Below are positions 1 through 64,000 of a stretch of DNA of 64,000 nt, one piece after another. Numbering within the stretch: position 1 is the first letter of the stretch; each line of letters begins with the position of its first letter. The position numbers and the translations under genes are program-made. The stretch is from Bilabrum cf. latius (Eukaryota), in NCBI GenBank assembly GCA_965178125.1, contig OZ237762.1, positions 744,001 through 808,000 of the forward strand. The letters run 5' to 3'. The notes under the pieces are model-generated. The model was not told the DNA's origin. It was given only the letters and a program-made list of their open reading frames with translations, and did not search any database.

Positions 1-3000
1 TTGGGGTAGCGCTCGCATCATCTTCTACTCGGTTGGCAAGGAGGACTTGCTCTTGCAAGGCCTCCCTCTCCACCTGGCTCGGCATCCTCCATCGCAGCAT
101 GAAACACGATCGACCCACCTGCTCAGACACGTCCTGCACCGAGCCAAGCACCAGGTCGGTCTTGTCAGCCGCATTCTGCACCGGGATGAGCGCCGTCTCG
201 CAAACACGTATAAGTGGCTTGGGCCTCAAGTTCCGTGGAAGCTTCGGCATGCGCACCTACTGCCGTGTACTATCATCGTCCTGCTCGCTTGTCCACTGAA
301 TGCCGCGCTACGTTCCGAGCTCCTTGGCCTGGCCACCAGTAGGTGTCGTGCGAGACTTGTCGACGTTTTCCATCCAGGATCCTTTCCTTCCAATGGTAGA
401 TTCTCTCAACAAGGCTGGCATCTCATCGCTACCGTCACGCCTCTTCCCCCCGCCCGGCCGGAGGGCCCGAATCCGTTTCACGAGCTCGACGCAATGCCTC
501 ACTGACACTGATTCTTGCATTCCAGAAGTTACTTCAACATTCAGAATACCCTCGAGGATGGGGGCATCCCATCGACCCGCACGAACACCAGCAGAGTAGG
601 CAGTGGGGAAAAATCTAGTCACTGGCAGCGGCTCCCGCTGCAGCTGCTCGCTGTCCGTCCCCAGAAGCAGCATCGACCGAGCGCTCGCTGACAGCACCTT
701 GTACCCCTGGTCCCGACCTGAGAAAAAAATCACGTGCTCGTCACAACGAAGCACATCGATGCCCACAGACAATCGAGGCGCAGACGTGGCCTCATCGGGC
801 GTCGACTCGAGCAGAGAAATGATCACGGGCAATGCAGAACCAGACGATGGAAGCACGAACGACACCTCCGTCTGGTTCAGAGCATCCGAGAAGCCGCAAC
901 GCTGCAGCCGATGCAGTCGCTGGTTGTAGATGCCCCGCACAGGCTCAGGCAGCAGCGTCTGAAACGACAGGCCCGTGATCTGGCTCGTGTTGGCGAAACC
1001 AAACACACGGCACGTCGACGGCGAGGCCGACAGGATCTCGCCCACGCTCCCATCAGCCACGCTCAGCGTCAGGTTGGCGGCGTTGTCGTCCAGCAGGTCC
1101 ACCTGAGGAGCCTCCGACCCTAGCACCACATGCCGCACCGCCTTGGCCCGCTGCCGCGTGTGTCTCTCCTCCAGCCGGTCCGCCTTGTTGAACAGCTCCA
1201 TGGCCGTCAGCGGGTCGTTCATCAGCTCCACCAGGAACTCTGCATACCCACGCGCCACCAGCGCGCCTTGATTCAGACGCAGCATGGTCCGGTACAGCTC
1301 GTCCGTCTTCTGCAGGTCAGTCTCGATCTCCTACCCCACCCCCACCACCGTGGCCAGCTCCAGCTTGTGCCCAGCCAGATGGTCCCACAGCTTGAGGATG
1401 CTGCGCATGGCCGCCACCTTGCTCTCCTGCGCCTGCCGCGACAGCGACTCGAAGATCACGCGGTCCAGTGCCGACAGCTTGCTCGAGTCCGCGCCTTCCC
1501 GCAGCTCCCGAGTGCGCCCGTACACGTACGCCTCCAGGTCCAGAGACGGAGACCGCAGCCGGGCCTGGGCCAGAGCCTGCGCCTCGGCGAAGTTGTTCTC
1601 GAAGCAGAACTGGTGGTAGAACTCCGCCGCCAGCACGTGCGCCATGGCCGTCTGTCCGAAGTGAGCCGTCATCTGCCGGTAGGCCCGCTCTGCCGTGTAC
1701 AGCCTGTGCTCGTCCTCCCTGTGCCTGCGGGTGGCGTACTTCATGTTGGCCAGCCTCCATCCGAAGAATGTGGACTGGTCGATGCTGGCGATGTCCTCCT
1801 CGGGCGACAGCAGGCTTTGCATCACATCGTCCTCATGCCCGTCCTCCCCATCGGCCCCGGCCTGCTTGGAGAAGTGCTTCGTCTGAGCGTCGAGCCGAGC
1901 CATGCTGCCCGCATCGGTGCGCACGGTAGGCGCGTATGCCACGGTACCGGCCCCGTCCAGCATGCCCCCGTACTTGCCGCCATCCTGCACAGACCCGCGG
2001 GCGGGGCCGGGATCCGAGGACTTGCCGCCGGAGCTGCCTCCCGCCACAGATGCTGCTCCTCCCCCTCCACCTGCGGTTGGCAGCTCCTGCAGATACTCAG
2101 CCGCGTCTGCTTGCCGATCTCCGCCCCGCATGCTGCCCATGGTGGCGTTGTCCGCTGTGCGCCCATACTCCGCGTCCTCATCATCGTTCCCAGCGTCCCG
2201 CCCGATGCGGCCCCCGTACCTCGGCCTGCGGCGGATCGGCACGGTGTGCTGCCCCTTGCGGGACTGCTCCACAGACGACCCCCGCGACTCCACCACGCGC
2301 GAGTACTCCTGCATGCGGTGCCGCGCCCACACGTCCAGGTGCACCAGGCTCTCGCACGCCTCCAGGGGAAGAGCAGCGATGAACTGCTCGTGCATGTAGC
2401 ACGCCAAGAAGCCACCGCAGTACGCCAGCACAGACCCAAGGTACAGCAGCAGTGACTGGTCCCCGGTGTCCGTGTAGCGGGCCAGCGCCAGCACCAGCGT
2501 ACTCCACAGGAACACGCATGCGAAGCCAGCCTGCATCGCATTCATTCCCGGGTGCACGAACGGCAGGTACCGCACGGCCATCCCCAGCCAGGCGGCCCCG
2601 GCGAGGAGCAGCAGGACGACGAGGACCCACGAGTCGAGGACGAAGTCCCTGAAGACGCTGTAGCAGAGCACGAGGGCGACCTTGATGAGGAGCATGGCGG
2701 CGTCCATCTGGCCGTGGCTCTTGGCGCCCCACGACTTGCTCGCGGGGTTGCGATCAACTCGAACAGCGACGAAAAAGGTGAGCAGCGCGTGGTACAGGAC
2801 GAACACGAGCGCCATTCCAACTCGAACAGCAACTACAGCTGGATCCGTGCATTGCATGTTAGTTTGTAACCACTCTGCTGGTTGAGCTGCTGTTTCATGG
2901 TTTGAGCAATGAATCGCGTACGCTGAAATTGTCGCGATCGGCAGCATGAGTACGGACACGGCCAGGCGACCAAGCTGTCGGGCCAACAGAGAAGTTATCT

Positions 3001-3520
3001 CCTGTATTGAGCTGGAAGATCCTCTACTCAGAGCTGCGTTACCATAAAACTAGCAAGAATGATACAATGTTGGTGTATTGATGGTGAGCGCAAAACCAAA
3101 TGGAAATTCCGCTTCGGCCTTACCGGAAGAAAAGCATGCAGCCAATAAGATTAGCATCCATGCAATCGAAATTGGAAGCAATACATAGTATGCTGCGATA
3201 GCAGAGCTGTTGGTGAAGTAGCCCCCAGAAATAAAACTGAGGACAGTCCCCGCCCAATGCGTCGACGTTGCGTCCCACTCGGACCCAGAGTAGTAGGGTA
3301 CTGCAAATGAAAGCATTTGCAGGCTCTGAAGTATATACATGAGAATAAATTCAAACTTGACGACTTTCGTGTCCTTCGCAAGCTCAAACGCAAATTTTCG
3401 CAGAGCAAGATGCGAAGACTGCATCCAGCCTACGGACCCAAGGTTCGAGTCTTCGAGGTTCACGGGCAACGGGAAGCCACTTCGCGCCCCAACGGCTTGA
3501 AACTGTTCATGCACACCCAT
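1..3520 (-). CDS. TmcB/TmcC-like multi-TM + TPR-like + PAS-domain membrane protein, paralog A (runs off the left edge)
   Basis: ORFs 3050..3520, 1331..2986 and 308..1285 join in one frame when TAG is read through, with a phase-1 intron at about 3034-3123 (G|GTAAG...AACGCAG|). Hydrophobic N-terminal helices, helical YAEFLVELMND segment, PAS-like GEILSASPSTCRVFGF...LLPEPVR. Near-identical to paralog D. Confidence 0.75.
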
Positions 3521-3574
3521 AAATAAACCCGCCGTGTCTAGAGGGCGGTATTCTGTAGAGCCACGTCTCCTTAA

Positions 3575-4358
3575 GAGAGAGAATATAATATGTCTGAGTC
3601 AAAGCACAATCCTTAAGAGAGAGAGAGAGAGAAAATAGAGTTTTCGCACGCAATTCAATACCAGAGACAATCCGAGGACTGCCACCAAAGTAACGCGCAC
3701 CTTAACAGGGGACCCAGCTGTACCCGCGTTGGCGGAGCCAGTCAGGACCTGAAAAGGCCTCTGAAGAAATAGTTGGTCTGGTTAAGACCGATACATGCCT
3801 AGGACCCGTGTCCTAAGCGCATCGCGTTGAGATCTCCTGGGAGTCAGACCCAGTCGAACGTCCGCAGTGAGGGAGCATGCGCGAGGAAGGCCTGGCGAGG
3901 CGTGAGGCGTTCAGCCTCTCGCCACCAGACCGCCACATAGTCCGCCTCTAGGACTTGTTGCCTGCTCCAGATCCGGGAGCGTGCTAGCCTTGCCGTTCCC
4001 TTCGCCCAGATGCGTTCTAGCACCTGAAGCTCCTTGCTGAGGGCGCAACGGCCCAGCGTTCCTGTCATCCACTCTCCGATGAACTAGTTCTCGGAGGGAT
4101 TCAGTATGTGTCCGAGCGGGTGGGCTCGGATTGCAAGGTCTCGGGCTGTTGGGCTGCCCGAGCTGAGTTGTTCAGCTACGCACAGTTGGCAGGACTACAA
4201 CCCCTCGATGGCTCGTCCGAAGCTCTCATTGGCCCTCTGCTACAAGCGTCGGATTGCACGTCGGCACCGTTCTTGGAGTTGTTCGAGGGTGCCTTGGACG
4301 ATAGAGAGCTCCAAGGAGTCTGCGTCCCCTCGGTGTTCCTGTGTCAGCACCTGCTCCG
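3575..4358 (-). mobile_element. 5'-truncated retroposon-like insertion with (TC)n 3' tail
   Basis: Absent from the duplicated empty site at about 31661 (ccttaa^acgatc). Flanked by TTAA on both sides. The minus strand is one open frame with in-frame TAGs ending at TGA 3844, followed by a UTR and TC repeats. No diagnostic domain recognised. Confidence 0.55.
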
Positions 4359-4384
4359 TTTAAACGATCTTGAAATAACCGGAA

Positions 4385-7002
4385 CTAGACATGGCCTTAG
4401 GCCCCTTCCCCCGTCTGTCTTATAGGGGGGAAGGGGCCGGGAGCAGGCCGCGTCTCGTCCCGAAGCGAGGGAAGCCCAGTGCGGGCGTGACTCGCAGGGT
4501 GGTCGCGCAGCTGGTCGCAAGCTGGTCCTGTGGGTGGCCTGGGGGGAGCCGGATGAATGGCCTTGCCGGCTGCTGCCCTACGATATTCCGTGCAGACATT
4601 GTTGCATTAAACATAATATGCAATCTATAGCCATGGCGTTTGAACGTGTGCGCGCAGGGTTGCCGGGGTCGCTCACCGTCACGGGTTGTCACTGCCACGG
4701 CATCGTCGTACCCAGTGTTGTACACACGAACGCACCAAAGTTGCGAGCCAGCAAGTTTAGTTTAACTTGATATTTACATGACTTGTTGGTATTGTGGTGT
4801 AAGTCACAGCTCTTGTGAGCATCGCCACGTATCGCAGTCGTGTACAGAGAATCGCCACGTCACGTACCCAGTGTTGTACACACGACCACTAAAGCTGCGA
4901 GCTGAAGTTATGCAGCAAGTTTAGTTTAACTCGATATTGACTCGACTTGTTGGTATTGTGGTGTTAGTCACAGATCTTCTGAGCATCGCCACGTATCCCA
5001 GTCGTGTGCAGGAAGTCGCCACGTCACGGTGGCGTTGCCGAGCGGCGAAGATGAATTCCTGAAACACGCATTCACCTTTCAGCGATGCATGCACCTCGAG
5101 CAACCGACTGCCACACGCAGTGTTGGAACGCAGCAGTCGCGCATCGTGGAGCCAATATCTGTCCCAATGCAATGGCGCTGGTGCGGGCGCCGTCTGGCCG
5201 CCCTTCGAGCAGCGAGGTCCAGATTTCGGATGGTCGGGCCGCTCAGGAAGATGAGTGGAAATCGGTTTCGGGCTCGGCCGTCGGGGCAAATTTCCGGTGC
5301 ATTGCCAGCTTCGGAGCTCATCGGAGCGCGGCGCGTAGGTTACTTCAGGTCTCAATCTAGCGATCCGGCGGGGCGGCGGGGCGGGTTAGCGTGGTCGAGC
5401 GGAGCGATTCGAGAAGACGACGGAAATGTTTGACGCACTGCCCGCCCAGCGCCTGCCGTTGCCGCTAGGTGTGTTGCAATGTTTGAGTGTGTGCGCACCT
5501 TTCTACCAGAGGAATTTTCGAGTTAGGTCCTCGTTCGCGAGCAAGGTCCCCGGACGTCCGATTTCGGCTTGCTGCCGACGGAATTCTCGAGGTTTTTCGC
5601 CCCGGCATGCGATTTCCCAGCGGTGAGCGTGAAGCCGACTGGCATATAAAGTTGCGGGTGCGTGATAGCAAATGCTTGGTTGGGGTCCGATGCCGGGTCC
5701 GGCGGGCGTGCGGGGCGCTAGGTCCAATTGCCAAGGTAGGGTGGGAGCGAGCCTATATATAATATCCTTAACTAGACATGACCTTAGGCCCCTTCCCCCG
5801 TCTGTCTTATAGGGGGGAAGGGGCCGGGAGCAGGCCGCGCCTCGTCCCGAAGCGAGGGAAGCCCAGCGCGGGCGTGACTCGCAGCGTGGTCGCGCAGCTG
5901 GTCGCAAGCTGGTCCGGTGGGAGGCCTGGGGGGAGCCGGATGAATGGCCTTGCCGGCCGCTGCCTTACGATATTTCGTGCAGGCATTGTTGCATTAAACA
6001 TAATATGCAATCTATAGCCATGGCGTTTGAACGTGTGCGCGCAGGGTTGTCGGGGTCGCTCACCGTCACGGGTTGTCACTGCCACAGCACCGTCGTACCC
6101 AGTGTTGTACACTCGACCACTAAAGCTGCGAGCTGAAGTTATGCAGCAAGATTAGTTTAACTTGATCTTTACACGACTTGTTGGTATTGTGGTGTAAGTC
6201 ACAGCTCTTGTGAGCATCGCCACGTATCCCAGTCGTGTCCAGGAAATCGCCACGTCACGGTGGCGTTGCCGAGCGGCGAAGATGAATTCCTGAAACACAC
6301 TCTCGCCTTGCAGCGATGCATGCACCTCGAGCAACCGACTGCCACACACAGTGTTGGAACGCAGCAGTCGTGCATCTTGGAGCCAATATCTGTCCCAATG
6401 CAATGGTGCTGGTGCGGGCGCCGTCTGATCTCTATGCGAGCAGCGAGGTCCAGATTTCGGATGGTCGGGCCGCTCAGGAAGATGAGTGGAAATCGGTTTC
6501 GGGCTCGGCCGTCGGGGCAAATTTCCGGTGCATTGCCAGCGTCGGAGCGCGTCGGAGTACGGCGCCTAAGTAACTTCAGGTCTCAATCTAGCGATCCGGC
6601 GGGGCGGCGGGGCGGGTTGGCGAGGCATGTTGCAGCTTTTGGCGAAAATGACGATCCTGTTTGCCGGGTTACGGGCCGGGCGCTTCGAGTTGCCGCTGGG
6701 TGCGTTGCAATGTTTGAGTGTGTGCGCACCTTTCTACCTGATGAATTTTCGAGTTAGGTCCTCGTTCGCGAGCAAGGTCCCCGGACGTCCGATTTCGGCT
6801 TGCTGCCGACGGAATTCTCGAGGTTTTTCGCCCCGGCATGCGCTTTCCCAGCGGTGAGCGTGAAGCCGACTGGCACGAAAAGTTGCGGATGCGTGATTGC
6901 AAATGCTTGGTGGGGGTCCGATGCCGGGTCCGACTCGCGTGCGGGGCGCGAAATCCAATTGTCAAGGCACTGCGGGAGCGAGCCTATATATAATATCCTT
7001 AA
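4385..7002 (-). mobile_element. Head-to-tail dimer of a non-autonomous Helitron-like element (units 4385-5771 and 5772-7002)
   Basis: Each unit ends on the minus strand in CTAG, 11 nt after a GC-rich hairpin (ggccccttccccc 4400-4412 / gggggaaggggcc 4426-4438). Inserted between A and T with no TSD relative to the empty site accggaa^tctggaag at about 31687. Confidence 0.8.
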
Positions 7003-7507
7003 TCTGGAAGAACATTGTGTAGCTGCACAAAAGGCTGGCCTTTGGGGGGTACCAGAATACAGGTCGAGCTTTTGGCAAGGTCGCCAAGTACAGATATGAA
7101 TTATGCCACGTTTGAATTGACTTGCTTTAGGTCAAAATCCCAAACACTAGCGATAGGGCGCAAGATGCGTTCCGGAGAATCTTTATGCCATGTAAACGAG
7201 ATAATTGTCACTGTGTTGCCAGTTATATGCTGTTTATTTTATGCTGTAAGGAAGTCCCGTACACTTTAATTATTGATGGGCCCCATGGTGGAAAATGCCA
7301 GGCCACCACAACCTCATCCCGCCTTGCAGTCCAAGATTGTTCATATTCCTACTAGTAGGACAATGCTGCTGTCCAGGAGACTAGATGTATTACTGGTTAC
7401 TCAGCATCCAAGCTTAGATGTATCAACTGAAGAAACATGCATGGCTTTGGCGAAATAATGCGACCAAACTTGTGGCGAGCCAGTCGCAACATGTCTCCAA
7501 TGAGACG

Positions 7508-7579
7508 GCGCGACCAGGCAGGGAAGCGCGTCCAGGCAGGGAAGCGCGTCCAGGCAGGGAAGCGCGTCCAGGCAGGGAA
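7508..7579. repeat. 18-bp minisatellite GCGCGTCCAGGCAGGGAA x4
   Basis: Read directly. The duplicated region has only 2 copies (about 32195-32230). Confidence 0.9.
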
Positions 7580-7719
7580 GGCTTAGAATCCATGTTTCTC
7601 CTTCGATATGAGTAGAGTTCAGAATGGTAAAGTACCCAATTGGACCGCCCAGCAGGAGCCACCAAAACCATAGGAGATTGATCGTCACCAAGCTGTTATA
7701 TTTACTCGGGCATCGTTTG

Positions 7720-9035
7720 TAAGGCCAGCAAGGTCTCTGAAATTGAGGTCGTGCGGTTGGCGCAGGACCCGATCGAGGTGCAGGAGCAGATGCGACGTAG
7801 CGATGCGGAGGAGAGAATATTATAGCACACACTACCCAACTACAACGACCACCCCAAGAGGCAATCGCACTGGGCAGGTCGAACGGATCAGCAAGCTCAC
7901 GACATGGGCTCCGCAAGCTGGGCCGCTCCTCCGTGGGGGAGTTGCGCTGCTTGCGGTCCATCTGCGTTCGCGATGCCTTCGTGTTCGATTGCGTTCGGAT
8001 CAGCCGCCTCGTCCGGTGCTGCACCCTCAGCTCCTACTGCAGCTGCAGCAGGTACTGCGGGCACAGCTTGCGCTCCAGCTGCATCCAAACCCTACGCACC
8101 ACCAGCTCCACCAGCCTGCTGTAGTGCCACTCCTAGCTGCGCAACTCCCGCTGCCAGCTCTCCCACCTGACCACCAGCTCCTGCTGCGGCCGCTCCCTGT
8201 GCGCCGGTTGCCTCCCTCTGCTTCAGCAGCTCACAAGCGTTAAGGTTAAATTTGCTCGTGAAAGCTGCGTTCCGCATGGCGGCCAACCTGGCGATATCCC
8301 GAGCCCAGAACCTGACCTGGGCATCCACTGACTTGCTCCCATTCTTCCCGAGCCGCTTACGCCTGATGCGTGCTAGCAGCTTGAGGACCCCTCTCGCTCC
8401 ATCTCCGATCCTGCCTGAAGGCTGGATCACAAAATCCCGAAAGATCACCGTTTTGGGATTTTTCAGCGTCTTCACTGGGTTCCCCGTCGCCCCCGTGGGG
8501 ATACGACCAGCCATCCTCCGGTGCGGAGGCACCTCCAGATGAACCTCCCTGTGCTTCCTGAATGCTCCCCTGACCCAGGCAAACGCGCGGAGGAGAGAGA
8601 GAGAAATATAGGCTAGTGATGCAGAATAGGAACGGCGGCGACGCGGGGTGGGCGACGGATGGGAGGGGGGTGGTGAGGGTGGAGCAGAGGGAGAGGGCGA
8701 GGGATGGGGGGGTCGGGGTGGAGGCAGTGCTGAGAGAGAGGGCGAGGGATGAGCGGGGGGACAAAGCAGAGAGGAGGCGGCGGCGGTTCACCAAGTGGGG
8801 AGGAAGTAGTGGAGGAGAAGATGAGTGGTGGGGTCATCGGGTTGATACGGCGGATTGGAAGGGGGAGGCACAGGCCGGGCAGGTGGTGGTTTGGGCATTT
8901 GTGTGACGAGTGACTCGGATCAGGGGGATCGGATCACCCAACCACATGCGGACGTGGAAGTAGGGAAGTCAACATTCGACTTGAGCGGTAATCGAGCCGC
9001 GTTCTATTCGGGCGCTGAGGGGCAGCGCCTTTTGT
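7720..9035 (+). repeat. Copy of dispersed purine-rich 'A' repeat, split by a retrotransposon fragment
   Basis: Matches 41637-42313 and 32347-32870, and is interrupted at 7817-8586. Confidence 0.8.
7817..8586 (-). mobile_element. 5'-truncated RLE-type non-LTR retrotransposon 3' end
   Basis: 12-bp TSD GCGGAGGAGAGA (7805-7816, 8587-8598). Encodes RDFVIQPSGRIG...KSVDAQVRFWAR, homologous to RDFVVLHTGKLG...KSVDAQVRTWAR at 23950-24090. ORFs 8092..8532 and 7897..8088 join through a TAG and end at TGA. Confidence 0.8.
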
Positions 9036-9781
9036 GTTTAAGCGACGGGGAGCAGAGATGAGCCGGGAGACGAGGCGGGCGCAGGCGGACAGGAGGTGGA
9101 GAGGAACAATAGGGAGACACCGGCACAGGGCGACGATAGTGCGGTGTCAACAGGGGGAACACAACGGGAGGAAGGGGGCTCCAGGTGCAAGGCACAAGAG
9201 AGACGTGAGTGGCAGCGGGCTGCTTGGCCAGCAGCGCGCAGAGGGCTAACAGGCGGGTGGATAGGCGGGGTACACGGCAGGTCGGCCAGCGCGTGCAAGC
9301 TGAGAGGATAGGGTGAAGGCGGCGATGTAGGGAGCAAAGCACACGGTCCCTAGGGCGGGGAACAGGAACAGGAAGCCATGTGGCGACGAGGCCAGTTGAC
9401 ATGCATTGTGAAAGCGGTGTATAAATTCGTAGTATCAGAGGAATACCGCATGCAGGTGGGCTGATGAAGAGCCAGTCGTTCGGGGTGAGGCCCAGTGGGT
9501 CCGCGGGACCGGGGGAGAGGAATTTTTCCTTTTGGTAACTGCCAACCAGTGGGGATTGCAGCAGCCGTGAAGATGAGCCAATGGGTGTGGCCGGAGGAAG
9601 AAATCTGATCTGTAGTCTAGGGTCAAGAGAAGTTGCTGCGGATCAGAGGAGCCGGTTCGAACGTTGAATTGATGAAGATATAAAGTAACTGCGCCGTCGG
9701 CTGCGTCGAGACGAACAAAACCATAGCAAACAATACCGACAGCGCAAACAAGTGTATGGGTTGATTTATACCACCACACGT

Positions 9782-10556
9782 ATGGCTGCGTACGGAGCAG
9801 GAGACAGCAATGATGTATATACTGAGGCCAATCGCTCCCCGCTACACTTCGGATTGCTGGGGTTGAACACTCTTGTGCATCGATTGGCCCCATCATATTT
9901 TCGCCATTCCGGGATCGCTGTATTTTAGTTAATACTTGAAGGAATTTAGCTCGCGGCATTCCCTTTCGCTGCGATTCCAGTCGAATGGAGAGCGGCACGC
10001 AGCTTGCTCGTCATTTCCGTACTCTCTGGACCGATAGCCGAATACGATGGCTATTCCAGTACAACAATCGCTTTAGCTATCGTCTCCATAGTATTTGGTT
10101 GCATTTTTATATCTGCAGCATGCTTGATTGGTGAGATGGCATGCCGTGAGTACGAGATGAGCAGCTATTCACATGCTTGCAGCGGTATTACCTGTATTTT
10201 GAGTTTCTGTCTTTGCAGCATGTTTTATGTTCAGCATCTCCTAAAACGGGATACATGGAGCTTCTGCTGCCAGCCGTCAGGGTTGCAAGCCTCCTGGCTG
10301 TGACAATTGCGGTGCACCAGTGGTACCAGTGGCGAGCTTGATGAGCGCGACAATTTCCTGTTCAGGGACCCAGACAAGGTCATGGCTGTCCACAGGTGCT
10401 CCGTGCAAAACTGCAGCGGTTGTATTAGCAAGAATACTTGCCGCTCTGCTCCTGCTGGTGTACAACGGCCTGCTCGTCTTCGTGGCCGCTACCTACGTCG
10501 ACCGCAACCCCGCGAGCAAGTCGTGGAGCGCCAAGAGCCACGGCCAGATGGATGCT
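9782..10556 (+). pseudogene. 3'-truncated TmcB/C-like paralog B
   Basis: Homologous to the 5' end of paralog F (33762-34510). Homology stops abruptly after SHGQMDA. Confidence 0.7.
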
Positions 10557-10794
10557 TTCGCGGGGTTCTACTTGCCCCGAGAGGAGCATAGCCATTGTGT
10601 TCGCACCACGGGATACACCCCAATCCGCCGGAATCGCAACCCAAGGGAAGGACAAGAGTTGTAATCCTTCCGTTATCGACTGGATGATAGCAAACCACCA
10701 AATACAATGCTACGTGGCATTTAAGCGAAGCGCAATAGTGCTCAATGCAGCAGCCATGGCACGAATCGGCGATCGGTTGGCCTCGGAGTCTTCG

Positions 10795-11284
10795 TTGGTG
10801 AGGCCAGCAAGGTCTCTGAGATTGAGGTCGCGCGGTGGGCGCAGGACCCGCTCGAGGTGCAGGAGCAGATGCGACGTAGCGATGCGGAGGAGTAAGAGAG
10901 AGAGAAAGCGGCTAGGGATGCAGACCAGGAGCGGCGGCGACTCGGGGTGGGCGACGGATGGAAAGGGGGGGTGGTGTGGGTGGAGCAGAGAGAGAGGGCG
11001 AGGGATGGGGGAGGGGGGCGGAGCAGAGAGAGAAGGCGATAGATGGGCGGGGGGTGCAAAGCAGGGAGGAGGGGGGGGGGCGGCTGTTCACCAAGTGGGG
11101 AGGAAGTAGTGGAGGAGAAGATGAGTGGTGGGGTCATCGGGTTGATACGGCGGATAGAAAGGGGGGAGGCACAGGCCGGGCAGGTGGGGGTTTGGGCATG
11201 TGGGGGACGGGTGACTCGGATCAGGGGGGATCGGATCACCCGACCACATGCGGATGTGGAAGTTGAGAGGTCACAATTAGACAT
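10795..11284 (+). repeat. Partial copy of dispersed 'A' repeat
   Basis: Starts gttggtgaggccagcaaggtctctgag and matches 41637 onward up to gaggtcacaattagac. Confidence 0.85.
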
Positions 11285-11677
11285 CACCTGTTGCGCGCAT
11301 GTCGCGAATTTCAGATCTTTTCGGAATATGTAAGTTGGCCAGGACCTGCAAGGTTGTATTGTTGAAGAATGCTCCGATTGTGATTTCGCGTCACCACCAA
11401 CCGCCAGTGGTCGCAAGTTGCCGCATGCAACCACCGTGAAGACGAGGGTGGCACAGATTTCAGATTTCACTGACAGGCTGCCAGTGATGATGAAGCTCTG
11501 CTCTTGTTGTTGCGTGCGTTAATTGACATGTCGATCGGATGCTTGCTTTGGTGCGGCTGAATTGTGTTTATTGTAGCAGTAATCTACCAACCGCATTCAT
11601 TGAAATCCGGAATCCGGATAGCGCTCTTGACGTGCCCGGTATTTCCAGCAGTCGGTCAAAACCAGGATCCCTGTCGA

Positions 11678-12480
11678 TGAGGCCAATAAGGTCTCTGAGA
11701 TTGAGATCGCGCGTTGGGCGCAGTACGCTCTCGAGGTGCAGGCTCAGATGCGACGTAGCGATGCGGAGGAGAGAGAGCGCGGTTGAGGCCAGGTCAGTGA
11801 GGTACGAGCAGGAACGGCGGCTAGGGGTGGGCGAGGGGGGCGGGGGGCGGTGAGGGCGGAATAGAGAGGGGTGCCGGTTCATCAAGCGGGTGAGGGAGTA
11901 GTGGAAGAGGAGATGATTGGTGGGGTTATCGGGTTGATACGGCGGATTGAAGGGGAAGGCACAGGCCGGGCAGGTGGAGGTGCGGGTGTTGGTATTAAGG
12001 AGACAGAGTCTGATTCGTTGTTGACGTCAAATGAGATGATAAGCGTCTGTGCGATGAGGATGGCTCTGCGAAGAAGGAGAACGCCGCAACACCTTGTCCG
12101 TAGGTGGGAAGAGGAATTGTAGCGTTAGACATCGTAATCTGATTAACGGAAGAGGCAGGCCACGAAGAGTGGAGGTTGGCATTTCTCCAGTCAATCGCCT
12201 CCATTCGGGGTGGAAGAGCTCAGGACTGACAGATCGTCTTGAATTCTTTTCCCACCCGCCCGGGCCCGGAGAATTCGTTGTGTGTCTCCGCTGGTGGACA
12301 AATCCATCGGTGGATTCAGGCACATGGCGACGGCTCTGTGTTCGATGACGAGTGACCCGAATTAGGGATCGGATCACCCGACCACATGCGGATGAGGAAG
12401 TTGGAAGTCGAAATTAGACTTGAGTGGCACTCGAGCCGCGTGCTATTCGGGCTCTGAGGGGCAGCGCTCGTCAATTTTTG
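11678..12480 (+). repeat. Diverged 'A' repeat copy in two pieces (about 11678-11990 and about 12345-12480)
   Basis: Recognisable 5' part (gaggccaataaggtctctgagattgagatcgcgcg) and 3' hairpin part (gagccgcgtgctattcgggctctgaggggcagcgctcg), separated by unrelated sequence. Confidence 0.65.
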
Positions 12481-12501
12481 GGATTTAGCTTGTACAGAGT
12501 G

Positions 12502-12650
12502 TCTGCATGCAACGGTGATTTCCCTACCTTGCGGTCTCGCAGCTCGCCTTCCGAATGCATGACTCCAAAGAGACGCGAAAAGGAAGCAACATGTGATTAG
12601 ATCTTTCGTCCAATCTGAAGCAGCAATAGCAACCTTAACTCACTTTTACG
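12502..12650 (-). pseudogene. Relic start and promoter of a further paralog-C-type gene
   Basis: Homologous to 19040-19185, which covers the ATG region and upstream sequence of paralog C. Confidence 0.65.
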
Positions 12651-12756
12651 TCGTCACACTGCACCGTTGATGATTGGTAAGCAGGCGGCTCACGGCGCGG
12701 CGCAAGTGTGGTTCCGCAACAAAAATAAACTCTCCTGGGAGCAAACGCATTCGAAA

Positions 12757-15700
12757 TCACGCCTCCCCAAGCTGCATTTTCGAGAGCTCGGCCAGAAGCG
12801 CTTGCTGCGCCCTTGGGGTTGCTTCCCAGACGGCGGTGGGCAGCACCCGGACCGCTTGCCAGGCAGCCCGCACAGGGAGAGCGAGCCGCTCCGGCGCGCC
12901 CCAGTACGCGTACGCCGTGAACAGTAGCGCCGCAGCGAGCATTGCCGAGGACGTAATCAGAATGAGCCGAAACCCATCTGTGTTTACAGCGAGCGCCTCC
13001 CGCGCGTACCGGCCACTACCTCTCTCCAGCGCCACTCTGACATGAGGATACACGATCTGAATCATCCCGAACACCTTCACAATAAAGATCTCAGGCTGGG
13101 ACAGCATGAAGAGCGATAATCCGCTCTCTAGGTCGGGGTCTGGCAGGCTCAGGCGAATGGAGCGCTGCAGCCGGACGATCTGAATGGCTGCGTTCCTGAT
13201 CCCATGCGTCAAGATCTGGCCACCCACTTCGCTGCACTCGTCATACAGGTCCGAACCGTAGCAACCGTCGTCCAGCATGATTCGCCTCGCTACTACATCC
13301 TCCACAGGACCCAGCTGATTCTCCAGTCCGGTGGATTCGTCCACGAACGTCGCCCCAAGCACGATTCTCTCGCTGGTCTGCAGGATCCTTTCCTCCACGA
13401 TCTGCATCTCATCGATCAGCCGAGACCTTGTTAAATTGTTGGTAGCGAACATGAATTCGCCAGCCAAGAGGGTAGTCCTCACGAGATCACTCGCCAGTCG
13501 CTGGGAAGACACCAGCCTCTCGTTGGCAGCGATCACGCGGTTCAGCATGCTCGCAAAAAGGCTTATCCGCACGATCACCCAGGCGAACATGAGCATCACG
13601 GGGATAGATATTAGCATAGTCTGCACCGGCACGAAGGACCAGGTGTCGCTAAACCGGCGCTGGCCTTCCTTCTTGCCCCGCTTGAGGCGAGACCTCTGAC
13701 GGTTCGACCTCAGGATACCCTGCCTCTGCTTGGAGGACCCACGGTTGGGCTTGTCCGCTGGGGCGCTCCTTGAAGGAGCCAGTATCTGAGGGGTTGGCTC
13801 GTGCCCGGAATCGTTGTTATGGCTCCCTTCTCCGCCCTGCTCGATTTCATCCGTTGCCTGGACGCCAGGGCAGCTCGAGTCACTCGAAGTCTTCGGCTCG
13901 GAGCGTTCTCGGCCCGTCACACGGTCGTGCGACCCGGCTGCAGGCACGTCTGCTTCTGCCGCGGAGTCGCTGTCAGTGCCAGTGCTTTCTTGGGGGTCAT
14001 CGTGGGCAACATCCTGCCCGACCGCCGCATCTTGCCCGGATTGCTCGCGCGATTCTGCGGCAATGCTGAGAGCAGGCGTGCCCAGTTCGTCGTTGTCTTC
14101 GTCGTACGGCGCCACGGTGGAGTCGTGCGCTGATCGACCGCCCGAGGACGCCTCCCGTGGATGAACAGAGGAGCCATGCGAAGCAGAGCGACGCCCCCGG
14201 CCCCTACCTCTCTCTCGATGGGACTCTGCTTGCTTCCTCCCCTTGCTTTCAGACCCCGCATCGTCGAATCCCTCCTCGTCGAGGATGTCCTGCAGGTCGT
14301 TGTCATCGTCCTCCTCCTCCATGTCGTCTAGCTGGTTCGCCAGCTTGGTGAGTCGCCTTAGAGTCCGTGCCTTGAGCTTCTTTGCGGTCCCTGACGGCAC
14401 CATAAACACGATCTGAGCCACCCGGACTGTCTTCTCTCGGATAGAGTTCAGCGCTCGGTAGATCAGGACCAGGAACACTCCGAGCGAAATGAACAACAGG
14501 GCGGCGTAGATCGCAGCAAAGGTCGCGAGTGATTGGTTGAACGAGTCCACAACGTCGAGTTGCCGCAGGGACATGCTCTGATTCATCGCACGCATGTACT
14601 CCTCCCGGTTGCTTGTAATCACGCCAAAGGTTGGCGAAACAATGTTCATGCTGGCAGTGTCGTTGGTAGCCGCAACCTTTAGCATGATACTGCTAAGGAA
14701 TGTGCCCATCTCTTGCAGGGAAGCATCGAATACCTTGTCCTGGCCAATCGTGGCTGAAGGCTCGACCAGTGTCCACTGCCTGACTCTAGCGTCCTCTCCG
14801 GCGCGGTCGCTGTACAGGCCTCCGTCTGTACCCAGCATCTCGCGCAGTCGCTGTTCATGCCGGTTCGAATTCACAACAAAGTCTTCAAACTCGGCACGGA
14901 GTCGCGCGGCGCCACGGGACGGAAAGATGCCAGCTTGCTATGCTGCAACGCTCATGTAGATGGAGTCGCACGTCTGGAACGCAAGGAGCTGGTCGGTTGA
15001 CGCAAACACCAACGCGATGGTCTGGTCGAGTGCCATTCGCATAACCTCACCGATAGGCATGGAGGCGATCCCGGCCAGCAGGGCAACTAGGATGGTCACC
15101 ATGAACGTGCACTTGACGGCGTGCACGTGCCGCTCTGCTGCCGTGGCACCGTGCCGTACGGCCTTGGATAATCGGCTCAAGAGCTTCTCTTTCTCAGAGG
15201 ACTGCGATGAATCGCCGTCCTGCTTGTCAGACTCTTGCTCAGCTAGCTGCCTGTTTGTGCCCGCCCCGTGCGCCTCATCTAAGCCCGCATGCATGGCAGC
15301 AGTGGCGCTGATGACAGACGGCCCTGAGCTGTAGGTGGCTAGTGCGTGCGGCTTGGATGCCTTCACAAAGCCAGAGGGCGGCCTCATCCTCGACAGGGTA
15401 TTCATTGACCCATGCCCGTGCCCGTGCCCGTATGAGCCCTGCTGCACCCTGCCCACGAAGCTGCCCCGACGGTGACCCACGTGCTGTGCGGGCCGGCGAA
15501 TTCTGCTTGCGGGCTATTGCATGGGATGGACAGGGCTTGCCGAGCTGAGGATACCGGGCTGCTGGTCCGACGGCTGGTCCCCAGCAGTGATGGCCACTTC
15601 AGGTTCGTCATCTTGGCTGCCGATGTCCTGAACCCCATCATTCGACTGGCTTGGGGCAGCGCTCGCATCACCTTCTACTCGGTTGGCAAGGAGGACTTGC

Positions 15701-18700
15701 TCTTGCAAGGCCTCCCTCTCCACCTGGCTCGGCATCCTCCATCGCAGCATGAAACACGATCGACCCACCTGATCAGACACGTCCTGCACCGAGCCGAGCA
15801 CCAGGTCGGTCTTATCAGCCGCATTCTGCACCGGGATGAGCGCCGTCTCGTATACACGAATCAGTGGCTTGGGCCTCAGATTCCGTGGAAGCTTCGGCAT
15901 GCGCACCTACTGCCGTGTACTGTCATCGCCCTGCTCGCTTGCCCACTGGATGCCGCGCTTCGTTCCGAGCTCCTTGGCCTGGGCACCAGTAGGTGTCGTG
16001 CGAGACTTGTCGACGTTTTCCATCCAGGATCCTTTCCTCCCAATGGTAGATTCTCTCAACAAGGCTGGCATCTCATCGCTGCCGTCACGCCCCTTGCCGC
16101 CGCCCGGCCGGAGGGCCCGAATCCGTTTCACGAGCTAAACGCAATGCCTCACCGACACTGATTCTTGCGTTCCAGAAGTGGCTTCAACATTCAGAATCCC
16201 CTCGAGGATAGGGGCATCCCAACGGCCCGCACGGAGGCCGACAGAGTCGGCAGTTGGGAAGTAGCGACTTAAGGGCAGCGGCTCCCGCTGCAGCTGCTCG
16301 CTGTCCGTGCCCAGAAGCAGCATCGACCGAGCGCTCGCTGACAGCACCTTGTACCCCTGGTCCCGACCTGAGAAAAAAATCACGTGCTCATCACAGCGAA
16401 GCACATCGATGCCCACAGACAGACGAGGCGCAGATGTGGCCTCATCGGGAGTCGACTCGAGCAGAGAAATGATCACGGGCAAAGCCGACCCAGATGATGG
16501 CAGCACGAACGACACCTCCGTCTCATTCAGAGCATCCGAAAAGCCGCACCGCTGCAGCCGATGCAGTCGCTGGTTGTAGATGCCCCGCACAGGCTCAGGC
16601 AGCAGCGTCTGGAACGACAGGCCCGTGATCTGGCTCGTGTTGGCAAAGCCAAACACACGACACGTCGACGGCGAGGCCGACAGGATCTCGCCCACGCTCC
16701 CATCGGCCACGCTCAGCGTCAGGTTGGCGGCGTTGTCGTCCAGCAGGTCCACCTGAGGGGCCTCCGACCCCAGCACCACATGCCGCACCGCCTTGGCCCG
16801 CTGCCGCGTGTGTCTCTCCTCCAGCCGGTCCGCCTTGTTGAACAGCTCCATGGCCGTCAACGGGTCGTTCATCAGCTCCACCAGGAACTCCGCATACCCA
16901 CGCGCCACCAGCGCGCCTTGGTTCAGACGCAGCATGGTCCGGTACAGCTCGTCCGTCTTCCTCAGGTCAGTCTCGATCTCCTGCCCCACGCCCACCACCG
17001 TGGCCAGCTCCAGCTTGTGCCCAGCCAGATGGTCCCACAGCTTGAGGATGCTGCGCATGGCCGCCACCTTGCTCTCCTGCGCCTGCCGCGACAGCGACTC
17101 GAAGATCACCCGGTCCAGTGCCGACAGCTTGCTCGAGTCCGCGCCTTCCCGCAGCTCCCGAGTGCGCCCGTACACGTACGCCTCCAGGTCCAGAGACGGA
17201 GACCGCAGCCGGGCCTGGGCCAGGGCCTGCGCCTCGGCGAAGTTGTTCTCGAAGCAAAACTGGTGGTAGAACTCCGCCGCCAGCACGTGCGCCATGGCCG
17301 TCTGTCCGAAGTGAGCCGCCATCTGCCGGTAGGCCCGCTCTGCCGTGTACAGCCTGTGCTCGTCCTCCCTGTGCCTGCGGGTGGCGTACTTCATATTGGT
17401 TAGCCTCCAGCCAAAGAATGTGGACTGGTCGATGCTGGCGATGTCCTCCTCTGGCGACAGCAGGCTCTGCATCACATCGTCCTCATGCCCGTCCTCCCCA
17501 TCGGCCCCGGCCTGCTTGGAGAAGTGGTTTGCCTGAGCGTCGAGCCGAGCCATGCTGCCCGCATCGGTGCGCACGGTAGGCGCGTATGCCACAGTACCGG
17601 CCCCGTCCAGCATGCCCCCGTACTTGCCGCCATCCTGCACAGACCCACGGGCGGGGCCGGGATCCGACGACTTGCCGCCGGAGCTGCCTCCCGCCACAGA
17701 CGCTGCTCCTCCCCCACCACCAGCGGTTGGCAGCTCCTGCAGATACTCGGCCGCGTCTGCTTGCTGATCTCCGTCCCGCACGCTGCCCATGGTGGCGTTG
17801 TCCGCTGTGCGCCCATACTCCGCATCCTCATCATCGTTCCCAGCGTCCCGCCCGATGCGGCCCCCGTACCTGGGCCTGCGACGGATCGGCACGGCGTGCT
17901 GCCCCTTGCGGGACTGCTCCACAGACGACCCCCGCGACTCCACCACGCGCGAGTACTCCTGCATGCGGTGCCGCGCCCACACGTCCAGATGCACAAGGCT
18001 CTCGCACGCCTCCAGGGGAAGAGCAGCGATGAACTGCTCGTGCATGTAGCACGCCAAGAAGCCACCGCAGTACGCCAGCACAGACCCAAGGTACAGCAGC
18101 AGCGACTGGTCCCCGGTGTCCGTGTAGCGGGCCAGCGCCAGCACCAGCGTGCTCCACAGGAACACGGACGCGAACCCTGCCTGCATCGCATTCATGCCCG
18201 GGTGCACGAACGGCAGGTACCGCACGGCCATCCCCAGCCAGGCGGCCCCGGCGAGGAGCAGCAGGACGACGAGGACCCACGAGTCGAGGACGAAGTCCCT
18301 GAAGACGCTGTAGCAGAGCACGAGGGCGACCTTGACGAGGAGCATGGCGGCGTCCATCTGGCCGTGGCTCTTGGCGCTCCACGACTTGCTCGCGGGGTTG
18401 CGGTCGACGTAGGTAGCGGCCACGAAGGCGAGCAGGCCGTTATATACCAGAAACAGGAGAGATGCTAGTATTCTAGCCAAGATTGCCGCCACGTTAGAGC
18501 AATCAACGTTCGTGAACAGCCACGAGTTTTCATTTGAGCACGCAATTGCACTTGCAATAATGTTTGCGACCGGCACAGCAGCCACGGATGTTGCGATCAG
18601 GCTGAGGGTCCTAGCAATAGGCATTAGCACATCCGTGAACCCACTCTGTTTCGCTGTCGAAAATCCTGCAATATGTTTAGATTAATCCACTACATGTAGC

Positions 18701-19097
18701 GTTTGAAGCTATGGTATAAACATGTTCATTGATACATCTCGACACAATGGACCCTCTCACCGATGATGGAGTACATTATGATGACAGCAGCTGCAGCGGT
18801 GTTTACTGCCAAAACGAATCCGACGGCCACCGATGCCGAGGTAGTGTTGATGATTGAGTGCCCTGCAAGAGCTGTTGACACAGCCCGTGGCCCTGCAGCA
18901 CTCCAGGCGTTTGGAATCGCACTCCACGGGAATGATGCGAGCTAAATGCCCTCAATAGCCATACTGAGCGCAGCTATCCACCCGAATATTCCATGCTAGG
19001 CATTCAGGCTACGGGATACGCTATTCAACGCCAGAATGCCTGCATGCAGCGGTGATGTCCCTACTTTGGGGTCTCGCAGCTCGCCTTCCGAATGCAT
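12757..19097 (-). CDS. TmcB/TmcC-like multi-TM/TPR/PAS protein, paralog C (about 2,080 aa)
   Basis: ATG at 19097 (MHSEGELRDPK), intron at about 18666-18761. ORFs 16135..18630, 15907..16131, 15514..15906, 14938..15480 and 12757..14874 are one frame separated only by TAG. Ends at TGA. Confidence 0.8.
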
Positions 19098-19276
19098 GAG
19101 TCCAAAAAGTCGCGAAAAGGAGGCAAAATGTGATTAGACCTTTCGTCCAATCTGGAGCAGCAATAGCAGCCTTAAATCACTTGCACGCCAACACTTCTGA
19201 AATATGAATACTTTCGGCGGAAATCTGATTAGGGTTTAACATAACCGAACAATAAAATCTGATTTAGGGGCGGTTA

Positions 19277-20628
19277 CGCGTTTTCTCGAAGGTGTCGCAG
19301 GAGGGCTCAACCAGAGCCATGTGACGGCACTGGCTGAGCGAGTGCAAGTGGAGAGGCTCCTCTGGGATGCCTCATCTCCGCTTGCGCACGACAGATTCGC
19401 TCCAGTCGATGTAGGAGTGGCGCGAGCCACAATCTGCGCCGCCAGGTCCCAAGGAGCCGGGTCTTGGCTGCATGCGCCGCTCTCTGTCCTGAGCGAAGTC
19501 CAGCCTGAAGATGCCTGGGGCATGTTCTGCCAGCGTCTCGCCATCCCATAGCCGTGCAGCTGTCCCACGCAACCTCTTGGGGCAACGCACGGTGCATGTG
19601 GGGAGGCGTGGCGCGTCACGCAGATCTGTCCGGGATGCCGGAAGCAGGGCAAGGTTGTCAAACTGACCCAGTCAATTCGCCACGGTGCCACGTGCAAGGA
19701 CAAGCGTGTCTGCGGAGGCCTTCCAGACCGTAGGCACCTCCGAGTGCTCAACGTGCTCGAGCGGGTGGTCCACGAGGCCACGGGCAAACGCCCAATCCGA
19801 GAGCCAGAGGGCCAAGTGGCCCGGCTGCCGGGGCGGCGCGGTCCGTTCGTGCCACGAGGTGACCTGTTCTTCGAGCACGAGGGGACGGCGTATCTCATCG
19901 ATGTCACGGTGGTTGATTCTACTGCGGCAACGTACCGGTGGGACCGCTAGTCATGGAGGATTGGCAGCGACTGGCAGGAGGGGTCTGCTAGATCTATGCG
20001 GGCCGCGCGTGCCACGAAGCTGGATAGCTACGGCAGGCCCGTCGATCTCGGAGCGCTCGGCGTCCGGATCGGAGGAGAAGACAAGTGGTGTCCAGGGACT
20101 GTGAGGACACAGAAAGGGGCGGTGCCGCCGGTGCGCAGTGGCGTGCGGGTCGTACCCTTTGTGGTAGACGTGCCAGGGGGGATCGGGGAGAAGCCTGTTG
20201 AGTTTCTGTAGGTGTTCGACAAGTTGCGGAAGAAGAAGTAGAAGGACAAGGGGCTGCGGGTTTCGACTCGTCCGGCCAATGCGCGCCTCTCGTGGTCTTC
20301 TGTAGCTAAGGCTCGCCCCTCGGTCGCCGCCCAGCGCCAGGAAGTGCGCAGAAAACAGCGTATGTACCACACTATCCATGTACTCATGGGTGATGCAGGA
20401 CCACTGAAGGATCCTCGATTTTGTCTCGAAGGGATCGAGGAGGGCTGCAGCGAAGGCGAAACAGGCGCTCGTAAGGGCGGTCTGGGACGACTTTGCCAGC
20501 CTGGCTGTAGGGGCAGCCGAAAACAACAACCTCGCCGTGGCTGTCGCCAACGTCAAGGCAGGGTCGGCTCAGGACGGGCAGCAGGACGGGGTGCCGGCAG
20601 CGGGCGGCGGAGGGAACGTGCTTGCTGA
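19277..20628 (+). mobile_element. 5'-truncated CRE-like non-LTR retrotransposon: zinc knuckle + restriction-like endonuclease (RLE)
   Basis: One frame through TAGs with GAGSWLHAP, RLAIP, CPGC..H..TC, RH, EP, RGDL, IDVTVVD, K..Y and VVPFVVDVPGGIG motifs. Ends at TGA 20628. Confidence 0.8.
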
Positions 20629-20776
20629 CGCTCCCCAGGGGGAAATGCGTCCTCAAAGTGGAGCTCAGGTGGTTTAGGCCATTGCAGCTGAAGCGTGAAG
20701 TCCGGTAGGTTCCGGGCCCTCGTACCAAATGTGGTTTCGTGATAGCGTGCGTTTTTTAGTTGATTTCACAAAACTT

Positions 20777-23700
20777 CTATGAACAAACAGTTTCAGATGC
20801 TCGATGGCGATGGCTGCGTCACCGAGCCGTGCTACCCAGGCGACCTCCAGGACGCAGCCGCGGAGGAAGACATGGTACTGGCCACCAGGAAACAAAGCAT
20901 GGCCCGCATACACGAGATTTCGGATGGTCTCGCGACACCAGCCCTGCAAGAGGCGGCATTGCAGAGTGCGGTGAGCAAGCGCTGTAGATGATTGAAGGGA
21001 ACACGATGTCAACAGCAAGCTCGAGGGAGATTGCGAGCAACATGCAAGCCCAGATGCAGGAACGCCCAGCAGGCCCAGGAGGGGGCCGCCCGAAGGGCCC
21101 AACAGGACCGGACTCGGGGAAGAGCCGGTTCAAGTCCCTGGCAAAGAAGTGGGCGAAGAAGACGGAGCAGTCGAAACCGAAGATTGGCTCCGACGGGTTC
21201 CCGGTGAAGATGCCATACGCCATGGACCCAAAGAGAGACAAGGCAGCCGACGCGATGGGGCTCAAGCGCGAGTTTCTGGCTGAGGTGATGAAGAAATCAC
21301 CAGAGTTGGTGTCACTCATGTGGGAGTTCTACTGCTATCAGTTCTTGGGGTGGGTCCCCCAGGTGACGAACAGCATTTTTTCCCTAGATCGTCGCCTCGG
21401 TCTGGAGAAACCCAACTCAACCAAACTGAGGCCGATCTCAGTGAGACCCAACCTGCTTTTCCCCCTGGAGAGCATGCTGGCAGTGGAACTCGTCGCCCTC
21501 GTGGTGATGCACTGCTGCCCAGAGCAGTTCGGGGGAGGGGCAAAATGCGGAACAGACGCAATCGCTTTTGCGGCACGTTTCGTGATGGGCCTGCGAGACG
21601 AAGTTCTCCTGGTACACTGTGACGCGAAGAATGCGTTCGGGTCCATCAAACGGGCGGCAGTTCTTGAGGCACTCAAGAAGTTCAAGTCCGAGGCGCTCCC
21701 CTACGTCGCCGCTCAGTTCCGGACAGCTGGGCTGGGCTCAGTGGTGGGTGGAGATGGCGAAGTAGAGGTGACGATGAACTGTGAGGGGGTGCCCTAGGGC
21801 TCTCCTCTCAGCGCACCGATCTTCTGCCTCGCCCTCGACCGAGCACTGAAAAAGGTGCGGGAAGAGGAAGGCCACACGGGCAAGGACGTGATGTTCCTTG
21901 CAATCGCGGACGACGTGTTCATGCTAGGCCTGCATGATGATGTAGTCCCTGCTTTCGCCACACTGAAGCATGAACTCAGTGTGGATGGTCTCGAGCTGCA
22001 AGGCAGCAAGACCGCGTTCTATTCGAACTCCTCAGATGCGCTGACTCAGGTCAATGCCTCGATTGCCGCGGGCCGGCTGGAGGGACGCACCCAAGCCGAC
22101 GGGATGGTCGTGGCGGGGGTGCCCATCTCCAACAAGCGGCAGTTCGTGGAGGACTTCGTCAAGGACAGAGTCAAGAGGTGTTGTCAGCTGAGCATGTTCT
22201 GTGTGCAGCTGCCACCCTCCGAGGCTTTCCGAGCGTTCCGAGACTGCGTGAAACCCATGTGGGACCACCTTCACAGGTCGGGTACCACGCTGGGCCTCGC
22301 GGGCAGCGGCACGTTTGCCAAGTTGAAGCGTTTGTCCCAAGTGATAGGCGACTACGCTTCCAATTTCAACTCGACAATGCTCGAGAAACTGGACGATTAG
22401 CTCAGAATCGCCATTGCCAAGCAGGCAAGAAATTCGTCTCAGGCGCAAGGTGGCCTGGACATAGGTCTGGTACCCCCACTGCTGATCAGGCTCGCGATGT
22501 TTTCAGGAATGTGCCTGGACGTCGTGGCGGGTCTGTTTAGCATGGGGAAGAAGTATGACCTACCATACCTGAACTCTCTCGACTCCCTGGTCGAGCCGGC
22601 GAGAGATGGAGAGGTTGAGCAGCGGGCTCCCTCCTTTGGCTTTCACAGTGCCCCCCTGCTGGAGGTGGCAGACTGGGCCCTCAGGTACACCTTGGACAAG
22701 ATGAAGAGGCTAATTTGGGGCAAGAAGGAACTACCCAACGAGCATGAATGGAACGTACAGCCGTTCCGGCCTCTCGATACCGATTTGTTTCCCACTTTCC
22801 TGCAGACAGTATGGAACACACAGGCATTCTTAGCAGCTGCCCGGGACCTGCAGACAGGAACCAAGTTGGCAAACGTGATCATGCCCCCGCCTGGCAAATC
22901 ACTCAAGATCCCCGGAGATCCGACTCCATCCCCACCCGCAGAACCGGGACCGTCCACCGGGACGGATCGTCTCGCTCGAGCAAAGAAGGCGATACCAAAA
23001 CCCCCAGCATGGCTCATGGAGAGTAAGAACCTGTCAGACTGGGTGCATCTGAAGCTGTAGTAGGCAGGACCAGAGCGCGTCATCATGGGAGGCAACCATC
23101 AGAGCCTGCTCAGGGCTGCAGCAGCGTACGCCTAGTGCGAACGTTTTATGCTAGAGCACGAAGCAGGCAAACTGCTGGGCGAGACCCCCCTCGACTACAC
23201 GCGGCAACAACGGCAACAGGTGTAGGACGTGAGGATCGCAATTCGCTCACGCAGGAGTGCACACACAGCAGAACCCATCAGGCAATGCCACGGAGGCATC
23301 ACTGAGGCAGTCTTCTAACAGGAGGTATGCGCCAGGCTGTACGTGCCCTACGTCAAAGCGCGCCCCATCGCTCAGCTGCGGACCAAGCTGACGACAGAGG
23401 GGCAGCACGACCTCGAGAAGGAGAAGAACCACACGTGCCCGATGCCCAGGTGTGGCAAGGAGGGATATTTGCACGACCCACTGCGTTGGGCACGGTGCGG
23501 ATCAGGACAACAGCACACATTCCAGAAGGGCTTCGCCACGCGAGGCAGTGGGGAAATCGAAGGGATCCTCGGCAACATCATCAACACCGCCGTAGGATTT
23601 CGTAGAACGATGAAACCACGTGGGCTGTTCAAGGAGAGAGATAGGTACGCAGACGCGATCTACACAAGGAAGGATGGCATCAACGTAGTCGTCGACGTGC

Positions 23701-24616
23701 TTGTGGCACAAGCACACACGGGTAAGTATGCACGCCGCATTTTCGACGAAACGAAGGGACCAGGCAAGCGGTCGGGGGCAGACTGGCAGAACGAGAGCGC
23801 ACTATACGCAGGGGCTTAGGTGAAGCTGCAGACGTACTACCAACCCAAGGACCAGACGAGGCTGATCGCAGGACAGGTGCCGCCAGGAGGCAACGCACCA
23901 GGCCAACAGTATCGCAAACACCTGAAATACCCGGGGAGGTACATTCTCCGAGACTTCGTCGTTCTACACACCGGGAAACTTGGTACCGGCGCATGGAAGG
24001 TCTTAGAGGAACTGGCGAGGATCAGGCGAGAGCGAGTTGGGCCAGAGCAGAGCAAGAGCGTGGACGCACAGGTCAGGACGTGGGCCAGGCGCATCACGAT
24101 GAGTTTGGCAACGACACGGGCGAAGTACATGAACGATTATTACAAACATGTTCAGCTGGTTACTACGCGCCGTGCCATTGCCAAGGAGGAGAAGAGGAGG
24201 GAGGACGCAGAGAGAGCGGACCAGCAACAGGAAGCAGCAGCAGTGGCAGCGGCAGGTGAGGCGGCAGAGGCCGCAGCACTCGCAGCAGTCGTTGAGCAGA
24301 CCGAAGCTGAAGCCGACCAGCAGCAGGGAGAATTGCCGGTCGCACTCAACCTGCAGGGCGGAGCCCGGGGAGGAGCAGTCGCAGCTGCTGACCCTGGCGA
24401 AGCACCTCCTCAAGAGATCGAGCCCGAGGATCCAGGAGCTCCAGCTGCAGCACGACCCCACCACGGCGGGGAATAGGTACTTCTGGATCATCCTGAGTGA
24501 ACTCGGGAGTCTCGATGAGTGCTATAGAGATTAAGTGTTGGACGATGGTCCGATGCGAGATCTCAAAGGTGATGATGATGATTAGGCCTAGTAGATGTAA
24601 CGATACCGTGACGACT
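20777..24616 (+). mobile_element. CRE-like non-LTR retrotransposon, RT + RLE ORF (about 20988-24500), probably 5'-truncated
   Basis: RT motifs LRPISV, EQFGGG, DAKNAFGS, GVP*GSPLS, IADD, GVPI, GGLDIG. Then CPMPRC knuckle and RYADAIY..VVDV RLE. Continuous frame through TAGs to TGA 24500. Likely frameshift near 20980. Flanked by TTTCACAAAACTT (20764-20776, 24617-24629). Confidence 0.88.
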
Positions 24617-24629
24617 TTTCACAAAACTT

Positions 24630-25128
24630 TGCAAGAGCGTGGACGCACAGGTCAGGACGTGGGCTAGGCGCATCTCGATGAGTTTGGCAACGACACGGGC
24701 GAAGTACATGAACAACTACTACAAACGTGTTCAGCTGGTTTCCGTGCTGTGCCATTGCCAAGAAGAAGCAGAGGAGGGAGGCTGCAGAAAGAGCAGAGCA
24801 GCAACAGCAAGCAGCAGCAGTGGCAGCTGCATGTGAAGTGGCAGATGCCGCAGCACTTGCAGCAGTAGCTGAGCAGGCTGAAGCTGAAGTCAACCAGCAG
24901 CAGGGAGTCATGCCGGTCACACTCAACGCGCAGAGTGGAGTCCAGGGAGGGGCAGTCTCAGCTGCTGACCCTGGTAAAGCATCTCCTCAAGAGATTGAGC
25001 CCGAAGATCCAGGAGCTCTAGCTACATCACAACCTCACAATAACGGGGTATTGGTGTTGCTGGGTTATCCTGAGTGAACTCAGGAGCCTCGATGAGTGCC
25101 ACCGAGAGATGCGTTGGACGAGGGTCCG
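24630..25128 (+). mobile_element. Short diverged 3' fragment of the same RLE retrotransposon family
   Basis: Homologous to 24051-24550, contains a frameshift, and has the same terminal PE-TGA (25077). Confidence 0.8.
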
Positions 25129-25199
25129 GCTCACGGCGCGGCGCAAGTGTGCTTCCGCAACAAAAATAAACTCTCCTGGAGAGGCAAACGCATTCGAAA

Positions 25200-28100
25200 T
25201 CACGCCTCCCCAAGCTGCATTTTCGAGAGCTCGGCCAGAAGCGCTTGCTGCGCCCTTGGGGTTGCTTCCCAGACGGCGGGGGGCAGCACCCGGACCGCCT
25301 GCCAGGCAGCCCGCACAGGAAGAGCGAGCCGCTCCGGCGCGCCCCAGTATGCGTACGTCGTGAACAGAAGCGCCGCAGCGAGCATCGCCGAGGACGTAAT
25401 CAGAATGAGCCGAAACCCATCTGTATTTACAGCGAGCGCCTCCCGCGCGTACCGGCCACTGCTTCTCTCTAGCGCCACTCTGACATGAGGATTCACGATC
25501 TGAAGCATCTCGTGCACCTTCAGAATGAAGATCTCAGGCTGGGACAGCATGACGAGCGACGAGCGCCTCTCTAGGTCGGGGTTTGGCAGGCTCAGGCGAA
25601 TGGAGCGCTGCAGCCGGACGATCTGAATGGCTGCGTTCCTGATCCCATGCCTCAAGATCTGGCCACCCACCACGCTGCACTCGTCATACAGGTCCGAACC
25701 GTGGCACCCGTCGTCCAGCATGATCCGCCTCGCTACTTCGTCCTCCACAGGACCTAGCTGATTCTCCAGGCCGGTGGACTCGTCCACGAACGTCTCCCCC
25801 AGAACGATCCTCTCACTGGTCTGCAGGATCCTTTCCTCCACGATCTGCATCTCACTGATCAGCCGAGCCCTTGTTGAATTGCGGCTGGCGTATACAAAAT
25901 CGCCAGCCAAGAGGGTAGTCCTCACGAGGTCGCTCGCTAATCGCTGGGAAGACACCAGCCTCTCGTTGGCAGCGATCACGCGGTTAAGCATATCTGCGAA
26001 AAGGCTCACCCGCACGATCACCCAGGCGAACATGAGCATAACCGGGATAGAGAACAGTATAGTCTGCACCGGAACGAAGGACCATGTGTCGCTAAACCGG
26101 CGCTGGCCTTCCTTCTTGCCCCGATTGTGGCGAGACCTCTGACGGTTCGACCGCAGGATGCCCTGCCTCTGCTTGGAAGACCCGCGGTTGGGCTTGTCCG
26201 CTGGGGCGCTCATTGAAGGGGCCAGTATCTGAGAGGTTGGCTCGCGCCCGGAATCGCCGTCGTGTCGCCCTTCTCCGCCCTGCTCGATTTCATCCGTTGC
26301 CTGGACGCCAGGGCAGCTCGAGTCACTCGAAGTCTTCGGCTCGGAGCGTTCTGGGCCCGTCACACGGTCGTGCGACCCGGCTGCAGGCACGTCTGCTTCT
26401 GCTGTGGAGTCGCTGTCAGTGCCAGTGTTTTCGCACGGGTCGTCGTGGACAGCATCCTGCCCGACCGCCGCATCTTGCCCGGATTGCTCGCGCGATTCCG
26501 CAGCTACGCTGAGAGCAGGCGTGCCCAGTTCGTCGTTGTTTTCGTCATACGGCGCCACGGTGGAGTCGTGCGCTGATCGACCGCCCGAGGACGCCTCTCG
26601 TGGATGAACAGAGGAGCCATGCGAAGCAGAGCGACGCCCCCGGCCCCTACCTCTCTCTCGATGGGACTATGCTTGCTTCCTCCCCTTGCTTTCAGACCCC
26701 GCATCGTCGAATCCCTCTTCGTCGAGGATGTCCTGCAGGTCGTCGTCATCATCCTCCTCCATGTCGTCTAGCTGGTTCGCAAGCTTGGTGAGTCGCCTTA
26801 GGGTCCTTGCCTTGACCTTCTTCGCGGTCCCTGACGGCACCATGAACACGATCTGAGCCACCCGGACCGTCTTCTCTCGGATAGAGTTCAGCGCTCGGTA
26901 GATCAGGACCAGGAACACTCCGAGGGAAATGGACAACAGGGCGGCATAGATCGCAGCAAAGGTCGCGAGTGATTGGTTGAACGAGTCCACAACGTCGAGT
27001 TGCCGCAGGGACATGCTCTGATTCATCGCGCGCATGTACTCCTCCCGGTTGTTTGAGATCGCATCAGAGGATGGGGAGCCAAAGTCCATGGTGGCAGTGT
27101 CGTTGGTAGCAGCAACCTGCAGCATGACGCTGCTAAGGAATGTGCCCATCTCTTGCAAGGAAGCGTTGAATTCCCTATCCTGGCCATTCGTAGCTGAAGG
27201 CTCGACCAGTGTCCACTGCCTGACTCTAGCGTCCTCTCCGGCGCGGTCGCTGTACAGGCCTCCGTCTGCACCCAGCATCTCGCGCAGTCGCTGTTCATGC
27301 CGGTTCGAATTCACGATGAAGTATTCAAACTCGGCACGTAGTCGCGCGGCGCCGGGGAACGGAAGGATGCCCCCTTGCTCAGCCGCGACGTTCCTGTAGA
27401 TGGAGTCGCACGTCTGGAACGCGAGGAACTGGTCGGTGGACGCAAACACCAACGAAATGGTCTGGTCGAGTGCCATTCGCATAACCTCACCGATAGGCAT
27501 GGAGGCGATCCCGGCCAGCAGGGCAACTAGGATGGTTACCATGAACGTGCACTTGACGGCGTGCACGTGCCGCTCTGCTACCGTAGCACCGTGCCGTACG
27601 GCCTTGGATAGTCGGCTCAAGAGCTTCTCTTTCTCAGAGGACTGCGATGAATCGCCGTCCTACTTGTCAGACTCTTGCTCAGCTAGCTGCCTGTTTGTGC
27701 CCGCCCCGTGCGCCTCATCTAAGCCCGCATGCATGCCAGCAGTGGCGCTGCTGGCAGACGGCCCTGTGCTGTAGGTGGCTAGTGCGTGCGGCTTGGATGC
27801 CTTCACAAAGCCAGAGGGCGGCCTCATCCTCGACAGGGTATTCATTGACCCATGTCCATGCCCGTGCCCGTACGTACCCTGCTGCACCCTGCCCACGAAG
27901 CTGCCCCGACGGTGACCCACGCGCTGTGCGGGTCGGCGAATGCTGCTTGTGGGCTGTTGCATGGGATGGACAGGGCTTGCCGCGCTGAGGATACCAGGCT
28001 GCTGGTCCGACGGCTGGTCCCTAACAGGGATGGCTACATCAGGTTCGTCACCTTGGCTGCTGATGTCCTGAACCCCATCATTCGACTGGCTTGGGGTAGC

Positions 28101-31100
28101 GCTCGCATCATCTTCTACTCGGTTGGCAAGGAGGACTTGCTCTTGCAAGGCCTCCCTCTCCACCTGGCTCGGCATCCTCCATCGCAGCATGAAACACGAC
28201 CGACCCACCTGCTCAGACACGTCCTGCACCGAGCCGAGCACCAGGTCGGTCTTATCAGCCGCATTCTGCACCGGGATGAGCGCCGTCTCGTAAACACGTA
28301 TAAGTGGCTTGGGCCTCAAGTTCCGTGGAAGCTTCGGCATGCGCACCTACTGCCGTGTACTGTCATCGCCCTGCTCGCTTGCCCACTGGATGCCGCGCTT
28401 CGTTCCGAGCTCCTTGGCCTGGGCACCAGTAGGTGTCGTGCGAGACTTGTCGACGTTTTCCATCCAGGATCCTTTCCTTCCAATGGTAGATTCTCTCAAC
28501 AAGGCTGGCATCTCATCGCTACCGTCACGCCTCTTCCCCCCGCCCGGCCGGAGGGCCCGAATCCGTTTCACGAGCTCGACGCAATGCCTCACTGACACTG
28601 ATTCTTGCATTCCAGAAGTGGCTTCAACATTCAGGATACCCTCGAGGATAGGGGCGTCCCAACGGCCCGCACGGAGGCCGACGGAGTCGGCAGTTGGGAA
28701 GTAGCGACTTAAGGGCAGCGGCTCCCGCTGCAGCTGCTCGCTGTCCGTGCCCAGAAGCAGCATCGACCGAGCGCTCGCTGACAGCACCTTGTACCCCTGG
28801 TCCCGACCTGAGAAAAAGATCACGTGCTCGTCACAACGAAGCACATCGATGCCCACAGACAGACGAGGCGCAGATGTGGCCTCATCGGGAGTCGACTCGA
28901 GCAGAGAAATGATCACGGGCAAAGCCGACCCAGATGATGGCAGCACGAACGACACCTCCGTCTCATTCAGAGCATCCGAAAAGCCGCACCGCTGCAGCCG
29001 ATGCAGTCGCTGGTTATAGATGCCCCGCACAGGCTCAGGCAGCAGCGTCTGGAACGACAGGCCCGTGATCTGGCTCGTGTTGGCAAAACCAAACACACGA
29101 CACGTCGACGGGGAGGCCGACAGGATCTCGCCCACGCTCCCATCGGCCACGCTCAGCGTCAGGTTGGCGGCGTTGTCGTCCAGCAGGTCCACCTGAGGGG
29201 CCTCCGACCCAAGCACCACGTGCCGCACGGCCTTGGCCCGCTGCCGCGTGTGTCTCTCCTCCAGCCGGTCCGCCTTGTTGAACAGCTCCATGGCCGTCAA
29301 CGGGTCGTTCATCATCTCCACCAGGAACTCCGCATACCCACGCGCCACCAGCGCGCCTTGGTTCAGACGCATCATGGTCCGGTACAGCTCGTCCGTCTTC
29401 TTCAGGTCAGTCTCGATCTCCTGCCCCACGCCCACCACCGTGGCCAGCTCCAGCTTGTGCCCAGCCAGATGGTCCCACAGCTTGAGGATGCTGCGCATGG
29501 CCGCCACCTTGCTCTCCTGCGCCTGCCGCGACAGCGACTCGAAGATCACCCGGTCCAGTGCCGACAGCTTGCTCGAGTCCGCGCCTTCCCGCAGCTCCCG
29601 AGTGCGCCCGTACACGTACGCCTCCAGGTCCAGAGACGGAGACCGCAGCCGGGCCTGGGCCAGGGCCTGCGCCTCGGCGAAGTTGTTCTCGAAGCAGAAC
29701 TGGTGGTAGAACTCCGCCGCCAGCACGTGCGCCATGGCCGTCTGTCCGAAGTGAGCCACCATCTGCCGGTAGGCCCGCTCTGCCGTGTACAGCCTGTGCT
29801 CGTCCTCCCTGTGCCTGCGGGTGGCGTACTTCATGTTGGCCAGCCTCCATCCGAAGAATGTGGACTGGTCGATGCTGGCGATGTCCTCCTCTGGCAACAG
29901 TAGACTCTGCATCACATCGTCCTCATGCCCGTCCTCCCCATCGGCCCCGGCCTGCTTGGAGAAGTGGTTTGCCTGAGCGTCGAGCCGAGCCATGCTGCCC
30001 GCATCGGTGCGCACGGTAGGCGCGTATGCCACGGTACCGGCCCCGTCCAGCATGCCCCCGTACTTGCCGCCATCCTGCACAGACCCGCGGGCGGGGCCGG
30101 GATCCGAGGACTTGCCGCCGGAGCTGCCTCCCGCCACAGACGCTGCTCCTCCACCTCCACCAGCGGTTGGCAGCTCCTGCAGATACTCAGCCGCATCCGC
30201 TTGCTGATCTCCGCCCCGCATGCTGCCCATGGTGGCGTTGTCCGCTATGCGCCCATACTCCGCATCCTCATCATCGTGCCCAGCGTCCCGCCCGATGCGG
30301 CCCCCGTACCTGGGCCTGCGACGGATCGGCACGGTGTGCTGCCCCTTGCGGGACTGCTCCACAGACGACCCCCGCGACTCCACCACGCGCGAGTACTCCT
30401 GCATGCGGTGCCGCGCCCACACGTCCAGATGCACAAGGCTCTCGCACGCCTCCAGGGGAAGAGCAGCGATGAACTGCTCGTGCATGTAGCACGCCAAGAA
30501 GCCACCGCAGTACGCCAGCACAGACCCAAGGTACAGCAGCAGCGACTGGTCCCCGGTGTCCGTGTAGCGGGCCAGCGCCAGCACCAGCGTGCTCCACAGG
30601 AACACGCACGCGAACCCTGCCTGCATCGCATTCATGCCCGGGTGCACGAACGGCAGGTACCGCACGGCCATCCCCAGCCAGGCGGCCCCGGCGAGGAGCA
30701 GCAGGACGACGAGGACCCACGAGTCGAGGACGAAGTCCCTGAAGACGCTGTAGCAGAGCACGAGGGCGACCTTGACGAGGAGCATGGCGGCGTCCATCTG
30801 GCCGTGGCTCTTGGCGCTCCACGACTTGCTCGCGGGGTTGCGATCAACTCGAACAGCGACGAAAAAGGTGAGCAGCGCGTGGTACAGGACGAACACGTGC
30901 GCCATTCCAACTCGAACAGCAACTACAGCTGGATCCGTGCATTGCATGTTGGTTTGTAACCACTTTGCCGGTGTAGCTGCTGTTTCATGGTTTGAGCAAT
31001 GAATCGCGTACGCTGAAATTGTCGCGATCGGCAGCATGAGTACGGACACGGCCAGGCGACCCAGCTGTCGGGCCAACAGAGAAAATATCTCCTGTGACGA

Positions 31101-31612
31101 ACTGAAAGTATCTCTACCAAAAGCTGCGTTACCATAAAACTAGCAAAAATGATACAATGATGGTGTGTTGACGGCTGAGAGCGAGACCAACATGGAGATT
31201 CCGCTTCGGCCTTACCGGAAGAAAAGCATACAGCCAATAATATTAGCATCCATGCAATCGAAATGGGAAGCAATACATAGAATGCTTCGATAGCAGAGCT
31301 ACTGGTAAAGTAACCCCCAGAAATAAAGCTGAGGACAGTCCCCGCCCAATTCGCCGAAGTTGTGTCCCACTCGGACCCTGAGTAGTAGGGTACTGCAAAT
31401 GATAGCACTTGCAGGCTCTGAAGTATATACGTGAGAATAAATTCAAACTTGACTACTTTCGTGTCCTTTGCAAGCTCAAACGCAAATTTTCGCAGAGCAA
31501 GATGCGAAGACTGCATCCAGCCTACGGACCCAAGGTTCGAGTCTTCGAGGTTCACAGGCAACGGGTAGCCACTTCGCGCCCCAACGGCTTGAAACTGTTC
31601 ATGCACGCCCAT
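25200..31612 (-). CDS. TmcB/TmcC-like multi-TM/TPR/PAS protein, paralog D (about 2,100 aa)
   Basis: ATG at 31612, intron at about 31124-31215. ORFs 28347..31076, 27660..28346, 26667..27620 and 25200..26558 are in one frame separated by TAG. Ends at TGA. Confidence 0.8.
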
Positions 31613-32346
31613 AAATAAACCCGCCGTGACTAGAGGGCGGTATTCTGTAGAGCCACGTCTCCTTAAACGATCTTGAAAAAACCGGAATCTGGAAGAACAT
31701 TGTGTACTGCTAGTAGCTGCACAAAAGGCTGGCCGTTGGGGGATTCCAGAATACAGGTCGAGCTTTTGGCAAGGTCGCCGAGTACAAATATGAATTATGC
31801 CACGTTTGAATTGACTTGCTTTAGGTCAAAATCCCAAACACTAGCGATAGGGCGCAAGATGCAATCCGGAGAATCTTTATGCCATGTAAACGAGATAATT
31901 GTCACTGTGTTGCCAATTATATGCTGTTAATTTTATGCTATAAGGAAGTGCCGTACACTTTAATTATTGATGGGCCCCATGGTGAAAAAGGCCAGGCCAC
32001 CACAACCTCATCCCGCTTACAGTCCAAGATTGTTCATATTCCTAGGACAATGCTGCTGTCCAGGAGACTAGATCCATTACTGGTTACTCAGCATACAAGC
32101 TTAGATGTATTAACTGAAGAAACATGCATGGCTTTGGCGAAATAATGCGACCAAACTTGTGGCGAGCCAGTCGCAACATGTCTCCAATGAGACGGCGCGT
32201 CCAGGCAGGGAAGCGCGTCCAGGCAGGGAAGGCTTAGAACCCATGTTTCTATTTTGATATGAGTACAGTTCAGAATGGTGGAGTACCCAATTTGGCCGCC
32301 CAGCAGGAGCCACCAAAACCACAAGAGATTGATCGTCACCAAGCTG

Positions 32347-33472
32347 TTGGTGAGGCCAGCAAGGTCTCTGAGATTGAAGTCGCGCGGTGGGCGCAGGACC
32401 CGCTCGAGGTGCAGGAGCAGATGCGACGTAGCGATGCGACGTAGCGATGCGGAGGAGAGAGAGAGAAGTATAGGCTAGAGATACAGACCAGGAGCGGCGG
32501 CGACGCGGGGTGGGCGACGGATGGAAAGGGGGGGTGGTGTGGGTGGAGCAGAGAGAGAGGGCGAGGGGTGGGATGGGGGGGGGGCAAAGTAGAGAGGAGA
32601 GGGCCGCGGTTCAGCAAGTAGGGAGGAAGTAGTGGAGGATAAGATGAGTGGTGGGTCATCGGGTTGATACGGCGGATAGGAAGGGGGAGGCACAGGCCGG
32701 GGAAGTGGGGGTTTGGGCATGTGTGTGACGAGTGACTCGGATCAGGGGGATCGGATTACCCAACCCCATGCGGACGTGGAAGTTGAGAGGTCACAATTAG
32801 ACTCGAGCGGCAATCAAGCCGCGTGCTATTCGGGCGCTGAGGGGCAGCGATCGCCAGTTTTTGTTTGTTTTTAAGCGACGGGGAGCAGAGATGAGCCGGC
32901 GAACGAGGCGGGCGCAGGCGGACAGGGTGTGGAGAAGAAGAGGGAGACACCGGCACAGGCGACGATGGTGCGGTGTCGATGGGAGAACACAACGGGAGGA
33001 AGGGAGCTCCAGGTGCCGGAAGACGTGAGTGGCAGCGGGCTGCTTGGCCAGCAGCGCGCAGAGGGCTAACAGGCGGGTGGATAGGCGGGGTGCACGGCAG
33101 GCCGGCCAGCGCGTGCAAGCTGAGAGGATAGGGTGAAGGTGGCGATGTTGGGAGCAAAGCACACGGTCCCTAGGGCGGGGAACAGGAACAGGAAGCCATG
33201 TGGCGACGAGGCCAGTTGACATGCATTGTGAAAGCAGTGTATAAATTCGTAGTGTCAGAGGAATACCGCATTCAGGTGGGCTGGTGAAGAACCAGTCGTT
33301 CGGGTTGAAGCCCAATGGGTCCGCGGGACCGGGGGGAGGAATTTACCCTTTAAGTAACTGCCAACCAGTGGGGATTGCAGCAGCCGTGAAGATGAACCAA
33401 TAGGTGTGGCCAAAGGAAGAAATCTGATCTGTAGTCTAGGGTCAAGAGAAGTTGCTGCGGATCAGAGGAGCC
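32347..33472 (+). repeat. 'A' repeat (to about 32870) plus an adjoining G-rich block
   Basis: The 'A' part matches 41637-42313. The whole block is duplicated at 7720-9653. Confidence 0.7.
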
Positions 33473-33761
33473 ATGGCGTGCCCAACCACTGCAGTGCAGT
33501 GACATCGAGTTGTCCCGCTGTGTCATGTTCGTGGGAGCGAATGCGAGGATGGGCAATTTATGTTGCCAACGGGTACTGAGCTTCTGCCACAACGCCCCAT
33601 CACATGAGGCTTCTGTGGTGTGGTTCCAGTGCGACCAACGTTGAATTGATGATGAAGATATAAAGTAACTGTGGTTGCAAACGCCGACACGAACAATAGA
33701 CTATCATAGCAAACAATACCGACAGCGCAAACAAGTGTATGAGTTGATTAAAACCACGCAT

Positions 33762-36700
33762 ATGGCAGCGCATGGAGACAGCAATGATATATATACTGAG
33801 GCCAATCGCTCCTCGCTATACTTCGGATAGCTGGGGTTGAACACTCTAGTACATCGATTGGCCTCAACATATTTTCGCCATTCCGGGATCGCTATAATTT
33901 AGTTAATACTTGAAGGGGTTTAGCTTGCAGCATTCCCTTTCACTGCGATTCCAGACGAATGGAGAGCGGCACGCAGCTTGCGCGTCATTTCCGTACTCTC
34001 TGGACCGATAGCCCAATACGATGGCTACTCCAGTACAACAATCGCTTTAGCTATCGTCTCCCTAGTATTTGCTTGCATTTTTATATCTGCAGCATGCTTG
34101 ATTGGTGAGATGGCATGCCGTAAGCACAGGATGCGCAGCTATTCACACATGCTTGCAGCGGTATAAACTATATTTTGAGTTTCTCTCTTTGCAGCATTTT
34201 CATCATCTCATAAACCGAGATACATGGAGCTTCTCCTGCCAGCCGTCAGGGTTGCATGCCTGGTGGCTGTGACAATCGCGGTGGTTCCAATGGCGAGCTT
34301 GATGAGTGCGACAATTTCCTGTTCAGGGACAGGGTCATGGCTGTCCACCGGTGCTCCGTGCAAAAATGCAGCGGTTGTATTAGCGAGAATTCTTGCCGCA
34401 CTGCTCCTGTTGGTATACAACGGCCTGCTCGTCTTCGTGGCCGCTACCTACGTCGACCGCAACCCCGCGAGCAAGTCGTGGAGCGCCAAGAGCCACGGCC
34501 AGATGGACGCCGCCATGCTCCTCGTCAAGGTCGCCCTCGTGCTCTGCTACAGCGTCTTCAGGGACTTCGTCCTCGACTCGTGGGTCCTCGTCGTCCTGCT
34601 GCTCCTCGCCGGGGCCGCCTGGCTGGGGATGGCCGTGCGGTACCTGCCGTTCGTGCACCCGGGCATGAATGCGATGCAGGCTGGCTTCGCGTGCGTGTTC
34701 CTGTGGAGCACGCTGGTGCTGGCGCTGGCCCGCTACACGGACACCGGGGACCAGTCGCTGCTGCTGTACCTTGGGTCTGTGCTGGCGTACTGCGGTGGCT
34801 TCTTGGCGTGCTACATGCACGAGCAGTTCATCGCTGCTCTTCCCCTGGAGGCGTGCGAGAGCCTTGTGCATCTGGACGTGTGGGCGCGGCACCGCATGCA
34901 GGAGTACTCGCGCGTGGTGGAGTCGCGGGGGTCGTCTGTGGAGCAGTCCCGCAAGGGGCAGCACACCGTGCCGATCCGCCGCAGGCCCAGGTACGGGGGC
35001 CGCATCGGGCGGGACGCTGGGAACGATGATGAGGATGCGGAGTATGGGCGTATAGCGGACAACGCCACCATGGGCAGCATGCGGGGCGGAGATCAGCAAG
35101 CGGATGCGGCTGAGTATCTGCAGGAGCTGCCAACCGCTAGTGGAGGTGGAGGAGCAGCGTCTATGGCGGGAGGCAGCTCCGGCGGCAAGTCGTCGGATCC
35201 CGGCCCCGCCCGCGGGTCTGTGCAGGATGGCGGCAAGTACGGGGGCATGCTGGACGGGGCCGGCACTGTGGCATACGCGCCTACCGTGCGCACCGATGCG
35301 GGCAGCATGGCTCGGCTCGACGCTCAGACGAACCACTTCTCCAAGCAGGCCGGGGCCGATGGGGAGGACGGGCACGAGGACGATGTGATGCAGAGCCTGC
35401 TGTCGCCCGAGGAGGACATCGCCAGCATCGACCAGTCCTCATTCTTCGGATGGAGGCTGGCCAACATGAAGTACGCCACCCGCAGGCACAGGGAGGACGA
35501 GCACAGGCTGTACACGGCAGAGCGGGCCTACCGGCAGATGGTGGCTCACTTCGGACAGACGGCCATGGCGCACGTGCTGGCAGCGGAGTTCTACCACCAG
35601 TTCTGCTTCGAGAACAACTTCGCCGAGGCGCAGGCCCTGGCCCAGGCCCGGCTGCGGTCTCCGTCTCTGGACCTGGAGGCGTACGTGTACGGGCGCACTC
35701 GGGAGCTGCGGGAAGGCGCGGACTCGAGCAAGCTGTCGGCACTGGACCGCGTGATCTTCGAGTCGCTGTCGCGGCAGGCGCAGGAGAGCAAGGTGGCGGC
35801 CATGCGCAGCATCCTCAAGCTGTGGGACCATCTGGCTGGGCACAAGCTGGAGCTGGCCACGGTGGTGGGCGTGGGGCAGGAGATCGAGACTGGCCTGAAG
35901 AAGACGGACGAGCTGTACCGGACCATGATGCGTCTGAATCAAGGCGCGCTGGTGGCGCGTGGGTATGCGGAGTTCCTGGTGGAGCTGGTGAACGACCCGT
36001 TGACGGCCATGGAGCTGTTCAACAAGGCGGACCGGCTGGAGGAGAGACACACGCGGCAGCGGGCCAAGGCCGTGCGGCATGTGGTGCTTGGGTCGGAGGC
36101 CCCTCAGGTGGACCTGCTGGACGACAATGCCGCCAACCTGACGCTGAGCGTGGCCGATGGGAGCGTGGGCGAGATCCTGTCGGCCTCGCCGTCGACGTGC
36201 CGTGTGTTTGGCTTTGCCAACACGAGCCAGATCACGGGCCTGTCGTTCCAGACGCTGCTGCCTGAGCCTGTGCGGGGAATCTACAACCAGCGACTGCATC
36301 GGCTGCAGCGGTGTGGCTTTTCGGATGCTCTGAATGAGACGGAGGTATCGTTCGTGCTGCCATCGTCTGGTTCGGCTTTGCCTGTGATCATTTCTCTGCT
36401 CGAATCGACGCCCGATGAGGCCACGTCTGCGCCTCGGCTGTCTGTGGGCATCGATGTGCTTCGATGTGACGAGCACGTGATCTTTTTCTCAGGTCGGGAC
36501 CAGGGGTACAAGGTGCTGTCAGCGAGCGCTCGGTCGATGCTGCTTTTGGGGACGGACAGCGAGCAGCTGCAGCGGGAGCCGCTGCCAGTGACTCGATTCT
36601 TCCCAACTGTTGAACACGGCAGGTTGCGGCCCCGTACCTGGGACTCGACGATTATGGCTTCCCTCTTAGGGGGACAGTACGAGTCTTCACACCGTAGTAC

Positions 36701-39677
36701 AGCCGGTGCGTAGATTGCTGGGAAGCTCGTTGTCGCTGGTAGGCGGGCTCGTGCCAGCCTGAGACTCGAGAAGCAGGGGTCCTTCATTCGAGAACGGGGC
36801 GACAGCTCGGACTCTGGAAGCTGTGTCGATTCAAGCGTGGTCTCGCAGGGAACAGATGCGCAGGGCCGTGAGAAAGGTACCGGGGTGCAGATTGCTACAA
36901 GGGAGTCTGGCTGCGTTGGCGCCAAAACAGTACACAAGTCCTTTACAGCTGGCCCTGTAAGGAGAGCTCACGGACGACACGGATTGCCGGCCAGTCTGTA
37001 GCCCAAGCCGCTGCTGCAAGTGTATGAGACGGCTCTCATCCTGGTGCAGAATGCGGCTGACAAGACCGACCTGGTGCTTGGCTCGGTGCAGGACGTGTCT
37101 GATCAGGTGGGTCGGTCGTGTTTCATGCTGCGATGGAGGATGCCGAGCCAGGTGGAGAGGGAGGCCATGCGGGAGCAGGTCACTGCGTCCTCTGGCCGTG
37201 ACAGCTCACCTGATAGTCCTACGAATCCAACGGCGAGTGCATCACCTTCTCACCAGCTTACAAGCGGAAGGAGGTCCAGTTTCGTGGACAGAGTCCAGGA
37301 GGCTCGCGCTGCCAGCTTCTAGATCCGCCCAGCAAGGAACGACACCCCTAGCGATGCGCGGTATGCTAGCAGTGGGACCGCAAGTGCTGGAACGGGCGGC
37401 CCTCAGACTGCCCAGACCGGGTATGCTCTCCATCTTGAAACCTCTCGCCATGGGCATGGAGAAGACGCAGCATACGCGCCGAGTCACGGGGCACAACTGG
37501 AGCTTCAGTCCGGCGGCCGACCGCCCACGAATGACGGTGCCTCTCGCAGCTCCGGTGCTAGTTAGAGCAATAGAATGCGCAAAAGTATCATTGAGGCGAT
37601 TCGATACGGGGCAGATGGCAGCAATTCCCAGGTAGGTAGAATCAAGTGCGCGTTCGGGGTTGGTGTGTTCATTGCTTTGTTCGGGGGTTGCATGTCGATG
37701 GCCGTAGGCTATTTGCTTGGGACCTTGCTCGACGAGATGAACCAGAGGCTCTTTCAGACCACTGACCAGGCAATGGCATTTGTGCACGCCGAGTAGATCC
37801 TATGGAGCGTAGCATCAGTGCAGGACGGGGCACCTGTCGGCAATACCTCGGACTTTCCGGAGTATGTTGCAGAGCTGATTGATGCAACTGACAGGCACGA
37901 GGCAAGACATGCTAGGCTCCTGCAGGTGCGCTCGCTGCTAGCCACGAACCTTGCTAGTGAGGATGCGCAGGTCAGGCAGTGGAGGGTGAAGGAGCCGTCT
38001 GCTTCAGCATCTGGTGATATGCGTGAGTACGATGCTTCTCTGCAAGAGCTGGGAACCTACATGAGCAGCGTGATGCTTCAAATTGCGGAGGCAAATGACT
38101 CGGCTGTGATTGTGACGAGATCTCCGCAGTGGCAAGCGGTGTAGGTCAACCGGGAGGAGTACGTGATGGCACTCAATCGGAGCATATCTCTGAGGCAGCT
38201 GGACGCCGCGGACTACCTTTCATTCGCTCAGACTACTTTCTCCATTGCTGGCGCACTCATTTTCGCGGTTGTTGCTGGTAGCACTACCTATTTGATTTAC
38301 GACGCACTTGCGAAAATCCGCAATACTGCAACGAACGTGACTCAAGCCGTCTTCATGGTATCGTCCTCTACGGCCCACAAGCTCAAGAAGAGAACCACCA
38401 GCAAGCTCACCAAGCTGGCGAACCAGTTGGAGGAGTACGATGAGGATGATGATGACGAGCGTATGGATCTGCTTGATGATGAAGAGGAAGAGGAGGCACA
38501 GGCAGCTTTCTTGTCGCCCGGCCGTGGTGGTCACTAGGAGGCGGCACCCAGTCGAGGCGCCCGCCAGGCAGTGCGGCTCGTTGCAGAGCAACGGCCATCG
38601 TCTCCGCACAGCGAGTCCAATCCGTACAGCTCCAGCAATGGAACCATCACATCATCCAACTCTAATGGAAGGTAGACCCGGGCGAGTCGAGCATAGCAGC
38701 GCCACAGTTCTCGTCGCTTGGCCCACTCATCTCGCGTGCGGCACTACCACGACTCCTGGTCCTTCACCTGGACGAACTCGCTATTCATGTTCGCACCTAT
38801 ACTGCTAGGATTCTACTGGGTGCCCTTCACACTCAATATTGCCAACTGGATGGCATCAGGCGCGATTAGCTCAAACGAGCGACTTGTCACATCACAGAGG
38901 CTGGCAATTGACGTGGTGCAGCTGCAGCGCATGGCAAGCGATCTCGTTTTGGCTTCTTCCAACAAAACTAGGGCAGTTCGTGTGGAATAGCTCCGCCAAA
39001 TCGAGAGTAGGATCCTGCAGACCAGTGAGAGGATCGTTCTGGGGGAAACGTTCGTGGACGAGTCCACCGGCCTGGAGAATCAGCTGGGTCCTGTGGAAGA
39101 TGAAGTAGCGAGGCGGCTGTTGCTCACGAATGGCTGCTCCAGTCGCACACGTGACTACGACGAGTGCTTTCAGGCAGATGGTGGAAGCTTGAGAAGTGGT
39201 ATTCGGAACGCACTCGTGAGACTGGTACGCCAGTCCAGGCAGCTGCGCCTGAGTGCGCCTGTCCCCGACTTGGAGCCGGGTGTGTCTCAATTCATGCAGG
39301 ACCGACCAGAGTCATTTGTTGGCGTACTTGTTGGCATGCGTGAGGCCGTGCATCCATTTACGCGCGAGGGGCTGGAGGAGGCTAGCACAAGATATGCAAA
39401 CCAGTCCCGTCGAGCGCTGCTGTACCCTCTTGATGTGGCATACGTCGTGATTGGGATCGTGACGGTGCTCTTTATATGCCTGTTCTCGTACGTGTACTGG
39501 GGTGTACCGGACTCGTTCGTGGCTCCAATCCGCGGGGCTTGGCAGGTTGTCGCCATGATTCCACAAGCAGCCCTGTAGCGCACTCCGGGTTTGCAGACTC
39601 GTGTTGCAGAGTAGCTGGGGCTGGTTGCTGTGGCAGGGACGCAAGGATCCGCGTCAGGGGGCCTAGGGGCCGATTGA
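33762..39677 (+). CDS. TmcB/TmcC-like multi-TM/TPR/PAS protein, paralog F (about 1,940 aa)
   Basis: ATG at 33762, intron 34105-34194. ORFs starting at 34224, 37020, 37575, 37818, 38163, 38718 and 39054 share one frame. I counted about 15 in-frame TAG and no TAA or TGA until TGA 39677. Confidence 0.8.
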
Positions 39678-39989
39678 CCTGAGGGACAGAGCCTTTGATT
39701 CGTACCCCAGTGTTGGATCGGGCCGATGACAGGTAGTTCGTCGAGTAAAATAAAATCAGCAACAGACATGTCAGAAAATCGGGGTCAATGTCCTATTAAA
39801 TTGTGTCCTATTGGCCGCATTTTTGCTCAAACTGTGTCCTATTGTTTTTGAACAGAAAATTTAGTTTTATAGTGGTATTAATCGAAAAAATGGGCCCTGC
39901 GGGGCTGTACAATGCAAAGGCCCGACACATCGCGAGTCAATACGCACCCGTGACACGGTGCGCAGTGCGACGCGGCCCACTCAGGCACG

Positions 39990-41608
39990 TCACATGAACG
40001 TATCGTCTTCATCCTCGTCTTCATCATCGTCTGCCTCTTCATCTGTGTCATGTCCTTCATCTTCGCTGCCGGATTCGATTGCATCATCGTCAAAGCCAAC
40101 TTCCATAGCTGCAGCACCGCCTCGTGCAACTGGATCTTCATCCAGTTCGATATCGGCATCCTCATCGCTGGTATCGCCCTCCTCATCATAGCTTCGAATC
40201 AAGTCATCTAGCATCCGTACAGCTTCACTATCTTCACCAGCAGCTGCTTCTCCGAGTGCAATGGCGTCTTCCAACTCAACTTCGTTCAAGGTGTCAGGCA
40301 CAGCAATGTCGAGAGACCCCTCGGCTGCCTTGGTCTCGTCTTCCTCTGCTTCTTGCCGGATGTGCGCTGCCGTACTTTCAACTTTCTTTTTCTTAGCAGG
40401 TAGCTTGAGGAGTTCCTTCGCAATGTGCGGTATTGCACCAGGTGCAAGGCCAGCCTCTGCTGTCCATGCTCGGACCCACTGCGCGAGCAAGTGCTTGTTG
40501 CACCGCATCAGCAAAAGCCGCTCCACCGTGATGATTTTACGAGCCCCATACCTTGCACCATCCGATACGTACGCAAGAATAGAAAACATCCTTTCAACTT
40601 CGCTAGACACATGCAGAAGGGCTGCAATGTCACACATGGCCTGAAGGAAGTACTGCACCTGCGGTCTCTCCGGCTCACCTACAGACTGCAGGAAGGTGAA
40701 AACTTCTGCCCTCAGTCTCCTCCATGCAGAGCCCACAAAGTCAGTGTTGTCGAATGAAAGGCCCTCTTCGACCATAAGGCGAAGCACAATCGAATGAGTC
40801 CATGGCACCCCTAGGCTCGCCAACCCCTGAAAATCGCAGTTGCTTGGGATCTTTGGCGCAAACATTCAACACGTGCTTAATTCCACCTGGTGTGTACACA
40901 AGTGGTTCCCGTACAGTGGTGCTGCCGTCTCGCACCAGGCCAGGGTGCAGAAGCAAAACTTGCCCTCGTGACTCTGCCACAACTCGGAGCAGCTCTGATG
41001 CTTTAAAGAGCACACTTCGTTTCCCTCGCTTCTTACTCATGTCTGCATTGTGCCGGCCGAACAGGTTCTCGATTCCTAAGGCGGCCGATGCCTGGTCTTC
41101 ACAGAGAATATCAACCACGGTAGGCATTGCCACTGTTTCTTCATGCGCCTTCTTGACCATCAGGTGCGGATAGTCCGTTTCTTTGTACCACAATGGAATC
41201 ATGTGTTGTGCTGAGTTCGAAAGGGCTGCCAGAAGTCTATCGTAGCTGAGCTGCTGCCTGCCACTAACAACCAGTTTGAATGCATCGTGGATGCTCTTGT
41301 CGGATAGAAGCCCGTGGAAGTCGGTTGTTCTCCTAAACTTGTCTATTTGGCGCTATTTTGCTTTTATTTCGGCAGCTTTCCGTTTCAGTGATGGCATATG
41401 TACGGAATATTGTGTCGAGATAGGTCCGCGATTCCCCGAGGTATGCTTGGAGATCACTGATGGCATGATGTGTGAGCAGTGCCCCTGGCAGCCACATTTT
41501 CGTGTGCTCACATCTGAGGCCAGTTTCGCGTAGATCTTGGGCAGTTCTAATTTTTGGGAAATTTTGAGAGCTGTACGGCAAATATTCTCGGAGAAAAGAA
41601 TTGGACAC
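39990..41608 (-). pseudogene. hAT transposase remnant (frameshifted, N-terminally deleted)
   Basis: C-terminal dimerisation motif SSEVERMFS...R...VERLLLMRCN plus an acidic tail. Pieces lie in different frames (39990..40865 and 40741..41202). Confidence 0.7.
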
Positions 41609-42313
41609 CGGATTGTGTCCTAATGGGGCATCTCAGTTGGTGAGGCCAGCAAGGTCTCTGAGATTGAGGTCGCGCGGTGGGCGCAGGACCCGCTCGAGGT
41701 GCAGGAGCAGATGCGACGTAGCGATGCGGAGGAGTGAGAAAGATGCGACGTAGCGAAGCGGAGGAGTGAGAGAGAGAGAGAAAGCGGCTAGGGATGCAGA
41801 CTAGGAGCGGCGGCGACGCGGGGTGGGCGACGGATGGAGAGGGGAGTGGTGTGGGTGGAGCAGAAGGAGAGGGCGAGGGATGGGGGGGTGGTGGGGGGCG
41901 GAGCAGAAGGAGAGGGCGAGGGGTGGGGGGGGGGGGGGTCGGGGTGGGGGCAGAGCAGAGAGAGAGAGGGCGAGGGATGGGGGAGGGGGGGGGTTAGAGA
42001 GAGAAGGCGATAGATGGGCGGGGGGGGCAAAGCAGGGAGGAGGGGGGGGGGCGGCGGTTCACCAAGTGGGGAGGAAGAAGTGGAGGAGAAGATGAGTGGT
42101 GGGGTCATCGGGTTGATACGGCGGATAGAAAGGGGGGAGGCACAGGCCGGGTAGGTGGGGGTTTGGGCATGTGGGGGACGGGTGACTCGGATCAGGGGGA
42201 TCGGATCACCCGACCACGTGCGGATGTGGAAGTTGAGAGGTCACAATTAGACTCGAGCGGCAATCAAGCCGCGTGCTATTCGGGCGCTGAGAGGCAGCGC
42301 TCGCCAGTTTTCT

Positions 42314-42882
42314 ACAACGAGGTTGTTCCCGTGGCACTGATTGGGTGGCAGCGGTACAAGTCGCGGGTGCTCGGCGGCAACCCCGAGCAGCGCCCGCCAG
42401 CGGTCATTCCATGCTTGCCGGATGGATTCGAGGAGTTGTGCCCGTATCGGTGGCTGAAGTGGTGGGTATCAGTTCGGTAGCCAACACAAGGGCAGCGCGG
42501 GGAAGTATTCGCCTCTCGAACACGGGCTGCGCACAGTGCCACGCTGCAGTGGATAACAGCGCAAGGGATTCCTGTGCACCGCAAGGGGGAGGGTGTGTAC
42601 GCCTTCAAGAGTGCGGGAGTGTCAGCATTGCGCCAGACGGACCCAACCAAGGACGAGAAGTACGTGCACGGCCAGGCTGGGTGGTCTCTGCCCAACATGC
42701 CAGCGGTGTATGATCGTTACTCATTGATGGAAGCGGCAAGGGTTACGAGGAGTGGGATTCTTCGGGCGATGGTGGGAGCTGGCTCCATCCCAGAACTTCT
42801 GAAGATTTGGGAATCCCAACGCAGGGAGCTTCACCGGAGCCCAGTAAGCAGTGGTGGGGGTGAACGGGATTCAGGGCTCTAA
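42314..42882 (+). pseudogene. C-terminal half of a DIRS/Ngaro-type tyrosine recombinase
   Basis: ORFs 42163..42480 and 42574..42882 join through a TAG: RYKSR...LCPYRWL...VF...GVYAFKSAG...QAGWS...PAVY. Ends at TAA. Confidence 0.65.
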
Positions 42883-42890
42883 CTGGGCCA

Positions 42891-45223
42891 GTGGGTGTTC
42901 CTTGCGGCGTTCGATGGGCGAACAGCCAAAAGGGGGGCCCAGTGTAGATCCCGTGGCCAGTGGCAGGTAGTCCCCATAGCGGCTTGAAAGGTCCGTGCCG
43001 CCTGCCCAGTGCCCGGGGAAGCACCAGCCAAAACCAAAGCGCCACGGAAGGAGGAGATTACGAGGAGCAGGTACTAGGTACGAGAGTGGAAGCTGAGGGC
43101 AGGACAAAGCGGCCAGCCGGGCCTAGGCGGCACGGAGACGGCCGTGCTAGCGACAGACGAGTGGGCGACGGTGGGTAGCGGCGCACGAGTGGCGCGTGGC
43201 GGGAGAGGGAGAGTGCTGGGGGAGCGAAGCATTGAGCGGTTGATCGACAGATCCACATTACCAACCATCATGATTCAATGGCACCCCTACTGACGAATAC
43301 AGAGCATCCATGTACAGTGATGTTTGGGCCGATAGTGGTATACTGATCGGATCAATTCCGAGTACGAGCTGAGCGAGACCAGCGCTCTCACTTAGGGGAA
43401 TTCAGAAGAAGATAAAGGAAATAATTTTTACTTTTATAGAATTGTTTCTTGTCTTGTTGGCCCCATTTCCTTCGGATATGGACGGGGCGGCATCGCGGCG
43501 GAGGCCGGGAGGTGAGGGGGGACCAGTAGTTGGCGGACAACAGACGGGCCTACAGCTGAAGGGAGGGGTGCCAGGCGGATAAGGTTTACTCAGCGAGACA
43601 GGGCGTCTTAGGGGCGGGTAAGTGTGTGTGTGTCACTGCTGCCCGGTAGTGTGTGTAATATTCTCTTGGGAGGGGGGCGGAGGCAGACCGCTCCTCCTCC
43701 CTCCGCACTCAGTACCAGCATGAACCAGCCCTCTTTTCTGTTCATGTGGACCCCCTGACAACGGGGGGACCACGTGGCACCCACGCAGGATGGCGACGCA
43801 GATTCGGAGGGTACCAACACTCATACCTAGCTACCAACATTTAAGCGTTGCGGAGGGCAACGGAACGGGGCCAGGGAAGCTGCGTGCGTCTAGCCATCTA
43901 GAACACGTGGACGAACTGGTGGTGGCCTTTGCCACCATCCCATTTCACCAACCAGATGAGACTCCGTGGTCGCATCTGGTGCCGATGGCCACTGTTAGCA
44001 GGACCGTTGGTGGGTGGCTTGGGGGGCCAGGGACTTGGCTGAGTCAAGTAGGCGTGGGAGTAGGGGTGGGTGCGGTCAGTATGAGGTCCGTGCCTCATGT
44101 TGATCGCTGTAAATCCGGCTATAGGTCGGAAGCAACCCACCCTCCCGGTTGCAACAGTGGGGACGGGTGTGAGGTGGCCACGCGTGAGGTGGTCATGAGA
44201 CTGGGGGCAGAGGTGTGGTCCGTGCCGTAAAATCCCCCATGTGGAGCACCTCTGTTTTTCTGGAAGCACAAAGAACCGCGTTGCGGGCCCAGGAAACTTC
44301 TGTCCTTTGGATGGCTCCGTGGCCGAAGGGGGACAGAGTGACCTGCACAGCCGAGAGGAGAGCCTGAATCTCGGATCGACCCTGGGACAGTCGCACCGGC
44401 GACACCCACTGAGAGAGCGAGGCGAGATCCTGCACAGCGTACGCTGCAGTGGAGGACCACTGTGGTGCTGCAAGAGGCACGGCAACGTGCGGACAGCAGC
44501 CGGACCCCGTATCCTCACAGAGGGTAAGGCAACGGGAGCCTGAATAGGAGCGGACCGGGTGACGACTGTGCTGGGGCTGCGGTGAGCATACAGGACCGTG
44601 TCGAGCGTGGGGGGCTGGGCGGGATGTGCGAGCGGTGATGCCCTAACTCGATCGAGTTCAAGATTTTTTCTTCTTTTTGCGTGGTGGCGTCCCCTAGGTC
44701 GGGGCGGCGTGGGTGTTCCTTGCGGCGTTCGATGGACGAACAGCCAAAAGGGGGGCCCAGTGTAGATCCCGTGGCCAGTGGCAGGTAGTCCCCATAGCGG
44801 CTTGAAAGGTCCGTGCCGCCTGCCCAGTGCCCGGGGAAGCACCAGCCAAAACCAAAGCGCCACGGAAGGAGGAGATTACGAGGAGCAGGTACTAGGTACG
44901 AGAGTGGAAGCTGAGGGCAGGACAAAGCGGCCAGCCGGGCCTAGGCGGCACGGAGACGGCCGTGCTAGCGACAGACGAGTGGGCGACGGTGGGTAGCGGC
45001 GCACGAGTGGCGCGTGGCGGGAGAGGGAGAGTGCTGGGGGAGCGAAGCATTGAGCGGTTGATCGACAGATCCACATTACCAACCATCATGATTCAATGGC
45101 ACCCCTACTGACGAATACAGAGCATCCATGTACAGTGATGTTTGGGCCGATAGTGGTATACTGATCGGATCAATTCCGAGTACGAGCTGAGCGAGACCAG
45201 CGCTCTCACTTAGGGGAATTCAG
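42891..45223 (+). repeat. 515-bp direct repeats (42891-43405, 44709-45223) around a 1.3-kb spacer: B1-A2-B2 end of a nested Ngaro-type element
   Basis: Near-identical repeats starting 8 nt after the YR stop. Both end GAATTCAG. Confidence 0.75.
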
Positions 45224-46348
45224 CGGCAGGTGGCGACTGCGGGGGGGTCGGGTGTGACGCCAGTGGCTACTGGGGCGGGTCTCTAGGGGTCGGGGCCGGC
45301 GGGCTGGGTCTGCACCGTGGCGCCTCTCATGTCGGCTTTGGATGTCATGGAGACATCGCACTCGTCACACCCCGGTGCGCGCCGTATCTGCCCTGTGCCT
45401 GGCCCCCGTCCTGCTGTCACGGCTGTTCCCCTGGCTTCTTCCTCGGATTGGTCCCTGCAGGGCTTCACGGCGGATGAGTCTGAGGTTCCGCAAGTGACGG
45501 GGGCCGGGGTGAAGGAGGTGTTTCGGGGGTTCATGCAGGCGGGGTTGGAGGTCGATGGGCGGGCGGTGCTCGGGGAGCAGGCCTTGGACGTGAGCATGGC
45601 GCTCAGTGCTACTCTCCTGGGGGAGTGTGTGGGGGCCACGGGTGGCGCCGCTGGGGCTGTGCATGGCATGACGTCGGGCAAGCAGGTCTGGGTCAATCTT
45701 GTGCGGGCGTGTCGGGCCCTGGTCAAGGAGGCCCCCCCCCATGCCTAGTTGCATCTGCTGGGGGGCGACCAGCTGGCGCCTTGGTTGGCGGTGTCGGTGT
45801 TGCATCGGACGAGTCAGTGGGCGGGGGTGCTGCGGGCTGGCGCGGTGTTCAAGGCCAGCGGTATCGATCTGCGCCGGCTGACCGACGCCTTGCGGGGCCG
45901 GCTGCACCGTGATTCGCGGGCAGGTAATCGTGCCCAGGCGTGGGCAGGGTTGGTGGCCTTGTATGGCTCCCGGGGGGGCGAGGGGGCCTCGCAGGCGGCT
46001 GCCTCGGCCATGTTCTCGCTCGCTTGGGATGCCATCCGGACCGAGGCGCTGTCCGCCTGCCCGACCTCGATGGCCAACGTCCGCCGTCTTGGTGGTGGCT
46101 GGGTCCGCGTGTTCGAAGAGTGGGAGTCCGGCTCTCCTTCTCCTTCCTCCGGCTTGGCGATGGCCTCGATCTGCCGGCTGGTGTTCCCTTCGTGGGGTCT
46201 GCATGGGGCGGACACCGTGCAGGCAGCTGGTGATGCCGGGGTTCTCGGCGACGTGGCAGTTCGGATGCGCACGGAGGCATCGTGGCGCGACTCGGAGTCG
46301 ACATGCCGGTGGGACGCGCTGTTCCCTGGGTCCCCTTCCCATACCTAA
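45224..46348 (+). CDS. 5'-truncated ORF of unknown function inside the SDR element (about 370 aa)
   Basis: ORFs 45317..45748 and 45749..46348 are contiguous through a TAG. The frame stays open up to the nested element's end and stops at TAA. No recognisable motif. Confidence 0.4.
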
Positions 46349-48284
46349 TCGGTTGGGGGTCCAGGGGCTGACGGGATGACGCAGGTCTCGTGTTCCTGGC
46401 CCCCGCGTGTGTCTCTGTCTCTCCGGGTGGGAGGCGGCGCGCTTGTCGGTGGGAAAGGGCGAGGGCTCGGTACGGGGGCCTGCGCATTCACAGGGTAGGG
46501 CTCTGTTTCGGTCTGAGTCGACAGGCCGGGCAGGGCAGGCAGGGGTGCAGATACATTCTTGGTAGTAGGTTGGTAGGCCAGCGCGTGCAGGGGCACGGCT
46601 GCAGAAGGTTACTTCGGGCGGATAGGCAGGAAGGTCGGCCACACTCGCGAGTGGTGCGGCATCGGGTGCAGAGACGACTCGGAGTGGGCGGCAGGCGTCG
46701 TCCTGGCGTTCTCATTCCGGTGGGAGGGAGCGGTGTGTTTCAGGTGCAGGGCCGGGTGCGGGCTCTGCGGGTGGTCGTACGTCGGGCCTCTATGCGGAGG
46801 GGCGCGGCGGGGGTGGGCGAGGTGGCCTCGAGGGCGGGATGGGTTAGGACCCGTTCCTCGGGGCTGCTTCGTGGCGGTGTGGTGAGATTGGGCGGGATGT
46901 TGTTCGTGCTCGTGCGGTTGGTCGCTCTGGTGCTACTGGTTGTGGGCGGTTGGTTGCTGGTGGGGCGGCTGGTGTTGATGCTGGTGCTGGTGCTCGGGCT
47001 TGTGCTTGTGCTGGTGCTGGTGCTGGTCTTGATGCTAGTGCTGGTGCTGGTGCTGGTACGGCTGCTGGTGCTGGTGCTGGTGCTGGTGCTGGTGGTGGTG
47101 CTGGTGCTGGTGCTGGTGCTGGTGCTGGTGCTGGTGCTGGTGCTAGTGCTAGGGCTGGTGCTGGTGCTGGTGCTGGTCTTGATGCTAGTGCTGGTGCTGG
47201 TGCTGGTACGGCTGCTGGTGCTGGTGCTGGTGCTGGTGCTGGTGGTGGTGCTGGTGCTGGTGCTAGTTTTGGTGCTGGTGCTGGTGCTGGTGCTGGTGCT
47301 GGTGCTAGTGCTAGGGCTGGTGCTGGTGCTGGTGCTGGTCTTGATGCTAGTGCTGGTGCTGGTGCTGGTACGGCTGCTGGTGCTGGTGCTGGTGCTGGTG
47401 CTGGTGGTGGTGCTGGTGCTGGTCTTGATGCTGGTGCTGGTCTTGATGCTAGTGCTAGTGCTGGTGCTGGGCTGGTGTTGGTGCTGGTGCTGGTGCTGGT
47501 ACTGGTGCTGGTGCTAGTTTTGGTGCTGGTGCTGGTGCTGGTGCTGGTGGTGATGCTGGTGCTGGTGCTGGTGCTGGAGCTGTTGCTGTTGCTGTTGCTG
47601 GTGATGGTGCTGCTGCGCGCTGTTCCCTGGGTCCCCTTCCCATACCTAATCGGTTGGGGGTCCAGGGGCTGACGGGATGACGCAGGTCTCGTGTTCCTGG
47701 CCCCCCGCGTGTGTCTCTGTCTCTCCGGGTGGGAGGCGGCGCGCTTGTTCGGTGGGAAAGGGCGAGGGCTCGGTACGGGGGCCTGCGCATTCACAGGGTA
47801 GGGCTCTGTTTCGGTCTGAGTCGACAGGCCGGGCAGGGCAGGCAGGGGTGCAGATACATTCTTGGTAGTAGGTTGGTAGGCCAGCGCGTGCAGGGGCACG
47901 GCTGCAGAAGGTTACTTCGGGCGGATAGGCAGGAAGGTCGGCCACACTCGCGAGTGGTGCGGCATCGGGTGCAGAGACGACTCGGAGTGGGCGGCAGGCG
48001 TCGTCCTGGCGTTCTCATTCCGGTGGGAGGGAGCGGTGTGTTTCAGGTGCAGGGCCGGGTGCGGGCTCTGCGGGTGGTCGTACGTCGGGCCTCTATGCGG
48101 AGGGGCGCGGCGGGGGTGGGCGAGGTGGCCTCGGGGGCGGGATGGGTTAGGACCCGTTCCTCGGGGCTGCTTCGTGGCGGTGTGGTGAGATTGGGCGGGA
48201 TGGCGTTCGTGCTCGTGCGGTTGGTCGCTCTGGTGCTACTGGTTGTGGGCGGTTGGTTGCTGGTGGGGCGGCTGGTGTTGATGC
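46315..48284. repeat. About 668-bp direct repeats (46315-46982, 47616-48284) flanking a (GGTGCT)n array
   Basis: Read directly. The hexamer array at 46983-47615 has higher-order units of about 150-160 bp. Confidence 0.9.
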
Positions 48285-50041
48285 TTGTAATGGGCTCCGG
48301 ATGCTTCCGGGGGCGGCAGGTGCGGTGTGCGTGCTCTTGCGGTCTGGGACTCCGGTGTTGATGCGGCCGGGCACTTAGACGCTTCTGCTGCTGTGGGCGA
48401 CGTGTCGCGCTCGTGCTGTCGGGGTCTCTGGCGCTGCGGATCTCCATGGTGCCGTGGGGTGGGGCTGTTGGGGCGGATGGGATGACACGGGTTTCGGGTC
48501 CTTGCCCTTTCCCCCCTCCCCCCCCCCCCCCCCCCCGAGTGTGGTGCTGTGGTGGGCCAGTGCGGGCGGGGGCCCGACGGCAGCTGGTTCATTTGGGCGG
48601 CTCGTCAGGTCGGCCGTGGGGCGTTTGGATGCTGGCGGGGCTTCGTGGTACGCCGGCCTCGTCTCTGCATGCATCGGCGGCTGAGCTCCTGGCGTAGTCG
48701 CAGCTGGTGGCTGGGACAGACCCCATGCCGTATGGGCGGACTTGCGGTGTGTGCGGGCCAGCTTCCCGCCGCTGCGGGATCCGTTTAACCCAGTTCCAAC
48801 TCCTGCTGGCGGCTGCACTCCACTGCTCCGTCTCAACCAAGTAACTGGAAGAACTTGGTAACTTTGAGGATGGGCTCTCGGAGGAAACCAACTACAACCA
48901 TGTGTGACTGTCTGCGAGATTAGGGTGCTGTGTACAACGTGTGATCTCAGTTGGTGAGGCCAGCAAGGTCTCTGAGATTGAGGTCGCGCGGTGGGCGCAG
49001 GACCCGCTCGAGGTGCAGGAGCAGATGCGACGTAGCGATGCGGAGGAGTGAGAAAGATGCGACGTAGCGAAGCGGAGGAGTGAGAGAGAGAGAGAAAGCG
49101 GCTAGGGATGCAGACTAGGAGCGGCGGCGACGCGGGGTGGGCGACGGATGGAGAGGGGAGTGGTGTGGGTGGAGCAGAAGGAGAGGGCGAGGGATGGGGG
49201 GGGGGTGGGGGGCGGAGCAGAAGGAGAGGGCGAGGGGTGGGGGGGGGGGGGTCGGGGTGGGGGCAGAGCAGAGAGAGAGAGGGCGAGGGATGGGGGAGGG
49301 GGGGGGTTAGAGAGAGAAGGCGATAGATGGGCGGGGGGGGCAAAGCAGGGAGGAGGGGGGGGGGCGGCGGTTCACCAAGTGGGGAGGAAGAAGTGGAGGA
49401 GAAGATGAGTGGTGGGGTCATCGGGTTGATACGGCGGATAGAAAGGGGGGAGGCACAGGCCGGGTAGGTGGGGGTTTGGGCATGTGGGGGACGGGTGACT
49501 CGGATCAGGGGGATCGGATCACCCGACCACGTGCGGATGTGGAAGTTGAGAGGTCACAATTAGACTCGAGCGGCAATCAAGCCGCGTGCTATTCGGGCGC
49601 TGAGAGGCAGCGCTCGCCAGTTTTCTTTTTGGTAACTTTGAGGATGGGCTTTTGGAGGAAACCAACTACAACCATGTGTGACTGTCTGCGAGATTAGGGT
49701 GCTGTGTACAACGTGTGATCTCAGCGTCGCATGTCCTAACTCGATTTTGGACACCAGTCTTCGACAGGTCTGACTGATTCAGCAATGCCTTATACTAAGC
49801 TTAATCCCCCCCGGATCTGCAGAACACGCACGTAAGGTTTCGCTAAATTAATGTCCCACTAAACAGACTGCCACAAAGAACCCCAGGTGTGGATCCTATT
49901 AAATGGATTGGCAGGTCGCACCACGACCATCGGATCTGGAACGTTGGTCGGCCCCGATCTGTGAACTAGATCTAGGCAGGTCTTCACAATGGACGCAGTG
50001 AAGCTCGTACTACAGGTCTTAACCTTCAAATCTGGCACAAG

Positions 50042-53000
50042 TCACAAGTCCTTTGCGATCGCGGCGCCCGCGGGTCCCCCTGCGACACCCAGCTGCATCC
50101 TGGTCAGCTCCTTCCTGACCCCCCTCTTCATCTCCGGAAGTGCGTTTAAGACTCCGGGAGGCAGCACCATGATCACCTGCCATGCAGCACTCAGCGGCTG
50201 GGCCAGCTTGTCTGCGGCGTTCCAGTACGACAGCGCCACGACCACCGCGATGACGGCAAGGGACGTCCCCAGGACAGCATCGTTGATCCTGAGATTTCTC
50301 CGAATACGGTCTGCTGAATCGACAGAGTAGGCCTCTGCCACGCGGGCAAAGGAGTCCCGCAGGTGCGGCTGGATCACGTCCGACATCAGTACGAGGTTGC
50401 GTAAGAACGCCGACAACTGTGGCACGGTGCCAATGACCAAGTCGGGCTGAGGCTAGGCATCGAGGACAGCCCGCTCCACCCTAATCATTGCGATCAGTGC
50501 ATTCCTAGCCCCAGTCCGCAGCACGCCATCTGAAATCTCCCTGCACTCATCGTACACCGTAGAGCCGAAGCAGGCGTCTTCAAGCATGATGGCCTTGCCA
50601 ACTTCGTCATCAATTGGCTGCATGTTTGTCTCTAGGCCTGTGGACTCATCTGTGAACCGCCCCCCCACGACGACCCTCGAGCTCGTCTCAAGGAGCCTGC
50701 CCTCCAGGTCCTCGATCTCAGCCCGCAAGGCGTTCCTGCTCACGTTGGACTGGAGGAATATGAAGTCAATTGACTTTCGAACCAGTCGAACCGAGTCCAT
50801 CGCGAGCCTCTCTGTGGTCACCAGCCGCTCGTTCGACTGCTGCACGGCGCGCAACAACAGCGCGATGCTGAGGACGAGGAAGATGACCCAGATAAATGAC
50901 AGCGCCACCGGGACCAGGAATCCACCGGTGGACCGCCAGGTGAAGTCCCACGTGTCGTTGAACGGCCTCTACTTCAGCACTGCTCGCCTACGGTTGCGCC
51001 CGTGCCGGCTCCGGCCCCCAACGCTGCCAGACAGCCGCCTCTACACTGACTACCCCTGCACGCCCACCAGACGAGCAGGAGACAGAAGCGCCTTGCCAGT
51101 CGCGCCATCGACCGGTTGAAGTGCAAGAACATCGTGGGGCCCCCCTTCGATGGCCTGCAGGCTGCCCTCCAGCCCGCTCGAGGCCTCCATGGAACCACCG
51201 GCAACCAGCGAGTCGCCTTCCGGCCCACCCTCCTGCGCGGGCTACTCCTTGCGCTCCTGCGAGACCATGGCCTTCCACTTGGCCTAGTCTCGCTTGAGCT
51301 TCTCTTCCGTCTCGGCTGCGTTCGTGGGGGCGGCGAAAGACATCCTGGAGACGATCTTGCCGTCTTGGGCGGTCTGGGTGCCTCCGGTGCCGTCTGATCC
51401 CGACGCGATGAGAACTGCGCTCGAATCAGGGGTGTGGTTCCCGGTGGCAAACTATGCCGCCCCAGCTGCACCCCCGCTTTGAGATATCCCCCCTCCCGCT
51501 TTATCGTCGTTGTTCAGCGTCTGCGCGATGGTGGTCTCGAGGTCTTCTTCCATGAGTTTCCTCCTCTCGTCCTCCTCGTCCCTTCCACCGTCCTCCTCCA
51601 GCTGGTTCATCGTGCGGGCCAGTCGGCTAGAGGCATGCTTTCGGAGGGCCTTGGCGACTTGCTGCGGCATGAAGAACATGAGCTCCACGATGCGAGCCGA
51701 GCGAGAGCGCAGGGACGCGATCGCGCGGGCGAAGAGCACGGCTGACACCGCGAGGGCCAGGATGAAGCAGCCGAGTCCCACCACACCCACAATGAGCTGG
51801 CCCCGCTGAAATGATGTCGAGACATCCACCTGCCGCAGGGATAGGCTCTCGTTGACGGCCTGGAGATACGTCTCGGAGTTGGTGTTCAGCGTGGAATAGC
51901 CCCGGTCCCCAAACGACAGCGCAGGCACCTCCGGTGCGGCAGCCAGGAGCATGGTGCTGCTGAGGAAGGAAGACATCTGCAGGAGAGACTGGTTGTAAGA
52001 TTCTGCCCGGCTGACGCCCACTGCAGGCTCGGTGACGGTCCACCGGGCCACCTTCGCGTCATCGAAGCCCCTCCTCGCGTTGAGCTGCGGAGTTGAGTCC
52101 TGTAGGATCTTCACGATGCGTTCGTGCTCCACGGCCACAGGCTTCAGCTGGGCATATTCCTCGTCCACAGTGAGGGCAGGAGAGATCCCGCCTTGCTGTG
52201 ATGCGATGCTCCTGTACAGCCCGTCGTAAATTTGGAATTGCAGGCCCTGCTCAGCGGAGAGATAGAGCTGGTTGGATACCTCCTGCAACGACTCACCGAT
52301 GCTACGCTGGACAAAAATAAAGGCGATTCCCATGGCCAATATGGCCACCACGGTCGACCGGAAGGTCCACCGCACCACATTCACCTCTGCGTCAGTCGTA
52401 GCACTTCGAGTGTGCAGTATCTTGGCCAGCTAGCCCGTCAGCCACGAGCGGTTTGACTGCACGGACCCGGCCCCGGGCGCGTACATCCCGGAGGCACCAT
52501 CCCGGAAATTTGTACCCTAGGCTCTTGGCCCTCCATGAGATTGGCGTCGCTTCGTGAGTGTCCCGCTGCCGTGGCTGCCCCCGGCTAGCATTGGGTGTCC
52601 CCCGTCTGCTCTAGAGAAAGGGTCGATGGGGCTCTGGCTAGGCCTGCGGGCGGATGGCGAGTCACTACCACTGCCGCTTTTCGCTTCGCCGAGTGAATCT
52701 CCCTCCAGGCCTTGGAGGCCCTTAATCACCTGAATGCCCGGGCCGGAGGATCCGACGCTCGGGTGTTTCCGCAGAGCCGTCGCAGACGTGGTGGGGTCAG
52801 CAGTCGCGCCGGATGTAACCGATTGTGCCACGTTTCCGATCACCGCGTTTGCCGCGTGGGCCGACAGCCCCCTCACGGGCTGCTCCCCCGATCCGGATCC
52901 TGGGTTGCTCGAGGAGAACGATTTTGCCTCGTCCTCGGCTCCTGGAGTGCTTGATGCCACAGCAGTCAGGTCACTTGGCCTACCATCGCCGGCGCCAGTT

Positions 53001-56000
53001 CCCCCGGCACCTCCCATTTCGGCAATGCCTACACCATCGACTTCCTCGACATCTGGCTACATCCTCGTCAGGAAGCTGCTCCTCTTTGAACCCTTCACAC
53101 TCTTGATGCGGATCACTGGGGTCTTGGTAGAAGCGCTAGCCCCATCTGCTGCTTTCCCACCCGACCCCTCTGTAGGTTGATCCTCCGCATCGGCCTCGCC
53201 GCTGTCCTTTGAGGTGCTCCTCGACCGGTGCCTGTGCCTCGCCTCCAGACCATACCCCTGCTACACCAGCGACTTGCGGACGGCCTGCCTCATGGCCTGG
53301 GCCTCCCCCTGGCTGGGAGCTCGCCACCGCAGCATGTAGGCCTCCTGGCCCACGTCCAGGGCCAGGTCCTGCACGGAGCCAAGCACCACAGCGCTTGTTC
53401 CCTGGGCCGTCTCGACGGGGATGAGGGCAGTCTCGCCCAGCTGCAGGACGGGTGCGAGCCTCAGCTCGGGGGGAAGGTCAGGCACCTCGATCGTCTCTGT
53501 GGTGCGCACGGCGCCGGAATAGCCGGGTCGAGGAGCTCTCGTCTAGAGGTTGGAGTGGGCCTTGTGCAGCTGCTGCTCGTTCCCTCCGTCGATAGGAGGC
53601 AGCGTCTGCTTGCTCCCGCTGGTACTGCGGCTGCTATCCAGAAGCAGCCTTCTAGTGGATGTGGTGAGGCCTCGCATGGCTGCCAGGGAGGGGTTCCCCT
53701 TGCTCCTCGTGGTCTTCCTGGCTAGCTCGCTGGGCTCCCCGCTCTCACCCGCCAGGTGCCTCTCGATCTTGAGGGCGATCTCCTCCAGCTCTGCGATAAT
53801 TGCTGCGTCCTCGCTCCTCCCAGACGTGGGCTAGCTCGGGCTGTCCCCTCTCAATATGGCCAGCATCACGGACACAGCCTACAGACCAGGGTCATACATG
53901 GTGCCATCCATCGTCGGGAAGCACTAGGCCATCTGGATTGGCTCCCGCTGCAGCTGCTCGCTGTCAGTGCCCAGCAGCTGCATCGACCGAGCGCTCGCTG
54001 ACAGCACCTTGTACCCGCGCCTCTTGCCCCCGAAGAAGATCACATCCTCCTCACACTGGAGCACATCGATGCCCACAGACAGGCGAGGCGCAGATGTGGC
54101 CTCATCGGGCGTCGACTCGAGCAGAGAAATGATCACCGGGAGAACCGCACCAGAAGACGGCAGCGCAAACGACACCTCCGTCTGGTTCAAAGCATCCGAG
54201 AACCCACACCGCTGCAGCTGATGCAGCCTACGGCTGTAGATGCCGCGGATCGGGTCGGGCAGCAGCGTCTGGAACTTGAGACCGATCAGCTGCTGGGTGT
54301 TGTTGTAGCCGAGCATTCGGCACGTCGACGGCGAGGCCGACAGGATCTCGCCCACGCTCCCGTCAGAGGCACTGACGGTAATGTTAGCCGTTGAGTCGTC
54401 GAGCTGGTCCACTGTGGGGGCCTCGGAGCCGAACACCACGTGCCGCACGGCCCTGGCCCTCTGCCGCGTGTGTCTCTCCTCCAGCCGGTCCGCCTTGTTG
54501 AACAGCTCCACAGCCGTCAGCGGGTCGTTCATCATCTCCACCAGGAACTCCGCATACCCACGCGCCACCAGCGCGCCTTGATTCAGACGCATCATGGTCC
54601 GGTACAGCTCGTCCGTCTTCTTCAGGCCAGTCTCGATCTCAACACCGATGCCCACGACCGTGGCCACGTCGGGTCGGTCGTCAGCCAGGTGCTCCCACAG
54701 CTTGAGGATGCTGCGCATGGCTGCCACCTTGCTCTCCTGCGCCTGCCGCGACAGCGACTCGAAGATCACGCGGTCCAGTGCCGACAGCTTGCTCGAGTCA
54801 GCACCCTCTCGCAAACCCCGAGTGCGCCCGTAGATGAAGTACTGGAGGTCCAGAGACGGAGACCGCAGCCGTCCTTGTGCCAGGGCCTGCGCCTCGGCAA
54901 AGTTGTTCTCGAAGCAGAACTGGTGGTAGAACTCCGCCGCCAGCACGTGCGCCATGGCCGTCTGTCCGAAGTGAGCCGCCATCTGCCGGTAGGCCCGCTC
55001 TGCCGTGTACAGCCTGTGCTCGTCCTCCCTGTGCCTGCGGGTGGCGTACTTCATGTTGGCCAGCCTCCATCCGAAGAAGGTCCCGTCCAGCTCATGCATC
55101 ATCTGCATGCGCCGCCTGGCCCTGTCCTGCCCCTGCCTCGAGTCCACCAGCAGCCCCTCATCCTCGGCATCATACAGGCCTCCCTGGCCGCGAGTCGGAG
55201 CCACCACGGAGCCCCGGCCCCTGCCAGCGCGCGCACTCGTCAGCATGTTTCCTAACCAGGCCGGGGGCTGCTGCATTGCCTTAGTGACTGCTCCAATGGC
55301 CCCTGTTGCGGATCCTGCGAGGACATTGCCCGTGCGCCCCGGCATCTGCGCATCTGCAGGGGCGGGTTTCAGAGACCTCAACGGAGCACCGTACCTGGGC
55401 CTGCGGCGCCTTGGAACGGCGTGCTGCCCCTTGCGGGACTGTTCCACAGACGACCCCCGCGACTCCACCACGCGCGAGTACTCCTGCATGCGGTGCCGCG
55501 CCCACACGTCCAGATGCACCAGGCTCTCGCACGCCTCCAGGGGAAGAGCAGCGATGAAGAACTCCCGCATGTAGCACGCCAAGAAGCCACCGCAGTACGC
55601 CAGCACAGACCCAAGGTACAGCAGCAGCGACTGGTCTCTAGTTCCGGTGTAGCGGGCCAGCGCCAGCACCAGCGTGCTCCACAGGAACACGCACGCGAAC
55701 CCAGCCTGCATCGCGTTGATGCCCGGGTGCACGAACGGCAGGTACCGCACGGCCATCCCCAGCCAGGCGGCCCCGGCGAGGAGCAGCAGGACGACGAGGA
55801 CCCACGAGTCGAGGACGAAGTCCCTGAAGACGCTGTAGCAGAGCACGAGGGCGACCTTGACGAGGAGCATGGCGGCGTCCATCTGGCCGTGGCTCTTGGC
55901 GCTCCACGACTTGCTCGCGGGGTTGCGGTCGATATACACCGCGGAAATGAAGACCGATAAGAAGCTGAAAACGATGAGAAGCAGCGCAAGGAATATTCGC

Positions 56001-56744
56001 ATGATGATCGGTCCTGCGCTCGTGCACTCCATCCCAGAGCCGATCCAGGTTCCGTCGCCCGAAGTTCTCTCCACCCCTGGACATGCCAGAGACCGAGCGA
56101 TCACAGTGGTGAACGGAAGGAACAGAGTTGTAGTTGTTAGGGTTGCCACTGATCGCAGAATTTTCAAGATGACTTCGCTTTGCGGTGCATCGGCAACGAA
56201 CCGCCACGCTGCGGAAAGATTGTAGGACTCAAAACCGAACAAACTATGGTCCCAGCTGGCTTGTGGCACCCAAACGTCGATTTTAGTCATTTGTATCTCT
56301 CACCAACGCTGATGGATAGTCCAACGAACAGACTCGTCCAGAGTATCGATAGTACCAGCACGGCGACAAACAGTGTGAACAGGGATGGCCTTCCAATGAA
56401 GTCACCAGAGACCACATCAAGTGTGAGGGCCAGGGGCTCAACTGCTGTATCTTCCCAAGGAAGCTAAGCAGCGCTGTTGATTGGGAAATTCAGGACTTGC
56501 AACGCATCGATCGCCTGCGGTAGTAAGTAGCGGACCGGAGATGCGAAGCTAAGATGTGCAAATCCTGACCTTCAACACAATAGCCCAGGGGCAGATGGAA
56601 TCTCACCATGAATATTATCAGTGAACGCTGCTCTGCATCGATCTTCCTATTCATAATGAAGGCAAAACCGAAGAGAGAGTCCAACAACAGCTCGCCGATC
56701 GATGTCTATCCCTTCTCGCCGTTCACAGCGGCTATAGAAGACAT
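50042..56744 (-). CDS. TmcB/TmcC-like multi-TM/TPR/PAS protein, paralog G (most divergent, about 2,200 aa)
   Basis: ATG at 56744, intron at about 56516-56607. ORFs 53924..56290, 53261..53509, 52517..53017, 51452..52384, 50453..50908 and 50042..50440 share one frame. The junctions I checked are TAG. Ends at TGA. Confidence 0.75.
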
Positions 56745-57004
56745 CACAGAGACAAGTGGAATATTTCACAGTAAAATAATCCGAATGATGGGGACGAATG
56801 AACAGTACAATGAGCGAGTGTGACTTTGTTTGCACTTGTAGGTGAATTAATGCGTTGGCGGAAGTCGTGTAGGTTACGGGTGGTCGCAAACTTTGAATAT
56901 ACACACTACCAAAAATGGCTTAATGCGCGGCGACGAAGTACTACGGAACCAAAGTAAGCGTTGCTCAGCTCGACTCTACAGAGTCCTACAGGCTGGCCAA
57001 TAAC

Positions 57005-57780
57005 ATGCCACTTTCACAGGATGAAATTGATGCATGCCGAGAGACATTTCAAGCTTTTGATGCTGACAGGTCGTGAGTTTTGACAATATTTCACTCGGTA
57101 TGAAGGAACTGATAGAAATCAATGATAGAAATCAGCGGCCACACATTGCCACAATACTGTGCCCGCAGAGGTTTCATCGAGGTATGGGAGCTGCGACAGG
57201 TAATGGAAGGTATGAATAAGTTGTCGCTTCACTATGGAGGTTGTAGTAATACCGTGGAAGGCAACATGAAAGTTGCCCCCATACAAGAAATAAACCATGC
57301 ACGCATTTCCAGCCGAATATCGCAGCCATGGACCAAGCTTTGACAGATGAGGAGCTATTCTAGCTCATCAGCGAGGTGGACGAGGACATGTCAGGAACAA
57401 TTGGTAAGTTTGGAGGCTTAAACCCAACGGAAATGCTTGGTGTAACCGCACTACGAGTATCGTCCGTCCGTCCATGCGTGCTCTCCGCAGATTTTGGCGA
57501 GTTTTTGCACGTAATTGAGGCCCAAAAGGAGAAAGCAAACCGCTTCAGCGAAGAGACTGACATGATTGATGCCTTTGTCGCCTGTGGCGGTAGCAACGAT
57601 AAGAGCGGCCACGTCAGGAGGGACAAGCTGGTCAAGATAATCAAGGACGATTTCGGGTTGTAGATAGACATCGAAAAACTCATCGATGCCGTGGACGTAG
57701 ACGGTTCCGGCGAGATCGAGTTCGAGGAGTTCTCGAGGCTCTTGTCTTCTGGGTCCTCGGGCGCCGTCGGTGCCACGTGA
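57005..57780 (+). CDS. Calmodulin-like EF-hand protein, outer-arm dynein light chain LC4 (18 kDa) type; 4 exons
   Basis: Exons at about 57005-57072, 57169-57209, 57326-57403 and 57491-57780: FDADRSGFIEVWELRQVM...ELF*LISEVDEDMSGTIDFGEF...DAFVACGG..DKSGHV...FGL*IDIE..DVDGSGEIEFEEF. Ends at TGA. Confidence 0.85.
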
Positions 57781-58317
57781 TGATGAGGAGCATTGGCAGC
57801 CTGAGGGCAACAGGTGTCCAGAGGAGCAGTCCACCCGGGGGCAGCAGGTCACAAAACCAGTGGCCTCAGGGGCCGGCTCACACCCCAGGCCCTCAGTCGC
57901 GCGACTGGGCATACAGAGAACACCGCGAGAGATACAGAGCGCGCGCACGACATCAGCCAAGGCTGCTAGGGCACGATGGCGTGACCAGAAGCGGACGCCG
58001 GCCCACCTAGCGAAAGTAATAGCCTCATAATGCCGGAGGGGGTGTCCCTGTTCAGTCAGTATCGAGCTGCGATATCACACAAACAACAGCGGCTTGAGCG
58101 CGGGACCTGCCCGGGTCGGACACTATCTAGTTGGTTCTATTCGTCCCAATAGGGCCTTGAAACATCATGAATAGTCTCCAATCCGCGCATTCGTTCAAGT
58201 TTAACATCAGTCAGTCCTGCCCTTGGCCCGTCGGCGATCTCTGCCGCTGGAACCGGAACTTACAGAATCACCAGTACGAAATCACGTCTTTCTCTCTCCA
58301 CTATCAGCTCCAGTGCC

Positions 58318-61300
58318 ATGGAATCTGCCGCACGTGACATTGAGTAGCGCATATTCAAATCGCTTTCCAACTCTAAATGTAAGTACACTGACATGCGTAG
58401 TTGCAGAGCCACGCGACTTGATATCGACCAACTGCAACTGCTAGAAATTGGAGCTTCCTTGCCGCAGAGTTGCCTGAGCTTTGCGGAATGATTGACAAAT
58501 CGAAAGATGATGCTGATATTATAGCAGTGCTTGGTTCACTGCAGCGAACAATGTCGTTTTTGCTCAGCAGCGGGGCTCTGCTTGCTGCGCCTGGGGGAAC
58601 CACAGGCGCTGCAGGGAGAAAGCGACCTAGATCAAGCATTTAGCTGTCACATAGCGAAGCTGTCTGCTCTGTTGACACTGAAAGTCCGCGAAACAGGCTT
58701 GCTTTCTGGCTCAGAGAATAGGGAAGCCGAGCACAGACCAAGGTGCTGGAGTTTGTCTTGTCGGGTCTTCGCTAGCTGCATGATGGCAATGACACCCACG
58801 AACGCTCCCTGCTTGCTGGTCTGACATAGTTGATCTTGTTTGTTCCTAAATCTCAGCGGAATCGAGTCTCTGGGAGGAACGAGAGAGGCGAGCCTATTGC
58901 AGCCGAGAAAGGCAGCAAGCCAATCGGCTAGCTATTCGAGATAGACCAGCCGCTGCTGGACGCCATCGTCGGCTGCCTGGCCGGGGCATCCGAGGACCAG
59001 CTGGGGCTCGGCATCTTGCAGCTCGCGGAGGAGGAGCTCAGCGATCGCTTCGACGATGTGAGGCTGGCCTACCTCACCGCCATTCGGAACGTGGCCGCTG
59101 CGGCGCACCGGAACGCGAGCAGCAAGGGCGCTTCGGGGCGAACCAGGGAAACCACAGGGGAGAGCAAGAAAAAGGCCCGCAGGGGACAAGCACAGGCACA
59201 GGAGAGCCCTGCACCCGCCCCCCAGACCCCCAGCGAGGTGGCCAGCCAGGTGCTGGCTCGGGCAGACCCCGAGTGGGTAGCCATCCGGCTGGTGCAGCTA
59301 CTGCAGGGTGTGCAGCTCCCCGCGGACGACGAGGAGTGGGGCGAGCGAACCTTCGCTGTCGAGAGCGAACCCGCCAGCTCCGCCGCCTCAGCCGCCGCCT
59401 CATCAGCAGCGGCGGCCAAGGCAACAGAGGAGGCAGCAAAAGCCGAGGCGAGACGGAGGGCCAAGAGGAAGCCAGGGACAAGCGCATCCATGGCAGAACT
59501 CGAGGAGGAGGAAGAGGCGGAGAGGCTGGCGGCAGCATCTGCCAAGGGCAAGGGCAAGGGTAAGGGAGCCGGAGGCAGGGGCGGCAAGGGAGCTCGCCGC
59601 GCGGCGCTGCTCACAGAGCACCGGGCCATGTTCGAGCAGGCCTGGCTGGCGGTCCTTCGGCTGCCCCTGCCCCCCATCATGCTGCAGAGAATCCTGAAAG
59701 ACCTCCCCAACGACATTCTCCCGCACTTCGCCAGGCCCCTGCAGCTGGCGGATTTCCTGAGGGCCGTGGTGGCCTCTGCTCCCAGGTACAAGACCGGGTG
59801 GGCCGCCATGCGCCGGGCCCTCAAGAGGCCCTCCGACGGATCCGGGGCTGTAGCGTCGAGGCCCCTGTCCAGCGAGGCCGAGGTGGCCGCCGCCGATTCC
59901 TTGGAGGAGATCGAGCTGGGTGACGAGGACGAGGGCTCGCCACATGGGAGGGAGGCTGCGGTGAGGGCGACTTGCGGTGTGCTTGCCGTGCGGTCGCTCT
60001 TCGTGCTCGTGAGGAGGCACGGGCTGCAGCACCCCAAGTTCTTCGACGAGATGTACTCGATGCTGACGCCGGCCATGGCGCGGTGCCCCGCCAGGCAGAC
60101 GTACTTTCAGGTGCTGGCCATGTTCCTCAAGTCTGCGGGGCTGCCCGCATACCTGGTGGCTGCTTTCGCCAAGCGACTGTGCCGGCTTGCCATCCGCATC
60201 CCTGAGCCCGGCGTGGCCCTGTTCGCCCTGCCTCAGGTGTTCAACCTCGTGTCCAAGCACCCAGTGCTGACCCCCATGATCCACAGGGGGGAGGGGGCGA
60301 GGGGAAGGAAGGAGGCCGTGGCGGCGGCGGCTGGCACGGTGGCATCCGGGCCTGCTTCTTCATCTTCGTCATCTTCGTCGGCTGCAAGCACAACCAGCGG
60401 TCACGACGACGACCCCTTTGCTGAGCTTGAGGACGACCCGGCCAAGTGCTGTGCCATCGAGTCGCAGCTGTGGGAACTGGTCGCGCTGCGAGAGCACTGG
60501 CACCCCATGGTCGCGGCTCGGGCCGCCGTGTTCGAGCGGGACCTGGCACGACCTCCCTTCGAGGCCGCGCGATTCGCGGGCGAATCCTACGAGGCCATTC
60601 TCGCGAGGCACGGGGAACAGCTGCGGCAGAGCATCACCGCGCAGCGGGACCAAGACGCTGGCAGCATGACGGAGGCTGGGCTCGGGGCGGGGTCGGGGGC
60701 GGGGTCTTCCTCGGCGGGAGGGGCCCCGGGCGCTGGCCCCTCGCAGGCCGTGGGCAGCTCGTTGCTGCGCCAGCTGGGCGTGCAGCAGGCGGGCGATGGC
60801 GGTCCCATGCTGGGAGAGGGAGAGTCAATGGACGAGAACGGGCTGATTGCCTTCGCGCAGGGGCTGAGTGCGGGCGATGAGGCGCAGTCATAGGCCCGCA
60901 AGCAGATGCTGGCGCTCATGCAGGCGGCCAAGAGCCAGCTGGGGGGCAAGGGCAGGCCCACCTACGGGCGGAGGAAAGGACGAACGTTCGGTGGGATTGC
61001 CGGAACCCCGGTGAGTCAGTTCCCCGTCGGAGGCATCGAGGCGGGGGAGGTCGTGCCAGCCGTGCCCACGGAGAGGGCGGCGCTGCGGGCAGGTCTCGCA
61101 GGCAGCAGCGACTCGGGCACTGCAGCAGGCGGGAGCAAGGCGCAGCCCATGCTGGTGCCTGAGGTGCCCGCTGGGTCCGCCTCCGAGCAGCTCGAGTCGA
61201 TCAGGGAGGCCGTGGAGCGGGCCTAGGAGGGTGTCCTGCCGCTGCAGCTGGAAGGTCTGTTTGCCTCTGGGTGCAGGGGGGCGGGGGCTGAGGCATCCGA

Positions 61301-61331
61301 AGGTGATGGGGCTGTCACTGTAGAGTGGTGA
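58318..61331 (+). CDS. NOC4: Nucleolar complex protein 4 (CBF/Mak21 family)
   Basis: Motifs ILPHFARPLQLADFL, LPAYLVAAFAKRLCRLA and AIESQLWEL..L..HWHP. Intron 58379-58467. One frame with 9 TAG to TGA 61331. Confidence 0.85.
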
Positions 61332-61474
61332 GCGCGAGTGGGTGCGATTGATCAGGATCAGAGAGATGACGTTGACGATGACGATTGAATGGAGCCGCAA
61401 ATAGCCCTTATCTACCGTTAGCATCCGAATGTTGGCATACACCGAAGCATTGCTGATTGCATCTATTCCAGAAA

Positions 61475-63143
61475 TCATCCGTGCATCGACCCTCCTAGGC
61501 TGCCAGAGGCCCCAGGCCCGTCCCCGTCCCAACCATCCCCGAGGTCCATCGAGCTGCCCTTCCCTCCGATACCGCCATGCGATGCATCCCCACCCCCAGC
61601 CCCTCCTAGCGCCGCCCCGTCCTCCTCCCCTCCCTTTGCCTCTCCTTCTCCATCGTCCCCGATATACTCTATCTCCAGGTCTCCCACAAGCATGGATAGG
61701 TCGAGCTGCACTACATCCCCCCGGGGCTTCACGCCGTCCCATCCTCCGTAGCTTAGAGCAAATGGACCCACGGGAGTGAGCGACTGGCCGTACAGCAGAC
61801 TGGGGCCTGTGCCCAGCAGCGGTGGCCGTATGTATCGCATCGTGCGCATGTCAAGAACCCAGGTGGACCGGTGTGGCACCGCCCTCCCAGCCTTGCGGGC
61901 GGCAGCCGCTGCGGCTTCCTGGGCCGAGTCGTCTGCCTCGCCCGTCTCTAGGGCTTTGGCCTGGCCAGGCCCCCAGCCCCCAAGGATGACCATAAAGTCG
62001 CCCATGACGCAGGTCCCGTGCCCGTACCTAGGGCTCGGCGGGTCACCTGACACTGCGGAGAGAGAGGGCGGGCGAGCGAGGGGTGTGCGAGGAGCGCAGG
62101 TTGGCCTCGAATGCACACGATATGCTGAATAGCACGAGCAAAACATACCAGCGTACGAAAGAGCAAGCGGGGTTGACCGCACCGATTGTGGCAAGCGAAA
62201 GCTATGAGAGACAGACGAGGGAACCATGGATGGATGCGAGGAAGATCTGCGTGCTTTCGCCGCATGCCTGCCAGCCCTCACCTTTCGCAGATGCCCATGT
62301 CATGCTGGCCGTGTCTAGTTCCCTGGTGTCCTTCAAGTACACTGGGTGTCCCTTTGAGTCTACCGCCCACCCGCCAAACAGGATGAGCCTGCCGTCGGGG
62401 GCGACTGCGAGGCTGTGTCCGTGCCTGGCCTGGGGCGGGGTGCCCCCCACGGCGGGCTTGATCCAAGCTCGCGAAGACAGGTCGTACACCCACAGGTCAT
62501 TGAAGGCCACAGAGCCGTCCCAGCCCCCAAACACGACAATCTTGTCCTCCACTGCCACCATCGCCTGTCCAAACCTGCCGAGCGGAGGGGAGGTCGCGGA
62601 GGGCACGACGCTCCACGTCCACTTCTCCACGTCCAAACAGAACATATCATTGTATAATCGACCGTTCGGGCCTTTGCCCCCGAACACATAGACTCTGCGG
62701 AAAGACAAGTGGAGGGCCAATGCGGCAAGTGCTGCTCGACGGACAGCTTCGAGAGACAGCCATGCCGCAGCTTTGGGCAATCCTTACTGAGTTCCTATCG
62801 CTACGGCAGAATGGCCGTATCGTGGGCCTGGTGCCTGACCCCCGCACCTCGGGGAGTGCCAGCAAGTGTCGTGGATATCAATTACTTGGACATCGTTGAC
62901 GTACTGAAACTTCTTGTCGAAGTATGTGCCTCCAAAAATAACAATGAGATTTCCTACGATGCAAGCTGTATGTCCGCCCCGGGCTGCTGGCGCCTTGCCG
63001 CTGATCAAGGGGCGGGACCACTCCCCAAGTGCTTCGGAATCCGGTACGCTCAAGTCCCTAACCTTGCTGAGTTTCTGCACCTTATCGGCAATCTCTGGTG
63101 GAAGCTACTACGATCCAGCTGATAAGCCGGATACCTTTGCCAT
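61475..63143 (-). CDS. Kelch-repeat beta-propeller protein; 3 exons
   Basis: Repeated P..R.GH.......FGG motifs. Introns at about 62695-62787 and about 62054-62281. ATG at 63143 is followed by an in-frame TAG TAG. Ends at TGA. Confidence 0.8.
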
Positions 63144-63291
63144 TTTAGCAATCCTGTGGGCTGCAAATGACGCTGTTGCACTTCCTGCAACGGCTCAGTG
63201 TGCGGTTGCAACCAAATAGTGGCGCCGCGCAGTGTGGCCTTTCGACAAGTTCCGTAATGACATGTGGCAGGCAAGGCCATTCTTCGGATCC

Positions 63292-64000
63292 ATGGCTGGT
63301 ATGGCGCAGCCACAGGGAAACCCAGCCAATGATGGGGGTGTAGATCCAGCTCCTCCACCGTAGATCGAAATCGACGACCAAAGCCAAGCTCGAAAATGCG
63401 CGTTTCCGATCGGTTTTGCTCTGTATGCAATTGTTTCTATTTTGGCGGCTATCGCGGTAGTATTCAACGCACTGGAAACCAGGGAGCAGTTTTACCCGGC
63501 CATAGTTCATCTTGCTACAAATAAGATCAACGTGGCGGTGAGTCACAGCAAAACTACCTGCCATCGTTCGTCCGATCCGGCGGCATCTTCACACGGCGTT
63601 GAACTCCGTATCCCTTCTTCACCTTTCGCAGGTGCTGGGCAACCTTGGCCTTGTGTTTCTCATTTCGACTGGCTTCATGTTTATGCTAATGTTTTTTGGT
63701 CGCATGGAGGACAAGGAGGTCACCCGCATCAACGATTCGGTGCCATACTACGCGTTTGAGATAATATTTGCCCTGACAGTGTTCCGGGAGGAGCTGTCGA
63801 CGCGCGTGATAAGTCTCTTTGCAGTGATGCTAATGAGTCGCGTCTTCCACGTCCTAGCAGAGGCCCGTGTGGACGTGCTCCAGGTGTACAGCCTCCACGA
63901 CATCTGGTGGGTGCACGTGCGGCTGGTCTTTGCCCTGCTCTTCCTGCTGGGCGCGGACGCGTTTCTGTGCACGGTATTCACGTCCTTCGTGATGCAGATG
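63292..64000 (+). CDS. HRD1: ERAD E3 ligase HRD1/synoviolin, N-terminal TM region (partial)
   Basis: REQFYPAIVHLATNKINVAVLGN...FFG...E..FALTVFREE. Intron 63538-63631. One in-frame TAG at 63361. Confidence 0.8.

What the first reader, a model, noticed from the sequence alone, without database searches (positions are those of the whole stretch)
1..64000. Non-standard nuclear code: UAG is a sense codon (best fit Gln), apparently without UAA
Seen: in-frame TAGs occur in conserved housekeeping genes (LC4 at 57361 and 57661, NOC4 x9, kelch, HRD1) and in all Tmc-like paralogs, with homology continuing in frame. TAG aligns to CAG in near-identical paralogs (1331 vs 16981/29421, 15514 vs 27954, 27660 vs 15220). 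It also occupies the conserved Q of the RT motif GVPQGSPLS (21795) and the Q of the paralog motif EG[IV]*LAAF vs QSLQMLSF/DALQVLNF. All 7 host genes with a visible 3' end stop at TGA. TAA was never seen in frame and terminates only two transposon ORFs (42882, 46348). Established: UAA and UAG are usually reassigned together in nuclear codes, and uncoupled codes are rare (for example Iotanema, UAG=Gln). Inference: this may be an independent uncoupled reassignment in a flagellate lineage.
Basis: partly seen in the sequence, partly recalled or inferred. Interest (0 to 1): 0.95.

Follow-up and report, generated by a model that had tools for sequence, protein, structure and literature searches.

The report
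UAG read as glutamine, UAA not
This GC-rich eukaryote, which we could not identify, reads the stop codon UAG as glutamine, ends its genes with UGA and keeps UAA out of its genes, a split of the two codons known from only a few lineages.

Summary
Reading TAG as sense raises the longest ORFs from 931 to 2086 codons.

- **Codon counts.** In 7,768 non-redundant host codons, TAG is as common in frame (47) as out of frame (47, 43). TAA is 0 in frame against 22 and 17 out of frame. TGA occurs only as the last codon.
- **No editing or splicing out.** Spliced RNA contigs from three runs keep the TAGs unchanged.
- **Amino acid.** At 19 well-aligned sites, TAG faces Gln 12 times, Glu 3, Lys 3 and Arg 1. 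These include the reverse-transcriptase QG box and orthologues on related metagenome contigs, which also carry in-frame TAG.
- **TAA as a Gln codon is unlikely.** About 9 were expected and 0 seen, P about 3e-4. Lower-GC relatives also have none.
- **Correction.** One TAA (23316-23318) lies inside a retrotransposon RT-endonuclease ORF that homologues read through. It is either a lesion or a rare read-through.

Whether TAA terminates any host gene is not shown: 7 of 7 visible ends are TGA. No tRNA, eRF1 or 18S is available, so the lineage is not placed.

This scan earlier noted the same TAG-sense, TAA-stop split in a soil giant virus on other DNA.

The parts
50042..56744 (-). TmcE, a TmcB-like membrane/TPR/PAS-type gene of 2,171 codons plus a TGA stop. 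Introns at 56209-56303 and 56514-56605. It holds 17 in-frame TAG and no TAA.
   Evidence: Pfam TPR_TmcB E 3.9e-16. Spliced RNA contigs of X5, X6 and X7 cover it with 0 differences in the listed pieces. The start codon is inferred.
34179..39677 (+). TmcD main exon: 1,832 codons, 12 in-frame TAG, ends in TGA. An upstream exon carries the motif EGV(TAG)LAAF.
12757..18681 (-). TmcB main exon: 1,974 codons, 4 TAG, ends in TGA. The TAA just upstream lies in an intron or non-coding stretch.
25200..31211 (-). TmcC main exon: 2,003 codons, 4 TAG, ends in TGA. Its N-terminal part lies in another frame than in TmcA, so there is a frameshift or an assembly error.
2..3598 (-). TmcA, cut by the window edge: 1,199 codons, 4 TAG.
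57005..57780 (+). Outer-arm dynein light chain LC4: 158 codons plus TGA. Introns at 57073-57168, 57208-57323 and 57403-57489. TAG at 57361 and 57661.
   Evidence: PDB LC4 chains at E 3e-21 and 4e-16. Introns come from RNA joints. The orthologue on L003 has TAG at the first site and CAG at the second.
58318..61331 (+). NOC4 (CBF/Mak21 family): 974 codons plus TGA. Intron at 58379-58467. It holds 9 TAG, and codon 21 is a TAG assembled by splicing.
   Evidence: Pfam CBF E 6.8e-31. PDB NOC4 E 7e-34. RNA joint and contigs. Coordinates.
61475..63143 (-). Kelch-repeat gene: 448 codons plus TGA. Introns at 62053-62281 and 62695-62787. Two adjacent TAG at 63105-63110.
   Evidence: Pfam Kelch families, best E 2.1e-38. 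RNA joints. Model. The two TAGs are not inside the RNA pieces that were listed.
63292..64000 (+). HRD1/synoviolin-like gene, 5' part, running off the window. Intron at 63537-63630. TAG at 63361-63363.
   Evidence: Pfam TPR_SYVN1_N E 1.1e-21. RNA joint.. The start codon is inferred.
20475..24500 (+). Non-LTR retrotransposon ORF: RT, then a zinc-finger and endonuclease-like part. It has 1,341 codons with 12 TAG, one in-frame TAA (23316-23318) and no internal TGA, and it ends in TGA. TAG 21795 is the Q of the RT box. TAG 23223 faces Q in 5 of 5 homologues.
   Evidence: Pfam RVT_1.. Exhaustive protein search. Alignment A2. Box count.

Best explanation
The nuclear code of this organism, and of at least three environmental relatives, reads UAG as glutamine. 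UGA ends every gene seen. UAA is kept out of reading frames as a stop codon would be.

The most likely mechanism is a tRNA-Gln with anticodon CUA, one anticodon change away from tRNA-Gln(CUG). Its C34 cannot pair with the A of UAA, so UAA is not pulled along. An eRF1 that no longer recognises UAG would complete the change.

Shown here: UAG is sense in mature mRNA, Gln is the best-fitting residue, in-frame UAA is absent from host genes, and termination is at UGA.

Inferred, not shown: the tRNA, the eRF1 change, and that UAA actually terminates.
For: **1. ORF lengths.** The longest ORFs are 931, 849 and 845 codons under standard stops. With TAG open they are 2086, 2004, 1975 and 1833.

**2. Frame statistics on 7,768 non-redundant host codons.**
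- TAG: 47 in frame, 47 and 43 out of frame.
- TAA: 0 in frame, 22 and 17 out of frame.
- TGA: 6 in frame, all terminal, against 160 and 141 out of frame.

**3. RNA.**
- Runs X5, X6 and X7 give contigs with GT..AG joints at nine introns. DNA run X1 has none of these joints.
- The contig pieces listed carry 0 differences.
- 28 of 31 TAGs of the 50-64 kb genes lie in those pieces or within the stated joint sides. One more TAG is created by the splice itself. Two kelch TAGs are outside the pieces that were listed.

**4. Relatives.**
- Four metagenome contigs (L001-L004, GC 49-58%) encode 50-73% identical Tmc proteins.
- L003 also carries the neighbouring LC4 and NOC4 genes.
- These contigs carry in-frame TAG at residues that are invariant Q in all five window paralogues.
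- L003 LC4 has CAG where the window has TAG 57661, inside a fully conserved block.
- Of 91 codons in LC4 exon 4, 25 are identical, 54 differ synonymously and 12 change the residue.

**5. Amino acid.**
- At 19 well-aligned independent sites the nearest homologue has Q 12 times, E 3, K 3 and R 1. BLOSUM62 sums are Q 68, E 41, K 32.5 and R 25.
- The RT box has Q in 30 of the 31 pattern matches among 150 homologues.
- TAG 23223 faces Q in 5 of 5 aligned homologues.

**6. TAA is not a synonym of TAG.**
- CAA makes up 0.16 of CAR codons, so about 9 TAA are expected beside 47 TAG. None is seen, P = 2.7e-4.
- In relatives, CAA 30 against CAG 37, with 8 TAG and 0 TAA in 1,719 codons. That gives about 0.009 by my arithmetic.
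- The one TAA in a relative's Tmc frame lies in a GTGAG..CGCAG intron.

**7. Other copies of the retrotransposon.** ORFs called under the standard code on other contigs (P0016 at 93%, P0017 at 92%, P0026 at 57% identity) end exactly one codon before window TAG positions.
Against: - One in-frame TAA (23316-23318) sits inside the RT-endonuclease ORF, which is otherwise intact with no internal TGA and no frameshift in 1,341 codons. Homologues read M, M, V or R at that position.
- No host gene ends in TAA (0 of 7), so TAA as a terminator is not demonstrated.
- The TAG sites in LC4 and NOC4 that could be aligned to solved homologues face K or T, or fall in unaligned regions. The 'housekeeping' TAGs therefore show sense, not Gln.
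- 7 of 19 sites face E, K or R, and CAG is also the transition neighbour of TAG.
- The sample is one 64 kb window with one gene family over-represented.
- There is no tRNA, eRF1, proteome or taxonomic placement.
Confidence: 0.8

Rival explanations
1. This is the ordinary ciliate/dasycladalean-type code 6, in which both UAA and UAG mean Gln. UAA would merely be hidden by the GC-rich codon bias.
For: GC3 of host genes is 0.71-0.77, so A-ending codons are rare. One in-frame TAA exists in the retrotransposon ORF. No host gene ends in TAA.
Against: - CAA, GAA and AAA are all used (55, 78 and 38 times), while TAA is 0 beside 47 TAG. P = 2.7e-4.
- Relatives at 49-58% GC, where CAA is 45% of CAR, have 8 TAG and 0 TAA.
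- Even in the more AT-using retrotransposon there are 12 TAG against 1 TAA, where about 6 would be expected from the CAA/CAG of its RT part. That is about P 0.05 by my arithmetic.
- In-frame TAA is depleted like TGA relative to the other frames.
Confidence: 0.07
2. UAG means Gln and UGA is the only terminator in use. UAA is effectively unassigned or only rarely decoded. The retrotransposon's internal TAA would then be a read-through or slow-decoding site rather than a lesion.
For: - 7 of 7 host genes end in TGA, as does the L003 LC4 orthologue.
- TAA is absent from frames.
- The RT-endonuclease ORF has no other defect in 1,341 codons, although it differs by 7-8% in protein from other copies.
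Against: - Only about 6 independent gene ends were seen. If TAA ended a quarter of genes, 0 of 6 would still happen about one time in five.
- A single nonsense change (TAG to TAA, or CAA to TAA) in one transposon copy is an ordinary lesion.
- A close copy, P0034, simply lacks these three codons.
Confidence: 0.12
3. The TAGs are not translated. They would be pseudogene lesions, be removed by RNA editing or splicing, or be true stops with occasional read-through.
For: TmcC appears frameshifted relative to TmcA. The gene family is repetitive and surrounded by transposon debris.
Against: - TAGs persist in spliced RNA contigs of three runs with no T-to-C change.
- Up to 17 TAGs lie in one expressed gene.
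- No accompanying in-frame TGA, TAA or frameshift occurs in 7,768 codons.
- One TAG is conserved at the same LC4 codon in a relative despite saturated synonymous change.
- One TAG is created by splicing.
Confidence: 0.01

Closest known systems
Iotanema spirale (Fornicata): UAG = Gln, with UAA and UGA as stops (PMC5304391; abstract and passages read)
   Same: Only UAG is reassigned, and it is reassigned to glutamine. No in-frame UAA occurs in host genes once retained introns are set aside.
   Different: In Iotanema, UAA is the predominant terminator. Here every gene end seen is UGA, and UAA termination is not shown. The genome here is about 60% GC with introns of about 90 nt. Relatedness could not be tested.
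The ciliates Protocruzia tuzeti and two phyllopharyngean lineages: UAG = Gln with UAA kept as stop (PMC11687900; passages read)
   Same: The same uncoupled assignment. The paper gives the same rationale, that a CUA anticodon does not read UAA.
   Different: UAA is the most used and UGA the least used stop in the phyllopharyngean species of that study, and their GC is 27-54%. The window has 60% GC, GTGAG..CGCAG introns and a 64 kb stretch with transposons, which does not look like a ciliate macronuclear genome. That last point is my judgement and was not tested.
Rhizarian exLh (UAG = Leu) and Scotinosphaera (UAG = Ser), both with UAA kept as stop (PMC5304391; PMC11687900 passage)
   Same: UAG is uncoupled from UAA.
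   Different: The amino acid differs. Leu and Ser score -41 and -1.5 here, against 68 for Gln.
Code 6 lineages (many ciliates, Dasycladales and relatives, hexamitid diplomonads): UAA and UAG = Gln
   Same: UAG is Gln and UGA is the terminator.
   Different: In-frame UAA is expected in those lineages. It is absent from 9,487 host codons here.
Soil giant-virus contig with TAG sense and TAA stop, noted earlier in this scan (e1-5483482, e1-5483535)
   Same: The same split of TAG and TAA. Its authors proposed an unidentified host that uses such a code.
   Different: That is viral DNA from another genome. I found no link: a scan of viral contigs with the Tmc alignment gave nothing.

Membership tests
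UAG-only-to-Gln nuclear code (NCBI table 15 type; Iotanema-like) | UAG occurs in frame in many expressed genes and translation continues past it | tested here: met
   There are 47 in-frame TAG in 7,768 non-redundant codons, equal to the out-of-frame frequency. Homology continues in frame. The TAGs are kept in spliced RNA contigs.
UAG-only-to-Gln nuclear code (NCBI table 15 type; Iotanema-like) | UAG stands at conserved glutamine positions | tested here: met
   12 of 19 well-aligned sites face Q, and Q has the best BLOSUM sum by 27. The RT box has Q in 30 of 31 matches. TAG 23223 faces Q in 5 of 5 homologues. There are no peptide data.
UAG-only-to-Gln nuclear code (NCBI table 15 type; Iotanema-like) | UAA is not a sense codon | tested here: met
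   TAA is 0 of 7,768 window host codons (P 2.7e-4 under synonymy) and 0 of 1,719 codons in relatives. The one exception is a TAA inside a retrotransposon ORF, which is either a lesion or a read-through.
UAG-only-to-Gln nuclear code (NCBI table 15 type; Iotanema-like) | UAA works as a terminator | tested here: inconclusive
0 of 7 host genes end in TAA.
UAG-only-to-Gln nuclear code (NCBI table 15 type; Iotanema-like) | UGA works as a terminator and is never in frame | tested here: met
   TGA occurs 6 times in frame, all as the last codon, against 160 and 141 out of frame. The L003 LC4 orthologue also ends in TGA, seven codons earlier than the window gene, where the window has GGC.
UAG-only-to-Gln nuclear code (NCBI table 15 type; Iotanema-like) | A tRNA-Gln(CUA) is present, no tRNA(UUA) suppressor is present, and eRF1 is altered in its N-domain motifs | not testable with these tools
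   No tRNA was found in the window or in L001-L004. No Rfam family matched. No whole genome is held.
Code 6 (UAR = Gln) | In-frame UAA at Gln positions alongside UAG | tested here: not met
   The only in-frame TAA faces M, M, V and R in homologues.
Context-dependent stop/sense codes (Condylostoma, Blastocrithidia type) | The reassigned codon also ends genes | tested here: not met
   0 of 7 genes end at TAG. The sample is small.

The most novel reading that the evidence does not exclude
A so far unrecognised, non-ciliate eukaryotic clade runs a nuclear code with a single working terminator. The clade would comprise this organism and at least three environmental relatives spanning 49-60% GC. UGA stops translation and UAG means Gln. 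UAA is neither a normal sense codon nor a used stop. The clade's retrotransposon would exploit an internal UAA as a read-through or attenuation site between its reverse transcriptase and its endonuclease.
Probability: 0.12. Interest if true: 0.85.

Novelty: new member of a known kind. Interest (0 to 1): 0.62.

Why it matters
UAA and UAG almost always change meaning together. According to the papers read here, the known exceptions are a handful of lineages.

A further lineage would add an independent data point on how the two codons can be pulled apart, especially one that is GC-rich, terminates at UGA and has several relatives sharing the code. It would also bear on whether GC pressure and low UAG/UAA use help the change along.

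There is a practical side. Standard-code gene callers cut this organism's genes into pieces. The database holds only fragments that end one codon before a TAG.

The lineage would also be a candidate host type for the giant viruses with a TAG-sense, TAA-stop code noted earlier in this scan.

Tried and rejected
- **Whole genome:** none is held for this window. Codetta-type inference, tRNA and eRF1 searches and 18S placement were therefore impossible.
- **tRNAs and RNA families:** ARAGORN found no tRNA in the window or in L001-L004. Rfam gave no match.
- **Full-length Tmc search:** the near-length protein search found nothing. The 'shorter' search found 11 unnamed metagenome fragments, none with a name or taxon.
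- **Protein atlas:** taxa for the Tmc part and for NOC4 were uninformative, giving Ciliophora/Chlorophyta and Arthropoda/Ascomycota from a few records.
- **Solved structures:** the LC4 TAG sites face K and T, the NOC4 TAGs fall outside the aligned parts, and the RT ORF had no hit. These show sense but say nothing on the residue.
- **Viral contigs:** the scan with the Tmc alignment found no relative.
- **Earlier scan notes:** look-ups by place and by sequence returned nothing for this genome.
- **Sequencing runs:** no listed holder is on record as RNA. The RNA nature of X5-X7 rests on their spliced contigs. The two kelch TAGs were not within the RNA pieces listed, and 118 pieces were not shown.
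- **Self-BLAST of the retrotransposon:** no second copy of the stretch around the TAA exists in the window, so lesion and sense could not be told apart.
- **TAA upstream of TmcB and TmcC:** I considered that these might be in frame. In TmcC the true frame upstream is a different one, and in TmcB the TAA lies in an intron.
- **TAA in the L003 Tmc fragment:** I considered it in frame. It lies in a consensus intron.
- **Literature:** five searches turned up no GC-rich non-ciliate organism with UAG = Gln. Because the organism is unidentified, this does not show that its code is unpublished. Supplementary tables of the papers were not seen.
Full report
**What the window is.** The window is 60% GC eukaryotic nuclear DNA. 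It holds five tandem TmcB-like paralogues, a non-LTR retrotransposon and repeat debris. At 56-64 kb it carries four ordinary genes: outer-arm dynein LC4, NOC4, a kelch-repeat gene and the start of HRD1/synoviolin. No whole genome is held for it. It has no tRNA and no Rfam family.

**Is TAG in frame, and is that more than chance?**
- Under standard stops the longest ORFs are 931, 849 and 845 codons. With TAG open they are 2086, 2004, 1975 and 1833. Opening TAA or TGA instead does not do this for the same genes.
- I built gene models from RNA-supported introns and took a non-redundant host set: TmcE, the TmcD and TmcB main exons, LC4, NOC4, kelch and the HRD1 part. This is 7,768 codons.
- In that set TAG occurs 47 times in frame and 47 and 43 times in the other two frames, so it is not avoided at all.
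- TGA occurs 6 times in frame, each as the last codon, against 160 and 141 out of frame. TAA occurs 0 times in frame against 22 and 17.

**Are the TAGs in the mRNA?**
- One sequencing-run search and one laying were allowed.
- Three runs (X5, X6, X7, from two or three studies) yield contigs that skip nine GT..AG introns of 87-229 nt. The DNA run X1 shows none of these joints, so those contigs derive from spliced RNA even though the runs are not on record as RNA.
- The listed pieces carry 0 differences from the window. The only two differences reported for these runs lie at 53975 and 53979, near a contig end and not at a TAG.
- 28 of the 31 TAGs in the genes between 50 and 64 kb lie inside those pieces or within the stated joint sides.
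- One more, NOC4 codon 21, is a TAG put together by the splice itself (T at 58378, AG at 58468-58469).
- The two kelch TAGs were not within the pieces that were listed.
- Editing or splicing out of the TAGs is therefore excluded for 29 of 31.

**Relatives.**
- A scan of metagenome contigs with the alignment of the five paralogues gave four loci. L001 and L002 are 58% GC and near-duplicates, L003 is 52% GC and L004 is 49% GC.
- L003 is syntenic with the window: a TmcE orthologue 5' end, then LC4, then the NOC4 5' end.
- These relatives also have in-frame TAG, at residues that are invariant Q in all five window paralogues. Examples are the motifs HFG-Q-TAM and L-Q-RCGF on L001 and GL-Q-MLSF on L004.
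- Conversely, window TAG 57661 in LC4 faces CAG in L003 inside a fully conserved block. Window TAG 57361 is TAG in L003 too.
- LC4 exon 4 has 91 codons, of which 25 are identical, 54 differ synonymously and 12 change the residue. Synonymous sites are close to saturated, and the TAG/CAG difference behaves as one more synonymous change.
- The code is thus shared by a clade and is not a quirk of one assembly.

**Which amino acid?**
- I listed 19 independent TAG sites that have a well-aligned non-TAG homologue. The criterion was at least 7 of 13 flanking columns identical, or a copy at least 80% identical.
- The nearest homologue has Q at 12 sites, E at 3, K at 3 and R at 1. BLOSUM62 sums are Q 68, E 41, K 32.5 and R 25, with all others at or below 0.
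- The two strongest sites are in the retrotransposon. TAG 21795 is the Q of the RT box, which is Q in 30 of the 31 pattern matches among the 150 best homologues; the 31st match is a different motif. TAG 23223 faces Q in 5 of 5 aligned homologues.
- Against a simple reading, CAG is also the transition neighbour of TAG. Among the near-identical paralogues A, B and C, TAG faces CAG 3 times, GAG 3 times and AAG once (36 alignment columns hold a TAG).
- The LC4 sites face K and T in Tetrahymena and Chlamydomonas LC4, and the NOC4 sites fall outside the parts alignable to solved NOC4.
- Gln is the best fit. Glu is the runner-up. There is no peptide evidence.

**TAA.**
- CAA is 16% of CAR codons in the host set. 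If TAA were a synonym of TAG, about 9 would be expected beside 47 TAG. None is seen, P = 2.7e-4.
- In the relatives' aligned coding segments (1,719 codons) CAA is 30 against CAG 37, and yet there are 8 TAG and 0 TAA. That is about 0.009 by my arithmetic.
- A TAA that seemed in frame in the L003 Tmc fragment lies in a consensus GTGAG..CGCAG intron. The TAAs just upstream of the TmcB and TmcC ORFs are in an intron and in a non-coding frame.
- TAA is not rare in the local non-coding DNA: 18 in 1,909 nt of introns and spacers.

- TAA 23316-23318 lies in frame between the RT part and the zinc-finger/endonuclease-like part of the retrotransposon.
- An exhaustive protein search with this stretch read by table 6 found homologues P0024, P0025, P0047 and P0028. 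Each runs uninterrupted across that position, with M, M, V and R there. A close copy, P0034, lacks three codons including it.
- The ORF has 12 TAG, this one TAA, no internal TGA and no frameshift in 1,341 codons.
- No second copy of this stretch is in the window. A single nonsense lesion therefore cannot be separated from a read-through site or rare sense use.
- I put the lesion first, because host genes show no in-frame TAA at all.

**Termination.**
- Seven of 7 host genes with a visible end stop at TGA. Six of them are independent, because TmcB and TmcC are near-identical. The L003 LC4 orthologue also ends in TGA.
- No gene ends in TAG or TAA.
- That TAA is a working stop is therefore an inference from its frame avoidance, not an observation.

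**Mechanism.** The usual route is a tRNA-Gln(CUA) plus an eRF1 that no longer binds UAG, as described in passages of PMC11687900 and PMC5304391. [quoted passage not shown] Nothing in the window lets me test it.

**Comparison and novelty.**
- UAG-only reassignment to Gln is already known. It occurs in Iotanema spirale, Protocruzia tuzeti and two phyllopharyngean lineages. UAG-only changes to Leu or Ser occur in a rhizarian and in Scotinosphaera (PMC5304391 and PMC11687900; passages read).
- In Iotanema and in the phyllopharyngean species of PMC11687900, UAA is the main terminator. Here only UGA is seen, the genome is GC-rich, and the introns and contig structure do not look ciliate-like.
- I could not place the organism. 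Tmc relatives exist only as unnamed metagenome fragments, and atlas taxa were uninformative.
- Five literature searches found no matching case. Without a name for the organism, I cannot say its code is unpublished.
- I therefore rate it a new member of a known kind.
- This scan earlier recorded the same TAG-sense, TAA-stop split in a soil giant virus on other DNA. I found no link to it.

**Verdict.** Three points remain open: whether UAA terminates, what the transposon TAA means, and which lineage this is.

Noticed in passing
window 2-3598, 12757-18681, 25200-31211, 34179-39677, 50042-56744: There are five TmcB-like paralogues in 56 kb. About 790 N-terminal residues are almost identical in all five, with hundreds of invariant columns. 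The C-terminal halves are only about 48% identical to TmcE. This pattern suggests gene conversion or a shared recently copied 5' module. The conserved module holds almost no TAG.
   Followed up: partly
window 31100-31700 (minus strand): The N-terminal exon of TmcC is in a different frame from its main ORF, whereas in TmcA the same stretch is continuous. This points to a one-base indel, meaning a pseudogene or an assembly error.
   Followed up: partly
window 58378/58468-58469: NOC4 codon 21 is a TAG that exists only after splicing (T|AG across the 89-nt intron). The joint is seen in RNA contigs of two runs.
   Followed up: yes
window introns 56209-56303, 56514-56605, 57073-57168, 57208-57323, 57403-57489, 58379-58467, 62053-62281, 62695-62787, 63537-63630: All nine RNA-supported introns are short (87-229 nt, seven of them 87-96 nt). 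They cluster near the 5' ends of genes, start with GTGAG, GTAAG or GTATG, and end in CGCAG. An intron with the same signature is in relative L003.
   Followed up: partly
window 20475-25128: The non-LTR retrotransposon has an RT followed by a CCHC-like zinc finger and a restriction-like endonuclease-type region. This R2-like order is my reading; there is no Pfam hit for the second part. Its 3' 500 nt is duplicated in tandem at 85% identity (24052-24552 and 24631-25128). A different endonuclease-like ORF lies just upstream at 19240-20628.
   Followed up: partly
window 46968-47616: A hexamer microsatellite (GCTGGT, about 108 copies, 83% matches) creates long spurious ORFs in several frames.
   Followed up: no
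window 8300-8950, 10230-11520, 40740-42240, 48375-49560: A dispersed repeat whose one strand reads as proline-rich low-complexity 'protein' occurs at least four times.
   Followed up: no
L003 1-4968: This metagenome contig from a 52% GC relative keeps the window's gene order: TmcE 5' end, LC4, NOC4. It also carries a second, oppositely oriented Tmc fragment, so the Tmc cluster next to LC4 is older than the split of the two organisms.
   Followed up: partly
proteins P0013, P0014, P0016, P0017, P0026: Database ORFs called under the standard code stop exactly one codon before TAG positions. Public gene calls for this clade are therefore systematically truncated.
   Followed up: yes
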